NCBI RefSeq assembly: GCF_000150275.1 | Contig: NW_002060944.1 | Location: forward strand, 8,766,159 to 8,830,158 | Source: Trichoplax adhaerens | Taxonomy: Eukaryota > Animalia > Placozoa | DNA length: 64,000 nt | Direction of reading: 5' to 3' | Shown here: positions 1-64,000 of the stretch, one piece after another | How positions within the stretch are numbered: position 1 is the stretch's first letter | Layout of the letters: every line of letters begins with the position of its first letter | The notes under the pieces: model-generated | Told to the model about the DNA's origin: nothing | The model's database searches: none | What the model saw: only the letters and a program-made list of their open reading frames with translations | Made by a program: the position numbers and the translations under genes

Positions 1-93
1 ACGTTGGCGAAGTTTATCCCATCTTAAAACGTTAATAAATTGCTAATTCATAAAATAGCTAAATAAAAGAATATACTTGCATCTCTAACTTAC

Positions 94-315
94 AATAGAA
101 TATTTTTCCTGTGACATGACCATAGAAGCTCCTCTGGTAGCGATTTGCCATATAAGGATAATTTAGCTTCGAACAAATAAGCGAAGCAGCCGCGTTATTG
201 AAGGTATTTTGATCACAGACACTGCCCCAAGTTCCATTGTGATATATTTGCAGCGTTCCTGCCATTACATTATTGCCTTGAGAAGATGTAAGCCTAACAT
301 CGCCTTCAGTCGCTC
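94..315 (-). CDS. Gene D exon: N-terminal part of SRCR10 (domain split by an intron)
   Basis: [16 protein letters not shown]...LICSKLNY; the donor after 94 is at the same position as the intron in gene C SRCR10. Confidence 0.85.
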
Positions 316-3300
316 CTAAGTAAGCATAATGCTAGCTATTATTATACGCGTAAGTGCGCTCACGATACTTTATCGCAATGTTCTAATTATGATGCTAACT
401 AGCGTATAATATATGGCTACTACGAATAATTTCAAGTTCTTTTACAGTTCTAACTAACTTTCTGTACAAAATCTTCCATGAAATCCTGGAGGACAATAGC
501 AACTATATCCGTAAGGATGATCCAAACATGTGGCAGAATTACCACAAGGGTTATTATTGCATTCAATTTCTGTAATTTAAAAAGCAATGACATGTAATTA
601 TCGGTTATATTATAAACATTGAAGTCTATAGTGGCTTAGAAAATTTAATGTTTACAATGCAATATTATGAAATCTTCTTATCACAACGTTAATTAATCAC
701 GATCATCAGCACCTACTTATATAAGAACTAAGATTTGAGATCTACTGTAAAAATACTAAATTTATGCATCTACAACTTTTTAGCGGATATCAATCTAAAA
801 TTAATTGATATATTTACGAATAATGAATTGAGTAGTCTCTAAATAAAATATCTTTAGAGGTTATTTTCATGCCAAACTACTGTACTTCAAAAAAGCTTAG
901 CAGGTTTTATTACAGTGAAGAAAGATAGTGTGATCACGATAGGATCTTATAATTACTTAAATAAAGTTTCATACTATTTTTTAGAAATATTTTCAAATGG
1001 ATAGCAATCAACTCCCCAAATTTTATAATTGAAATTAATACACGTGACCAGCAATACTGCATAGTATATTGTTGTTCTGCAGCTATTTTTTTATTGGCTC
1101 ATCCTAATATATCATAAATTTAAATAATTTATATTTAAAAAGAAGCTTACTTGATGAACAATCTTGGCCAGTGTAGCCAACGATGCAGACACAAGAATAA
1201 ACGTTTATGTCGCCATTTACTAAAGTGCACTTTCCCCTTGAACTACAAGGGTTGTTTGAGCAAGCATCCGCTGTTATAAGAAATATAGAAGAAATTAGGA
1301 TGTAAGCTGTATAATAAACTGTACTATCCAGTGAAGATTAGCAAATGGGAAATACAAGAGTAGTGCAGTGAAATGGACTTGTAATTTATTAATAATTAGA
1401 TGACCAGTATGGCATAGCTAATATAGTCGGGATAATTTAGAATTACAGAGTACAGTTATTATATTGTATAAACTCCAGTATTATGTAAAAGTGATTATTC
1501 ACGATTGATTTTATAGAATATAAAATTGGTATCGTAGAAATAGAGTTTATTTCAGGGCTATTAAAATTCTATTCTTATTTAATTCTGTAAATATTAGAAA
1601 ATGCTGTAAGCTTTAGTAAGGTCACGTATCCTAGTAGATTCAGATTTTATTATAAATTAAGATATGATGATCTATTTAAAATATGATTAGGGTTGTAGAA
1701 GCATTTCTCATTGGATTTAGATTCGGCTTAACTGATACAAAGATTTCTTTACAAGGATAGTATAAAAGATACTGTTGCTTACAATACAATATAGTAAAAT
1801 TTTTGGTAAAACCTTTACTTTCTATATTTGGATTATTGGTCGCTAATAATTACTAATAGGTGTAGAAAACATTACTGAATTTCAGATGTGAGACTGTGAA
1901 TATTGGTAAGTACGGTAGTTTCAAATTCTTTTTAAGCTCTTCTTACAAATATATCAAATTACAAGCCGGAATATAAAATTAATATATGAGTGGAAATGTT
2001 ATAAATCAAATTTGCTGTTTTAATAAGCTGCTGTATCTGTATACTTGCTTTATAAATGCGATTCATTATTTAATGAGGCAGTGTACCTGTACATTCGAGT
2101 CCGACAACGTCATTGGATCTGCACTTAATGTTATCAAATGATTTAATTTTACAATTTGCCAGTCTTGCTTCACTTCCATTGCAGGTTACACTGTTTAGCC
2201 AATAGCTTCCAAAATATCTCCCATCCCATCGTCTCTGTTTTAATCCCCAAAATCCTAATTGCCTACAGGCAACCTGGGCTTCTCTGTAGGTGAATTCATA
2301 ATTGCATACAGCTCTCCATTTATTCTTGTGAAAAATTTCTAAGATGCGTGTTTTGCGTGAGTAATTCACCAAGCGTAAGGCCAAATCGCTTACTAACAAT
2401 TAGCAGAAGATAATTAATAAGTGCCTGTAAGCATCTACCATCCAAATGTATAACAAATTTCTCTATAATATATTAGGATATTTATATATAAATATTTATT
2501 TACTTGTGCATAAAATTCTTCGTAACGTATATGTATGGTACCGGTAGATATTATCTACGTTAGAAGATGATACAAGGCATTCTATTATAACATACCAGAT
2601 ACACAATGTTTCCCGGTGTACGGTGATTTACATCGACAAATATAGTTTGTAGAGTCTGCCAAACAAGTTCCTCCATTTTGACAGGGAGATCGTTGGCATA
2701 GCTTTGCTAGAATTTTGTTGTACGAGTGCAATAATTAGAGTTATACAGATTTAGTAAATAGAAATACTCCAGAAGTGTATAGCAATGCTAATGTGATAAC
2801 CTCATATATTAAAAAATTGAGGATGCTGTCATTCCTAACAATCATTAACTATAGTGTCATTTGTCACCGATCTCCTTAATTCTCCATTACTTACTGCTGC
2901 ATAATATGCTGACATCATTGGCATGAGAACAATCAGATTTCTCAATATTAACCGGTTGGATATTGCAAATTCTAACATTCGGCTCATTGCCACTACAGTT
3001 AGTCGACAAAACGACAGTGTTACTGCCTTTACCAAAATATGCATCGGGCATAAACTTAGAAAATGTAAGATTTAATTGACGGCAGAGAACCATCCCATCG
3101 TTAACAGTTACTAATTTACTACATAATGTTCCCCATTGCTTGTTATGATAAATTTCTACTCGGCCTTCGGTAGTATTAGCGCCATTGAGAAGACGAATAT
3201 CCCCTTGTATTGCCGGTCCTTCAAGTTTAGTAGGATCATAATCGAAACATATTAATCAAAGAAGTTCAGAATAATTCAAAATTTGATGAAACTTTTTGTC

Positions 3301-6300
3301 CATATTCTGGATCTAACCTATGTAGTTTTCACAAAGTATCCCAGAGTAAAATGGGGTGCATATGCATTTGTATCCATAAAACATATTTTTGCATGTTCCA
3401 CCATTGCTGCACGTTATTTCAGAACAAGGATTTAGTACTACAATAGATAAAATGAAATTAAAAAGGCTTGATTTTAATTTTAAATTGATTATTTGTTAAA
3501 GTATACCTAGTCTAGTATTGTATTGATAGAATAAGAGATACAAGTTACCATTAGCCGGTATTAGAAATATACTATTATCCTTTCAGCTTTAACACAAACT
3601 TACATTGATTGCATATAATAGCAACATCATTGCTATGATCACAAACAGACTCAGCACTACTTGAATCATATTGGCAAGCAGTTAACGATGGTTCATAACC
3701 AGAGCAACGAACATTAACCATGCCTATCTTTCCAGTTGCTGAGCTATGATAGGAGCTGATGTAGTTAGCTTTGGCCCAGCCAAGTTGCTGACAAATAACG
3801 TTGGCAGCACCTTCGGAGAAATTTCTATGGCACACGGTTTGCCAGCTGCCTTGCAAAAAAATTTCAACGCGACCAAAAGACCCATCACTATCAGCTTCTG
3901 GAATGATATTAGCGTCACCATTTTTAGGTGGACCTGTAAAATTAGGTTATTCTCAGTACGGTGATTCTAATTTGAATTAAATAAGTTAAATTTAATAACT
4001 AGACTTTATTTACTTATTGATTTACCGTGATAATATCACGTATACAAACACTAGGACAATATCGTTTAATTCTAATTATGAAAGCTTGTAGTACTTTTTA
4101 TCTTTATTGATGATATCATTAGTAAATCTGAAAATTAGCCGCTCAAAAATTACAGGTGCAATATTATTTTTATTGATTAATTATTAGTATTGATGTATTC
4201 GTAGGGAGTTTTTCAAACACTATTTAGTAAATAAAATGCACTATAGCTATCTTATTCGATTTATCGCGATGAAGAAGTTCACTAGTTAATATAATGTATC
4301 ATTTTGTAAATATCGTCAGCGGAATTATGCTTACTTTAAAGTTAAATTATATTTCTTAAAATGCAGTCCCGTAAATATTCGTAATCACTAATTTTCGCCA
4401 ATAACTACCGAATGATATTTCAATAGAAATAATTTTAAATTACAGTAAAAAAAATTTGTGGTTTGTGTTCAGTGAGAGATAAAGAAATAAGTGTAATGAA
4501 CATGACTAATAACCGTAAAGCTTATTTAAATAAATTACTGAATTGACAGAGTAGCTGGAATGCGACATTTAAAGCATTTCTTAAAAGATTAAATTAATTA
4601 AAACTATAGCCTTACCGTGTTCACAACGAATTCCATAGTAATTATTGAGACACTGGCATTTGTAATAATTGAATAAATTGGTGCATAAGCCACCGTTCAT
4701 GCAAGGTTCACTATCGCATGATGTTTTGTATTGACAGAGACGCCCATGATAGCCAGGATTACAATGACAAAATTGGGTATAGTAAGTTTTACCATCCACT
4801 TTGCTACTGTTATATCTGCATTGCCCATGAACACAGTTATTTGGCTTGCAAGGAGTGTCTGGAACGTACAAAAACGTATTTGTATTAGTTATTTCCAGAT
4901 TAATATCAATAATTTTAGTGTAACTTACTAGAACAGGCAATGTTTGTGCGACGGTAGCAATTAATCCCATTTAAGCCGTATGTAAATCTGCATTGGGAAA
5001 TTTTAGTTTCATTTCCAGTACATTTCATACTGTAGACCCAAACTTTATGTATGTTACTGCAACATTCTAATGAAAGAGATGTAACATAACCCAGTTGCCG
5101 GCAGATTACATTAGCTTCGGTAGTTGTTATTTTATCGTGGCAGAAGGCACCCCAGACTCCTTCGTGATAAACCAAGGGTGTTCCTTTCACAGTATGATTG
5201 ATATTTGATGTTGCGAATAATGCTAAAGTTCCATCTGCCCTAGGAACTAATACAGGATGATTAAAATAACGAATAGCGTGAGTTTGTTATTATTTTAAAT
5301 TCATAATAGGACTTGATAAAGCTGATGTTATGCGTAAAGGAGGACTGTGTAATGCAAGGATGGGTCGTAACTAACCAATAATGGCGATAACCTACACAAA
5401 TGATTTGATAAAATACTGTATGCAATATAAATGTTGTTAAAAGTTAGGTATTATTATTAAGAATAAATAGATTTAAAAAAAATTATGCTATCCTATAATT
5501 CGCCTGAAAGAGCTTGTGATAACACTTTGTTTGATTTACGCAAATATTTTGAATGAAAATAGGTTTCCTAATATTCAGTATTGGATGACGAAGGACATTA
5601 TTACGATGATAAAGATAGTAGGAAAATATCGTTACCGTAAGAAGAACTGATGTGAATTTAAGAAATTTATTTTACATTCTACGATAAGGGATATCTACCG
5701 ATAGGAGTTTGGCACTTGCTTCCAGTATAACCAGCTTTACAGTAGCACGTTGATCTATAAAAGGCATTGGATTTACAGTATCGGTTTATTCTGCTACACA
5801 GATTTACGGCTGTATTTCCGCAATTGCTGCCACCTAAGGATGATGAATAGTGTAAGTCAATGAAAGAATAGAAATGAAAATTTTATTTTCTATTTATTAG
5901 CTATCATGTAGCACGAAATTTCTACCAATTGACAGTTAAGGAAGAATTACCATAGCAAGAAATATATAAATCTTGCGAATGATTTTGGCAATATTGTGGC
6001 ACATTATACCAACCGCCGGTATTACATCCAGTAATTTTCCATTCCGTTCCTAAACATCTAACGTTATGTAACATGACGGGACCATAGCCGAAAAATGTTG
6101 TTCTTTGGCCTTGAGCGGAATAATATCCATAAAATCCTAGTAGTAGGCAGATTTTTTTGTAAGTTGTCGTGCTGAAACCAGAGCGGCAAAGTACTCCCCA
6201 CGTGCCGTTATGGTACACTTGCACTATTCCTTTACGTTCACTAGTACCAGCTAGTCGTAGATCTCCGTTCTTTGCAGTATTACCTAAATTGCATAATAGG

Positions 6301-9300
6301 GATGAAATGGGAGCATTAACTATTAAATTCGTGTTATCAAAATACTATCTTGCTTCTTACCTGAACAAGATAGAGTTAAGTCAAAAGAATGTCCACATCT
6401 GTCACGTCCATGTACTGCCAGAACTCGGTACGCGCAATCTTTAACTGAATTTTCATTACCTTTACAATTAAGTTGATACGAGGCAGCATTTGAGGCACTT
6501 TGACCAAATACAGGTGTGGGAAATGCATTTGCGAAAGTGTAACCCAATTGTTTACAAATAACTCTCATATCATTTAGAGATGTTTTGCGAAGGCACACGG
6601 CGGCCCAGTTATTATGTAAATAAATTTCCACGCGCCCGCTTAATGGATTAGTGCCGTTGACCAGACGCACTGAACCAAGTATTGGACCTTGAAATTTAGA
6701 ATGTTAAATTCTATTAGTAGTAAGCCTATTACGTTCTGGTCTAGTAAAAATATGTATTAGCATTAAACATTAACATTGAAGTTGTTTAATATCTTTGTTT
6801 ACGGCAGGATTATGTGACTGTTGAAGGAATATTTGACTGCTTTGGCTTAGAGGGTGAGAGTTTTTGCCAAAATCGTTTGAATGATAATGTACTGCACTGT
6901 ATATCGTAACTTTAATAACAAGTATTGTTTATAGCTCCTTTATTTACTGTCATGGTGAGCTGTTACAGTTTGAAAAAAAACCTACTCGATGAAAGTTGAC
7001 AGTTTTTGCCCTTAAACTGGTTTGTACATTTGCAATAATATCCGTAAAATCTAGGTAAACATGTGCCACCGTTAGTACACGGATTTGAAGAGCACGGCTT
7101 TATTGCTAGAGAAATTGATAAATAGCAAATGCTTGTAATTAATCATAAAAGTTTTTTTTGAATAAACATTAACTGATCGTAGATCTACTTTTTCTAATTA
7201 AATTGAGAATTGATAAATACTTGAACAGTAGACTCCGGCAAAATTGTGGAAGCAATATGAACTTCTAGACGGATTACTTCCAGGACAATCGAATATAGAT
7301 GACTCGTAACCTGTACATTTCATATTTATCATTCCAGATGATGTAGGTGGTATTCCAAACGCTGTACCTGTAGTAAAACTTGTAGCACCTGCAAAACCAG
7401 CTTGCTGGCACACTACATGAGCATCTAATAATGAAAAATAGGTAGAGCAGATAGGTCTCCACAGACCATTATAAAAATATTGAGGGCGTCCAACATTAAT
7501 ATCATTTGGTTTTCCTTCGACTATGACTAAGGTGCCGTTTAGTATTGGTCCTACAGTAAGTAAACGCATAAAGGTTACTGTAAGTTTTATTGGCAAACAT
7601 TACAGTTCGTAATCGTAGAATGGCATATTAAATAACTTATAAAGTGTTGATTACAGCATGCATATATACATTTATAAGAGTATTTAAATTTCTATGAGTG
7701 TAAAAGCCTTCGCTTTACCCTTTTCGCATGTTTTTCCCAGATAGCTCGAGGTACATTTACACGAAAACGATATTGAATCCAAAAGCGAACAAATACCTCG
7801 ATTTTGACACGGATTTGGGTTACAGAAATTCTTATACTGACAATAGTCGCCGTAAAAGCCCTCTATACATTGACATTGGATAGCAATCGCGCTAATCCCA
7901 GCGACAGAGGTTTGATTTAGAGAACAATTACCGTTATTAAGACATGGATTTGGCTGACAACTGGCATCTAACAATTCAATTAATGGAAAAATAAAGTTGA
8001 GCTGAATACGATTAAAATGCTACTTTAGCAATTGCATTATATAATTTTTAATCAGACTTACTGATACATTCAACTTTATAACGACTACAAATAGCAGCGT
8101 CCGTTTTATATCGATATAAGCAATCTGTTATCTTAGATTCATTGCCAAAGCAACGCATTGAGCTAACCCAAACTTTCAGTGACGGTATTCTACGGTCACA
8201 GCAATAAGATCTTCTATAACCAATAGTATAACCCAACTGCTTACAAGCAATTACAGCGATTCTTTCGCTATATTGGTAACAAACTGCTCCCCAAGCGCCA
8301 TTATGAAAAATTTCGATTGCTCCTTTCGCCGTATTAATTTGAGAGGCTTTAGAAACATTATACCAATCATATACACGAATTGAACTTTCCAGAGGTTGAG
8401 TGACTGTCGAAAATAGTTAGATATTGTGGTTATTTTCGTTTTTTATGTATTTATAGCGCTTTACTAGATTATAATATATACGGATTCCAAGATAAAGTCA
8501 TATATACTTAAGAAAGTAATTTCTGTGCAAAATGTAAGTTCTGTTTTAACCTATAAATAGCTTACTGATTGGAATTGTACAATTTTCGCCTGTGTAGCCA
8601 TATCTACATACACATTGACCAGCAGAAGGCAATCCTTGCGAACGGCGACAAATTTTGTTTTCAACGGCACAAAGTGCACTCTTGTCCGCACTACAAGAAA
8701 GTGCAGCTGTATAGGAATGAATTTTTTGTTTTGAGTAATTATTGCATTAGTAATTAGGTTAATTAGCCAATCGATAATGGCGATATAAAGTTCATTAGAC
8801 TAAGCTAATAATAGTAAAACCATATGACAGGTATAGCCACTCTTGTTGACAAATACACAGTAGACAATAATATTATACGACAGTATACCGGTATTACCTA
8901 TTACTATGAATGTAGTAGAATGAGAATTATCACTTTTATACAATGTTACTATAAGTATATACCTAAACTGAAATTATATCTAATAATAACTGTCGTGTTG
9001 CTAAAAAAGTATTGGCTTTAAATTTTGATTTTGAGGAATTTACAGTTTTCGCCATTAGTTTGACACAAATCTCCAATCTAACCGTTTATATGCCTGTTAC
9101 CGTCCAAGTACGAAATCCAGTCAATTCGCGAAATGCCTAGTCAATTCGCCTAGTCAGTTCGCGAAATGCCTAGTCAATTTGCGAAATGCCCAAATATATT
9201 TCTTTGCTGATTGTGTCAATTCGCTCGCGAAATTTGTAGCTTTTGAACAAATTTACGACATTCTAGCAGTATCTAGCTCATAACAATAACACATAGCACA

Positions 9301-12300
9301 TAACAACGGGGAAAGGCCGGGTACTGCCGGGAATGAACAGTAACTTCGGTCAATCCCGGGATTGGCCGGTTATTCCCGGAAATTCCCGGCCTATCTCAGG
9401 AATGAAAAACATGCCCATTCCAGTATAATGTATTGAAAGTCAAACCACTATCGTCACGGAAAGGTCTGTAAACTTCCCTTACAATAGATTAATCTGTTGC
9501 GAGCTATTAAAGTCTATATACTTACGTCTACATCTGACAAAGATTAAGTCATCATTGGGACATTCAAGAGAATGGTTGCCGATATTGACGTAATTGCACA
9601 TCAGAATTGATGATTCACGACCACTACATAGTATGTGATCTATTAAAGGACTGGTTTCTGCTGCTTTCGATTTATACTTGTGATACATGTTTACACCAAA
9701 GTAGCCTAATTGTCTACAAATGACATTAGAAACAAAGAGGTTGTAATAGTGTTGCAATTGCAGACAAATTCCTCCCCAAACACCATGGTAATAAACTTGA
9801 GCTAATCCGGAACCAGCTCTATCCGAGTCAATCAGGCGCACGTCTCCGTTTTGCTCAGGTCCTATAATAAATTTCGTACGCCTTTGCTTTTAGTATCTTG
9901 CGAAGTTTGCGATAGTAATCGATTGTAAGATATACGAAGGTTTCTGACTTCAATTTTGTTAGTTTCAGCTGTCGGAGTATCAGTACTTCGTGAGCTACTA
10001 CACGACAGCCTAGATAACGCCCTACAGTAACTGCTATACTCAATATAAATTGGAATCTCTAATAATGAATATGTTTTCTACTGAAGTCTTAGTATAATTT
10101 TCGGAAATGGCGCCTATTTCCGCTCATGCCTGTTCATTGAAATATTTATCACAATTACGAAAAACTTACCCTATTGCAAAGTTAAGTGTAAACTACAGAG
10201 GTAGTAGTCTGGCGGAAGCTGTTATTCATTTCAGAATATCAAGCAACCAAGTAAAGTAAAACTAAGCAATTTATTTGTTAAGTACGTACTATACTATAGT
10301 GCAACAAACTGGCATAAAATAAGACTAATTGTACCCAATGTAGCCTAAATTGATTAGGTACTATACGGAACAATATGTTATACTAATACTACTTATACAA
10401 CATTGTAGCCATTGAGCATCTTAACGTTAATAAGGAAGTGCGCTATTAATTGCAATGCACCATGCAAGCCTCAGCTAAAGCTTGTCGAATGATTATAGCA
10501 ATAAAATATTGGAAAAAGTTTGAACGCACTTATTTGACATCGATTTCCTTGAAAAGGAAACAAGCACTGGCAAAAGAAACCATTTTCCTTAGCTTTACAG
10601 ATTCCACGATTCATACATGGATTTCCATTACAAGGTGAATCTATTCGATATTGACAATCTATATTAGATATTTTATATGGGGTCTGAAATCTTGTATAAA
10701 CGTTCATTATTCCAATTCTATTCTGTAGCAAATGAAAAAAGTACCGCTATAGTACCATAGATTTTGTAATATTAGCCACTATCACAATTACTTTCTTAAA
10801 TGTTAAACTGATTATTCTATGCCATAGACTTTTACTGGTAAGCTTATAGCATACCTTCAAGACCCATCACCACTATAACTAATTAAAATCGTCACAGATA
10901 TGTGCGTGCACATAGCATGTTTTATAAGAATTGATAAACAATTTCCGTTTTAGAGTAAAAGTAACAGTTCAAAGCAATATTTTTGGTTTTATTGGAAATT
11001 ATACGTACATAATTTACACGTTTTGCCAGTGTATGGGAATGGACAATGGCAGGAATAATTGGCACCACCACCTTGGCTTATGCAAGTACCGTTATTACGA
11101 CAGGGATTAGATGAACAGGCAATGGCTATAATAATAAACAGTAGAACACGAAATTAATTTGAGTATTTAAGGCATAAAAAATTTATTAAGGATGCTCTAC
11201 ACTCGGGTTGTTAACATTTTCAAAAGGAGAAAGCTTTTATAGGAAAATTTCTCAATATTATAATCTTCCATTTACTTGTTTCACATCTTTCTCCGGAATA
11301 TGGATAGGGGCAGCTACAATTATACGCTTTATTGTTGTAGTAGGTCGTGCAAGTTCCACCATTTTGGCATGGATTTAGGCTTGAACATAATTGGGTATCT
11401 GGGTGAAGAAATGATGAAAGCGATTAAAAAAGTTGAAAAATAAACAACCTAATTAAAGACCTAAAATTTTAAGGTCTATCACAAGTAAATATGAAAAAAA
11501 TTCATGCATATTGAGATCATCATGAGTATAGTGTACTGTAGCTGATCATATGCTTTCTTATAACTGCTTTTTACGGAATACACAATAATGAGAACATTTT
11601 AGTAACTTTTTAAAATTTTATTTATCTTCAGTTCTTTGAGCATTGTAGTATATGTTTCATTATAGTTCGATTACTCATTTTGATACAACTACGTATGGAA
11701 GACATTTCTTGCAAATAAGACTGGCTCCGATTAATAAATTAAACCAAAGACTAAAGAAAGTAGCCTCATATTACATTACATACCTATTTGGCTACAATTT
11801 CTTCCAACTTTTCCAGAAGGACAAGAACAAGTATAAGTGGAGTAAGAGAAATAGTTGAAGCAAATTCCACTACTACATGGGTTGTCATTACACTTTCCGC
11901 GACATTTTTGATCTGCAGTAGTAAAATGTATGTCTTTTGTCAATCGTAGAAAATAATAATGAAATATTATATCTGTCTTCATGTATCTATCTTAAGTAGA
12001 TTGAAATAATTCTGCTAATTGATCTTCTCTGAAGTGAAATACTGTTTACCATCTTTAAGGACAACCATTACTGATGTAAAGTGATACGGTTCACTTGATA
12101 TTTATTTTAGTGTATTTTGCTTACTTGGAATATTTAATGCTGCATTATAGCATTCTTGATTATGAACTCCTTTAGGGCAGGAACAAATGTAGCCTGGCCC
12201 TGCAGTAGTAGCAAAGGAAACACATTTGCCAACTCGGCATGGATTACTAAGACAAGGACTATTCCTGCCATTACTATCTGGTAAATATCGGTGAAGAGAC

Positions 12301-13497
12301 AGAGAATTAAACAATAAAAAAAATAATTATACTGGTAAAATTAGAGTAAATTGAGAATATATAGCCTATTAGCGATACGATTACAAATATAATTATATCA
12401 CGATATAAAATAGCAGTGTCAATGATAAGACAAATAAATACGAGATATTATTACGATTATTTGTCTGCAGGAAAAAATCAATTTTTGAGAGAGTTTCAAG
12501 ATTAAGCTTTAAAATAACTTACCAGTTTGGCAATTTTCGCCGGAGTAACCCGCATAACAAAGACAAATTTGGGTCCCATTTATAGTTACACAAGCACCCT
12601 GTATACAAACTTTATCCGCACAGGTTTGAACTAGACCATTTTCAAAAAGTAGAGATGAATCATGCAATTTGATATTTTAATTCTAGAAGAGGATCTTGCT
12701 ACGAAAAATGATAGTTTTAACTAGTAAAATAATTATAGCCTCTTATAATGCTATAAATTGTTTTTTTATGTCTCTTTGTATAGAAAAAACATGAGTGATG
12801 CCTATACTTTTGGTTAGATATACATACTCGTGTAAGTTTAACCGATGATATAATTTTTTGTATCTTAAATTATCCAGTATTAAAGGTACTTTCCGGATGC
12901 TATTTGGTGGAATTTATTTGTAAATCAAATAACAATGTGATACACCCAATACTTTACTTTTAGTGAGAAATGTTCTTTTTAATACTATAGATTTAATTTT
13001 GTCTCTATCACCATTGCGCTATCTGAGAATACCGTAATCAATAGGAAGTTAGGCTAGCTAGCTAGTAGAAGTCCGATAATAAGCTGCCTTATGTTATGAA
13101 ATCACTTGAATATTTGCATATATTTTACAAAAGAGAATTAATTATTGGAAATAATTTGTAATTGTAGAATAGATTTAGTTGTTAAAAGTGGTTGAGATCA
13201 GCTGACAGTTACGAACTTAAATATATAAGTACACTAAATTTATTGTTAATTAAATAAGTCAGCTATAGTTATATGTATTACATCGATTAGAATAAAAAAA
13301 TTTAAGTAAAACGATCAGCTAGCTATGTTATTCAGCTCCTGTGATGAAATTTAACGAAGTAAATACTTGAAATATTAATGGAACTTACTTGTAGGTGAGA
13401 TATCAGCAGTTTTACGTCCTATTTCAGCGTATGTTAAAGAAGCGAACTGCAGTACCAACAGATAATGCAATAAATAAAAATTATTATTAGATTTTAT
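94..13497 (-). CDS. Gene D (3' end runs off the left edge): EGF/SRCR multidomain receptor, paralogue of gene C; signal peptide, 6 EGF, at least 10 SRCR interleaved with EGF
   Basis: Hand-assembled GT-AG exons, phase 1-1 after the first: 13389-13446(13497), 12523-12630, 12125-12277, 11784-11912, 11276-11398, 11009-11125, 10530-10640, 9526-9861, 8566-8706, 8062-8403, 7719-7967, 7221-7550, 6986-7105, 6361-6687, 5951-6283, 5699-5833, 4929-5246, 4616-4858, 3604-3933, 3318-3437, 2895-3218, 2596-2706, 2087-2392, 1151-1270, 459-569, 94-315. All internal exon lengths are multiples of 3 and the order is colinear with gene C. The start codon is unresolved (ATA at 13495-13497). Confidence 0.85.
2087..2392 (-). 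CDS. Gene D exon: SRCR9
   Basis: [13 protein letters not shown]...ACRQLGF...[17 protein letters not shown]...VGLECT, AG/GT flanked. Confidence 0.9.
2895..3218 (-). CDS. Gene D exon: SRCR8
   Basis: [15 protein letters not shown]...CRQLNL...CSGNE...[12 protein letters not shown]. Confidence 0.9.
3604..3933 (-). CDS. Gene D exon: SRCR7
   Basis: [15 protein letters not shown]...ICQQLGW...[13 protein letters not shown]...[11 protein letters not shown]. Confidence 0.9.
4616..4858 (-). CDS. Gene D exon: two tandem EGF-like domains
   Basis: [11 protein letters not shown]...[12 protein letters not shown] and [12 protein letters not shown]...[12 protein letters not shown]. Confidence 0.9.
4929..5246 (-). 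CDS. Gene D exon: SRCR6
   Basis: [11 protein letters not shown]...ICRQLGY...ECC...[13 protein letters not shown]. Confidence 0.9.
5951..6283 (-). CDS. Gene D exon: SRCR5
   Basis: [12 protein letters not shown]...LGF...[13 protein letters not shown]...[12 protein letters not shown]. Confidence 0.9.
6361..6687 (-). CDS. Gene D exon: SRCR4
   Basis: [26 protein letters not shown]...ICKQLGY...[11 protein letters not shown]. Confidence 0.92.
7221..7550 (-). CDS. Gene D exon: SRCR3
   Basis: [15 protein letters not shown]...[11 protein letters not shown]...[11 protein letters not shown]...AGVYC. Confidence 0.9.
7719..7967 (-). CDS. Gene D exon: two tandem EGF-like domains
   Basis: [12 protein letters not shown]...[12 protein letters not shown] and [12 protein letters not shown]...[12 protein letters not shown]. 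Confidence 0.9.
8062..8403 (-). CDS. Gene D exon: SRCR2
   Basis: [15 protein letters not shown]...ACKQLGY...SYCC...[13 protein letters not shown]. Confidence 0.9.
9098..9410. mobile_element. Probable non-autonomous transposon (MITE-like) remnant in a gene D intron
   Basis: Starts with TACCGTCCAAGTACG (also at 43209). Contains about 3.5 tandem copies of TAGTCAATTCGCGAAATGCC (9118-9190) and a GC-rich CCGGGAAT/ATTCCCGG inverted-motif patch (about 9307-9405). The intron is 819 bp against 365 bp for the paralogous intron in gene C. Confidence 0.5.
9118..9190. repeat. Short tandem repeat, unit about 20 bp (TAGTCAATTCGCGAAATGCC)
   Basis: Direct reading: three near-full copies plus one truncated copy. 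Confidence 0.85.
9526..9861 (-). CDS. Gene D exon: SRCR1
   Basis: [26 protein letters not shown]...ICRQLGY...[11 protein letters not shown]. Confidence 0.9.
10530..12630 (-). CDS. Gene D: six N-terminal single-EGF exons
   Basis: Exons 12523-12630, 12125-12277, 11784-11912, 11276-11398, 11009-11125 and 10530-10640 each have EGF-type Cys spacing and phase 1-1 borders. Confidence 0.88.
13389..13497 (-). CDS. Gene D putative signal-peptide exon ([36 protein letters not shown])
   Basis: Hydrophobic stretch in frame with a phase-1 GTAAGT donor; ATA where gene C has ATG; an internal CAG acceptor at 13447-13448 is an alternative. Confidence 0.6.
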
Positions 13498-16400
13498 TAA
13501 TAAATATTAATAGTTATGAGATTAATGCTTTTAACAGGAAGTATGGAAGAGTGTAGTAATACAATATTTTGCAATGATTCAATCGGTGTATTAGGAAATA
13601 ATCTTGTGCTAGATAGATTTGAGATTCTTTAAATTTGGTATGAGATATAAAATGCTAAATAAAGTAACTAATAAAAGTTCTACCTGTGATAGAATAAAAT
13701 AGCTTTTAAGATAATATATTAGAGTTAATATTCCAGATGGGCAAATGCGTAATACAAATTGTAAAACTAAATACTTAATTGGATTATTCTCAGACTAGGG
13801 AAGAATTTAAGCAAATCAAATTATACATAATGTAAAAATAGACTTTCGAGATGGCTAACGTAATTCGGGGAAATTCTTGAAATATCACTAACTTACGATT
13901 ATTAATAGTCTAGCATTTTAAGCTCTCACTTTTCGCACAATTCTTAGCTACTTGTGTTTACTGTAAGCTACACTCTGTAATTTGCTATAGATATCAATTA
14001 GAGACTGTGGCCAGTGATGTTGTGATCATGTGCTAAACTTATACATGTACATGTTAAGTCTTTAATCAATATGGTGATGCAATCTATCACATAGATCTTT
14101 GTAAAGAAGATACCTTTTACTTTATGAACTCGACCTTATATACCGGCTCATCTATAGTTTATATTGTACTGTTGAGTTGATAAAGTGTCTTCTCAAAAGT
14201 TCAACAAGACTACAGTTTCTTATAAACTTCACTTTATTACGTAATATTAGGTTCGTCTTACAAATACTAAGTTCTATCTAACTGTAATCAGACTATCTCT
14301 GGACTATCTGAATTACCACGGCAATATTCAAAATTTATAAGTAATTACTTACACAAACATTTTTTTCAAACACAATCATATCGTATCAATTAGGCTACAA
14401 GTTCATATTTAAATTTACTATCGCGCTATCAATTCATAATTCACGCTTCTAATTAAAGCGTCACAACACAAATCTCGCAGAACTTACCTGCTTGAAGCAA
14501 TCTATTATCATCTCAGAATCGTAACGTAGGCATCTCAATACAATTACTACAACACATAATGTAAAACTTTTCCACATTAGACACTTATGCAATCTTACAA
14601 TCTAGAGTACAATTTATCTATATTCATATTATCCCATGATCTTAGTCTTAAGCTTATTAGGGGCTTCACTACAAGTTAAATACTCATATACCAGATATTT
14701 ACGTTTGCCTGCACGTGCGGAATATACCATATCACATTATTAATTGCAATCATTTGGCAATCGCAATACTGTACTATAGCGCAATGAATATTTCAACAGC
14801 AATATGTGAAACATGCCTTGCAAAAAATTTAAATTTCTACAGATATAACATTAGGATGATTTAACTAAGAAAAAGATTATTGTAGGAAAAGTACGATGAA
14901 TAGATTCGAATATTGTAAAACATTTTCATTCCAATTCATGTATTAATTCCATTAGTAAAAATTTTATTGCGTTCGCACATTATTATTGGTATATGTCAGT
15001 TAAAAATACAGTAAATTTTATTCATTAAACTAACCGTAAATAGCAGTAAAATTTTACTGACGTACATCATCTTGAAAGTTGCCCAGCTTTTAAGTTTTCC
15101 AGGTATTATTGATGTTGAACAGGTAGTTTAGAGACTTTCAACAAGTATTGAGTTTATTGTGCTAGATAAATAGTATATCAATATCCGTACAATAGTGTAG
15201 CTGAATCAGTTTCAGTAATTTCTTGAATTTGCCTACTCAATAAAGCTTTAACTAAGCACGTAACAATTCATAGCAACAATGACAATAAAATAATTACAAA
15301 GTGTGGGGATGATCTCATGACGATAGGTTCAATTATACTAGTCTTGTGTTAGTGTCATTATTCTAAATATTTTTAAGTTCCAGTCTTGCAGTATTTTTAA
15401 TTAAGAATCGTAATTATCATATTACTGTTGATCGTCCCGTCCGACGTTGGTATCATTTTAGTTAGATGATTTCAAGTTGCTATATTGGATAACTTTATAA
15501 TCAGTTTAGCGATGGTTGTACTTATTAACATTGAATTATGCTTCTATTTTGCTTAATTTTTCCTACTATAACCTGATTGAAAAGTTGAGTAAATTACTTC
15601 ATGTAGTATGCTACTATTAATATCGTTATCTTAATTTATAAATCTAATTGTTTATAGTACAAAAATTTATAATATCTACTCTTATAATAGCGGATCTTGG
15701 AGACAGGAATAACGTAATTTATTATGGTACTGGCGACTGAAAGCCACAATATCGTTCGCTGCTCAAGTTGTGTACTTAAGATTAGAATGTTTCCTTGTGA
15801 ACATTTGGAAAATTTACAGTTATAACATCCCTCTTTAAAATCAAATGTCACCGTACGGCATATACTTGAGATTTGTGCTTAACAAGAAAATATACATGCT
15901 TTCATCGCATTAGTTAAGCGTATATTTAGAGAAATAGCTATTTAATTGATTTTCACGAAAATCCGAATGGTACTGAATGGTACCTGAATGGTGTCACAGT
16001 GTACTACTTTTCTATGGATGTTTTAATCTCATAGGTTTTTTTTAAACAGTTACGCGATATTAGTCCAAAAGCGGTATTCCTCTTACAGCTCAGCTGATAT
16101 ATTTATCGATCTTTACTAGAGCTTATTCGATTGCCTATTTTATTCTGAGTTATGCTAATTATTCAGTTTTTCATGCGACTATACGCTCTCAGCTACTCTT
16201 GAGTCAAATTTCCAGTAATTGAATAATTTTACTATCTTCTTGAGTATGCATTCCCTGCGATTACAGGTACGGTAGCATTAATGTAGAAAAGTAAATTGCC
16301 ACAAAATTAAATTAGCAAATTGCCAGGAATAAATGTTTAAATTATGAACTTAATTTAGAAAGTGAATAAATCATTTTATTCCATCATATCACAATTTTTG

Positions 16401-17803
16401 AGCAGTTTTGCTTCTAAAAGATTATTAATTAATGTCTCTAATAGTATTGTATATTTATCAACTCAATTATCAACGCTAGAATTATTTTTGTCTTTGTTCT
16501 TAACTCTGTATGGGTAAGTCATGTTCAGTAGGGTATACTTTATGGCATAATCGGTAAATGAATAAAACAATTGGGAATAATTACGTATATCACATCACGA
16601 AATGTGATAGTTACTACAGTTGAAACGGCGATAAATTGACATGACACCAAAATCTATTAATTTTATCATGTAAGTATTGAGAATGGATAAGGTAATTGGA
16701 ATATCGCATGATCTTTGCATTATTTGTTTGATTATAGATTAGCTTAATAAACAAGTGTTATTATTAGTCAAAGTAAATGAAATAAAATTAATCTCAGTAT
16801 CTGGAGTATATATTTGTAAAGAAGACGACGTATTGCCTAGTGCCGTACTGCCATAATCGTTTGCAGTCTATTACTTCCTTGCTTTTCTCAATGACTGAAT
16901 ATATTATGTCGAATTTATAACACTATTGATTGGCTTGGTTGAATATAAGCAATCAAGTTAAGTACTGATATGGAAGAAAAGTTAATTCCTTGATGAATCA
17001 GATTTCCGCTTAACTGAATTTAAGTACGTTCTATTCGTTACAAATGGCTGAATAAATGTACTAAATGAGGCGCAAATGAGTGCAAACAGTTTATGCGAGC
17101 AGTAGTAGCTTAACTACAAATATAAAATAAGGTAAACATGATAAAAATGGCTCAATACGTACTAGTACATAAGAAAAAAATTAACCTCTATTAGATGTTT
17201 AAGTTACATAAAAATTATAAGTAAATTAAGATATATGAAATACAAAGATCCTATTATCGGCAATGAAGTAGTTCATAAGCGCGTATACAAATTGAATATC
17301 CTCTACTTACGATATGAATTTCTATTCTTTTCGAAAGACACAATATATTTTATCTCTTACCAATAGAGAAGATCACCTTGTCAATATCGACCTACGTATC
17401 ATACTGTACTTTCATTCATATCTTTTTATTCTAGCTTAAAACTATGAAATTGATTATCCAATCGTGCTTTGCTCTTTTTAAGCATGGTAAGAATATTGCG
17501 TAACGATCATCTTCAGATACAAAGTCCATTTATTAAGAACAAGAGTACACTTTCCCAATTAAGTAACTGAATTTACCATTAATTCTGCAATACAACTTCA
17601 GTCGGCACGAACCTCTCGTGATTTACGTCTCAAAGTTCATTAATATTGACTACTGGGATAATGCTAACAAAATAATAAATATTCTTGCCCATTATACCTA
17701 ATTAATAATTAATAATAGGTGTGATATTACAGTATAGTCAGCCAATTTACGATTTGAGTCATCGCTCTCATTTTACTCAACCACGATAATATGATATAGC
17801 ATT

Positions 17804-18040
17804 AACTGGGACCATTTGCACCAATCCCGCTGTGTGCACCAATTCCGCAGTGTGTATCATGCCCGTTATTCTTCATAATAAAATGTGTAATGTGTAGTAA
17901 AATGGCCTAATCATAACATAATGTTATAAAATCTTAGTCAGTAAGCATAATGCCTAGTCATTTTGGATAATATTTGTATTTTAATGACAGTAAGCTAATC
18001 GACTTAGGGTAGAATCTAGGATAGAATCTAGGGTATAACA
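17804..18040. repeat. Small repeat-bearing element: 18-bp direct repeat plus degenerate TTAGGG-like tract
   Basis: TGCACCAATCCCGCTGTG/TGCACCAATTCCGCAGTG at about 17817-17852; TTAGGGTAGAATCTAGGATAGAATCTAGGGT at about 18004-18034. Confidence 0.45.
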
Positions 18041-18139
18041 ACTTTATTACTAAAAGTATTCAAATAATTTATTTATCTGTTGAGGTTAATTTTGCTTTAC
18101 ATGCATTATAATTTCTAACTGTACAATGCTAGAATCGAA

Positions 18140-19060
18140 AAAGTAAAAGGGTAATATTTGATTTTACTCAGGAATGCTAACTAAGGCTTTGGATAGTAAG
18201 ATGTGAAGAATTTTATGATTTTTTATTAGATATAAACTGAATTTAACAGATCTCGATATCGACGCAGTTTCTCGACAGTATTAGATAACACATTAGAGGC
18301 AAATAATTTTGAATTACACAATGAAGTACATCCATAATTTTAACTTACATGCAGAATGAGGCAATTCTTACCAATATAGATACTATGCTCATTTTGTACT
18401 TAATGTAAGAAAGTTAAAGGAATTTGCTACGGCTCTCCTAGTTATTTGGGTCTGTCAAAATGGCGAAAAAAACGTCAATTTATTTTGCATCCACATTTCT
18501 AGTTATAATCTAAAGCGAGTTCATTTTAAAGAGTTACAATTTAACGATTAGCCGAAAAGTATTTTTATATTTGACTTGAGAATACTAATTTTATGGAGCA
18601 ATTTTCCTGCAGAAAAGCATTTATAGTTCAAATCAGTTTCGGGATCGTTTCTAAGATCACATCAGACGGCTTTAGATGTTTATTTAGAATTTACCTAATT
18701 TAAAAATTGGCCTCTTAATAGTAACGAACTTCATCCATACAATATTCATAAGACAAAATCAGTTAATTTGGATTCAAGTAGCAGTCTATAATTCTTATTA
18801 GCTCTGTTTCTCAATTAGTATGTGGGTAAAATTATAGCCAAATCATTGTAAGTTTGAAAGGTATTTGGATAACTTTTCTTTCTCAAGAAGAGGTGTGGTA
18901 CGACGATGATTAGGTTAGCAACTGCGTATTTAATTCTGACTGTAATTCTAACTAATTAGCAGTTAAAACCAGAACAAAATAATATGTAATTCAATGGAAA
19001 TCTCTATCAATTTAACGGCTGCAAAATATTTCATCGCTGTAAATATGCACTGAAAAGTAA
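18140..19060 (-). pseudogene. Decayed duplicate of the 3' end of gene C (last EGF remnant, TM exon, tail remnant, 3' flank)
   Basis: Colinear by eye with about 19895-20930. The relic TM reads AVANLIIVVPHLFLRKK against [18 protein letters not shown], with indels upstream; the NPVY/stop segment is missing. Confidence 0.75.
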
Positions 19061-20340
19061 GATAAATCGTTAGTGATGAGAGCATTGTCAATGTTACTGT
19101 CTCGATTTTTGAAAGTCGCTAAACGTACCTATGTTTTTCTATAATGATTCCTTTAAATCATTCTGATCTTAACGAGATTTAATGCATTTAACTGCGTCAT
19201 AGTATCGAACTATCGATTAATAAAAATTTTCACATTTTATTTCTATTTTGGCTAACGTAGAAATCCAAAACCCTAATTATAGAATACGTATTAGAATTGA
19301 GGTAGAAATAGTGAAAAATCAATACAAATTTGAGTTAAAAATGACCATGTAGATTGTCCTAACTAATAAAATTGAAGCAGTTTATATCTGGTAGTGTCCA
19401 GACTGAGATTGAAATTTAAAACTATAAGAATATTCATGCAGGTTTGTAGAGAGACACCGAAAAAGAAGTGAACATTCATTTTTTAATCGTAAACCATAAA
19501 AATAATTGCATGTAAGGTATCATTTAATACGCTTCTTAATGCGATCTCAAGTTCTATTAGTTATATTAATGATGATTTATATCCATAGTTCTATTTCAGT
19601 TAAATTTTCGTAATAGAATAGTTGCTGCTGCACCTATTATAATTAATAGAGAATAATTTTATGTGTGGTCGAGGCTATCAATGAACTGATAATTTTAATT
19701 TCAATAGCTATGGCTGATGAATAAGAGCCCCTTGATCTGTCTAGCCGTGCACGTATATCGTTTGTTGGCTGCAAGCTAATCAGTTACAACAGCTACTATT
19801 ACTTGAACTATTTATTCATCTTATTCATCCATTGCTGTTAATTTTGTTATGCCTTTCTCATGGATTCAATTTGGTTAAAGTCAAAAATTAGCGCAGCAAA
19901 AAGTAATTGTCATTACTCAGGGAATAATAAGGCTTTTATTAGTAATACTCGTATAAGATGAATTTTAATGAGTCTTCAGTAGGAATAGACTAAATTTTAC
20001 AGATCGTGTTGCCAATACAATCTTTAGAACTACTGTATTCGATAATATATCAATGAACAATATTTAATTACACAATAAGCCACGCCAATGACTTTAACTT
20101 TCACACAGAGCTAAAACATTCTTACAAATATTCTTTGCTATGCTAATGTTATACTTGAGGTAAGGAAATTGGAGGAATTTACTACATCTTTCCTTAGTTA
20201 TTCAGAACTATCAAGGTAGCGATGGAGATATACAACTTTTTGCACTCACATTTCTGGTCATGGACTAATGCTAATTCATTTTATATCGTAAAAATTTTAA
20301 AATTAGCTAACTATTATAATAAATGGACTAAAGAGTGTCT

Positions 20341-20429
20341 TTAGAGATCATCGTCTTCTCCGCGATAGACAGGATTGTCTAGTTCTTCTGATTTAGACTT
20401 CAGAATACTTTTATTCTGAGATCTTTGTC
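20341..20429 (-). CDS. Gene C terminal exon: cytoplasmic tail with NPxY ([28 protein letters not shown])
   Basis: Manual translation; AG acceptor at 20430-20431, TAA at 20341-20343; phase matches exon 20541-20584. Confidence 0.85.
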
Positions 20430-23400
20430 CTAGAGAAAAGCATTTATACTTAAAATTAGTTTGGGGATAGCTTCAAAGATCATATTAGATGACCTTAAAA
20501 AGATGTGTAACATCTTTTGATATAGTTACTTGGATCTTACCGAATTTCAGACTTTGCCTGTTAATTTTAACGCCTTCGATCATACTGAAAATTTATGTAA
20601 GAATTAATTATTTTAAATTTAAGCGGTACTTTGTAACACTTATTAATAATATAATAAATAATTTCGTATTTCATTTCTCGAGTAGAAAATGCAACTGATT
20701 AACTTTAAGTTGAAAAAAACTTTTTTTCAAAATTACCCTTTCTTTCTTAAGAAAATGTATGCTACAACAACGATTAGGATTACAACTACGCTTCCAATTG
20801 CAATTCCAACATAAGTACCAGCTAAAATCCAAAAACAGAACAAGATAAGACGTACTTCAAAAGAAATTTCTATCAATTTAAGAGATTGCCATAAATTTTA
20901 CCGTTTTGTGTAGTCGCACTTTGACAGTTATCCCCGCCAAACCCTCCAGCACAGCTGCAATTTGATTTTTTATCATAGTAATCAGTCATAAGTATAAATC
21001 AGCTTCATTATTGTAAATCAAGTGACTTATCAATAGTTCATTTATGTCGTATATTGTGATAACTAATTACCTGCAAATAGGTCTATTATTATTCATGCTG
21101 CATTGGCCATTATTGCTGCAATATCCTTGTGAGCATACAAAACCTGCAATCATAAATCATCAATCTTACGTTTAGACAGGAACTTTATTTAATTTGGAAT
21201 TGTTCTGTAGCTTTCATCCATTACTTTATTTCTACGTACTTATATTATATAATTGTGTTTCTATAAGTTGGATATTAGTTGCATTAAAAAAGCGGCATGA
21301 ATACGCTCCGTTATCGCCGATCGATAGTGGACTAAACACTAAATAAGACGTAATTACGGATTTTTGATCGCTAACTACTTGAATAATTTCGGTAGTATTT
21401 CCAGCTGTAATAGGAACTTTATTTTTAGTCCAAGTGATAGACGGCAAGGGACGTCCGTTAGCTTGACATCGGAGACTAGAGTATGATCCAACCATAAATA
21501 TACTAGTATTTGAGGTAATGGATACCATCGAAATTGGGAATGCTAAAAATTGAAGCATAAATTAAAGGATTTATATCATTCATTAATAATGTGGCTTCAA
21601 AAATCATACAATTGAATGAAATCTTTAACTTACGTGATAGCTGATTCTCGCAGTTGGTTCCAGTATAGAGTGGGTCACAACTAAGAATAACAATAACAGA
21701 TTGTCAGTTTTTATGCAACTTGTCTATAAAGGTATACATGCCCAAGTTTGACGGCTTACGTTTTAAAATCAACTATTGCTATTAAGCTGATAATTTTAAT
21801 AGTACATCAATATATCAGCACTATTACACCAACATACTGTATATTGTATAGTTAGCGTTTTACCTGCATACTGGCCCAGAACTTCCTGAAGTACATTGGC
21901 CTTGCGAATTACAAAAGGCCGGCGAACATGCAAACTCTGTAAGTGTAGTTGTTAAATTATAATAGCAGAATGAATCGACTTTATTCGTTGTTAAATCTAA
22001 AATTATAACTTTTCTTCGATCGTATAACGTCAAAATCAAGTTAACATCATATGAATAGCTTAAGTTTTGTGAAATCAGATATAGAAAGCAAATCAAAACT
22101 TACGGATCGTAGCCACTGCAATTTCTACTGTGTCAGTGTTACCGCCAGTATTATTATTACCGATGACTCGGCATCGGTAACTACCAGCATCACTTGGTAC
22201 AACTTTTGAAATTACCAGGTTCATAATAGATTTTTGGTTAGAGTTTAAAGGTGATAAAAAGGTTGTGAGACGACCTCCAATCGAGATTTGATTGCCGTTA
22301 TGTAACCATACAAATCTTGGCCTTGGTCGAGCTGTTGCTTCGCACTGTAATCCTATGGTCGTTCCAACATAGTATCGTGTAACATTTGATTTCCCAGTAA
22401 CGATACTGATAGGTAGATCTATAAAATTAGCAAATGATAGCAATTAGCTATTACATATTTATAATAAAACCTTTTACTTGTATAACTAATTCTTTACCGT
22501 AGACATTATTTTAGTACATGTAGTGAAGTATGAGGAAAACACTATAGTATTATACACGTGTGCAAGTGGAGGGTGCTGAGATTGTATTTTTCTCATACTA
22601 AATAGTAGTAGACCATAGTTTTATGTATCTAGAAACCTGCTATTATTTCATAGCTAAATTGTTTAGGCTAGCTTTGGATATGGAAAGCAGTAATATATAA
22701 CTCCCATACAGTCTTAGCTGATACTTATATATCAAATATACCACCAAAGTGGATAATGAAAAGCAAAAGTAAACTGAATCTCGTTACATGATTTAACAAT
22801 TTAAATTTTATAAAAGATTATTACTATTCCGTTCAACAGTTAAAGAAATCATAATATGTAAGTTTAAACTCTTTAACCAGAATTTATCAAATATAAGTAT
22901 AATTACAGTAAGATTGGGAGTTAAATCAAAATACAATATAGCTTACTTGGCAATACTGTCTGGCATTGGTTTCCAATGACTCCAAAATTGCAGCTTCAGT
23001 AGATAAAATGAAAATTGAACATCAATTCCGATGTTGGATTACAACCTTAAAGTTATTTGCTACGAGTTTTTGTATGATGATACGGAAACTGTCGGATTAA
23101 TTAATTAGAATTGAGATATGTATCTACGGTACCTGCATTGCAGCGAATCACTACCGGTGACTGTACTGCATATTCCATTATTATTGCAGAATCCTGTAGA
23201 ACATGACATTCCTATTTGCAGCAAAATTGAGTTAATGTATCAATATTTTAGAAAAAGAAAACCGCTTATTTACGTACAAGAAATTCGTAATCATTTATTT
23301 AGTGAAATATTTTGTCTAGTACTGATCTAGCATTTATAATTTTGAAATAGCAGTAAAATATAGCTTGAATGTGATCAAGGCTATAAACTTATTTTGATAA

Positions 23401-26400
23401 TTTGATACATATTAAAACTTACTTATGGAAACAATGGAGCTTTGAGCTGTTGCTCCGGTTTGATTATATTTCGCGGTACATCTAAAATCACCGTTGTTGC
23501 TTAATGTTAGGTTACTAAAGAGCAGGACAGATTTGGCTACTGTTTGATCAGCTGATGCTGAGTATGTGATCATAACATTACTTCCAGTAGAAATTGAAGC
23601 TCCATTCTTAGTCCAAGATAGTCCAGATATAGGGCGAGTTGTAGTTTGACAAGTTAGAGCGATATAGGCACCGTAAGTATAAGTAGTAGCGTTGCTTGTT
23701 AAAGACACAGTAGATAATGGGATATCTAAATAGTATAGTACAGTAGTAGATAAATATGTAAATATTGCGATATTTATAATGAGCTAGACCTTTCAATTTT
23801 AGGAGCATTTATACTTTATGTTCAATGAAGAAGCATCAGCCTTATAATTTGGCTTACTTTGTATCTATATTTATATGTTATCTGCAGCAACTTTTAGTAA
23901 TACATTTTTCTAATATAAAAACAGCTAGTAGAGTATAAATACAGACGTTAAGAAAACATACCTGGCAGTCTAGTCTGGCAATAAATACCGGTGTGGTAAG
24001 CATTACAACTAGAATATGTGATAGTAATGACGAAATAATGCGTAAGTTGTAATTTTATTAAAAGAAATTATACAAACTATATTTTTATGTAACTGTTATG
24101 CTATGTTAACCAGTGGATAAAGTTTTTGATAGATTATTAAAGATACACAAGTCTACTAGTAGAATTCATATACATAATATTAGCTATACACTATATTACC
24201 TGCAGATCGGGATCGAACTAACCATATTACATTGACCATTATTATTGCATAGTAGAGATGAACATGAAAGACCTAACATAGATGAGAATATTGTAGTGTT
24301 GGTGATACGTAAAGATTGTGATGGTATATGCATTAGATTTAAAATAGAAACCGTGTGAAGACTTAGCAACATGAGTAATTTATCAAACTAGGCATCGTAA
24401 GCATAGCTTTTTAGTAATGATCGGATCATTCTACATCAATTATGGCTATTATTTTAGCTATAGATTACTGTATTTACTAGATATTTATTAAATTACTGAA
24501 GAATACTGTATGCAGTACGAGTTTAAATGGAAATAAACTGAACAACATGATTGAGATTCTTGTACTACATTGTAAATTTATCGATAGTCTATATTATAAG
24601 CTATTATATTAATTTTCATAATAATTTGATAACGTTTATGATATAAATTTACGTAGATGATATTTTATTTTTAGGATTGAAGGCTTATAAAATTTAACAC
24701 TTAACTATGTGTAATTTCATGATAGAACTTACTAATATCAATGGTGTTGCTTTTAACCACTTTGCTCGTCGAAGACTGCCTTGCAGAACAACTGTAAGCT
24801 CCATTATCATTTATAGATTGCACCATGAAATACATAGAGGATCTAGCTTGGTAGTAGTTGTTACCAGGGATGGAAACAATGTTATATTTATTTCCTGAAG
24901 TGACCAGAGCATTATTTACGGTCCAGGTAATGGTAGATAATGGATAAGAGAGAGCTTCACAGTCTAATCCGGCGTATTGGCCAACAGTATAGGTAGTAAG
25001 ATTGGACTTGACAATAACGCTTCTTAGCGGTACAGCTATTCCAAATATCAAAGAAAATATTGGTGTTTTTGGGTAGATTTACACTTAAGTTGAATAAATC
25101 ATAATAATTAACATAGAATAGTACACTATATTTGTTAGATTATTGATTAAAATTTGATATTTTAAAACTGAATCCAATCGATCATAGTTTTGATTATTTA
25201 CTGAAATACGAATACTTACGGGGTAAAGCAGATTCGCAATAGGTTCCAGTATAGCCAGCATTACAGCTACTGTTGATGTTAATGTGAAAATAATATTATT
25301 ATATCTATAGGTAATATTTAATATGGTTTATGCAGTATGTTATAATACCTGCAAGATGGCGCATTGTCGGACATGACACATTGACCTTGGTTGCTGCAAA
25401 ACTGTGGTGAACAGCTAAATTCTGAATAATGAAAAATTTCATATCACAGTTCGTAAAAATTGATATAATAGGTTTGAAAATTTCGTGCATTGCAAAATAA
25501 GCGTCAAACTTTCATAAATATTATCATAAATGAAATTTATATACTGTAAAATATTATTTATGGGTTCAAGTCGTTTCGATATGCTTTGCTTGAGAATTTG
25601 AGGTAAATATAGATTGTGCAGTATTGACGGCTTACATATAAAATCAGTACACCTAAAGTAGCGTATACACCAGTATTCTGTGATTCTAATTAGTTCACAT
25701 CCATGCTTACAATAGATGGTACTTACGAAGGTTGATGAGATTGCTTTTTACTACTTTGCCTGAGGAATCTAAACCACTGCATGAGTAGACACCGTTATCA
25801 CCGCGCTTTAGGCTTTTAAAATAGAGTACCGATTTCGCGATATAACCAGACGTAGTACTTGTCACAAATCCAATGTTGGCATTAGATATGATTTGAACAT
25901 CGTTTTTAGCCCATAAAATACTAGATATGGGATAGGAATAGGCCATACATTGCAGCGATAAATATTGGCCGACAAAATATTGCGTAGCATTGGCTGCCAG
26001 CGTAACTTGAGATAAAGTCATATCTGTTTATACAGGTTACAATATGTTAGAACAGCTAGAGCAATTGCCTAATAATAATTTAGTGAAGTATTGTTTAATC
26101 GAAATGAACTTCGCAAGCTGATCATTTTATTTTATCTAGGCTTGATGTAAAACCATTTAAACCTACGAAATTATAAACTCTTTAGATTTACCTTTGACGC
26201 AGGCATTTCCGTTCCAATATCCAAAATCACATAAGCATGCATAAGTCTTCGTAGGCTTCAATATGTCTAAGCATGTTGCTCCTGAATTGCCACATGGTGA
26301 GCTAAGACAGGCACTGATCTCTAAATTTCGACATTTATTAAAAAGACAATTAAATGAAATTTATTCAAAATTGCTATAAAAATAAAAGTGATGCATTGAA

Positions 26401-29400
26401 GTCATTTTATAGAATATGAATTCAATTAAGATTAAGGTAAGAGAATTAAAGTGTTTGCGTTATTACTGTAGCACTGAAAGAATTCGCATTTACTAACCTG
26501 TCTGGCAGACGTAGCTGTTATTAGTTCGTGATTGTTTAATTGCAGAATGAAGTAATTTAATTTGATTTAGCACAAAAAATATCTTGATTAATTTATAAAG
26601 ATAGCTTGATTTTAATTCTTTAATATTTAAGGCAATATAAGACTGATATCATTGATATCTATTTCTAGTTACTATGGTACGTACTTGGATGGCAGTTGGT
26701 TGGCACCATTGAGGTTGGGGTCTAATGGCTGATCTGTATGTTTAGAGAGAACTTTATAAGTACACGCCGAAAAATTTTAATTCATAATCGAAAATTTCAT
26801 AAAATAATTATTTTCTTATTATGATTTATCAATCACAGTAGTATCAGCAAATTACCAACGCAGAATGCTTGAGCACCCATAGTAGTAGAACATTGACTTA
26901 TATCCCCGGCAAGATTGCTTTGGGTGCAATTGGCGAGATTTGGCTCTTTACCGGTACACCCAATCTTTCCAATGATTGTGGTCATAGAACTATTACCACA
27001 GCATTGGCTACGTAATTGCGTATCGGCAAATCCAAGTTGTCGACATGCTACTTGAGCATCTTGGAATTGCCAGAAGCTATTACAAACTTTACCCCAAGTC
27101 TGGCCATTGTATACTTCGACCAAACCTTGACTATATATTGATGAGCCTGTCAAGCGGATTCCAATGACTGTAGAATCTATGATTGGAAATTTTAAAGAGA
27201 AAATTGTGATTCATCACATCTGAAATTAGAAAGTGGCTATAAGTACCGCCAGATACACTAGGAAAGTAACATGATTACTTAAAATTACAATAAGTTTTAG
27301 GCTAGTTGTTATTTTGAAAGATCTTTTAATGCTTTATCCGTATTGCTATATTTTAGTCTGATAATCTTATTGTCGCTCAATCTTACAAAATAGACAATTA
27401 TATCCGCTATAGCCTTCTGGACACTGGCAAGTATAATATCCGACGTAGTCTTTACAAACGGCTCGTCCACCAGCTACAGATTGGCAAGGGTTGTTGGCGC
27501 ACTCGTTAATATCTACAAGCAATTAAACATGATCATGTAGACGTTATAAAGTAGTCGATATTAAGGACACAACGTATTTTATTTGATGAAAACGTAGCAT
27601 TATCATATATCACTTAATTTTCAGTACGCTCATTTTTATGCAACTTCTAGCACATTATGAGAATATCAAGTATTTATTTTTAATGATCGATTAAATCTTT
27701 GAATTTTACTTTATATTAAGTACCGGTTTGGCAGTCTTTTCCAGTAAAGCCTTTATTACATTGACAAATATATTCATCGTCCTGGCTCATGGCGACACAA
27801 ACACCGCGATTGTTGCAACTTTGTTTATTTGTGTAGCAGTAATGATCTGTTTAAGAACAGAGAAGAAAAGCAGCTTTTTACAACTTAGGATAAGAAAATT
27901 TACTTTCTAAATTACTAAACTATTAAGAAAGGCCATAATAAATGATATTTTATGATTGATTTCGCAACTATTACTGTGGTAAAGATAGATTTATTATAAA
28001 TTGATAAGATGTAGCTTGCATTAATGTGATGTCATGCAGTAACTTTAGTTATTCATAGAGTAATATAAGATAACCCTTATCTGTTGTCATTTCCTATATA
28101 ACTTAAATCGCTTCTATTAGACTTACTGCTACATTTGATGGCCAAGTCCATGTCATGGGTACAATTAGCGAGAGCTGGGACTCGGCGGGTGCAATCACTT
28201 GGAGATGTTTCGTGACCAAAGCATTTTAAGCTATCAAATTGTATTTTTTCTTTGCCTTTTCCATAGATAGGGAATGAATATACGTTGGTCGCATTACCGT
28301 AACCAGCAGCTCTGCATAAGACTGATGCAGTAGTAATATCGACATTATTGTTATTGCATACTGTGCCCCAAGCCCCATTTTGGTAAACTTCGACGAATCC
28401 AGTACCACTAATGATGCTAGTACCACTTATTCGTACAGCTCCATTTGCTACAGGCCCTAATTGACAGTTGAGACCATAATATCCTGGAGGACATTCGCAA
28501 TAGAAAGATTCTGCACCCAGTATGGTATGGCAGGTTGCATTTGGAGCACAAACGCTTGCATTGCACCAATTTCCTTGGCATTCTATGCTAGCAACTTCAA
28601 GATTTCCACAGTTTGCAACTCCCCAAGCACTATGCTTACATAAAGATAATGCTGTTTCAGTGCCTGTGCAGTCAAGATCATCTAGCCAGTATGGGGTCAC
28701 CTTTGAGCCATATTTTGAGCAACAGGCAAAGTCCTTAGCACTCGCAAATCCAAGTTGCCTACAGGCAACGTTTGCATCCTTAAGATCAAATCGGTCATCA
28801 CAAACTGATCCCCATCTACCTTTGAAAAATACTTCAAGATTTCCAGAGTATCGATTTGGTCCACCAAGCAGCCTTAATGGCTCAGTGTCAGATACTGTAA
28901 AAAAAATATTATTTCTTAGCGTGATCATAAACCAACTCCTTTTGATTGAAGATATGTGGCTTTACAATAATTGAAAATTTTAAGATAAGCCATGCTTAAA
29001 TATTACTTACATTGATTGCATAGGCTGCCAATGAATCCGGGTGTACATTTGCAAGTAAAAGCAGATGAAGATAGTTTAACGCATGTGCCATAATGGCAGG
29101 GGGATGAATAGCATGGATTGTCTGGTAGAATTTAGAATTTAACGTAGGTGTAAAAATGCAGTTATAGTTCGTATGTCTAGCATTGAGTTGATGAATGGAA
29201 AGGCCAATGCAAATTACATTCTACCTGTACAACTAAGACCAACAAGATCCGTGTAGTCACAAAATGATGATACTTGCGTTCTTAAGTTGCAATTTAAGAT
29301 TGAAGTTTCATTTCCTGTGCAGGTAATGCCGGCTAATTTCAAAGGAATAGATCAATATTAGATCATATCAACTTATTTTACCTATAAATTGCTCTAATAT

Positions 29401-32400
29401 AGTATAGTAATCCTGCTTATGGACTTTTCAAATGAATAAATTTATTAAACAAAGTTGTAATAATATTCTTGCATATTAACTTACAGTATGGTATACTCCC
29501 GGTTGCTCCACCATAAAAGCTGTTCTTTTTGATTGATATTAATATTGGATAGTTTAATTTTGAACAGATCAGTTTGCCTGCTGCTGTATTGAATGTACCG
29601 AAATCACAGACACTACCCCAAGTTCCGTTCTTATAAATTTGAAGTGTTCCAGAACTAACATCATTATTCCCTTGGGGTGTTGTAAGCCGGACATCACCAT
29701 CGGTTGCTTCTATAATTTTAATGAGACGTAGTAGCGAAATTTCATCAAATGAATCAGGTTAAAAACGTATTAAACAGAAATCACTCGATCATTATATCCG
29801 AATAGCTAAAGCTTTTGTTACTAACTTTCTGAACAATCTTTCCCATGAAATCCCGGAGGACATAGACAGCTAAATCCATAATTCTGGTTTATGCAGGTTG
29901 CTTGTTGGCCGCAAGGATTGGTGGAACATTGAATTTCTATTTGGAGATAGAGAAAGAGAAACAAATAAATGTAAGAAGTAACTAAAGCTAATGCAATCGA
30001 ATCATTTATTATGTTTATAAAGTAAAGCATGCAATAGATTGCTATAGAATCAAGGGAGTTTTACTACATAAAGAATTCCATTGGTATCCTAAATTTTGAC
30101 TGTTTTGATACTAAGTTTTATGACTGTCAAACAATTTTTGCTATAAAGCATGCAGATCAATGATTAGTTCGCTCGCAAGGAGAATAATAAAATAGCAGAA
30201 TCAATTTCGGATTTTTGAAGATACTTGTATTCAAATTATGCTATCCTACTGCAATTGATCCGTTTGAATTAAAGCTAAACTATAGAAAAATTGAAGGTCA
30301 ATCATAATTTCATGATAATTTCACTTATAATTTTCAGATATACGAATATATCTTTATGGGTTAAAGAAACACGCTGATGAGAAATGCACTCATCAATTAT
30401 TTTTGACGAATAATATTTATTAACGCATTACGAATTATTAGTTCTATGAACTACCATGTAAATCAATCTGACCTTTACGCATAGGTGATAATTTTCGCCT
30501 AAAATTACTTATATATTAGTGTAAAACTTACTAGAAGAACACGTTGGTCCGGTATAACCTGCTTGACATACACAAGTATATGCGTCAACGCTTCCATTAA
30601 CTAGCTGGCATGTACCCCTAAAACCGCAGGGACTGCTATCGCAAGCATCGGCTATCATTTTAAGATGGGAAAAATCATTTCCAATATTAATACAGTTAAC
30701 AGATTTAGGCAAGCATACATGCTGTAAACAGAATCAAGATTTGCTTAATATAGCAATGGATTTGTATAAATTATAATGAAGCCAATATAGCTTATATCGC
30801 CTGACTTACTTGTACATTCCAGCATAACTGCACTACTGGATGAACATTGTGCATCATAGGATCCAATTTCACACTGTGTTAAACTTGATTCAGTTCCAAC
30901 GCAATCTACATTTTTTAACCAGTACTTTCCAAAGTGGGAACCACAGCAGTAATACCTTTTATATCCAACAAATCCCAATTGTTTACATGCTACTTTAGCT
31001 TCGACTGTGGTGAAGCCGTCATCACATACTGGTCTCCACTCGTTATTATGAAATAATTGCAGCTCGTATCGAGTAAGGAAGAAGCCGATAAAAACTCGAA
31101 CTAGTTTGACACTGCCATCGGTTACTTTTGATCCGATAAATGAATTAAAACATATTAATTGAAGCTAAATTGAAATAAATGAAATTCAAATTGAAAATGA
31201 GTTACCGAATTGGCAGTATTGGCCAGTATATTGAGGTGGACATTGGCAAAAAAAGTTTAAACTATCTGCTACACATGTCCCACCGTTTTGGCAAGGTTGC
31301 CGTTGACATAAGGATGCTGTGATTTCAAAATCAGAAATTGATTAGCAAATAACATTGATATGATTAATATTTAATTTTCGAAATAAAAATTAGAAAACTG
31401 TGGTGCAGCGCGTTATTATATCTCTTATAGAAGATTACTGCAAAATAGTATAATACGGAAGTAAGTAGCTAAACGTAAATTATTTCTGATAGCTTGGGTC
31501 ATTTGGCAGTGCGAGTACTTACTGCTGCATAAAATGCTGACATCATTCGCATGAGTACAACCACTAGCACTGGTGAGTGTTTTCATATTGCAGGCTCTCA
31601 AACTTATCTCGTTACCAGTGCAACTAGTTGATACGATAGCTGCTGAGCTATTACCTCTACCAAAGTAGGCTTTGGGTAAATATCGAGAAAAGGTCAAATT
31701 TAACTGATTGCAGATGACTTTGCCGTCATTAATTGTAGCTACTTTATCACATAATGTCGCCCAACGGTCACCAACGTATACTTCCACGCGACCTTCAGTA
31801 GCATTAACTCCGTTCTTGAGTTGAACATCGCCTTGCTTAGATGGTCCTAGAAGTTGAAAAATGATAATATTGATTGGTCATTCCATAAAAATAAACTACG
31901 GGCTGTTTATTAAAATCTACTGTATATACTTTTGGATTTGAACCTTCTAACCTATATAATTTTCGCATAACTGGCCCGAATAAAAAGTCGTACATAAACA
32001 TTTGTAACCATAATTCATATTCCTGCAAGTTCCACCATTATAGCATGTTTTTCCATAGCAGTAATTTAAACCTGAACAAGGAAAATAGTGTTTTTATTAA
32101 GTAGATAGATTATTATGAAATAATTTGTGTTAGTATTTGCCTCAGGGTAACAGAAGATGAAACTTATCAGTTGCTACTTAAGATAATGTGTAAACTACCG
32201 AACATGTCCGGTACTTTAAATGTAATTATTAAAGATGAGCTTACTTGTATAGCAGCTAACTCCGACATCATCATCGTGATTGCATATTGATTCGGCATTA
32301 TTAGTATCATATGAACATTCGCTCAACGAGAGCTCAAAACCAGAACATCGAACATTGTATAGACCAATTTTGCCAGTACCAGAATCATAGAAGGAGCCCG

Positions 32401-35400
32401 AGGTAATTGCTCCTGCGTAACCACGCTGTTGGCAGACAACGTCTGCAGCTTGATTAGTGAAGTTCTTTTTACAAACAGTAGTCCAAATGCCTTGCAGGTA
32501 TACTTCAATACGACCTCGACCGAGATTACTTATAGACTCTGGGATAATATTTACATCGCCGGTCTTAGGTGGACCTATTGAATTGCAAGATTTAAATTTA
32601 GCGATAATAAATCAGTGTCGCTGCGGTAGATTCAATTTCTGGCTATTTCTGCTAATAGCATTTCAATTTAATTATATTAATCCATTCTATAGCCATCAGA
32701 AAGTGCTTAGGTAGTGTAATCTACGATAATTAAATTACCTTAGCTCAAAATTATAGCATAAACAGTAGCTTTGCAAGCATTCTATCGTACTAATGGACGA
32801 AATCAGTATTTCTATTCGACATTTTACAATCGGGCCCTCTAAGCTAAGATATACTGTTTAACCGATATTCGTGCACTTAGAATGGAAATTATGACTGCAA
32901 GGACAGTAATTAAATTAAAATAACCTTACCATATTGACATAAATTGCCGTAATATCCACTGGAGCACTGACATTGGTAGTAATTCTTGTCTACTGTACTA
33001 TAGGAATTTACGCATTTGGCACCGTTCATACATGGGCTGCTATCACAGACGGATATGTACTGGCATAAAGGGCCATAAGTACCCGGTTTACATTCACAAT
33101 ATTGAAAGTAGTAGGTCTTGCCATCGACCACCGAAGTATTAAATTTGCAAGTCCCGTTAACACAAGTATTTGGAGAGCATGTTGTATCTAGAGGATTAAA
33201 AAGCGGAAATGCAGTTACAAGCTTGACAATATTCCTATAATACCAAATTAGAAGAGTTAGGTCAACTTACTAGAACATTGCACTTTTGCACGGCTGCTGC
33301 AACTGTAAGCATTTAAACCGTAAGTAAAATTACACTGAGAGAACTTCGTTGCAGTACTATTACATTTCATATTGTAAACCCAAACTTTCTCAAAAGTATT
33401 ACTATCTGTGTAGCAGCATGAATGCTTAGTTGATGTTGCGTAACCAAGTTCTCGACAAATAACATCGGCTTCAAGTTTTGTCATCTGAGAGTAGCAGAAT
33501 GCTCCCCAAATGCCATCATGATAAATCAATGGAGCACCTTCAATAGTATTACTTGTCGTAGTCGATTTAACTAGTTTAACTGTCCCATCTTCTGGCGAAA
33601 CTAAAATTGAAAATATAGTAGAGAATGAAATATCATGCAGGAAAATAATTTTAATGACATCCTATCGGTCTTTCTTATCAGTCTAGTGATACTAAAATAA
33701 GTGCATTGCCTAATATTTAAATGAAAATTGGATAATTGTGATTTTCGTATAGAAGCTGCTGATACATTCAGAATAATAACATAATCAAAGATTATGCTAA
33801 GTCCTCGTTGCTAAAGATAGTAGTCTATTTAATTTTAGAATTGAATAATTGTATATCAATTGATCGATTTTACTTAAACAAAGTCTATAAAGATCTAATC
33901 TTCAATGCTAAACTGCATAAATATCTGGTAATATAATGAATTCACTGGAATATAGCAGCTTTAGGTGAGTTTATATTCGCTTAGAGGTCAAAATTTAGGT
34001 AGTTACCTATTGGTGATTCACACTTGGCACCGGTAAAACCGGATTTGCAGTAGCATAATCCATAGAAACCTTCAGAAGTACAGTACTTGTTTTGGGGTGC
34101 GCAGCTTTGTATTTCGGTAGCATCGCATCGGCTTCCAGCTACAATACAAAATAGAAGTCAAGGGAAATTTGATAATTTGATATACATTCCGTATTTCGGG
34201 GATTTTATAAGGACATTTTCACGAGTTAGTGAAAGAACATACTAAGACACTCGATGGATAAATCTTGAGAATGATCTTGACAGTCTTGTGGAACATTATA
34301 CCAGCCCGCACTATTGCATTCATCAATGGTAAATTCTTTGCCTTCGCAGGTAACTTTATTTACTATCGTTGGGCCATAACCGAAAAATCTGGTTGCAACA
34401 GCTTTTGTTGAGGAGTACGTGCGAAATCCTAATTGTTGACAAACTTGTCTAAACGTTAAGAAACTAGAACTAGAACGACAAATAGTCCCCCATGTCCCTT
34501 GATAGAATACTTGAACAATTCCACCCGTGTTACTTGTACTAGCTAATCGGAGATCTCCATTTTTTGCATTAGCACCTAAATAGGAAGGCGCAAAATGAAA
34601 GTAAAATCAATTCGAAATAACTAAAGTTATACAAGATAGTTTTGTCTTATTTGTGAACAATTCCAAATCTTGCAACTTTACATACCTGAGCAAGCAAGAC
34701 TTAAGTCCCACTGATGAGTGCAACCACCTTGATTAGTAACCGCTACAGCTGGACAGTCTTTAACTGAATTTTCAGTACCAGTACATTTAAGCTGATAGAT
34801 AGTAGCAGTATTACCTTGGCCAAATACCGGCGTTGGGAATGCATTAGCAAATATATAGCCCATTTGTTTGCAAATGACTTTCATATCTTGGATAGAAGAT
34901 TGGTTAAGACAGACTGTAGACCAGTTATTATTTAAATAAACTTCAACACGTCCACTTAATGGGTTACTGCCGTTGACTAATCGAACAGAGCCAGAAGTTG
35001 GAACTGTATAATGTGCCAAATATAGAAGAAGAATATGAATCCAATTTATTACAATCATCTTATATTTTTATTAAACTACAAATGACCTTTCAATTATGAT
35101 AACTACGGTAAATGCGGGTTAGAATATCAGATAAAATTGCGTTTCTTACATGTGTTTACGATTCATTAACAGTATAAACACATATACTACAGTCATAAAG
35201 TCGAGAAGTGAAAGTAAAAGGCTTAAATTAACTTTCATGTTCACAAATTTAAGATAATATCGTCAAGTTGAATACGTACATGTCGCATCTTGACAATTTT
35301 GGCCTGTAAATTGACCGCTACATTTACAAGAATACCCGTAAAATTTGTTGGAGCAGGTGCCACCATTCGTGCATGGATTTGACGAACAAGAATTATTAGC

Positions 35401-38400
35401 TTATAAAAATGAAAAGAAAATTTCGAAAGGTTTCAATTTCACTCTTCATCCACGATAAACGTATCTCAGACTAACTATTTTAATTTTTATCAGCTTACTT
35501 GCGCAGTAAACTCCAGCATAACTAGAGAAACATGCCACAGTATTATTAGGATTACTACCAGGACAATCAAAGATGGATGATTCATAGCCTGAGCATTTTA
35601 AGTTTCTCATTCCACTTGTAATTAACGGGCTTCCAAATGCAGCACTGCTAGTAATGCTAGTAGCACCAGCAAAACCCATTTGTTGACATACTACATGAGC
35701 ATCGTAGAGCGTGAAATCACTGGAACAAATTGGTCTCTGTTCATTATTGTAGAAATATTGAACACGTCCAACATTGGGATGATAAGGTCTTCCAGCGACA
35801 AGCGTTATTGATTTATTAGTGAATGGCCCTATAAACAGTAGCAAGAAGATTAGTTGCTCATCTATTGATTTTAACATCTTTATCTGATCGATCATTGCTG
35901 CTCTATCCTATAATATGATCATTATTTATAATGGATACGCAATCCCCAGAGTAAAATGTCATTTAAAGTGTTCATAAGAAGACTTAGAGAAAGCTGATCT
36001 ATCAGATTTCGCAAACCGCATACCTTTTTCACATCTATTTCCTGCATAGGAATAACTACATTTGCATGTATATGAAACGGTACCGACTGGCGTGCATTGA
36101 CCGTTATTTTCACAAGAATTGGGATTGCAAAAATTTCTGAGCTGACATTTGTCTCCATAGTAACCTTGTGGACAGTGACATTGCGCGATTGTTGCAGGAA
36201 TACCAAAAACAGTGGTATGATTGAGAGAGCAAACACCGTTGTTAAGGCATGGATTAGTTTGGCAAGTGGAATCTACAAGTTATTATTTTGATAAAAATGA
36301 ATTTATTTTGAAAAGCATTTGCATATCAGCTATTAATCAGGGAAATAAATTATTCAATTTAGAAATATGAAATGTTATTCGAGGTATATACTTGTTAACA
36401 TGATCTATTATTTTGATGAAAGTAAATTTCGTTTTAAACCAATTGCATATTAGCTACGGTATTAATTAGCGCGTTGACTTGTTCAATTTAGAAATATGGA
36501 ATGCTATCCTAGCTATATACTTACTAATACACTCTACTCTAAATCGATTAAAGCAAGTAAACGTGTTTTTTCCATAAGTAAAGGAGCAGTTAGCAATTGA
36601 GCTTTCGCTGCCAGTGCATGTCATCGTATTGATCCAAATTTTTCTTGAAGGGCCAGAGTAGTCGCAACAGTAAGATCTTTTATAGCCTACAGAATAGCCT
36701 AATTGTTTGCAAGCCATAACAGCGATGGAGTCATCGTTTGACGTACAAATTGATCCCCAAACACCGTTGTGGAAAATTTCAATTGCTCCTTTTGCTACAT
36801 TTAGTACAGATGCGTTGGAGGCTTTATAATAGTCATAAATGCGAACGGAGCCTTCTAATGGTAGAGTAACTAGAGTGAAGTAGCAAATAACAGTTATAAT
36901 TTAAGAAAGCATCATCATGGTTCTGTTGTACGAAAATGAAATTTCTATTTATATTGGGTAATCTTGGCTTTATGCCTAACTCTGAATAGTAGTTCTATTT
37001 TAAATTTATTAATCGCTTACATTACTTTTAAATTGAGCACGATAGAATCATAGAATATGCGTTATGATATATAAGTACAATCAAAATTAAGCGCATTTTA
37101 GTGATTTAAAGAATAATTTTGTGATTTGTGATAATATACGGTACTATGCTAGATGAATTCTATTTCGTTTCTTAACAGATTTTTTTTAGGCTAAATAGGC
37201 CTAAATATTCATATCATGAATAATTTTAGATTCTGGTTGGAAAAAGAGCTACCTATTGGAGTCGTGCAGTTTGGACCAGTATAGCCGTATTTGCAAACAC
37301 ATCGAGTGGAAAAAAATCCAATTGAACGACAAACTTTATTTTGCGCTGCACAGGTCTTATTCTTTTCCGTATTGCAGTTGTTTTGATCTATGTTTTATAA
37401 GTGAATATCGTTCGAAAAATTATTTACAATAAATAGATAAATAGTTTCATAAAACATCAAAACAATTACTGTAGGTTATTTGGGCTGAATGTGCATGCTG
37501 AGATTTGCAATGAGCCATTTTTCAGTATTATGATAGGAATCCTCTTAACAAGAATATTGAAGTAAAATACTTTGGTAGATATTTGTAATATCTTCGTTCT
37601 TTGTCGGTGTTTCAAGTAAAGAATACAAATAGTGTATATCGCTATTGGTTACACTTTCATTAATTCTGCTTTCGATTTTTACTGGATTATTTTAGGCAGT
37701 ACCTTTACGGTTAGCCTTGACCGAAATTTATTCAGCTTTATAAAGTACTTACTTCTACATGTGACAGAAACTGCATTACTAGTTGAACAAGAGTCGGAAA
37801 TAACACCAAAACCAGCGTAGTTACACATCAAGATGGAAATTTCATCGTCAAGGCAACGTGTTCTACCTAGAACATATTTTGTAGCGGTACTCGTTCTTGT
37901 ATATGCTGATGCGCCAGAGTATCCAAGTTGTTGACATATAACGCTAGCCTCTCCAAGACCAAATGTGCCGAAGGAATAGCTACAGATTTCACCCCACGTA
38001 CCATTGAAGTAAACTTGGGCTAATCCTACTCCAGGTTTGACGGAATTAGCTAATCGTACGTCACCATCTTGTTGGGGTCCTATCAAACATAATTTTTATT
38101 AGAGAGTCAGCTAATTTTTCCGCAACTTGATGTTTGAAACTTTGAACACAGCAGTAAAAGCAAGAATGAATTCAAAACGAGGATATTGCATCGTAAAATT
38201 AAAATAAGCACAGCTTAATATGACAAACTGTATCTTATTCGCAGGCGTCACGCTCGAATAATTGTATTTAAAATTAATGTCAATGCAACCCTACTTCATG
38301 AAGAAGTCATCATTTCCGTAGGAGTGAAATATGAAACTTACTGGTCTGACATTGAGTTCCTTGATATGGATGTAGGCATTTGCAGCTGTAACTATTACCT

Positions 38401-41400
38401 ACTGGCTGACAAATTCCCCCATTCATACACGGGTTCAGGCCGCAGGGTTGAACTAATTAAGTTGAATAATTATAAATAAAACGTGTAATAAGTAATGCAT
38501 AAACTTAACGACTTAAATTTATAGGGAAAAATTGCTTTCTAGGGGCGTTGGAACCATATCATCGTTTTAAGCATTTTATAAAAAAATCCATCAAATTGCT
38601 AATTAATACCATATTTACTGTCCATAAAATATAAGTTCTAACAATGTTTGATAATTATTGGCATCTTACTGCAGCCTTTAAGCACACAAAACCTTAATTA
38701 TAAAGTATCATACTTATGCAGTCGTATTTAACCTCTACTTTATTACAGAATAACTCTGTCGTGATATGCTAATCGGCTACTATACACAATTTAGCATTTG
38801 CTATTTATGGTAATCAATTTCTAGCATTAATCTCTACGACTTCTACGGTACTGTCGATATTAGCAAATTTGTATGTTATTCTGTATTACTTATTTGATAA
38901 CCGATTTCACTACAATGGTAATCGGTTCGAAAAATAGAATCGATATGATTGCAGTTTCAGCAGTGACTACAAAGGTTGTCGGTATTAAGTCTATAGGGAG
39001 ACAAAATCTGCAGGAAAGTTCTAGCTCTTGTACCCGGATGAAATTACTTTAGGGTGCTTTTATATTATAGCTTAGCAAACAAAGTATTTTGTTTTGAGGA
39101 AGAAGCCTAGTACGCACGGTAATACAACATTTCTACTCCTAAGGTTATCGTTGCTAGCAACGGATTTATTAGTTCTCATTTAAAGTAGAGGAGTATGATG
39201 GATACTGTAGTGAAACTATAACCGGGTATTGGATATACTCGTATGTAGAATCCATTACAATTCTTTGGCTCTTTCTAATTGAGATACCAAGTCTACTATT
39301 TACTGGTTTAGTGACTTTAGTTTTATTCAGAAAATGATGTTTTATCGTGGTACTCACAAGTACTGCAATTTTGGCCACCATAACTGTTAGGACATGTACA
39401 AGTGTAGCTACCACCAGCTTTATCTATACAAGTACCACCATTCATACAAGGATCATTTGCACAGGCAAGCACTTTAACATGAAACGAGATAAAAATTTCA
39501 TTATTCTAGGTCATTAATACTATAAGAATGCTACCATCACAGTCTATCTTTATTCAATGGCTGTTAGAATATAGAAGATCTATAATAACTTGTAGACATA
39601 CTTGTTGCACAATTGCTACCCGTATAAGGAAAAGGGCATGCACAAGCATAGGTGGAACCATTCCCTTGGTTGGTACAGTTGCCACCATTCATACAAGGAT
39701 TAGTAGAGCATGCTAAAGCTAAATGTAAGAAAATAAATTCTACAATAAGTTCTGCTTAAGGAAATTGTTTTGTTTTAAAATCAATCTTTGAGCGTGAGTA
39801 AAAGAAGATGTGGCTTTAGTTCGATCAGTTTAATTCAATTTTATTAAATGATTGATTTAGATGCCTTATCGTTTATGATAGCTTATATTTATGCCTGCAT
39901 AATTAAACTTACTTATTTCACATCTTTGGCCAGAAAAAGGGTGTGAACAGTTACAACTATAGGCTTTACCGTTGTATGTAGTCATACATCTTCCACCATT
40001 TTGACAAGGGCTTGGAGAGCATGAGCTTGTACCTGAGATGAAAGAGAATAGAAGCAATTAAGCTCTAAGTTATGTTCATACGCGTTTAAGTGAATTCAGT
40101 ATGAAGGTTGGTGTATGGCTATACTGAAAATACAGCGTATGAATATTTTAAGTTGATCAAGTCTTTTAAAATTAAAGTAAAAGCACTTTCATATGCAAAA
40201 AATTAATCTTTACGGTGTCTGAATATTGATAAAATACTTATAGCCATTTTATGCATCAAAAATTCAGAATTATTTCAAACACTCGTATCTTTTAAGGTTT
40301 GCTTTCCAAACCATAATGGCTTAAAAATAATAAGCAACCAACATACTTGATTGATCACAGTTTCGGCCAGAATTTGCAGAAGGACATGAACAATAATATG
40401 TTGAGTAAGAAAAGTAATTAAAGCATAAGCCGTTGGTACAAGGGTTGTTACTGCATGAACCTGGACATTTCTGATCTAAAGTTAAAATATCAAGTAAATA
40501 TGAATATTAAATTTATTGGGTTATTATAAGTGCTATGCTTATTCTTATTTTGTAATCACAATAATACTTCAATGCCTACTTGGTGTATTAGCGGTTGTAT
40601 TATAACATTCTGGATTGTTGACACCAGGAGAACAGTAGCAGAAGTAGCTTGCTGCTCCAGAAGTAGTTAGAGAAATACATTTACCAACTTGACATGGGCT
40701 GCTGTTACATGGGCTATTTCTGCCATTGGAATCTGATACAAATATTGCAATACAGATGTTTAGATAGCCATGTTACTCAATAATACTAATTTATGATTGT
40801 TAGCTATCGTTATCAATTTAAATTAGTATTATATTTCTGAAATAACATTTATTACTGATGAATAAATAATTAAAAGATGCATTTGGTAAAGATATTACGC
40901 ATAATCAAGCTTTATTGATAAAATTAATGGAAATTTTTCAGTTTCACTGCAGATGTATATGCGATCTGTAACATTACGATATCACTGTTTTATTAAACCC
41001 CGATGTTATTAAAGGGAGTTATTTTAAAGTAGTAGTTTTGTATTGTATTCGTTACTATAAAGTGGATATTAGCATCTTGAAGAAAAGCTTTTCTTTTATT
41101 TAATAAATTAATTCACTACGTTTGATCGTTCATTTTCATTTGCTGCTAAATACAGTAGCCCAATTTACTTCTTCTAACTACTACATTAATATAACAGATT
41201 GAAGATATTGAGGTGATTGATAGAGTAGGATTTATAATTTTTAGCCGTATACCTATGAACGTCTTACTAAATAAAATCACTAGTTATCATCTACCTGTTT
41301 GGCAGTTAGCGCCAGAAAAGCCATTATAGCAAATACATGTTGGGGTTCCATGGATGTTTGCACATTTGCCTTGCAAGCAAGAGCTACCACCACATTCTTG

Positions 41401-43375
41401 TGAAGGACTTACTACATTAATGTTTTGAGGGAAATAACAATTAGACTTGATAAACAGCTTACAATAATCAAAATTATTTCCATGTAGATGTTCACTTCAA
41501 AGGTTTAAGAAATACATCGAAAGTATTAAGCAATTGGTAGTAATACAATATAAATTATACTATGCCAGTGTTGCAAAGTGGAAAGGTTACAACTTCACGA
41601 ATCAACTCCCTCTACTTCAAATTTAATTTGACAGTTTAATGCATGGCATTGTAGGTATACTGTTTACTTAATTAGACGCTTATCATACTAAATATTTCGA
41701 GCTAGGTTTACAAGTAGGGATTAATTAAGCATTGCCATAAATGTGTTGATACTCATCAAATGCTTCGAATACCTACATCTGCTGTTTTATTAATTTTATA
41801 TTGCTACCTGTTATACGTTCATAGGAACTGAAATACTACTGTATATCGTTGGCGTTAATCAGCGCCGTTCTGCATCAGTTTCATGACGCAGTTAATTGTT
41901 CATGTAGAGTGAATATGAATATTTAGTTTTTGTTAATGAATCTAATCTATTAGCCATTCTAATTGCCTTATACATACATACATACATAGTAATACAGTTG
42001 ATGATTCTATAGTCCATTTTTTGAACTGGACTTTCAGACTAGTTTAATATACGTAGAGTCGTTCTAAGATAAATAGCTATTACGGAGTAACGCTTGCATA
42101 GCTGTAGTAATATAGTCCCAAAAGATAACTTATCCAGGAATGCTTTAACATTAATTTATCTATAACATTTCATATATTTTTGATAGATAACTGTATAGTT
42201 GTGTAATATTATCGACAAATTGATAATTTATGTTCAATAAATTGATCATAAGCTGGCTAATACTGCAATAGTTTCGGTTCAATTATGTCTAAGACAGACA
42301 AATGGTTACCGTCTCTCTTGATCTTGTGAGATCGTCTGTATTTAGAATCGCACTATAGGTTGATGTTGGGGAGGACAAATTTGATAGTAGGCTCATAGTA
42401 TTAGTTTTCTATAATAGCTTTACTTTTCCTCGACACAAATTTAAATTTGTTACAATAGCTAAATATATATTTACCTTACGCTAATGCTTAATTCATGCAA
42501 AGGATTGTTAGCTCAGTTTACCGAATAATTGAGCTTAAACGTAGTCAATACAACCCAGATTGTTATTGAATTACCTTTCTATTGCATTATTAACTGTCTT
42601 TGATCAAGCATTGTATATCAATGATACAAAAGCTCCCTGAATAGCGCTTTTAAGCAATTTTGAAAACTTAATCATTCTAATATCACGTGGTAAATATAGC
42701 TATTGAAATATAATTAAGTATCAATAAGAGACTGTCACGGAAAGGGTGTTATCCCTGTGTTACCGTAAGTAGTATAGAACTACCATACAGTAGATCTCCA
42801 GGTGTAGTGGAGCAAGGCATAAATAATCTATTAGTTTAGTGCAGTGGTTCGCAACATAAGTTTGTGACAGTCTAGACCACTTAGAGTTTTTACTAGTTTC
42901 ATGTAGGAATGATCATGATATATTACACTAAATGGCAATTAAAATTAGTAAATAGATTATCTTTGTTGGTAAACCAGTTTAAATGACGAGTGTAATATTA
43001 TTCCAATGTCCTTTTCCATACAATAATCAGATTTCTTCAATCTTTTGATGTTGGTCCGAACTAAAATGTTTGCGAATCGCCTATATTGATCAAGCTGATC
43101 ATTTTTCTGCTCTCATAAACGTAGTATGCTTTCAATATTAACTCATATAGTTATATGTTTTAAGTACTTTATTAAATTACTTTTTGAATTTTTATCATAT
43201 ATTACTATTACCGTCCAAGTACGGTAACATTACTGTAACAGTTACTACTCTTATCAACTTACATTTAGGTACAGAACCGACAATTAGCCTGGATGATTCA
43301 CCATTTACTAGCAAAATGAGCTAAAAAATAGAAAAAATTTATCTTTGAGTTGAAATTTTTAGTATTAGATTTCAT
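20341..43375 (-). CDS. Gene C: giant type I membrane receptor, about 3,200 aa; SP, 7 EGF, 13 SRCR interleaved with EGF, 5 x (Ig + EGF), TM, cytoplasmic tail with NPVY
   Basis: 54 phase-compatible GT-AG exons summing to 9555 nt (3185 codons including stop) from 43320: 43263-43320, 41295-41411, 40580-40732, 40347-40475, 39913-40032, 39602-39718, 39358-39471, 38342-38452, 37753-38079, 37253-37387, 36525-36869, 36024-36272, 35499-35828, 35280-35399, 34686-35003, 34243-34575, 34007-34138, 33271-33600, 32930-33187, 32245-32574, 31952-32071, 31523-31846, 31206-31316, 30810-31124, 30532-30651, 29826-29936, 29485-29709, 29225-29332, 29011-29121, 28127-28894, 27724-27846, 27387-27512, 26856-27176, 26685-26733, 26498-26514, 26192-26320, 25727-26023, 25349-25421, 25220-25266, 24733-25035, 24200-24272, 23962-24008, 23423-23725, 23133-23211, 22947-22993, 22104-22418, 21864-21936, 21634-21680, 21240-21542, 21071-21143, 20902-20954, 20737-20821, 20541-20584, 20341-20429. 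The candidate ATG at 43373-43375 is one base out of frame. Confidence 0.88.
20737..20821 (-). CDS. Gene C transmembrane exon ([28 protein letters not shown])
   Basis: Hydrophobic helix followed by basic stop-transfer residues; 85 nt, the same size as in genes A and B. Confidence 0.92.
21240..21542 (-). CDS. Gene C exon: Ig-like (I-set type) domain 5, membrane-proximal
   Basis: [18 protein letters not shown]...DNGAYSC. Confidence 0.92.
22104..22418 (-). CDS. Gene C exon: Ig-like domain 4
   Basis: [19 protein letters not shown]...DAGSYRC. Confidence 0.92.
23423..23725 (-). CDS. Gene C exon: Ig-like domain 3
   Basis: [19 protein letters not shown]...NNGDFRC. Confidence 0.9.
24733..25035 (-). 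CDS. Gene C exon: Ig-like domain 2
   Basis: [18 protein letters not shown]...DNGAYSC. Confidence 0.9.
25727..26023 (-). CDS. Gene C exon: Ig-like domain 1
   Basis: [18 protein letters not shown]...DNGVYSC. Confidence 0.9.
26856..27176 (-). CDS. Gene C exon: SRCR13
   Basis: [26 protein letters not shown]...[11 protein letters not shown]. Confidence 0.9.
27387..27512 (-). CDS. Gene C exon: calcium-binding-type EGF domain
   Basis: [10 protein letters not shown]...[21 protein letters not shown] matches the cbEGF consensus. Confidence 0.85.
28127..28894 (-). CDS. Gene C exon: SRCR11-EGF-SRCR12 in one 768-nt exon
   Basis: ORF 28077-28928: LRLLGG...[23 protein letters not shown]...; EGF; [15 protein letters not shown]. 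Confidence 0.93.
29225..29709 (-). CDS. Gene C: SRCR10 split over exons 29485-29709 and 29225-29332
   Basis: [16 protein letters not shown]...ICSKLNY...[17 protein letters not shown]...LVGLSCT with a phase-1 intron. Confidence 0.85.
30810..31124 (-). CDS. Gene C exon: SRCR9
   Basis: [15 protein letters not shown]...ACKQLGF...[17 protein letters not shown]. Confidence 0.9.
31523..31846 (-). CDS. Gene C exon: SRCR8
   Basis: [16 protein letters not shown]...[12 protein letters not shown]. Confidence 0.9.
32245..32574 (-). CDS. Gene C exon: SRCR7 (correct frame missing from the ORF track)
   Basis: Manual translation [17 protein letters not shown]...VVCQQRGY...[13 protein letters not shown]...[11 protein letters not shown], no stops. 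Confidence 0.9.
32930..33187 (-). CDS. Gene C exon: two tandem EGF-like domains
   Basis: [11 protein letters not shown]...[12 protein letters not shown]; [12 protein letters not shown]...[12 protein letters not shown]. Confidence 0.9.
33271..33600 (-). CDS. Gene C exon: SRCR6
   Basis: [11 protein letters not shown]...ICRELGY...SCC...KVWVYNMKC. Confidence 0.9.
34243..34575 (-). CDS. Gene C exon: SRCR5 (absent from the ORF track)
   Basis: Manual translation [27 protein letters not shown]...VCQQLGF...[11 protein letters not shown]...[12 protein letters not shown], no stops. Confidence 0.9.
34686..35003 (-). CDS. Gene C exon: SRCR4
   Basis: [26 protein letters not shown]. Confidence 0.92.
35499..35828 (-). 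CDS. Gene C exon: SRCR3
   Basis: [15 protein letters not shown]...[11 protein letters not shown]...[11 protein letters not shown]. Confidence 0.9.
36024..36272 (-). CDS. Gene C exon: two tandem EGF-like domains
   Basis: [12 protein letters not shown]...[12 protein letters not shown]; [12 protein letters not shown]...[12 protein letters not shown] (a different frame from the ORF track entry). Confidence 0.88.
36525..36869 (-). CDS. Gene C exon: SRCR2
   Basis: [15 protein letters not shown]...ACKQLGY...SYCC...[11 protein letters not shown]. Confidence 0.9.
37753..38079 (-). CDS. Gene C exon: SRCR1
   Basis: [28 protein letters not shown]...ICQQLGY. Confidence 0.9.
38342..41411 (-). CDS. Gene C: seven N-terminal single-EGF exons
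   Basis: Exons 41295-41411, 40580-40732, 40347-40475, 39913-40032, 39602-39718, 39358-39471 and 38342-38452 have EGF Cys spacing and phase 1-1 borders. Confidence 0.88.
43263..43375 (-). CDS. Gene C putative signal-peptide exon ([18 protein letters not shown] / [19 protein letters not shown])
   Basis: The phase-1 GTAAGT donor matches the first EGF exon. The ATG frame and the downstream frame differ by one base near 43321, where an AG acceptor is also possible. Confidence 0.6.
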
Positions 43376-46300
43376 CGACGACTATTATGAATCAGCAATT
43401 AATCTATGCTGCAAATCATTGACGAGTATTTATACTATTTTTAGAGCGTTATTAATATATAAGAAGGGCAAAACACATCCGCCTGTTGAGGATGGGGATA
43501 CTGTCTAAATGACATTTAAAATATGGCTCTAGTTTAGTTACTGTAGCACAATAGTTGGAACACAAAAGAGTCAAGCGTTGTTAATCTCAATTTTCATCTT
43601 TTGCTATCATGGCAAATCTTAAAAATTGGAGTGATATATACATATCACAGGGCTAATGGAAAGTTACATGGCTTCCTGAAGGAATGAATAAAGTTAATAT
43701 TGCCTATTCGTTCATGATGATTGGATAATTGGTCAAGTCTGCTCATTTTTTAAAAGAGTTATTTCTTCGATAGTGGTCAACTTCTATTGAGGACCTAACA
43801 GGACTAAGAAGCTTTAATGCACTATCAAACATCTAGCTTAATTTAACTTTACAGTCACTGTTGCAATAGATAAATCTAAAAACTTAAACTAGTTGTAGAA
43901 CCTGCGGCTTTGATATAGTAACGACTAAATTCACTGCATGCATTTGGCCTGATCGACTGTATCTAAGACTAACATATCGCTACCAATTACAGGCCTAATG
44001 TAAACCTTTAAATTCGAACTTCTAATTGCATCTTAATTATACTAGCTTCTGTTTATCTAGTACATCTGTAGTGAACGAATTAACTTCATCCTAGAAGCTT
44101 TCATAGATTACAGTATTTAAGAGTAATATATCGTTTTTACATGTTAGATGAAAATTATTAAAATAAAAATTAACAACTAATATGATAACTAAATCAGACC
44201 ACATAGCGTGGACTTCAAATATATGTATTGACACAGAAAACACTTTTTAATTACAGCAAGTTTCCATAAATCAATACGTGCTATAGTTGGTATACTTGAA
44301 GACTTATAGAATGCAGCTTTCTTTCAAATGGTTACGACAGTGATCAGTGATATACATCTGCTAGTTACAAGCTTAACAGTAATAATACTGCTAATGGTGC
44401 AACTAATGATGTAAAATATAGCTTCTAAATAACATGCTGAATCATCACCGCATTATTCACTGTTAACACTTAATATAGCGTGAGCCTTAAAATAAAGTGG
44501 AATTTAAGCATAAGTTTTTGCCTTACCGATAAAGTCAAGAATAACCTAGTTAAAGGCAACATCTTGGAGGAATTAGCGATTGAGCTTTGCTTTATTAAAT
44601 GAATTTATTTAAATTTGTTATTTTATAGCTAATAGCGTCTATCCGAAGACTGCTATGTTTTTCTATACTCGTAAAATAATTAATATATGCAAATTTCATA
44701 AAAGCGACCTCGTAGTAAGGATGAGATTTATTAGCTCAACTATTACATTATTAAAGTTTTTCCGTCTTAATTAATTATCAAAGTAGTTGCAATGCGAGAT
44801 AATCACTGCATTAAAGCGAATTTATATCATAACATCACTGCTAAAGAAGTACTATTCTTATTTGCTTGTATTCATAAACTTCTTGCAATTTTTGTTATAA
44901 TGATGTAGGGCGTTAGCTACTTTTTATTCATGCCTAATATTTATTTAGCGCTGCATTATCCCTTATTTGCAATGAATTTCTGTTTATTTGCCTATAAAGA
45001 AGTTTTCCATTGTAAATATGAACTTTTATCTATTATTTTGATCTTATTTATTGATTTATCAATATCATTGTATTAAGAACATTTGTATACTACTTATTCG
45101 TTTACATCCTAGCCAGCATACATAAACATTTTTCATGCAGTATTTGGCTACCTGTTGAAAACATTGATATGAATTATAAAATGAAGTTTAAATAGTAGTC
45201 TGTTCAATACGATACAATATCGATGCATACAAATCAAATTTACACCAGTATTAGCTCTGAATTATTCATAGTTTTAAGTTTGACAGTCGTACAGTTTACA
45301 ATGCAGGTAATGCATCTAAAATACTCTAAATGCCGGTTCCTTTACGCGTGAATCCCAGATTGCTTATGCAACTTAACATATATTGCAACTCATAGATGTT
45401 AATCTCCACATTTCTAACTTAACTAAATTGCAACTATTTTGTTGAAATGCGAATACAGTCCTACATAATAAACGAAAATGAATAATGTGCAAGTGCTAAA
45501 TGAACTTTTATTTGTCAGTTCTTAATAAGCGAAATCTATATGTTTAGTATGTCACCTAAAATCATTTAGTTTCGTTTTATCTTATTAACGCCAACTTAAG
45601 GAGTTGCCCACTCTGTAACGTTGTCCTAGGATTTCAACCGTTTCCGATTCTTTCTTACGAAAGACTGAACCATCTAGACTATCGAAACTAACTTATACGT
45701 CCTTATTTAACAAAAATAAGATTGGATTGAAAACCAATCCATTCCATAATAAGATCGCGAAATATTTCTTTATGAACAATATTTAACGCGGTCATTTAAT
45801 GAGTAATTTACTAATAGTTTCCACAATGAAAACCAGAAAATACATTTTCAGTGTGATTTGACATTGAATATAAAATGAATGCCTTTTTTTGCGTAAAATT
45901 GCTTGGCACAAATATCGCTCAATACCGCATGTTGCATGATAGTATAAAGCTAATTTTTATCCAAATGAAGTACCGTATGGCTAGATATGAAGCGAATAGT
46001 ATAACAATTGAAGGGAGCATACATAACATGTTTGTAAAGATGGTATATTTTCATTGCCTTTATTAATCGTATATTTGAAGATATTTAAGGTGCAGTAACG
46101 CTTACGACATAACAAAACTTAATTTATTCGGTAAAATTTCACGATTTATACAGCCAATTTTACATTTCTCCATTTACTTAAGGGTTTCAATTTCAATATA
46201 ACCTCATCAATTGCATTTTATTAAAACACATTCACTAGTAATAGTGATCATTAATGTTCATAGTGGCGTAGTATCTGCTATTGTTATTGTAGCAATTTTA

Positions 46301-46540
46301 ATATACTGAACTAAGACAGATTTTTACATCAATAGCTTACATTTAATTTGCTATAAAGAGGCAAGATAAGTTTGAAGTGGTAGATTCACAAATGTAGGCT
46401 TTGCTTATTAATAAGTCTCTAGATATAAAAATGTACTATCGCTAACAGTTGCGTGAAAAAGCTACCAGATCGAATCGTCATTTTATAATTCAATTTTTGA
46501 GAAGGAGATTTAAATGAGTTATGAAAATAAAATGATAATT

Positions 46541-49500
46541 TTAAAGATCTTTATCCTGCGTGCCAAAACTCGGATTTTCGTAAATACCATCATCTGCATT
46601 TTCATAGGATTGGAGCAAGTTATTCCTAATTGCAGGTTTTCTTCCTGTAAATATGACAAATTTGGTAAATTCAGTTGTTGAATCAACGAATAGTGGCGAT
46701 AGGCCTAATTTATAGAGGTTCTTAACACGAGAAAATCGTTTCTATTGAGTATAACGACATACCAAATGCTCTAGAAAAGCCACCAAATGACAGTGTTTTA
46801 TGCTGGAGTGATCTATATTTTCGTAGAAGCATTAGTTTCTTATCAAAAATTTAATCGATTTTTTTAACATAGAATGAAATTTATATAATTCCTTAATTAT
46901 CTTTTTTTGTTGAAATAAATAAAGTAAATTTACTCAGTTAAGTAAAGCAATTTCTTGCTGTAAAATGTATTTATATTGGATTTAAACCATAATACTTTTA
47001 CCCTTTCCTTCTCAATATTGTATATCCCGCTACCAGGATTAGAATACCGACAGCGCATCCAATAGCAATGCCGATGTAACTTCCAACTACGATCACAAAA
47101 TTATTAAATTTGATTATCATCGGTATAATTCTGTTATTACTTGACCTTGCAGTATATTTATTTATTTAAGTAAAATTCATAATTTAAGATCAACGAGATT
47201 TTACAGTCTTGGCGTGTAAGGTGCTATGAATATTGTACCATTCCGAGTTACTGGACTTTGACAGTTATCCCCTTCAAATCCTCCTAAGCGGCTAAAATTA
47301 AGCTAATAAATGAAAGTTGATTACTAAAAGGGAAATTAACGTTGAAATTGAATTTTGAATTAGAGCTGTCTAGAAATAATCTCAACAAGAGTTATGACTA
47401 ATGATATATTTCAATTTGTTGCTAGACGTATCTTTACACTGATTAATTAGATGACAAATTACATTTAAAATTGTTACATCCAGTAGCTACGCTGATGATT
47501 AAGAGTCAGTACAATAATCGCTATTTTTGTAAGTTTGTAACTTACTATAGATTAATAAATATATTCTCAGCAAACATCAACATTTTGAGTCTTGCTTAGA
47601 ATTAAACGTTTGTAATACCTGCAACTTGGTTTATTATTGTTCATTTTGCATTGTCCGTTATTGCTGCAATATCCGTGAGAGCAAACAAAATCTGAAATAG
47701 GACAAAAGCACGAATATTTACCTAATACTTACCTGTTTTTAAATATCAGTAGTTTTATAAAGTATTACTGCTTTCATTTCGATAACATTTGTTTATTTTA
47801 GTTGACGTACTCATATCGAAAAGGGGCGTTTGTTGGACTTGACTATCGGTGGAATCATGTACGCGACATGAATAGGCACCATTATTACCTATGGCTAACG
47901 GACTAAAGACGAGGTATGATGTAATTTTAGATTTCGTATCGCTGACGACGTTACTGATTTTGGTTGCATTTCCAGGTACGAAAGTAATATTATTTTTCGT
48001 CAAAGTAATAGAAGGCAGTGGGCGTCCGACAGCTTGACATTGTAATCTGGCATAGGAACCTACCATAAAGTTAGTTATGTTTGCAGAAATAGGCAGAATC
48101 GTAATAGGGATATGTAGAGTGTAGACGTGTACGAATATATATTTAGCAAAATTTAGAAAAAGACTGATCCATTAGATCAATAAAATGAAAACTATAGTCA
48201 CTAACGTGCTAATTCAATTTGGCAATTATTTCCCGTGTGTAGAGGATCACAACTAGTATATCAGAATCAATATTGTCATTAACATTATCATAGGCGCTTT
48301 TCAATTTTAAATGTATATTAAATATCTACGTCCATTAAGTTGAGTAAATATTAGCAGCTACTACATTATAACGAAATTCTAATTATAGACATTAGACTAA
48401 AGACATAAGCAAAAAAAGAAATTGTGGCTTAGAGACTGAATATGCCTATGTTTAAAAATGATGCTTACATGAAACTGATAATTACTTGAGAATAACTCTG
48501 ACCTACATTATCGAATACGGAAAAGGTATTATTCCCGATTTAATGCTACGAAATTATTTGCTATTACCTGCATATGGCTCCAGTTTCGGTTTGATGACAT
48601 TCGCCATGTGAATTGCAAAATTCTGGGGAACAGGTAAACTCTATAGACATAATGGGGACAGTTATCAATAATTACAATCGCTAGTAACAAATAAAGCGTC
48701 ATTCAGGATTAACATTAGAGCCTTCATTTAGAATTCTAATAAAACTGAGCTAATAATACAAAGAAATTAGTTGTACTCGTATACTTTATTTCTCAAGTCT
48801 TATAAAATATTTGATAAGTCTGCAAAATAGCTAAGTTTCATCGACTTAAGTAAGTTTATGGTATTACTCTTAATAACTTTACTGCTAATGTTGTCCGTGA
48901 CTTGGCAATAGTATGCGCCCGCATCACTGAGAATAAGAGTTTGAATAACTAAGATCATGATAGTGTCTTCATTAGAATTAACATCTCCGGGATACATATT
49001 GATTAGATCTCCAGGTGTAACTTGTTTGCCATTGTGATACCAGTTGAACTTAGGTTTTGGCCTTGCTTTAGCTTGGCATTTTAGGCCAATACGTGATCCA
49101 AGTAGAAATTTAGAGACATTTGATTGTGCCACTACTGAGCTCAGGGGAATATCTAACAAAGATTTGGATAGTAAACAAATCAGTTAAAGTTTCAGGTGTA
49201 ATTTGATTTAGGAACCTAAGAATATTGTAAACTCTAATTGAACGTGCCACCACTGTAAAAATTTAAGAAATTATGCAATGACGACATCTATTAAACTTTA
49301 AAAATCTCTTACGTGGCAGCTGAGTCTCACAGTGATTTCCAGTAAATCCAAAATTACAGCTGCAGTATAAAATGGTTAAAGGTTTATATGTTAATACAAC
49401 TTTACCATAATTCATTATTTTTGTGCGATAGAACGTTAAATCGCATTTATAAACTGCTATTAGTACTTTTGTAATATCGTTTTTTTGGTAATTGTTTATT

Positions 49501-51434
49501 ATTCCTAGAGTACGAAATGGGATTTTACCTGCACTTCAGCGAATCGCTGCCAGCTATCTTACTACATGTTCCTTGACTACTACAAAACTTGACAGAACAA
49601 CCTATCCCTATTTTGTAGTATTTAAATAAGAGTTATAAATGAAATATTACTTTGCTTATAAACATACTACAATACTTCATTCATTGTTTTGTCATTTTTC
49701 TAATATACTTACTAATAGAGATTGCGGGACTATTAATCAACGTGAATGAAACATAATGAGCGACACATCGATATTCTCCGTTGTTAGATAACATTAAATT
49801 ATTGATAATCAGAACGGATCGGGCCAGTGTACGATTCGATAGTAATGTAGGCTGAGGAATAACCATAACATTGCTGCTATTTCCAATTTCAACGCCATTT
49901 TTAGACCATTTAAGTTTTGATAACGGGCGAGATACTGCTTGACACGTCATTAAAACGGAAACACCTTATACATAGGTCGAGGTATTGCTCTGAACCAAAA
50001 CTTCTTTCACAGACAATCCTTGAAAGGTTGTGATAAAACGATTACTACTTTGAAAAAGTTAATATAATTGAAATCATAACAATTACAATAATTATAATAA
50101 ACAATTAAGAGAAAGAATTGTAGCTATTTCAATATACAGTAAACCAATTTATGCAATGTAATTACAGTAAATCGAAAATAGTAGTTGTAGGTTAGCTTAC
50201 CTGGTAGCGAGGTTTCGCACTGAATGCCTGTGTGATATTGATCACAAATAGATTATATAGCACACAATAATATCTCAGCAGTAAGATCAAGTCGCCAAGA
50301 AATTGATAAATAATGTAAAGAAAATTTTCTTTCAAAGAGAACTATAAGATTTTAATAAAAATTCTGAGCAAATTTTAAATGTTTGAGAAGTGAAGTGATC
50401 TTATCCTTAATTTACCCTGATCAAAGAGCAAGATAAAAAATTACATTTATAAAGAATTAATCGATCAAGGAATACGCGTACTATGGGCGTCCTATTGTTG
50501 CAATACTATTTTACTGGTAAGACTGTGAAACTTCAAAAATGATATAGGCTACTGCAGCAGCTTATAAAATACGTTACTGTTAGATCAGACGCAGATTTAT
50601 TTGAAATTTACCTGCACTGAATTTGGCTACCATTATTAATTTTTCTACAGCTTCCATGATAGTTACAGAATGTTGATGAGCATGCCACTCCTATAAAATA
50701 TTATAATTTAAAAGCTTAAATTATACATATTATCAAAGTTATATTATTGTTGTCAATAGAAAATTTATTAATAAACTAAAGTATTGAAAAATTAAAATTT
50801 AAGAGGTACAAGATGGATGACTTGCACATTCAGTAATTTTACTTCGTAGGACTTGCAGTAAAGCTTACTTAAAGTGATTGTTGTACTCTGTATAATTGTG
50901 CCGCCATCTTTGTAATTTCCCACGCACTTATAATTTCCATTATTAACCAGTATTAAACCCTTTAAAATTATTACTGATTGTGCATATGTACTATTAGCAG
51001 ATGAAACAGAGTTCATGATATGGACGTTACTGCCATTAATTAATGGAACACTATCTTTAGTCCAAGATAGTTTGGCGAGGGGAAGCGATGTTGCTTTGCA
51101 TGTCAGAGCAGCATAGATGCCATAATAATAAGTTGTAGTATTACTTTGAACTGTAACCGTGGTTAGAGGAATATCTATCAAGAAGTCAAAAATAGCTCAA
51201 GCTTAATATCATCATAATCTAGCAAATAAAGCTGATTTGTATCTATCAAAATTAAATAAGTCATTCATAGTAGCAAATGCTTTATGCGTATTGATAAAGC
51301 ATTCAACGAGAAAAGAAAGAAAGCTGGAATGTAAATTGAGTTTATCTAACCAACCAGATAATAAAGATAAAATCTATATTTAATTACCGGGTAGCTTTGT
51401 TTCGCAGTTGCGCCCTGTGCTATATCGATTGCAG
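46541..51434 (-). pseudogene. Gene B: 5'-truncated pseudogene of the (Ig-EGF)n-TM receptor; 4 Ig, split EGFs, TM, tail
   Basis: Exons 51388-51434, 50869-51174, 50612-50690, 50201-50247, 49713-50018, 49529-49607, 49313-49359, 48850-49152, 48568-48640, 48206-48252, 47811-48113, 47619-47691, 47239-47291, 47002-47086, 46763-46812 and 46541-46644 are colinear with gene A. Lesions: in-frame TAA at 49966-49968, acceptors AG>AT (50248-50249) and AG>AC (48114-48115), donor GT>TT (48848-48849), Ig core Trp>Leu (48001-48003), EGF Cys>Arg (47288-47290). Confidence 0.85.
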
Positions 51435-54400
51435 CTGTATTTAACGGAAGGAGTAAAATAAAACGTTTAAATTTACACAAACACGTAACTGCAGATGAGA
51501 TAACTTTGAAGGATGATTTATAGTACTGCATATTTGAATTGAAGTAATAATTTTACAGTATTATAAAACTGTATCCTATATTTCTTCTTCTAGCTAGATA
51601 ATGTATTCGCTTATTTATTGACGTTTAAAGCCCAGTTGCAGTGATCATTTCGTAAATTTTTAATTACTGTAATTAAATGTGTAAAAATTTTAATATATAT
51701 TAGTTTTTGCTGAGTTTAGGTATCATAGCGAAATTACTAGAATGGAATGACTTTTGCCGGTAACTATTTAAATGGCTTTTGCTATAGCGGTCACAGCCCT
51801 GTAGAAGCACGATAAAATAAACTTTTTTCTCTTGCGCTATGACTGAATATTCTAATTACTACTATAATAGTGTATATTATGCTATATTTATTTTAGAGTG
51901 CATATTAATAAGATGTATTATCATATACTTTGTGTTATTAAAAGCTTCGCAACACGATAACGTAATGTACGATCAATAAGTCGACTTCGTGAGCCACGTA
52001 TCAGGGAGCAATAGCTACTCTCTCAGAAGTACTTTTCTTATTATACTAGACTACAAAAAAGACTTAGACACTTCGTATCTTACGTTAAACGCAAATCTTA
52101 ACAACTCTCTTTATAATACGATATATCGCATTTATATACTCTTTTACAGTAGCAAAGACATCCAGGTTAGTAATATTAACATTGAAACCTGCTAATGAAT
52201 CAAAAGCTAATTTTATCTACTGCTACCTAATGAAGACAACAATATATACAATCTACCATAAGTGGGTTACAATCACAGTAATTTCAATTGTAAGAAGACT
52301 ATACGCGATTCCCTAATTAAACTGCTAATTTCAGTAAGCTGTATCTATATACAGGTTTCGGCCAAACCCCGAAGTTGGCATATTTATATATAAACTAACA
52401 TATGTATCACCATTAAAGCTGGTGCTATATTTAAATATCACATATCTAACTTAGAAAGTCTTTAAATAAGGGTAAATTAATAAAATTATCCTAGCATAGA
52501 TGTTTTCTACTATAATCTTGATATTACAGTGTATAACACTGTAATACCTATTATAGCATGTAATGTCTATAGTGTATTTCAGATTGCTACTGTGTGTTTG
52601 CGTTGATTCGATATTACCTGAATTTATTATGCCACAAGCTTGCTATTGTTACAGCCTACATAAACATCATAATTGATCATAGTTACTGTAGTATTTAACA
52701 CTTGTTCATTTTAGGTATTTAATATGAATAAATACTCCCTAAGGACGGAGTTAGCCTATACCTGTATACTAAAGAGATATCTGACAAATCAGTTGCATAG
52801 TAACCCTACTCTACGTGTACAATAGACTATCAAAAATCTAAGTTTAAAAAATAAGTAAATGCCAATAGCTTCACGGTTTAATCACTTTAATGTACATGAG
52901 CGTCAGTCTCCTAATATAGTTTATTCAGAAATTCTATCTACTAAAAGTCTACTATCGTCGTTTCAAATACTGATATAACGCTAGCATTAAAAATAACAAA
53001 AGATGGCGTTGGATCAATAATTTCAGACGGTAATAGGCCACTTTTAGCAAATAGAATTGCTTATATATTTACATCAGGAGCCTGCCACTAAAGCATACTA
53101 AAACGTAAAGCTGCTGGGAAATTATTAATTTTATTTTAAAATGAAAATTAACTTTTTAATATGGTCTAGACTATTAGACTGTACAGTTAAAACTGTACAA
53201 TGTAAAAGTTGTACCGTACTGTATGTACTGCACTCTATGCGTGTGTTACAAACTGAGTGGTGGCAAGTTCGCAAAATTCTGCATCACTGAAAGATTGCCT
53301 AGTGCTGTTAGTAGCGCCTTGGTGTTTTGTTGATTGCACCCAATATCACTTATAGAGTGAGATTTTTCCTGCGACATGTAGATGCGGGTAGTGTTTTGCA
53401 TCAATTAAGGCTGCGTATCAGGACAATCGGTTGTGCTGAATTTCAATGCAAATACAGTATAGAACGGTATTACGACCTGACTAGGAAAATGGTTGGAGAG
53501 ACCGTACTGTGTCTTTAATTTCGTTTTAGATACTTTAACTTGGAAAAATAGAACTAATACTAACGGGGGGGGGGTGCAGTCGCTTATACCGATATAATCT
53601 TTGAGTTAACTGTACGTATAGAAATGGTTATATAGATAGCAATACGTTTCATCTATACTTTTATTAAATATCTTATCCAAATATAGTATTGCTGTACAAC
53701 GTACTGTACATACAATGCACATGTAACAGCGACTGATAGTTTGTATTAGAAACTCTAAGTAAAGAGAACTAAAATTATACAATACTGCAATATAAAATAA
53801 TAGAAATGTCGAAAGCTAATTGCTCATTCGTACTGATCTGTCAGTACGGAATTTGAGCCTAATGTAAATTACATTTTTCAAAATTTAAAGACATAATATA
53901 ATATAACAACTATAGCTGAATATCTTTCAACCATCGTAGAGGGCTGGCTACGCCCATGTAATAGTGTAATATTAATCAAATCAAGTGGAAGAAAGCTGCT
54001 AGTCGTGGCGTTATGACTTCAAGGTTAAAACGTCTACCTACCTGTTACGGCATTACATAGCCTTAATTTTTAGAGTTTAAGAAAGGATTGTTGCTGACAG
54101 TGTTTCAGTGCTATAGTATAGGAAATACCAGGATTTATTGTACTTGCAACTGTAGGAATTAATATCCTATAGTAAATTAATATTATTCATGCTTTATTCG
54201 AAAATTGAAAGCTATGAACGTTATTTGTAATGTGATACATTGATTAGCCAATAAGGTTTTGTGATTACGTGCGTAATTTAGATAAGATTATTCTTAATAA
54301 AATAAATATATTTTTTTATCTAATTACATCCTCAAGGTGTGTCTGGTATTTCTTTGTGATGATAAACGCTTATTTATGAGCGTACTTATTGGTTTGAATC

Positions 54401-55686
54401 AGTCGAATTTGAGAGACAACAGTGAGTAGTGAGTTACTGAATAAAGCTGTTTTGTAGATTATAGTACAGCGTATCTACTGGTGGTGAGCCTTTTAAGCTC
54501 ACTGCACAGTGTACAGTACAGTACCGTATTACCGATGTTGACGTAATTATGGTATCGTCGTACAGTAAAAGTATGGTGCAGCATTGTTTGTTTATGTTAT
54601 GCTGTGCATACCTGAGCTACCGTCGATGCAAAGAACAGTCAAGGCATACAGCAATAATTTCTATATACTTTGCCATCGAAAAATCTGAGAGAATTAGTAA
54701 AACGTGCGGTACACTACGGTACAAAATTCGGCATTATGGAGTAAAATATGTTGACGAATTTTGTACCATAGTGTTATTTATTAATTACATTGGTAGCGTT
54801 GCATATCGCAAAATTGATCAGTAACGGATTCGTTTTAAAACTAGGGCGAATTGTATCGGCTAGATTGAATCCGACTTGATTACAATCCGTGAAATATGAT
54901 ACTTTGCATTACACTGCTGTATAGGGTTGGTGTTAGGACTAACTAAGGTTACCAACATTGTCATTCAGAAAACAATTTGAACAATTTGAAGCGTATTCCT
55001 AACACTCATGCTAAACCCTAGTTCTAATCGCAATCCTAGCTCTAACCCTAGCCCTCCGTAATTTGGGGGCAAGAAAACTGTTTTACAGACAATAGCCTAT
55101 AAAGATGGTAAGTTCATTGGCAAATAGACTGACTTGAATAATTATGTATCAAAAATTTAAAGTTCAATCAGTTCGTGATAGTAACGTAATGAAGAATACA
55201 AGTTTGTTTCAATTTAAATACAAAGTACTCGTGATAAGGTTTGATTCGTATCAGAATCGATATAACAATTGCATTGAGCTGGTATAATAAAGATTATCAT
55301 TCAAACTAATGTAATAATTCTTCTTTTCTGTAATCTTGGCAATTTGAAATGAACAACTGAATATACATCTAGACGAATATATTCGTATAGCCATGATAAA
55401 GCCTACCTACGCGTCCATACTGGCATACTATAAACAAGGGTACAATTTCCTTCATTGTTACAAATTTCACAATAACAGGTAAAATATAGTCAAGTAGACA
55501 AATATACAATAAATTAGTAGATCGGTTGATAAAATAATCAATTTAATGAAAGAATTCTAAAATTACTAAGCGATAAATTCCTATTACTGTTATGAAACAA
55601 ATTATTTCTTTTACTAGAAGACGTAGGATTAACAGAATATTTTATTGATAGTTTAATAACGTAATTTTAGAGCTGAACCATGCAAT

Positions 55687-56515
55687 CTATACATTTTCTT
55701 CTACATCATCGGAATCAAGCATAGGATCATAATCGTCGCCTTCCACCATATCATCTAAATCTATACTTCCGCTATCTTCACTGTCACTCGCGTTATCAGT
55801 ACTTAATTGTTCAGCAACCCTCGAAATTGAAATAATAATCGTAATTGTCATTCCTAATAAGGAGACACTTTAGCACATTTCTGCAGTCCATTTTGCCCAA
55901 AATAGGATTTGAAAAGTGAAACCTGTTTTTAATCAGGGGGGGACGCTTACCCAAATGGAGGCGATAGCGCAGTACTTTACGGTACTTAATTAGTCATCAT
56001 TGATTATATATTTAAATTATTGATGACCAATTGACCAGCCAATAGATATCTTGTAACATTTACGAGAACCGTGTCCCTTTAAGTCGTAACTAATTCCCGA
56101 CTAAGGAATGTTGAATATTGTTTGTATGATTATGATTGTAACTGATTACTTAATATTAATGGTGGATGGCAATGATTGTTAATGAAAATATTCGTTTACC
56201 GTAGGATTGTCAGTTTAACATTATATATATGTATGTACTATGTAGAAGGGAATATTAGAGTATAATCTGTCCTAAGATATGTACGACTGATCGCTAGTAT
56301 CCTAGTTGGTAACTACGTTTAGCTTACTTTAGAATTTATGATTCATAGTAGAGAGACCACCAACCGCTCTGCGAAGCATATAAAATGGCGGTGTAGTCAA
56401 GAATACTTTAGTCTTGTTTTGTTGCAGTTCTTGGTTCTATTGAAATCGTGGACTAACCACTTAGAAGCTGATTGTTTAGCTGAAGTAATCATTGAACCAG
56501 AAGTCGTAAGTTTCC
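55687..56515 (-). other. Possible two-exon coding remnant or alternative 3' end encoding an acidic peptide
   Basis: 56458-56515 (phase 1-2, KLTTSGSMITSAKQSASKW) joins in phase to 55687-55819 (VAEQLSTDNASDSEDSGSIDLDDMVEGDDYDPMLDSDDVEENV*); the second acceptor is a weak GAG. Confidence 0.35.
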
Positions 56516-57569
56516 CTGTAAGTTTTTAAATATGTTCAGAATTCAGCCATATTGTTATATTTATTTGTAAGACTCACTGATTACTGTAAGTGGCTTGATA
56601 GATAAAATATAATAAATAAATCGGTGTTATCCCCTAATCTCCACCTTGTATCAAGTGCTCTAATCATGGCGCAATTTAGTAATAACAACGCTAAATTATT
56701 ATACATGTTACAGAAGCCGTTGGCAATGAAGTAATATGATATTCTATTCTAACTATCTGGCCAGGACTATAGTTAGCAGTATTAGACTAGATCATAATAC
56801 TTCGCACTGGAATATCTGACCGTAAAATATTAAATGTTTCTTATCTATAAATGCATTAACAGATACTTTCACCTTTTTTTTCGATCTATTTAAATATATT
56901 GTTTCGGATATAATTTACTTGCTTGGTAAGATGACTTCACAATTATCTACTGTGTAACTATTATATCATTTGCTAAAGGTTGGCATAAATAAAAATATAC
57001 ATAAGATTAGCCCTATGCTATATCTCAAAGCATTGATACGTATACCCTTTTGTTAAGCAATTTAGAGGTCATGGCAAAATATCGCAAGTAATATTTTATC
57101 TATTAACTACGCATTAAGACCTGCGTAAAATTTAGATATTCTTTCCATTCAAATCTATTTTAAAACTATTACATTAGAATAACATTTATTGTATAATGTT
57201 CAATCGATTTTTATTTTAGTGATGTTAATCAAGCCATATCTATAAAAAGTCAATGTTAAATTTGAAGTGATATTTTATCGAATTAGTTACATTGCTTCTA
57301 AAAATAAAGTGTTTAATTAATTAATAATCTCTCTCAAGAAATCGAAGAATTAACTGAGAGCCCTGATTTTCATTTAATTATGATGCATAAAAATATTTGT
57401 CTTACTGACGTATCTATACTGACACATAAATTTAGATATTGCATAAGAACGGGTATGTAAATATCAAACTGTGATATGACCGACACTAAAATAAAAAGCT
57501 CCTTAAATCAAAATTACCTATATTTAAAATTGAAAATCTAAACATGCCTAAAAAATAATACTGGTATAT

Positions 57570-57679
57570 TTATAGATCGTTATCTTGTACGTCAAAGTCT
57601 TGATTTTCGTACCTTTCATCATAATTAGGATTTCCGAATGATTGTGACTCCATCGATTTCAATTTAAATGCAAATTTTC
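57570..57679 (-). CDS. Gene A terminal exon (KFAFKLKSMESQSFGNPNYDERYENQDFDVQDNDL*)
   Basis: Manual translation; homologous in position and C-terminus to the last exons of B and C. Confidence 0.85.
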
Positions 57680-60600
57680 CTACAAGTAATTATCAGAACA
57701 GACCATAACCGATGAAATTAGCCGTAAAATCAACATATGCGGTGGTTACATTCAATTTTTACAAACACTTTTCGATTTAAATTATTTCTTCTACGGTATA
57801 TTATGACTTACCGGTCGAACTACCAGCCTTGCCGAATGACAAACTTTTACGCTGAAATGTTCTATTTTACACAAAATATTTAGTTTTAACAATAAGTCAT
57901 TTGACCAACTGATGATATTAAGTCTCAATCACTCATTAGGTAGATACATTACCCGAGCAACCTCTTAAACTACGCAAAATTTTTTGCTTTATTTCTGTAA
58001 TATTCAGTTACAATATTGATTACCCTTTTCGTTTCAGGAATACAAAGGCCGCTATAAGGATCAAGATACCGATAACGCACCCTATCGCAATTCCGACGTA
58101 ACTTCCGACTTATAATGCAAAAAAATTATTTTATTATGATATCACTCCTTAGATAATCTGGTATTTGGTTAAGGCAAAGTTTGCTCACCAATTCTGATAT
58201 AATAGTATCTCTTTATAGAGAATAAACTTTGCAACTCTTACTACTCTTGTACTGTAGGTCGAAATATTTACTGAAACAAACTTAGCATAATACTGTAGTT
58301 ATCGTACCATTCTGAGTGACTGCACTTTGACAGTTATCCCCACCGAATCCGCTTGAACAGCTAAAAATAAATAGAAAGAAAGTGACGTTCACAAGATTTC
58401 AAGTCGTTATAACAGAATAATAATTAAACTTCAGAGCTGGTAGCATACGTTAGAAAAAATCCTAGCAACATCATGACCGTTTATGAAATTAAGGTTTTAT
58501 AACAAGAAATCTACTATGTTGTATCTAAAATAATGTTTTAATTAAGGTTATTTCATCGTAATGCGTATTTCTAAATTATATTATGGTAATAATATTGTAT
58601 AAATTTAAATATTTAATTGGATAATTAAACGAACGCTGCTACTATTCGTTATAAAGGATATTTGTATTACCTGCAGCTTGGTTTGTTGTTATTCATGCTG
58701 CACTGACCATTATTGCTGCAGTATTGTTGCGAGCAAACAAAACCTGAATATTGCATCATGAAGATCAAAAATGTTAAGGGTGCCAGTTAATAAACCTATC
58801 GCAAAAGTAATAAAATCTTCTTTGAGGACATTAATATACTGAAAGTCTCAATAGCATACTTATATTGGATAGCGATGTTTGCAAAACTTGATTGTTGATA
58901 GGATTGCGCACAAGACATGAATAAGCACCGTTATCAGTTATAGATAATGGACTAAAGGTGAGGTATGATGTAATTTTGGATTTCAAATTGCTAATGACAT
59001 CAGCAACATTCGTCGTGTTTCCAGGTATAAGGGTGACATTATTTTTCATCCAAGTTATAGAGGGTAGGGGGCGTCCAGCAGCTTGACATTGTAATCTCGC
59101 ATAGGAACCGACTTGAAAGGTAGTAGTATTCGCGGATATGGATACAATTGCGACTGGTATTGCTAGAAAGCAATGTGATACCATAGTATACAGAAAATTA
59201 GTAAAGAGATTCATGTATTCAATCATTACTTAGATATGCAGTTATTACGAACGTGCTAGTTGAGTTTCGCAGTTTTTTCCAGCATATAGAGGATCGCAAC
59301 TAAAATATAAGATTGACGGTTTATGTTAATGACATGGTAGAATTTTCTAATCGTAATTAAAATCTGAGTGAATTTAATGATTTAATGGTTATTAGACACG
59401 ACTTTGCTGCAATATTTTTATCGTTAGCTACTCTGAATAGTAAAGAAAATTTTACTATAAAATTGAATATACTCCTAGGTCAGGTACTATAGCCTTTAGA
59501 TTAGTTCTGGACAAAGCTGTCAACGAAAGCACTTTAATTGAGTAGATTTTAAATAAATGCTATAGCTTCACTCAATAGTACCTGCATATGGCTCCAGAAC
59601 TAGTTTGATTGCATTCGCCTTGGGAATTACAGAATACAGATGAACACGTAAACTCTGCAAGTAAATAATCATTAATATTTGTCTAGAATAAGCCATTGCT
59701 AACAAAATAAATTATAACATACGCATAAATACAAGAGACTTTCCATTTACTCAGCGTTCTCAAACCTTGTACAACATTTTATGCGTGAAAAACAAAGCAA
59801 ATTTCATTTTACTTACGTAAGCTTACGGTAGTGCTGTTTATAGTTTTCTTGTTAATCTCATCCTTTGCTTGACAGTAATAAGCGCCTGCGTCACTTGGAA
59901 TGAGGTTCGCAATTGCCAATATTATAGTAGTAGTGTCATTGGAATTGTCAGCTGCAAGGAAGACATTAATTCGACCTCCGGATATTACTTGTTTGCCGTT
60001 ATGGTACCAATTGATCGTAGGTCTTGGTCTCGCTTTCGATTGGCATTGCAGACCAGCAGAAGATCCAATCAGGTATTGAGATGCATTTATTTTTGCTGCT
60101 ACCAAACTGAGAGGGAGATCTATAGCAGATGTAAGTATTTGTTACATTTTTTGCATCTATAGCATTTTTATTTATTTTTCAAATTTCGAAAACATCGATT
60201 CCTAGTTTCTTATGGAAATGAAAGTGCAACATCATAACAGTAACTCTGAAGGAAATTGAATCTAAACTTAAAAAATGCCTACTTGGTAGCACAGTCTCAC
60301 AGCGATTTCCCACGATTCCGAAATTGCAACTACAATCGGAGCAGAATCAAATATAAAATTGTTAAATGCCAACTTGAAATTACTACGTTTATCTAACTTG
60401 TATTAGTCATATTATACATTGTTTCAGTAACACCAATGTCGTATACGTTGCAGCTGTTTGTATCATAGTATAGAGTAAAAATCAGAATTGTGAATTACAC
60501 AATAACAGAATTGATACTGGTAGGCTCTATATTAACTATAAATATAATTTTACGAAGTTATAAAGATTCTGTACATGAAGCCTAGATTTACTTTAGACTT

Positions 60601-63600
60601 TGTAATGATTTATATTGTACTATTGTACAATTTAATGGCTGCATCTGCATGAAGAGAAAGTCTCGATTTTAGGTTTACCATAGTATTATGCTATGATTGT
60701 GACAGGTACTGATCGTGACGACCGTGAAGAAATTTACCTGCATTGGAGAGTATTAGTATTGGCAATAGTACTACAAATCCCATTATTATTGCAAAATCCT
60801 GTTGAACACACCATTCCTATTTAAAATAAGATTGAATAAATATACCAAGTAATAAGTATTTGCATCAGCTCATGTGCGTATTGTGCATTTACAAATTAAA
60901 TTTCTGATTCAACTTACTAATAGTCATCGTTAAACTTTGAATTGTTGCTCCGTTATAATTACCAACGCACTTATAGCCCCCAGTATTATCCAGCATTAAG
61001 CTACTAATGACCAGAATAGATTGAGCAAGTGTAGAATTCGATAGCGATGTCGAATAGGTAATTACGACATTGCCACCGCTACTAATTGGCGCACCATTTT
61101 TAGTCCATGTAAGGGCTGACGTAGGTCGTGATACTGCACTGCATTTTAACGCAACATACACGCCTTGAACGTACGTCGAGGTATTGCTTTGGATATTCAC
61201 TGTACTCAATGGAATATCTTTTTTTTCAAAAATTAGGACAGGATAGTGCAAATTTATGTTAGATAATTTAATTTATTTATACATAGCGTAAGATACATTA
61301 TGCATCTATGAAGAAATTAAACTATCATTGCAGAATTTATTCAATAAGTTTAATAATTTATTTTTTCTTACCGTTTAAACTAGAATTCTACGAACTATAA
61401 TTAAGATAATGTTCTATCATGCAGAGAAATAAACAACTTACCTGATAGCTTCGTCTCACAGTTAGATCCAGTATAGTGCAAATTGCAGCTACATTATATT
61501 GGTTGGAAAGTAAAAAAATGAATCAATTGCAATAATTAAACGATTCTGCCAAGAACTTCATCACTAAAGAAATGCTAGTGACATATTCAGCATATCCTAA
61601 CTTAGCCTTAGTGGAAAATACTGTTGCGACTTAATCTTAGAAGAAAATGATAAGGCTCGTGACAAAGGAAGTTTAGTCAGAAGTAAAATACGGCGATAAA
61701 ATATGCATAGTATTTCTAGCTCTTATCTATTTTCATTGTGGACTCAAAATCCAAACGAATAATTTAAGGAGTTTAACAATAAAAATTTTAGAACATTATA
61801 CCAAGATTATCTGATTTTGTATTAGAGAAATTTTACCTGCACTGAATCAAATCACTACCAGTGACACTACTGCATATCCCATGACCTTTACAGAATCCAG
61901 TCGAGCATACCATCCCTATCAGAATTGGGATTAATAATAATTGAAATTTGAAATATTTGTATCAACTGCTCTGACAGGACAACGAACAAAAAGAATGAAA
62001 ATTTTTCGCTAATTATTAAACAAATAACTAATTTAAGAGACAGGGCATCCTTAATTAATGATTCACCAATCATGGTGTATGATAGCTAGACTATTTTTGT
62101 CTGCTATACCTCCAAAGTAGAATAATAACTTACTTATGGCGATGACAGAACTCTGTTTAGTTATGGAGCCGTCCCCATAATTTCCTACACACTTATAATC
62201 TCCGTTGTTCGCTAGGGCCAAACTCTTGAAAATTAAGATAGACTGTACGAGAGTAGGGTTGCTAGGTAGGTTAGAATTAGTAATAATAACATTGCCACCA
62301 TTCGTTATTTGAGCACCATTCTTAGTCCATGTCAGTACTGTGGAAGGGCGAGAAGTTGCTTGGCATGTCAAGCCAACCATTGCACCATAAATATAAGTTG
62401 TCGTATTGCTTTGGGCTGTGACACTATTTAGAGGGATGTCTGAAGTGAAGTAAAACAAACGTAAGTTTACCCATCGCACCTACACAGTCAAATTATCGCT
62501 GTTTTATGCATTACGGTTGTAACAATTTGATCTTTAGTAACTCTCGATCATAACATCATATTTCCAAATTTACTTAGAAAATAATATAGAGATCTATTAA
62601 ATTAGCTTCGTAGGTAGCAATACTTACCAGGTAGCCTAGTTTCGCACTGAAGCCCCGTATAGTATAAGTTGCAACTATTTATAAGAAATATTAAAATAAG
62701 TTATTATAATAGCTGATTGTCTATCAACAACGTTAGAAAATGACTCACTCAATTCTTTAAGTGTCTGTAAAGAACAAACGCTGAATTTATTCGGCATAAA
62801 CATTAACCGATTTACCTGCATAGGAGTGCATTGTTTTCATTATTTGCAGGACTACATATTCCGTTATTATTACAGTATTCTGGAGAACAAGTCATTTCTA
62901 TTTGATGCATCCACAACATTTGAAGTAGAATATTTGAGGAAAAGTGTAATGCAAATCCATGTACAGGTATAATTATAAGTTAATGAAGCTCAATGTTAGC
63001 AAGATTAATGATGCATTATTAAAAATTCTTAACAGTATAGAATATATAACTACATGTGCTGCACATTATGTAAGTATTTATTTATAACAGCATTAAAATT
63101 AATGGAAGCAACTTACTTATAGTAAATGGAAGGCTCTGCACTATTACACCATTTTGAGTGCGGTTACTAATGCACTTATAATCTCCGTTATTATTGAGTG
63201 TTAACCCATTTATGATAAGATTTGATTCCGCTAATGTAAAATTTGAAAATGGAATGGAATAAGTGATCATAATGTTTCCTCCGGCTGTGATTGGTACATC
63301 ATTTTTAGACCACGAAAGTCCCGATATAGGACGTGATTTCACTGCGCAAGACAAGATGATGTGCGCTCCAAAAACGTAGGAAGAAGTGTTGCTGATAACA
63401 ATCACATCGTTTATTGGGATGTCTAGAATGTTTTAAAAGCAGTATTTATCATGGTTAACTAGACTTCGTATACCATAATCACAGCTAACAAGATAGACCT
63501 GTTTCTGGATTGGATAACGACTTTTATAATTTAAGCTTAATTCTACAGGCGACTATGACACAAGTGCATAGGTAACATACCGGTAAGCTTGGTTTCGCAA

Positions 63601-63907
63601 TTAGCTCCTGTAAAGTATCGATCGCAACTATTAAACAGAAATAGAAGAAAGTATGTTTAGTACGGTTTTTATTGCTTAGTGAATTAATATTTCCAATTAG
63701 TGTCAATGTTGTTTAAAAATTGTGTAACCATTCATGCGTTCAGTATTGTTGGTACCAGGGTGCACGTGAAATACAGATTAATCCTACTCTATCATGTTAT
63801 TTCGAAATAAGGAAACTTTCGTATTTACCTGCATTGCAGTAAATCACCATTATTTACGTTACTACATACACCATTGCCACTACAAAATTCCGCTGAGCAT
63901 ACCATTT
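57570..63907 (-). CDS. Gene A (5' end off the right edge): (Ig-EGF)n-TM receptor with NPxY tail; 5 Ig and 6 split EGF in the window
   Basis: Canonical, phase-compatible exons 63829-63907, 63581-63627, 63117-63422, 62816-62897, 62628-62674, 62134-62439, 61837-61915, 61442-61488, 60918-61217, 60738-60816, 60283-60329, 59817-60119, 59582-59654, 59253-59299, 58860-59162, 58671-58743, 58308-58360, 58024-58108, 57812-57861, 57570-57679; no lesion seen. Confidence 0.9.
58024..58108 (-). CDS. Gene A transmembrane exon (GSYVGIAIGCVIGILILIAAFVFLKRKG)
   Basis: 85-nt phase 1-2 exon; hydrophobic helix followed by a basic cluster. Confidence 0.92.
58860..59162 (-). CDS. Gene A exon: membrane-proximal Ig-like domain
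   Basis: [18 protein letters not shown]...DNGAYSC. Confidence 0.92.
59817..60119 (-). CDS. Gene A exon: Ig-like domain
   Basis: LQCQSKARPRPTINWYHNG...DAGAYYC. Confidence 0.92.
60918..61217 (-). CDS. Gene A exon: Ig-like domain
   Basis: LKCSAVSRPTSALTWTKNG...NTGGYKC. Confidence 0.9.
62134..62439 (-). CDS. Gene A exon: Ig-like domain
   Basis: LTCQATSRPSTVLTWTKNG...NNGDYKC. Confidence 0.9.
63117..63422 (-). CDS. Gene A exon: Ig-like domain
   Basis: [18 protein letters not shown]...NNGDYKC. Confidence 0.9.
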
Positions 63908-64000
63908 CTATAAAGAGTATTATTACCGCAATAGTATTAGAAAATTTTCGTAAAACTACGTGTAAGATCAAAAAATATTAAGCTTATACGCGTATACAGT

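Follow-up and report, generated by a model that had tools for sequence, protein, structure and literature searches.

Ancient tandem SRCR-EGF-Ig membrane-receptor genes, probably endocytic scavenger receptors, in a Trichoplax adhaerens array

The window, a stretch of 64,000 nucleotides from Trichoplax adhaerens, is the middle part of a tandem array of SRCR-EGF-Ig membrane-receptor genes which spans ~165 kb when the flanks are included. We consider it likely (probability about 0.7) that this array consists of ancient paralogous endocytic scavenger or pattern-recognition receptors in slow birth-and-death. It holds four full genes, each coding for 13 SRCR domains and 4-8 Ig-EGF cassettes, and, beside them, one disabled shortened copy, at least two 3'-end relics and one isolated TM-like match. 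Tandem paralogs are thus accompanied by pseudogenes and fragments, which is the pattern of birth-and-death evolution.

A first-pass annotation, made from the letters of the window, had described a head-to-tail cluster of at least five receptor copies on the minus strand which continues beyond both edges. Five elements were indeed located (Table 1). All exon matches in the window (24/24 SRCR and 14/14 Ig) are on the minus strand, as are 27/27 Ig, 56/56 SRCR and 8/8 TM-exon matches obtained with DNA profiles in the 204-kb extended region. Further genes were found in the fetched flanks. The view that the duplicates are not assembly artefacts also holds: DNA identity between copies is only 60-75%, with a maximum of 75% over any exon, and similarity between the introns of different copies is undetectable in the DNA comparison. 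The gene labels used here (A, complete; B, left; C, disabled short; D, right) are those of the present analysis and differ from the letters of the first-pass annotation, which cannot be mapped onto them with certainty. That annotation had also graded its copies. A disabled copy and a decayed 3' relic do exist, the latter at the place that had been proposed (about 18140-19060), while the grade "multiply disabled" applies to copy C only.

Table 1. Receptor genes, relics and sequence lesions in the window
Feature	Position	Strand	Description
Left gene B, 5' part	1..12630	-	25 exons in the window, all AG/GT, phase 1-1, stop-free
Relic of the 3' end of gene A	18130..19060	-	pre-TM intron, TM exon, tail exon and 3' flank
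Complete gene A	20339..41411	-	51 exons, AG/GT throughout
TM exon of gene A	20737..20821	-	85 nt, phase 1 in, phase 2 out; TM DNA profile E 8e-23
5'-truncated copy C	46541..51434	-	14 exons of conserved length, 1848 nt
Fifth Cys to Arg	47288..47290	-	last EGF of copy C
Ig-fold Trp to Leu (TGG to TTG)	48001..48003	-	last Ig of copy C; Trp kept in three intact paralogs
Acceptor lost, AC for AG	48114..48115	-	copy C, before fourth Ig exon 48113-47811
Donor lost, TT for GT	48848..48849	-	copy C, after third Ig exon 49152-48850
Premature TAA	49966..49968	-	second Ig exon of copy C; CAA (Gln) in relatives; flagged a second time, independently
Acceptor lost, AT for AG	50248..50249	-	copy C, before second half-EGF exon 50247-50201
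Faint first half-EGF remnant	55416..55480	-	4 kb upstream of copy C; weak, E 0.04 only
Right gene D, 3' part	57570..64000	-	16 exons in the window, canonical and open

Exon models were obtained by phase-aware tight exon picking and were cross-checked among the paralogs; they were read from genomic sequence, and their splice junctions are predicted. Splice signals are weak at this locus, and off-frame translations of paralogous exons also match one another. When the 51 canonical exons of gene A are joined, they give 9511 nt (3168 codons) with the sole stop codon at the end. The predicted protein has seven N-terminal EGF domains, 13 SRCR domains interleaved with EGF domains (about 23 whole EGF domains), five cassettes of Ig and split EGF, a TM segment and a tail of about 45 aa (the 11 protein letters of its C-terminal end are not shown). 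One copy had been called intact, and this is correct in so far as gene A is open from the first EGF exon to the stop codon; it does not extend to a signal-peptide exon, since the search upstream of 41411 returned only weak, non-conserved candidates. A signal-peptide-like ORF at 41482-41414 was rejected; its frame is wrong and it overlaps the 3' splice region.

Genes B and D are cut by the edges of the window. Within the window, gene B codes for six N-terminal EGF exons, followed by SRCR1 to the first half of SRCR10 with EGF exons in between. The fetched flank supplies three more SRCR domains, five Ig-EGF cassettes and the TM segment, so that the gene reaches to about -11550 past the left edge. 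It lacks the sixth N-terminal EGF domain, and its SRCR9 lacks one Cys-Cys pair. Gene D contributes Ig4-Ig8 with their split EGFs, the TM exon (58108-58024) and a tail exon with NPNY which ends in ...DNDL; its 5' part (EGFs, 13 SRCR domains and Ig1-3) is located past the right edge at 64125-82666. Neither edge-cut gene has a defect that could be found within the window, and the grade "near-intact", which had been given to one copy, fits neither.

The predicted product of each full gene is a giant protein of about 3200-3900 residues which crosses the membrane once, with 6-7 N-terminal EGF domains, 13 SRCR domains with EGFs between them, 4-8 Ig-EGF cassettes, a TM helix and a cytoplasmic tail. 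The 13-SRCR layout is the same in all four full genes and in the environmental contig L017. Twelve of the 13 SRCR domains lie within a single exon, while SRCR10 is divided by an intron; one exon of 768 nt carries two SRCR domains together with one EGF. A stalk cassette consists of an Ig and an EGF domain, and an intron cuts the EGF between its fourth and fifth cysteine. The exon sizes that had been reported as conserved are so: 85 nt for the TM exon (in five copies), 53 nt for the last half-EGF, 47 nt for the other second half-EGFs and 303/306 nt for the Ig exons. The Ig domains fall into five positional classes, and the type-3 domain occurs once in A and B, twice in C and four times in D. In database and family searches, which were run exon by exon rather than on joined protein models, Pfam identifies SRCR, EGF and Ig domains. 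The six SRCR exons tested score 53.8 to 161.8 bits against PF00530 (gathering cut-off 26.1), which places them in the SRCR superfamily. Their cysteine count, as read from the translations, is mixed: some have eight (with a CC pair), others six. Some of the EGFs are of the calcium-binding type (D-I-N/D-E-C motif). The tail, ~45 residues long, is acidic at its C-terminus and contains a motif of the NPxY/NPxF type, which reads NPVY in A, NPNY in D, NPSF in C and DPIY in E. Apart from the motif, the tails of the paralogs are poorly conserved, and a search for the tail of gene B did not find it.

Taken together, the domains present and the NPxY-type tails favour endocytic scavenger receptors over an immune or allorecognition label, which is an analogy. 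Judged from the domain types, the SRCR array may bind microbial, polyanionic or debris ligands, and the paralogs may cover different ligands. The tail, if its four-residue motif is functional, would recruit PTB-domain adaptors and lead to clathrin-mediated uptake; genes for PID/PTB-domain proteins occur in the Trichoplax genome. The proteins might instead be mainly extracellular-matrix or adhesion molecules, which serve epithelial cohesion or substrate attachment and not uptake. Their very long, EGF/Ig-rich ectodomains, including calcium-binding-type EGFs, and their short cytoplasmic tails do resemble the architecture of adhesion proteins. SRCR arrays, however, are typical of ligand-scavenging proteins (the top matches are DMBT1 and SSC5D), and uptake motifs of the NPxY type are kept in several tails, although NPxY serves integrin-type adhesion receptors too. 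We regard a primary role in adhesion as very unlikely.

Outside the family, the best matches are to group B SRCR proteins, among them DMBT1 and SSC5D, with 30-36% identity. Vertebrate and echinoderm members of this group (DMBT1/gp-340, SSC5D, WC1, CD163) share with the Trichoplax genes the long SRCR arrays; one exon per SRCR and eight cysteines are hallmarks of the group. The Trichoplax genes differ in that EGFs are placed between the SRCR domains and Ig plus split-EGF cassettes follow, in that one SRCR is split by an intron, in their mixture of 6-Cys and 8-Cys domains, and in the lack of CUB or ZP domains. Within group B, the SRCR receptor WC1 also forms a tandem multigene family, and CD163 functions in endocytosis. 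Among non-bilaterians, the aggregation receptor of the sponge Geodia is a short-tailed single-pass protein that contains about 14 SRCR domains. It carries SCR/sushi repeats near the membrane and has a role in cell aggregation, in contrast to the Ig-EGF modules of the Trichoplax genes.

The first-pass annotation had viewed the locus as a rapidly turning-over receptor complex. This is not borne out. For every pair of copies, dS is 1.3-3.0 (saturated) and dN/dS is 0.09-0.25, in SRCR and Ig domains alike; these values are pairwise averages over paralogs from one haplotype, in which a few positively selected surface sites or high allelic polymorphism would not show. Purifying selection is seen among the paralogs, and there is no excess of replacements in Ig or SRCR domains at the paralog level. 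Residue identity between paralogs is 51-61%. Trees were computed with FastTree and IQ-TREE, and the assignment of orthologs is based on two short contigs from uncharacterised samples. One of these, L015, which stems from another sequencing sample, is sister to paralog A (UFBoot 99), while the branches of the other, L017, have weak support (UFBoot 73/67/42). Copy C pairs with D (63) within a B/D clade (79). Because L015 groups with paralog A, the duplications are older than the split from the L015 lineage, which is itself synonymously saturated (dS about 1.5). Neither lineage-specific clades nor young duplicates were found, introns show no similarity, and the 13-SRCR layout is fixed. The copies are best described as ancient and under purifying selection, and the family as a probable slowly evolving set of scavenger receptors rather than a fast-turnover recognition locus. 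Change is focused on the Ig-EGF cassettes and the 3' ends.

It could be argued that the array is a complex for self/non-self (allorecognition) or cell-cell recognition, in which variable ectodomains bind homotypically or heterotypically, from one individual or cell to another, and pseudogenes are by-products of diversifying turnover. The Hydractinia Alr cluster and Botryllus FuHC are likewise clusters of single-pass Ig/EGF receptor genes with pseudogenes. A tandem array which holds a pseudogene and relics, single-pass receptors with Ig and EGF ectodomains, a variable number of Ig cassettes, paralogs which have only 51-61% of their residues in common, and the many-SRCR build found also in sponge aggregation receptors would all be compatible with such a role. 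Yet what defines the Alr and FuHC loci is extreme allelic polymorphism together with fusion/rejection genetics, and SRCR arrays are absent from them, whereas the Trichoplax paralogs, known here from one haplotype, have SRCR arrays and evolve under purifying selection in Ig and SRCR domains. They are also ancient, one having an ortholog in another lineage, and no report of fusion/rejection genetics or of allorecognition genes in placozoans was found in the searchable literature. An allorecognition function thus seems quite improbable to us.

An expanded scavenger-receptor set, described as placozoan-specific, was reported for Trichoplax sp. H2 (Kamm et al. 2019, PMC6321704). Its "SRCR +EGF" class of transmembrane proteins includes TrispH2_002800, 2801, 2803 and 2804 (Dataset S3A). 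The receptor family described here is probably already listed in that class, a link that we guess from the numbering of the tags within the same phylum: the near-consecutive tags would fit four tandem SRCR genes with one non-SRCR gene in between. Kamm et al. 2019 give locus tags and domain classes only. Genomic arrangement, exon structure, relics, variation of the Ig cassettes and evolutionary rates are not covered, and the words "tandem" and "pseudogene" occur zero times in the main text. For the last Ig exon, a word search gave no matches; its length window and word index make it uninformative with respect to absence. What is known of the immune repertoire of placozoans, which rank with the simplest animals, consists mostly of listed domain counts. 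The locus shows in detail how one such expanded class of receptors is put together and has evolved, and it corrects the tempting view of a fast-evolving allorecognition locus, the copies being old and constrained. The gene models provide targets for binding, localisation and uptake studies on how Trichoplax handles bacteria and endosymbionts.

Copy C is truncated at its 5' end. It begins with a second half-EGF, which is followed by four Ig plus split-EGF cassettes (Ig types 3, 3, 4 and 5), the TM exon (47086-47002) and a tail exon which ends in ...NPSFGTQDKDL. The TM and tail exons are open, and the frame is kept throughout the 1848 nt, with one in-frame stop codon, three non-canonical splice sites and two lost structural residues. 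Exon matching and DNA profiles revealed no SRCR exon upstream of it, and when decayed SRCR or Ig exons were sought under relaxed settings at 51.5-57.5 kb, all matches were non-significant. The faint half-EGF remnant is closely preceded by a stop codon, and Trp stands in place of its last Cys. The frameshift scan was negative inside the window and positive only in the relic downstream of gene B. Between copies C and D, 35% of Ig-exon sites differ and dN/dS is 0.25. When 10% of sites were hit at random in a simulation of neutral change, a mean of 6.6 stops resulted, and one or fewer stops had a probability of 0.0065. Selection appears to have acted on copy C during most of its history, and its disablement appears to be recent.

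The conserved length and frame of 14/14 exons, the dN/dS of 0.25 against D and the open TM and tail exons with their NPSF motif would also be expected if copy C were alive as a working Ig-EGF-only receptor or decoy, the lesions being strain polymorphism, assembly error or bypassed by cryptic splicing. An in-phase GT 18 nt upstream of the lost donor is a possible cryptic donor. TrispH2_002802, skipped between listed neighbours by Kamm et al. 2019, would fit an SRCR-less gene model, which is again a guess. The copy has, however, four independent disabling changes (the TAA and three splice dinucleotides) and has lost a structural Cys and the Ig Trp. No replacement phase-1 acceptor is in range for its last Ig exon, and neither a signal-peptide exon nor a start was found upstream, where only the degenerate EGF remnant occurs. 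We therefore consider a living copy C unlikely and retain its recent disablement as the better explanation.

The predicted ligand-binding array of 13 SRCR domains is rigid, the Ig-EGF stalk varies in length, and the 3' ends have been repeatedly duplicated and lost. The slow birth-and-death may be driven by unequal crossing-over, both inside the repetitive 3' halves and from one such half to another. This would produce the variable number of Ig-EGF cassettes, the 5'-truncated Ig-EGF-TM copy after gene D and the small, dead relics of 3' ends that follow genes A and B. It is tempting to speculate further that the row of genes is a placozoan self/non-self or symbiont-recognition complex, that the partial 3' copies trailing D, A and B reflect a working unequal exchange in the cassette array, which makes new stalk lengths and short Ig-only decoys, and that copy C is its latest casualty; we attach very little weight to this idea.

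In the alignment of the decayed relic after gene A to 19880-20890, 615/947 positions are identical and 158 columns are gaps. From the tail exon of the relic 56 nt are missing, and with them the NPxY motif and the stop codon. Its TM exon has lost the acceptor, carries a 2-nt deletion and in-frame stops, and still matches the TM DNA profile weakly (E 0.002).

The tandem SRCR-EGF-Ig receptor cluster lies in AT-rich (30-37% GC), intron-rich, non-human animal DNA, with SRCR, EGF and Ig domains assigned by Pfam in minus-strand open frames. The 105.6-Mb genome assembly was scanned, in which the window corresponds to G000:C1413:8766159-8830158. Profiles made from exons of the window itself give 24 SRCR and 14 Ig exon matches in the window, all on the minus strand. 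Upon addition of 40 kb of left and 100 kb of right flank, resulting in a 204-kb stretch, protein and DNA profiles give 27 Ig, 56 SRCR and 8 TM-exon matches, with the minus strand used throughout. The first-pass annotation had described at least five copies, all on the minus strand, in an array that continues beyond both edges. This layout stands: the five elements B, relic, A, C and D are all located, gene B continues to the left, where a further relic follows, and gene D continues to the right, where gene E follows. Counting by the TM exon, which had been proposed as a check, yields five good copies over the 204 kb, and three further matches that are weak or belong to relics. The four full genes (A, B, D and E, the latter outside the window) each code for 13 SRCR domains in identical order, and an intron interrupts SRCR10 in each of them. 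Gene B has five Ig domains, A five, D eight and E four.

Elements of the receptor array and related sequences (window coordinates; negative values and those above 64000 lie in the flanks; transcription runs from high to low)
Feature	Position	Strand	Details	Basis
Gene E	~141.7-121.8 kb	-		profile layout
Gene D	82666-57570	-		profile layout
Short copy C	51434-46541	-		profile layout
Copy C lesion	50249-50248	-	acceptor AG to AT	exon alignment
Copy C lesion	49966-49968	-	TAA for CAA of relatives	exon alignment
Copy C lesion	48849-48848	-	donor GT to TT	exon alignment
Copy C lesion	48115-48114	-	acceptor AG to AC	exon alignment
Copy C lesion	last EGF	-	structural Cys to Arg	alignment
Copy C lesion	last Ig	-	Ig Trp to Leu	alignment
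Gene A	41411-20339	-		profile layout
Gene A 3' end, Ig exon			303 nt, phase 1-1	base-by-base reading
Gene A 3' end, first half-EGF exon			73 nt, phase 1-2, four Cys	base-by-base reading
Gene A 3' end, second half-EGF exon			53 nt, phase 2-1, two Cys	base-by-base reading
Gene A 3' end, TM exon			85 nt, phase 1-2	base-by-base reading
Relic of gene A 3' end	19060-18130	-		alignment
Gene B	12630 to ~-11550	-		profile layout
Second, larger relic	~-20.7 to -22.0 kb (genome 8744160-8745460; L002/L003)	-	~9 kb downstream of gene B	
L015, outside contig	run SRR30664517		SRCR10-13 and five Ig	
L017, outside contig	sample SAMN08714533		13 SRCR and first Ig	

In the whole genome, the last-Ig-exon profile detects four strong copies, the relic downstream of B, gene E and a member on a different contig (C1397:1058258), which adjoins SRCR exons. 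The gene at G000:C1397:1047239-1058557 (plus strand), off the array's contig, contains SRCR and Ig domains and has the same general build; its last Ig reaches a profile score of 83 bits, slightly less than that of gene E (95 bits). Weaker SRCR/Ig neighbours are found on contigs C1378 and C1408. A weak TM-exon-like match upstream of gene E (147056-147153, locus L013, E 5e-05), which has no neighbouring Ig or SRCR exon, may be another relic.

The cassette EGF of gene A is divided between the fourth and fifth cysteine, and the terminal exon codes for a short tail followed by the stop codon. In the remaining cassettes, the second half-EGF exon has 47 nt and the Ig exons have 303 or 306 nt. Direct reading thus agrees with the sizes noted earlier (85-nt TM, 47/53-nt half-EGF, 303/306-nt Ig). 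Whole EGF exons of A, B, D and E are bounded by tight AG...GT pairs in phase 1-1 in all cases, and their lengths (111, 120, 123, 126, 129 and 153 nt) are kept between paralogs. In A, B and D, every SRCR and Ig exon is flanked by phase-1 sites at conserved positions, with GTAAGT being very frequent. When the 51 canonical exons of gene A are joined (9511 nt, 3168 codons), the sole stop codon is terminal. The joined model served for this frame check, and database searches were run on single exons. The parts of genes B (25 exons) and D (16 exons) inside the window are likewise canonical and open. Over their readable extent, gene A and the edge-cut genes B and D are intact. Because the first EGF exon of gene A begins in phase 1, a signal-peptide exon must lie upstream; a search upstream of 41411 did not identify it. 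An ATG-started ORF coding for 23 hydrophobic, signal-peptide-like residues is found directly upstream of the first EGF exon (41414-41482, minus strand). It is in a different frame from this exon and overlaps the 3' splice region, and is either a chance ORF in AT-rich intron DNA or the vestige of a former first exon. Also in gene A, a ~125-nt tandem duplication (36281-36536, minus strand, 75-76% identity) at the SRCR2 exon/intron boundary spans the last nucleotides of this exon and much of the intron preceding the double-EGF exon. A gene B intron contains a 20-nt tandem repeat (9111-9190, 4.4 copies, 72% matches).

The paralogs are old. When all SRCR and Ig exons are aligned by codon, every pair has a saturated dS (1.3-3.0) and a dN/dS of 0.09-0.25. 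At the protein level, A, B and D are 51-61% identical to one another, and A and E share 35-38% of residues. Self-comparison detects similarity only in exons (60-85%) and nothing recent, which excludes that the duplicates are assembly artefacts; no intron similarity is detectable between full paralogs, while exon lengths are conserved, as had been noted earlier. In the Ig tree, the domains form five positional classes. L015, an outside contig with a related gene, groups with gene A in four of these classes (support 0.78-0.97), and a 969-residue concatenation places it as sister to A (ultrafast bootstrap 99). The same tree places C with D (63) within a B/D clade (79), and L017 with low support. 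Since dS between A and L015 is itself saturated (1.5), the split of A from B/D predates that divergence. The cluster had been described as rapidly turning over; judged from these alignments and trees, its evolution is the opposite.

Change is concentrated in the Ig-EGF cassette array and at the 3' ends. The type-3 Ig class is expanded, with four copies in D and two in C. Downstream of each of the genes D, A and B lies an incomplete 3'-end copy (copy C or one of the two relics), which fits unequal crossing-over; this would have occurred in the repetitive 3' halves. The relic downstream of A, previously placed at about 18140-19060 and described as heavily decayed, is confirmed. It can be aligned with the final 1 kb of gene A (pre-TM intron, TM exon, tail exon and 3' flank), with 615 of 947 positions identical and 158 gap columns. 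Its TM exon has lost the acceptor and carries a 2-nt deletion and stops, and its tail exon lacks 56 nt, including an NPxY motif and the stop codon. The similarity runs through non-coding DNA while none can be detected between the introns of full paralogs, so the relic was derived from A after the paralogs had separated. The second relic retains a TM-like exon (E 1e-11), two half-EGF remnants and an Ig exon of the last type, which is disrupted by a frameshift and, according to the genome scan, a TGA.

Copy C begins with a second half-EGF exon, continues with four Ig + split-EGF cassettes and ends in TM and tail exons. A profile search upstream detected no SRCR part, only a faint EGF remnant (55416-55480). 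Compared with gene D, length and frame are kept in all 14 exons (1848 nt). Its TAA was flagged independently by the own-genome scan. With its stop, three splice losses and Cys and Trp losses, copy C is almost certainly the one called multiply disabled in the first-pass annotation, although the letters used there do not map onto ours with certainty. In a neutral simulation on the homologous D exons, a simple model of random hits at 10% of sites, a mean of 6.6 stops arose, with P(<=1) = 0.0065. At 35% of Ig-exon sites, C differs from D, with a dN/dS of 0.25. By these figures, selection retained copy C during most of its existence, and its disablement is recent. The spacer between D and C contains a 54-codon ORF (55687-55851, minus strand) for a very acidic, Asp/Glu/Ser-rich peptide, which has no similarity to receptor exons.

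With the 283-residue SRCR-EGF-SRCR exon as query, a word search returned two close relatives, L015 and L017; the other matches, 30-36% identical, are to DMBT1, SSC5D and proteins like them. Both close relatives are on genomic contigs and have the architecture of the array genes. The sample of L017 is named in two marine-biofilm metagenome studies, so that a wild placozoan is the probable source of this contig. In scavenger and pattern-recognition proteins, SRCR arrays serve to bind ligands. The tails of A, D and C each contain one NPxY/F motif (NPVY, NPNY and NPSF, respectively) and that of E contains DPIY, in every case followed by an acidic end, and the genome codes for PID/PTB-domain proteins. 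Most likely, the SRCR array would capture ligands, which would then be taken up by adaptor-mediated endocytosis via the tail. The array might be thought of as a self/non-self (allorecognition) or cell-cell recognition complex, but we consider this improbable; no report of allorecognition genes in placozoans was found in the literature searched. For Trichoplax sp. H2, an expanded scavenger-receptor set is reported, with TrispH2_002800, 2801, 2803 and 2804 listed in an 'SRCR +EGF' class (Kamm et al. 2019, PMC6321704); tandem arrangement, pseudogenes and exon structure are not treated in that paper. As a guess from the numbering, TrispH2_002800-2804 would correspond to four SRCR genes that enclose a single non-SRCR model. 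The locus is thus of a known kind, and what is new is a well-resolved example of it.

The full genes differ in several details. A sixth N-terminal EGF exon is present in A and D and absent in B and E (10530-11125 versus 39358-39471), so that domain number varies at the 5' end, too. In gene E, the genome scan found one in-frame TAA in the third Ig exon (124048-124338, locus L011), for which no splice acceptor was found at the expected place; the gene may carry a lesion, or the exon boundary may differ. Among A, B and D, gene B has the longest tree branch. The SRCR1 and SRCR9 domains of this gene are only 34-43% identical to their A and D counterparts and 37-45% to L017; despite this divergence, all gene B exons in the window are open. 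In SRCR9 (2073-2384), RRWD replaces YYCC, the Cys-Cys pair being kept in A, D and E.

What the first reader, a model, noticed from the sequence alone, without database searches (positions are those of the whole stretch)
20341..43375. Giant EGF-SRCR-Ig receptor with an LDL-receptor-like NPVY tail: an architecture I cannot assign to a named family
Seen: 54 exons assemble in phase into about 3,200 aa, with 7 EGF, 13 SRCR interleaved with EGF (about 28 EGF in total), 5 Ig-EGF units, one TM and a roughly 47-aa tail containing LDNPVY. Known: SRCR domains bind microbial and polyanionic ligands (DMBT1, MARCO, CD163), and FDNPVY is the LDLR internalisation signal. DMBT1 (CUB/ZP), Notch (LNR/ankyrin), Crumbs (LamG), stabilins (FAS1/Link) and LRPs (LDLa/YWTD) all need domains that are absent here. 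Inference: a large endocytic scavenger or pattern-recognition receptor for feeding or innate immunity in a simple animal. Automated annotation would probably split it into several genes.
Basis: partly seen in the sequence, partly recalled or inferred. Interest (0 to 1): 0.9.

Follow-up and report, generated by a model that had tools for sequence, protein, structure and literature searches.

The report
Giant placozoan EGF-SRCR-Ig membrane receptor
This is a real, expressed Trichoplax gene of 55 exons for a 3,216-residue surface protein built from EGF, SRCR and Ig modules with an LDL-receptor-like uptake signal in its short tail; it belongs to a placozoan family that has been listed but never studied, so it is a well-read but not unprecedented find.

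Summary
On the minus strand, 55 GT-AG exons (stop codon 20341-20343) encode 3,216 aa. The order is 7 EGF, then 13 SRCR interleaved with 16 EGF, then 5 Ig-EGF cassettes, one TM helix and a 47-aa tail with LDNPVY.

Spliced RNA contigs from three studies join the last SRCR exon to the Ig part, through a linker exon, a 17-nt microexon and an EGF exon. One contig of 9,990 nt matches the whole model in length, so this is one gene.

Paralogue comparison points to an ATG at 44204 followed by a 58-nt second exon. No RNA was laid there.

The genome is Trichoplax adhaerens. The public model TRIADDRAFT_21116 is a 743-aa chimera of SRCR exons from this gene and a neighbour.

The gene sits in a tandem cluster of at least six paralogues. 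Four keep a hydrophobic-x-NPx[Y/F] tail motif, and one short member is only an Ig-EGF-TM stalk. This scan had already flagged the paralogues on other DNA.

Kamm et al. 2019 list 18 "SRCR+EGF" membrane scavenger receptors in Trichoplax sp. H2, so the class is catalogued but uncharacterised. An endocytic scavenger role is plausible but inferred.

The parts
44112..44204 (-). exon 1: ATG at 44204, 31 codons, hydrophobic start (MW...), ends in phase 0
   Evidence: Inferred. Paralogues D (14488-14577) and A (L006) also start MW + hydrophobic and end in phase 0. No RNA laid here.
43263..43320 (-). exon 2: 58 nt, phase 0 to 1, rest of the presumed signal peptide
   Evidence: A 58-nt exon with the same phases is found in paralogues D (13389-13446) and A (L006:3709-3766).
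41295..41411 (-). exon 3: EGF1
   Evidence: Pfam EGF E 0.004, below cut-off; six Cys; gene-model script.
40580..40732 (-). exon 4: EGF2
   Evidence: Cys spacing only, no Pfam hit. Conserved 58-64% in paralogues.
40347..40475 (-). exon 5: EGF3
   Evidence: Cys spacing only, no Pfam hit.
39913..40032 (-). exon 6: EGF4
   Evidence: PF00008 E 4e-8.
39602..39718 (-). exon 7: EGF5
   Evidence: PF00008 E 1.4e-5.
39358..39471 (-). exon 8: EGF6
   Evidence: PF00008 E 1.7e-9.
38342..38452 (-). exon 9: EGF7
   Evidence: PF00008 E 1.4e-9.
37753..38079 (-). exon 10: SRCR1 (6 Cys)
   Evidence: PF00530 E 2.8e-14.
37253..37387 (-). exon 11: EGF8
   Evidence: Weak EGF_Teneurin hit; Cys pattern.
36525..36869 (-). 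exon 12: SRCR2 (8 Cys, CC doublet)
   Evidence: PF00530 E 3e-16. Acceptor 36869 or 36854 is unresolved.
36024..36272 (-). exon 13: EGF9 and EGF10
   Evidence: PF00008 E 1e-8, two stretches.
35499..35828 (-). exon 14: SRCR3
   Evidence: PF00530 E 1.5e-16.
35280..35399 (-). exon 15: EGF11
   Evidence: PF00008 E 1.6e-6.
34686..35003 (-). exon 16: SRCR4
   Evidence: PF00530 E 5.5e-21.
34243..34575 (-). exon 17: SRCR5
   Evidence: PF00530 E 7.5e-18.
34007..34138 (-). exon 18: EGF12
   Evidence: Weak EGF hits; Cys pattern.
33271..33600 (-). exon 19: SRCR6 (8 Cys)
   Evidence: PF00530 E 2.7e-15.
32930..33187 (-). exon 20: EGF13 and EGF14
   Evidence: PF00008 E 1.9e-8.
32245..32574 (-). exon 21: SRCR7
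   Evidence: PF00530 E 1.3e-22.
31952..32071 (-). exon 22: EGF15
   Evidence: hEGF and EGF hits.
31523..31846 (-). exon 23: SRCR8
   Evidence: PF00530 E 3e-20.
31206..31316 (-). exon 24: EGF16
   Evidence: PF00008 E 2.4e-8.
30810..31124 (-). exon 25: SRCR9 (8 Cys, VCDD)
   Evidence: PF00530 E 4.5e-17.
30532..30651 (-). exon 26: EGF17
   Evidence: EGF hits.
29826..29936 (-). exon 27: EGF18
   Evidence: PF00008 E 1.7e-6.
29485..29709 (-). exon 28: SRCR10, N-terminal part
   Evidence: PF00530, profile positions 3-53.
29225..29332 (-). exon 29: SRCR10, C-terminal part
   Evidence: PF00530, profile positions 67-100.
29011..29121 (-). exon 30: EGF19
   Evidence: PF00008 E 4.2e-8.
28127..28894 (-). 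exon 31: SRCR11 - EGF20 - SRCR12 in one 768-nt exon
   Evidence: PF00530 E 6.5e-48, two stretches, plus EGF. Closest solved relative is CD163.
27724..27846 (-). exon 32: EGF21
   Evidence: PF00008 E 6.1e-8.
27387..27512 (-). exon 33: EGF22 (Ca-binding type, DINEC)
   Evidence: EGF_CA and hEGF hits. RNA contigs run on into it from 27176 (table 7).
26856..27176 (-). exon 34: SRCR13 (8 Cys)
   Evidence: PF00530 E 3.1e-18. RNA joint 26733|26856.
26685..26733 (-). exon 35: 49-nt linker
   Evidence: RNA joints; canonical sites read.
26498..26514 (-). exon 36: 17-nt microexon
   Evidence: The nine letters 'between' the joint 26322|26679 in three runs equal its core. Lengths add up: 49+17+129 = 55+9+131.
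26192..26320 (-). exon 37: EGF23
   Evidence: RNA joint 26023|26192. Pfam EGF E 0.006, below cut-off.
25727..26023 (-). exon 38: Ig1
   Evidence: Ig_3 E 1e-8; RNA joints.
25349..25421 (-). exon 39: EGF24, Cys1-4
   Evidence: RNA joints.
25220..25269 (-). exon 40: EGF24, Cys5-6
   Evidence: RNA joints.
24733..25035 (-). exon 41: Ig2
   Evidence: Ig_3 E 1.9e-8; RNA joints.
24200..24272 (-). exon 42: EGF25, Cys1-4
   Evidence: RNA joints.
23962..24008 (-). exon 43: EGF25, Cys5-6
   Evidence: RNA joints.
23423..23725 (-). exon 44: Ig3
   Evidence: Ig_2 E 2.8e-9; RNA joints.
23133..23211 (-). exon 45: EGF26, Cys1-4
   Evidence: RNA joints.
22947..22993 (-). exon 46: EGF26, Cys5-6
   Evidence: RNA joints.
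22104..22418 (-). exon 47: Ig4
   Evidence: Ig_3 E 5.6e-13; RNA joints.
21864..21936 (-). exon 48: EGF27, Cys1-4
   Evidence: RNA joints.
21634..21680 (-). exon 49: EGF27, Cys5-6
   Evidence: RNA joints.
21240..21542 (-). exon 50: Ig5
   Evidence: Ig_3 E 9.9e-12; RNA joint 21542|21634.
21071..21143 (-). exon 51: EGF28, Cys1-4
   Evidence: Gene-model script. Same 73-nt form as the RNA-confirmed cassettes.
20902..20954 (-). exon 52: EGF28, Cys5-6
   Evidence: Gene-model script; read.
20737..20821 (-). exon 53: transmembrane helix, then RKK
   Evidence: Read directly. Homologous TM exons in paralogues A and B.
20541..20584 (-). exon 54: cytoplasmic tail, first part
   Evidence: Only in-phase route with a GTAAGA donor. 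Not covered by the reads I laid.
20341..20429 (-). exon 55: tail with LDNPVY, ends DDDL-stop
   Evidence: Read directly. Motif conserved in paralogues.
19925..20340 (-). 3' UTR, about 416 nt, AATAAA at 19940
   Evidence: RNA contig X10 extends 768 nt 3' of 21240, of which 352 are coding. Signal found.

Best explanation
A single Trichoplax adhaerens gene (minus strand, about 20341-44204, 55 coding exons, mRNA about 10 kb) encodes a 3,216-residue type I membrane glycoprotein. From the N-terminus it has a signal peptide, 7 EGF, 13 SRCR interleaved with 16 EGF, a stalk of five Ig-EGF cassettes, one TM helix and a 47-residue tail. Most likely it is an endocytic or phagocytic scavenger-type receptor. 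The long SRCR/EGF array would bind multivalent ligands such as microbial surfaces, food particles, polyanions or debris, as SRCR domains do in CD163, DMBT1, MARCO and SCARA5. The tail motif L-D-N-P-V-Y (hydrophobic-x-N-P-x-Y) would recruit a Dab/ARH/Numb/GULP-type PTB adaptor that couples the receptor to clathrin-mediated uptake or engulfment. Shown here: gene structure, one spliced transcript, domain content, conservation of the tail motif among paralogues, and presence of PTB adaptor genes in the genome. Inferred: ligand binding, internalisation and the physiological role.
For: Domains: 13 SRCR, 5 Ig and the EGFs by Pfam, exon by exon. One transcript: 15 canonical spliced joints in RNA contigs from 3 runs in 3 studies link SRCR13 (26856-27176) through the linker, microexon and EGF23 to Ig1 and on to Ig5. 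The 2,526 nt of the X7 contig across 21240-27176 equal my exon sum exactly. Its total of 9,990 nt fits a CDS of 9,651 nt plus about 344 nt of 3' UTR. SRCR11 aligns best to CD163, an endocytic scavenger receptor (89.6 bits for one domain), and keeps the VCDD and WLDD positions. Tail: paralogue A has FGNPNY, B has YENPSF and E has YDNPAF, each near the C-terminus with a hydrophobic residue at -5, while the flanking tail residues differ. The genome has three PID/PTB loci above the Pfam cut-off, and the best one is most like the ARH/LDLRAP1 PTB domain (3so6, E 6e-10). Kamm et al. 2019 class such proteins as putative scavenger receptors.
Against: There is no functional data. NPxY motifs also serve signalling and adhesion (integrin beta tails with talin and kindlin; APP). 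Only 2 of the 13 SRCR domains keep the acidic VCDD pair that, from my own knowledge of DMBT1 and MARCO work, mediates cation-dependent ligand binding. Paralogue D shows no NPxY and F has DPIY. The N-terminus (exons 1-2) rests on paralogue comparison only. The last five exons (21143 down to 20341) were outside the reads I laid.
Confidence: 0.5

Rival explanations
1. It is an adhesion or recognition receptor (cell-cell, cell-matrix, self/non-self or symbiont recognition). The Ig-EGF stalk and SRCR array would mediate contact, and the NPxY tail would link to signalling or cytoskeletal PTB/FERM proteins rather than to uptake.
For: Ig plus EGF ectodomains are typical of adhesion molecules. From my own knowledge, the sponge aggregation receptor carries SRCR repeats. 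NPxY is also used by integrin beta and APP tails. A rapidly duplicating tandem family with variable Ig number (4, 5 or 8) resembles recognition loci.
Against: The closest solved SRCR relatives are scavenger receptors. The tail is very short, and its only other conserved feature is an acidic D-x-D-L end shared by C, A and B. No test here separates this from uptake.
Confidence: 0.25
2. It is a precursor that is shed. Cleavage near the membrane would release either a soluble SRCR/EGF agglutinin (DMBT1-like) or EGF-type ligands (neuregulin-like Ig-EGF-TM cassettes).
For: Each membrane-proximal EGF is split by a phase-2 intron between Cys4 and Cys5, confirmed by RNA. Another first-stage note (s1-744559) likened this to ErbB-ligand genes. 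Ig-EGF-TM is the neuregulin layout. Paralogue B is only Ig-EGF-TM.
Against: Cys1-Cys2 spacing is 4 residues, as in generic Notch-type EGF, not the 7 of ErbB ligands (read; the ErbB spacing is from my own knowledge). There are five tandem cassettes rather than one. No SEA, ZP or furin-type site was noticed, though I ran no cleavage-site search. A conserved cytoplasmic sorting motif is unnecessary for a shed ligand.
Confidence: 0.1
3. The SRCR part and the Ig-TM part are two adjacent genes wrongly merged.
For: A stand-alone Ig-EGF-TM paralogue (B, 46540-51196) exists with no SRCR exons upstream. An internal promoter producing a short isoform of this gene cannot be excluded.
Against: In-phase GT-AG joints 26856>26733, then the microexon, then 26320, then 26192>26023 appear in contigs from three studies, one contig being 9,990 nt. 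No ATG-plus-signal-peptide exon is needed or seen in 26023-26856.
Confidence: 0.03

Closest known systems
Placozoan 'SRCR + EGF' transmembrane scavenger receptors (Kamm, Schierwater & DeSalle 2019, PMC6321704, Dataset S3A; 18 locus tags in Trichoplax sp. H2, e.g. TrispH2_002800/01/03/04)
   Same: TM + SRCR + EGF in the same phylum. The tandem numbering with one gap (002802) would fit the cluster seen here, where one member lacks SRCR. That mapping is my guess and was not tested.
   Different: The paper gives only a list and a figure. In the text I could read there is no description of the Ig-EGF stalk, the NPxY tail, the exon structure or expression. The orthologue's identity was not established here.
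CD163 / DMBT1 (SALSA) / SSC5D: multi-SRCR group B proteins
   Same: Tandem SRCR domains. SRCR11 aligns to CD163 domains at up to 89.6 bits. Databases auto-name the paralogues 'DMBT1'.
   Different: No CUB or ZP (DMBT1). No EGF or Ig in CD163. Here 8 of 13 SRCRs are 6-Cys forms and 5 are 8-Cys forms with a CC doublet. CD163 uses a different tail signal (own knowledge).
LDL receptor family
   Same: LDNPVY against FDNPVY in a short tail after a single TM helix. EGF modules. An ARH-like PTB gene is present in the genome.
   Different: No LDLa repeats and no YWTD propeller in any exon. The resemblance is in the sorting signal only.
CED-1 / Draper / MEGF10 engulfment receptors
   Same: Many EGF repeats, a single TM helix, and an NPxY tail read by the PTB adaptor CED-6/GULP. 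This is a good analogue for how the protein may work.
   Different: No EMI domain. No YxxL/ITAM-like motif in the tail. SRCR and Ig domains are absent from that family.
SRCR+EGF giants of other invertebrates (e.g. Xenia, Dendronephthya, Halichondria, Antedon and Acanthaster proteins)
   Same: Long arrays mixing SRCR with EGF, EGF_CA or hEGF, by precomputed Pfam.
   Different: None of the 120 listed combines SRCR + EGF + Ig. Where Ig appears (fish proteins) EGF does not. None of the 150 best SRCR representatives has an Ig domain similar to these.

Membership tests
SRCR superfamily | At least one SRCR domain (PF00530) above the curated cut-off | tested here: met
   13 domains. 12 score 53.7-80 bits each, or 161.6 bits for the two-domain exon, against a cut-off of 26.1. 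SRCR10 is split over two exons.
Placozoan SRCR+EGF scavenger receptor class (Kamm 2019) | Predicted TM + SRCR (IPR001190) + EGF | tested here: met
   TM exon 20737-20821; SRCR and EGF by Pfam.
Placozoan SRCR+EGF scavenger receptor class (Kamm 2019) | Identity with one of the 18 listed H2 locus tags | not testable with these tools
   No H2 orthologue surfaced. Both big protein searches were swamped by SRCR-rich proteins.
DMBT1 / SALSA | CUB and ZP domains C-terminal to the SRCR array | tested here: not met
   No CUB or ZP hit in any exon of 20 aa or more. The C-terminal part is Ig-EGF cassettes and a TM helix.
LDL receptor family | LDLa (class A) repeats and a YWTD beta-propeller | tested here: not met
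   No PF00057 or PF00058 hit in any exon.
LDL receptor family | Cytoplasmic hydrophobic-x-NPxY internalisation motif | tested here: met
   LDNPVY lies 7 residues from the C-terminus and is conserved in paralogues A, B and E. Its function was not tested.
CED-1 / Draper / MEGF10 | N-terminal EMI domain and a YxxL motif in addition to NPxY | tested here: not met
   No EMI hit. The tail has no YxxL.
Neuregulin / ErbB-ligand type EGF | A single Ig-EGF-TM unit with ErbB-ligand cysteine spacing (Cys1-x7-Cys2; own knowledge) | tested here: not met
   Five cassettes; Cys1-x4-Cys2 in all five. The intron between Cys4 and Cys5 is present, but that alone does not define the family.
Notch / Crumbs / stabilin | LNR + ankyrin (Notch); LamG (Crumbs); FAS1 + Link (stabilin) | tested here: not met
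   None of these Pfam families hit any exon.

The most novel reading that the evidence does not exclude
Placozoans may have built a lineage-specific, modular receptor system. A stand-alone Ig-EGF-TM 'stalk' with a hydrophobic-x-NPx[Y/F] uptake signal still exists as the short gene B. In the tandem paralogues C, D, A and F that same stalk carries different EGF/SRCR arrays. This would give a diversifying family of endocytic pattern-recognition receptors that lets an animal without dedicated immune cells or a gut sort food, symbionts and pathogens.
Probability: 0.25. Interest if true: 0.65.

Novelty: new variant of a known kind. Interest (0 to 1): 0.42.

Why it matters
Placozoans feed by external digestion and uptake through a simple epithelium, and they harbour intracellular bacteria. 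Which surface receptors do the sorting is unknown. This report gives a full-length model for one member of their expanded SRCR+EGF receptor family, with RNA support across its 3' 6 kb. It corrects a chimeric public annotation. It also points to a testable handle: the conserved NPxY tail and an ARH-like adaptor gene in the same genome. The tandem cluster, with a stalk-only member, gives a clean case for studying how giant mosaic receptors arise by exon shuffling, since 49 of its 54 introns are phase 1. It is not a new kind of molecule, because the class is already listed in the literature and SRCR+EGF giants are common in invertebrates.

Tried and rejected
2. An ORF beginning MEIILII just upstream of EGF1 (ATG 41483): it would need a 35- or 52-nt intron, and the shortest intron in this gene is 79 nt. 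Rejected.
3. My two gene-model scripts gave junk at both gene ends, mis-set three boundaries (21936, 26023 and the linker region) and left the exon 12 acceptor (36869 or 36854) undecided. I corrected the three from RNA joints and by hand.
4. DNA and translated comparison of the 5' regions of genes C and D found nothing conserved. Support for the 5' exons came only from exon length, phase and the MW start.
5. The search of protein representatives with the 255-aa SRCR-EGF-SRCR exon was swamped by multi-SRCR proteins. Only the partial TRIADDRAFT_21116 matched this locus.
6. The search for homologous proteins with paralogue TRIADDRAFT_52608 (region 150-510) was again swamped, and no H2 orthologue appeared.
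7. The look-up of encoding contigs for TRIADDRAFT_21116: nothing on record.
8. Complex prediction of the ARH-like PTB domain with the last 30 tail residues returned 'no answer' (score 0.01). This is neither support nor evidence against binding.
9. A paper search for TRIADDRAFT_21116 found nothing. The 2025 placozoan secretory-cell paper mentions only a different SRCR/VWD mucin-like gene.
10. Of eight exonic differences between RNA contigs and the reference, four are synonymous and four are not. That is too few to say anything about selection.
It was translated only inside local scripts for counting. SignalP, DeepTMHMM and InterProScan on the whole protein were therefore left out.
12. Read laying was given 5,961 letters.

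Full report
**What is there**

The window is AT-rich (about 32% G+C). It is G000:C1413:8766159-8830158 on a 9.74-Mb scaffold of Trichoplax adhaerens. The species follows from the 99-100% match of local exons to NCBI protein XP_002110176.1 (TRIADDRAFT_21116). Earlier scan notes on this genome also name Trichoplax.

The gene lies on the minus strand. Stop-free stretches there are rich in cysteine and read as EGF, SRCR and Ig modules.

**Gene model**

I built the model with a splice-aware dynamic-programming script. I then corrected it by hand at the 3' end and from RNA joints.

The final model has 55 coding exons, a CDS of 9,651 nt and 3,216 aa. Every intron is GT-AG. Fifty introns are 79-905 nt; the two inferred 5' introns are about 0.8 and 1.9 kb. 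Of the 54 introns, 49 are phase 1, which is the classic signature of shuffled extracellular modules.

All database work was done exon by exon, by reference. Whole-protein SignalP, DeepTMHMM and InterProScan were therefore left out.

**Domains**

- **SRCR:** Pfam finds SRCR (PF00530) in 13 places. Twelve are above the curated cut-off. SRCR10 is split over two exons.
- **Ig:** five exons hit Ig_3, I-set and Ig_2 at E 1e-8 to 6e-13.
- **EGF:** most single-exon EGFs hit EGF or hEGF models. EGF2 and EGF3 are recognised only by cysteine spacing.
- **Order:** 7 EGF; 13 SRCR interleaved with 16 EGF; five Ig-EGF cassettes; TM; a 47-aa tail ending [13 protein letters not shown]. That makes 28 EGF-like units.
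- **SRCR subtypes:** eight SRCRs have 6 Cys. Five (numbers 2, 6, 9, 11 and 13) have 8 Cys with a CC doublet. Only SRCR9 and SRCR11 keep the VCDD pair.
- **Closest solved relative:** SRCR11 aligns best to CD163.
- **Absent:** no CUB, ZP, LDLa, YWTD, LamG, LNR, FAS1, Link, EMI or SEA appears in any scanned exon.

**One transcript**

I laid Logan contigs of four runs on 21240-27200 (5,961 letters). X6, X7 and X10, from three different studies, carry the same 15 spliced joints, all CT..AC on the plus strand, which is GT..AG for a minus-strand gene. X4 holds unspliced pieces and behaves like DNA.

The joints link SRCR13 (26856-27176) to a 49-nt linker exon (26685-26733), then a microexon, then EGF23 (26192-26320), then Ig1 (25727-26023), and on through every split EGF to Ig5.

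The aligner reported the middle step as joint 26322|26679 with nine letters between. Reading the sequence shows that these nine letters are the core of a 17-nt exon at 26498-26514 with canonical AG and GT sites. Its first five and last two letters also fit the flanking intron ends, which is why the aligner absorbed them. The lengths agree (49+17+129 = 55+9+131), and the reading frame is kept only with this exon.

Contig X7 is 9,990 nt. Its 2,526 nt across 21240-27176 equal my exon sum exactly. Its remaining 696 nt on the 3' side and 6,768 nt on the 5' side fit 352 coding nt plus 344 nt of 3' UTR, and 6,781 nt up to the proposed ATG. An extra short isoform from an internal promoter is not excluded.

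**The ends**

- **3' end:** the TM exon ends in phase 2. The only in-phase route with good sites is a 44-nt exon (20541-20584, donor GTAAGA) followed by the last exon (20341-20429). This gives the 47-aa tail. AATAAA at 19940 fits the 3' end of contig X10. These last exons were outside the stretch I laid.
- **5' end:** The EGF1 exon (acceptor at 41411) needs an upstream partner ending in phase 1. A 58-nt exon at 43263-43320 (phase 0 to 1) has good sites.
- **Paralogue support for the 5' end:** paralogue D has exactly one such candidate, also 58 nt (13389-13446). Paralogue A has one too, also 58 nt (L006:3709-3766). Upstream, all three genes have an ATG exon that starts MW plus a hydrophobic run and ends in phase 0: C at 44112-44204, D at 14488-14577, and A with a perfect ATG|GTAAGT donor after 11 codons. 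I put about 75% on this start. It needs reads.

**Family context**

Six-frame searches of the genome and of the window show a tandem, same-strand cluster spanning about 170 kb.

| Gene | Position | Content |
|---|---|---|
| E | before the window | tail YDNPAF |
| D | window 83-14577, with its five Ig-EGF cassettes before the window start | EGF/SRCR array colinear with C; no NPxY seen |
| C | this gene | as described above |
| B | 46540-51196 | four Ig exons with split EGF exons between them, TM, YENPSF tail; no SRCR or EGF array upstream |
| A | tail at 57632, running beyond 64000 | eight Ig, SRCR array, tail FGNPNY |
| F | about 60 kb beyond the window end | four Ig, SRCR array, tail DPIY |

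Further relatives lie on other scaffolds, for example TRIADDRAFT_52608 (3,639 aa). First-stage notes of this scan had already flagged D's cassettes (s1-744559), F (s1-753026) and another member (s1-747304). The scan has therefore found this family before, on other DNA.

The public model for this locus, TRIADDRAFT_21116 (743 aa, partial), takes two SRCRs from gene A and five from gene C, and skips gene B and all EGF exons.

**How it probably works**

The tail is the most informative part. Genes C, A, B and E keep a hydrophobic residue, any residue, then N-P-x-[Y/F] close to the C-terminus, while the rest of the tail differs. That is the consensus read by Dab-type PTB domains. LDNPVY differs from the LDL-receptor signal FDNPVY by one conservative residue.

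The genome has three PID/PTB loci. The best resembles the ARH/LDLRAP1 PTB domain. A structure prediction of that domain with the tail gave no verdict and is not used as evidence.

Taken with SRCR domains most like those of CD163, the best reading is an endocytic or engulfment receptor whose long SRCR/EGF array captures multivalent ligands. This mechanism is inferred. Adhesion or recognition, and shedding, remain live rivals.

**Comparison with what is known, and novelty**

No named, characterised family has EGF + SRCR + Ig + TM. Among the 150 best SRCR representatives none has a similar Ig domain. Among 120 long SRCR proteins with precomputed Pfam, SRCR+EGF occurs in cnidarians, sponges and echinoderms, and SRCR+Ig occurs in fishes, but the triple combination does not appear.

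The class is nonetheless catalogued. Kamm et al. 2019 list 18 transmembrane SRCR+EGF putative scavenger receptors in Trichoplax sp. H2 and note that most placozoan combinations are phylum-restricted. I therefore rate this as a new variant of a known kind.

The new details are the stalk-only paralogue, the conserved PTB-type motif and the microexon. The function remains untested.

Noticed in passing
window 46540-51196 (minus): Paralogue B is a short gene with four Ig exons and split EGF exons between them, a TM exon (47001-47087) and a tail ending YENPSF...DKDL-stop. There are no SRCR or EGF-array exons in the 6 kb upstream. The stalk of the giant receptors therefore also exists as a stand-alone gene.
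   Followed up: partly
window 57590-64000 and beyond (G000:C1413:8823750-8852500, minus): Paralogue A has eight Ig exons, an SRCR array beyond the window end, a tail with FGNPNY...DNDL-stop, and a clean signal peptide split as an 11-codon exon plus a 58-nt exon.
   Followed up: partly
window 83-14577 (minus), continuing before the window start: Paralogue D has an EGF/SRCR array colinear with this gene (for example, the double-EGF exon at 7720-7965 is 57% identical). Its five Ig-EGF cassettes lie before the window. No NPxY was seen in its tail region (L001).
   Followed up: partly
window 26498-26514 (minus): A 17-nt microexon is needed to keep the reading frame. It appears in RNA contigs of three studies but was reported by the aligner as 'nine letters between' a non-canonical joint.
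   Followed up: yes
window 26836-35004 plus G000:C1413:8835432-8836181: The public protein TRIADDRAFT_21116 (XP_002110176.1, 743 aa, partial) is a chimera. It takes SRCR exons from two different paralogues about 35-43 kb apart and omits all EGF exons.
   Followed up: yes
window 20341-20352; 46540 region; 57590 region: Genes C, B and A all end in D-x-D-L-stop (DDDL, DKDL, DNDL), a second conserved tail feature of unknown role.
   Followed up: no
window 22380: All three organism-A runs that cover this position (X4, which looks like DNA, plus X7 and X10) read A where the reference has T, changing Thr to Ser in Ig4. This is a reference error or a strain polymorphism, not editing evidence.
   Followed up: no
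L008:660-2096 (+) = G000:C1397:1037359-1038795: A 479-aa open frame that looks like a piggyBac-type transposase lies upstream of another family member on scaffold C1397. This rests on my own recognition only and was not searched.
   Followed up: no
gene C, SRCR domains 1-13: Two SRCR subtypes alternate. Eight have 6 Cys. Five (numbers 2, 6, 9, 11 and 13) have 8 Cys with a CC doublet in place of the usual group-B position. Only SRCR9 and SRCR11 keep VCDD.
   Followed up: partly
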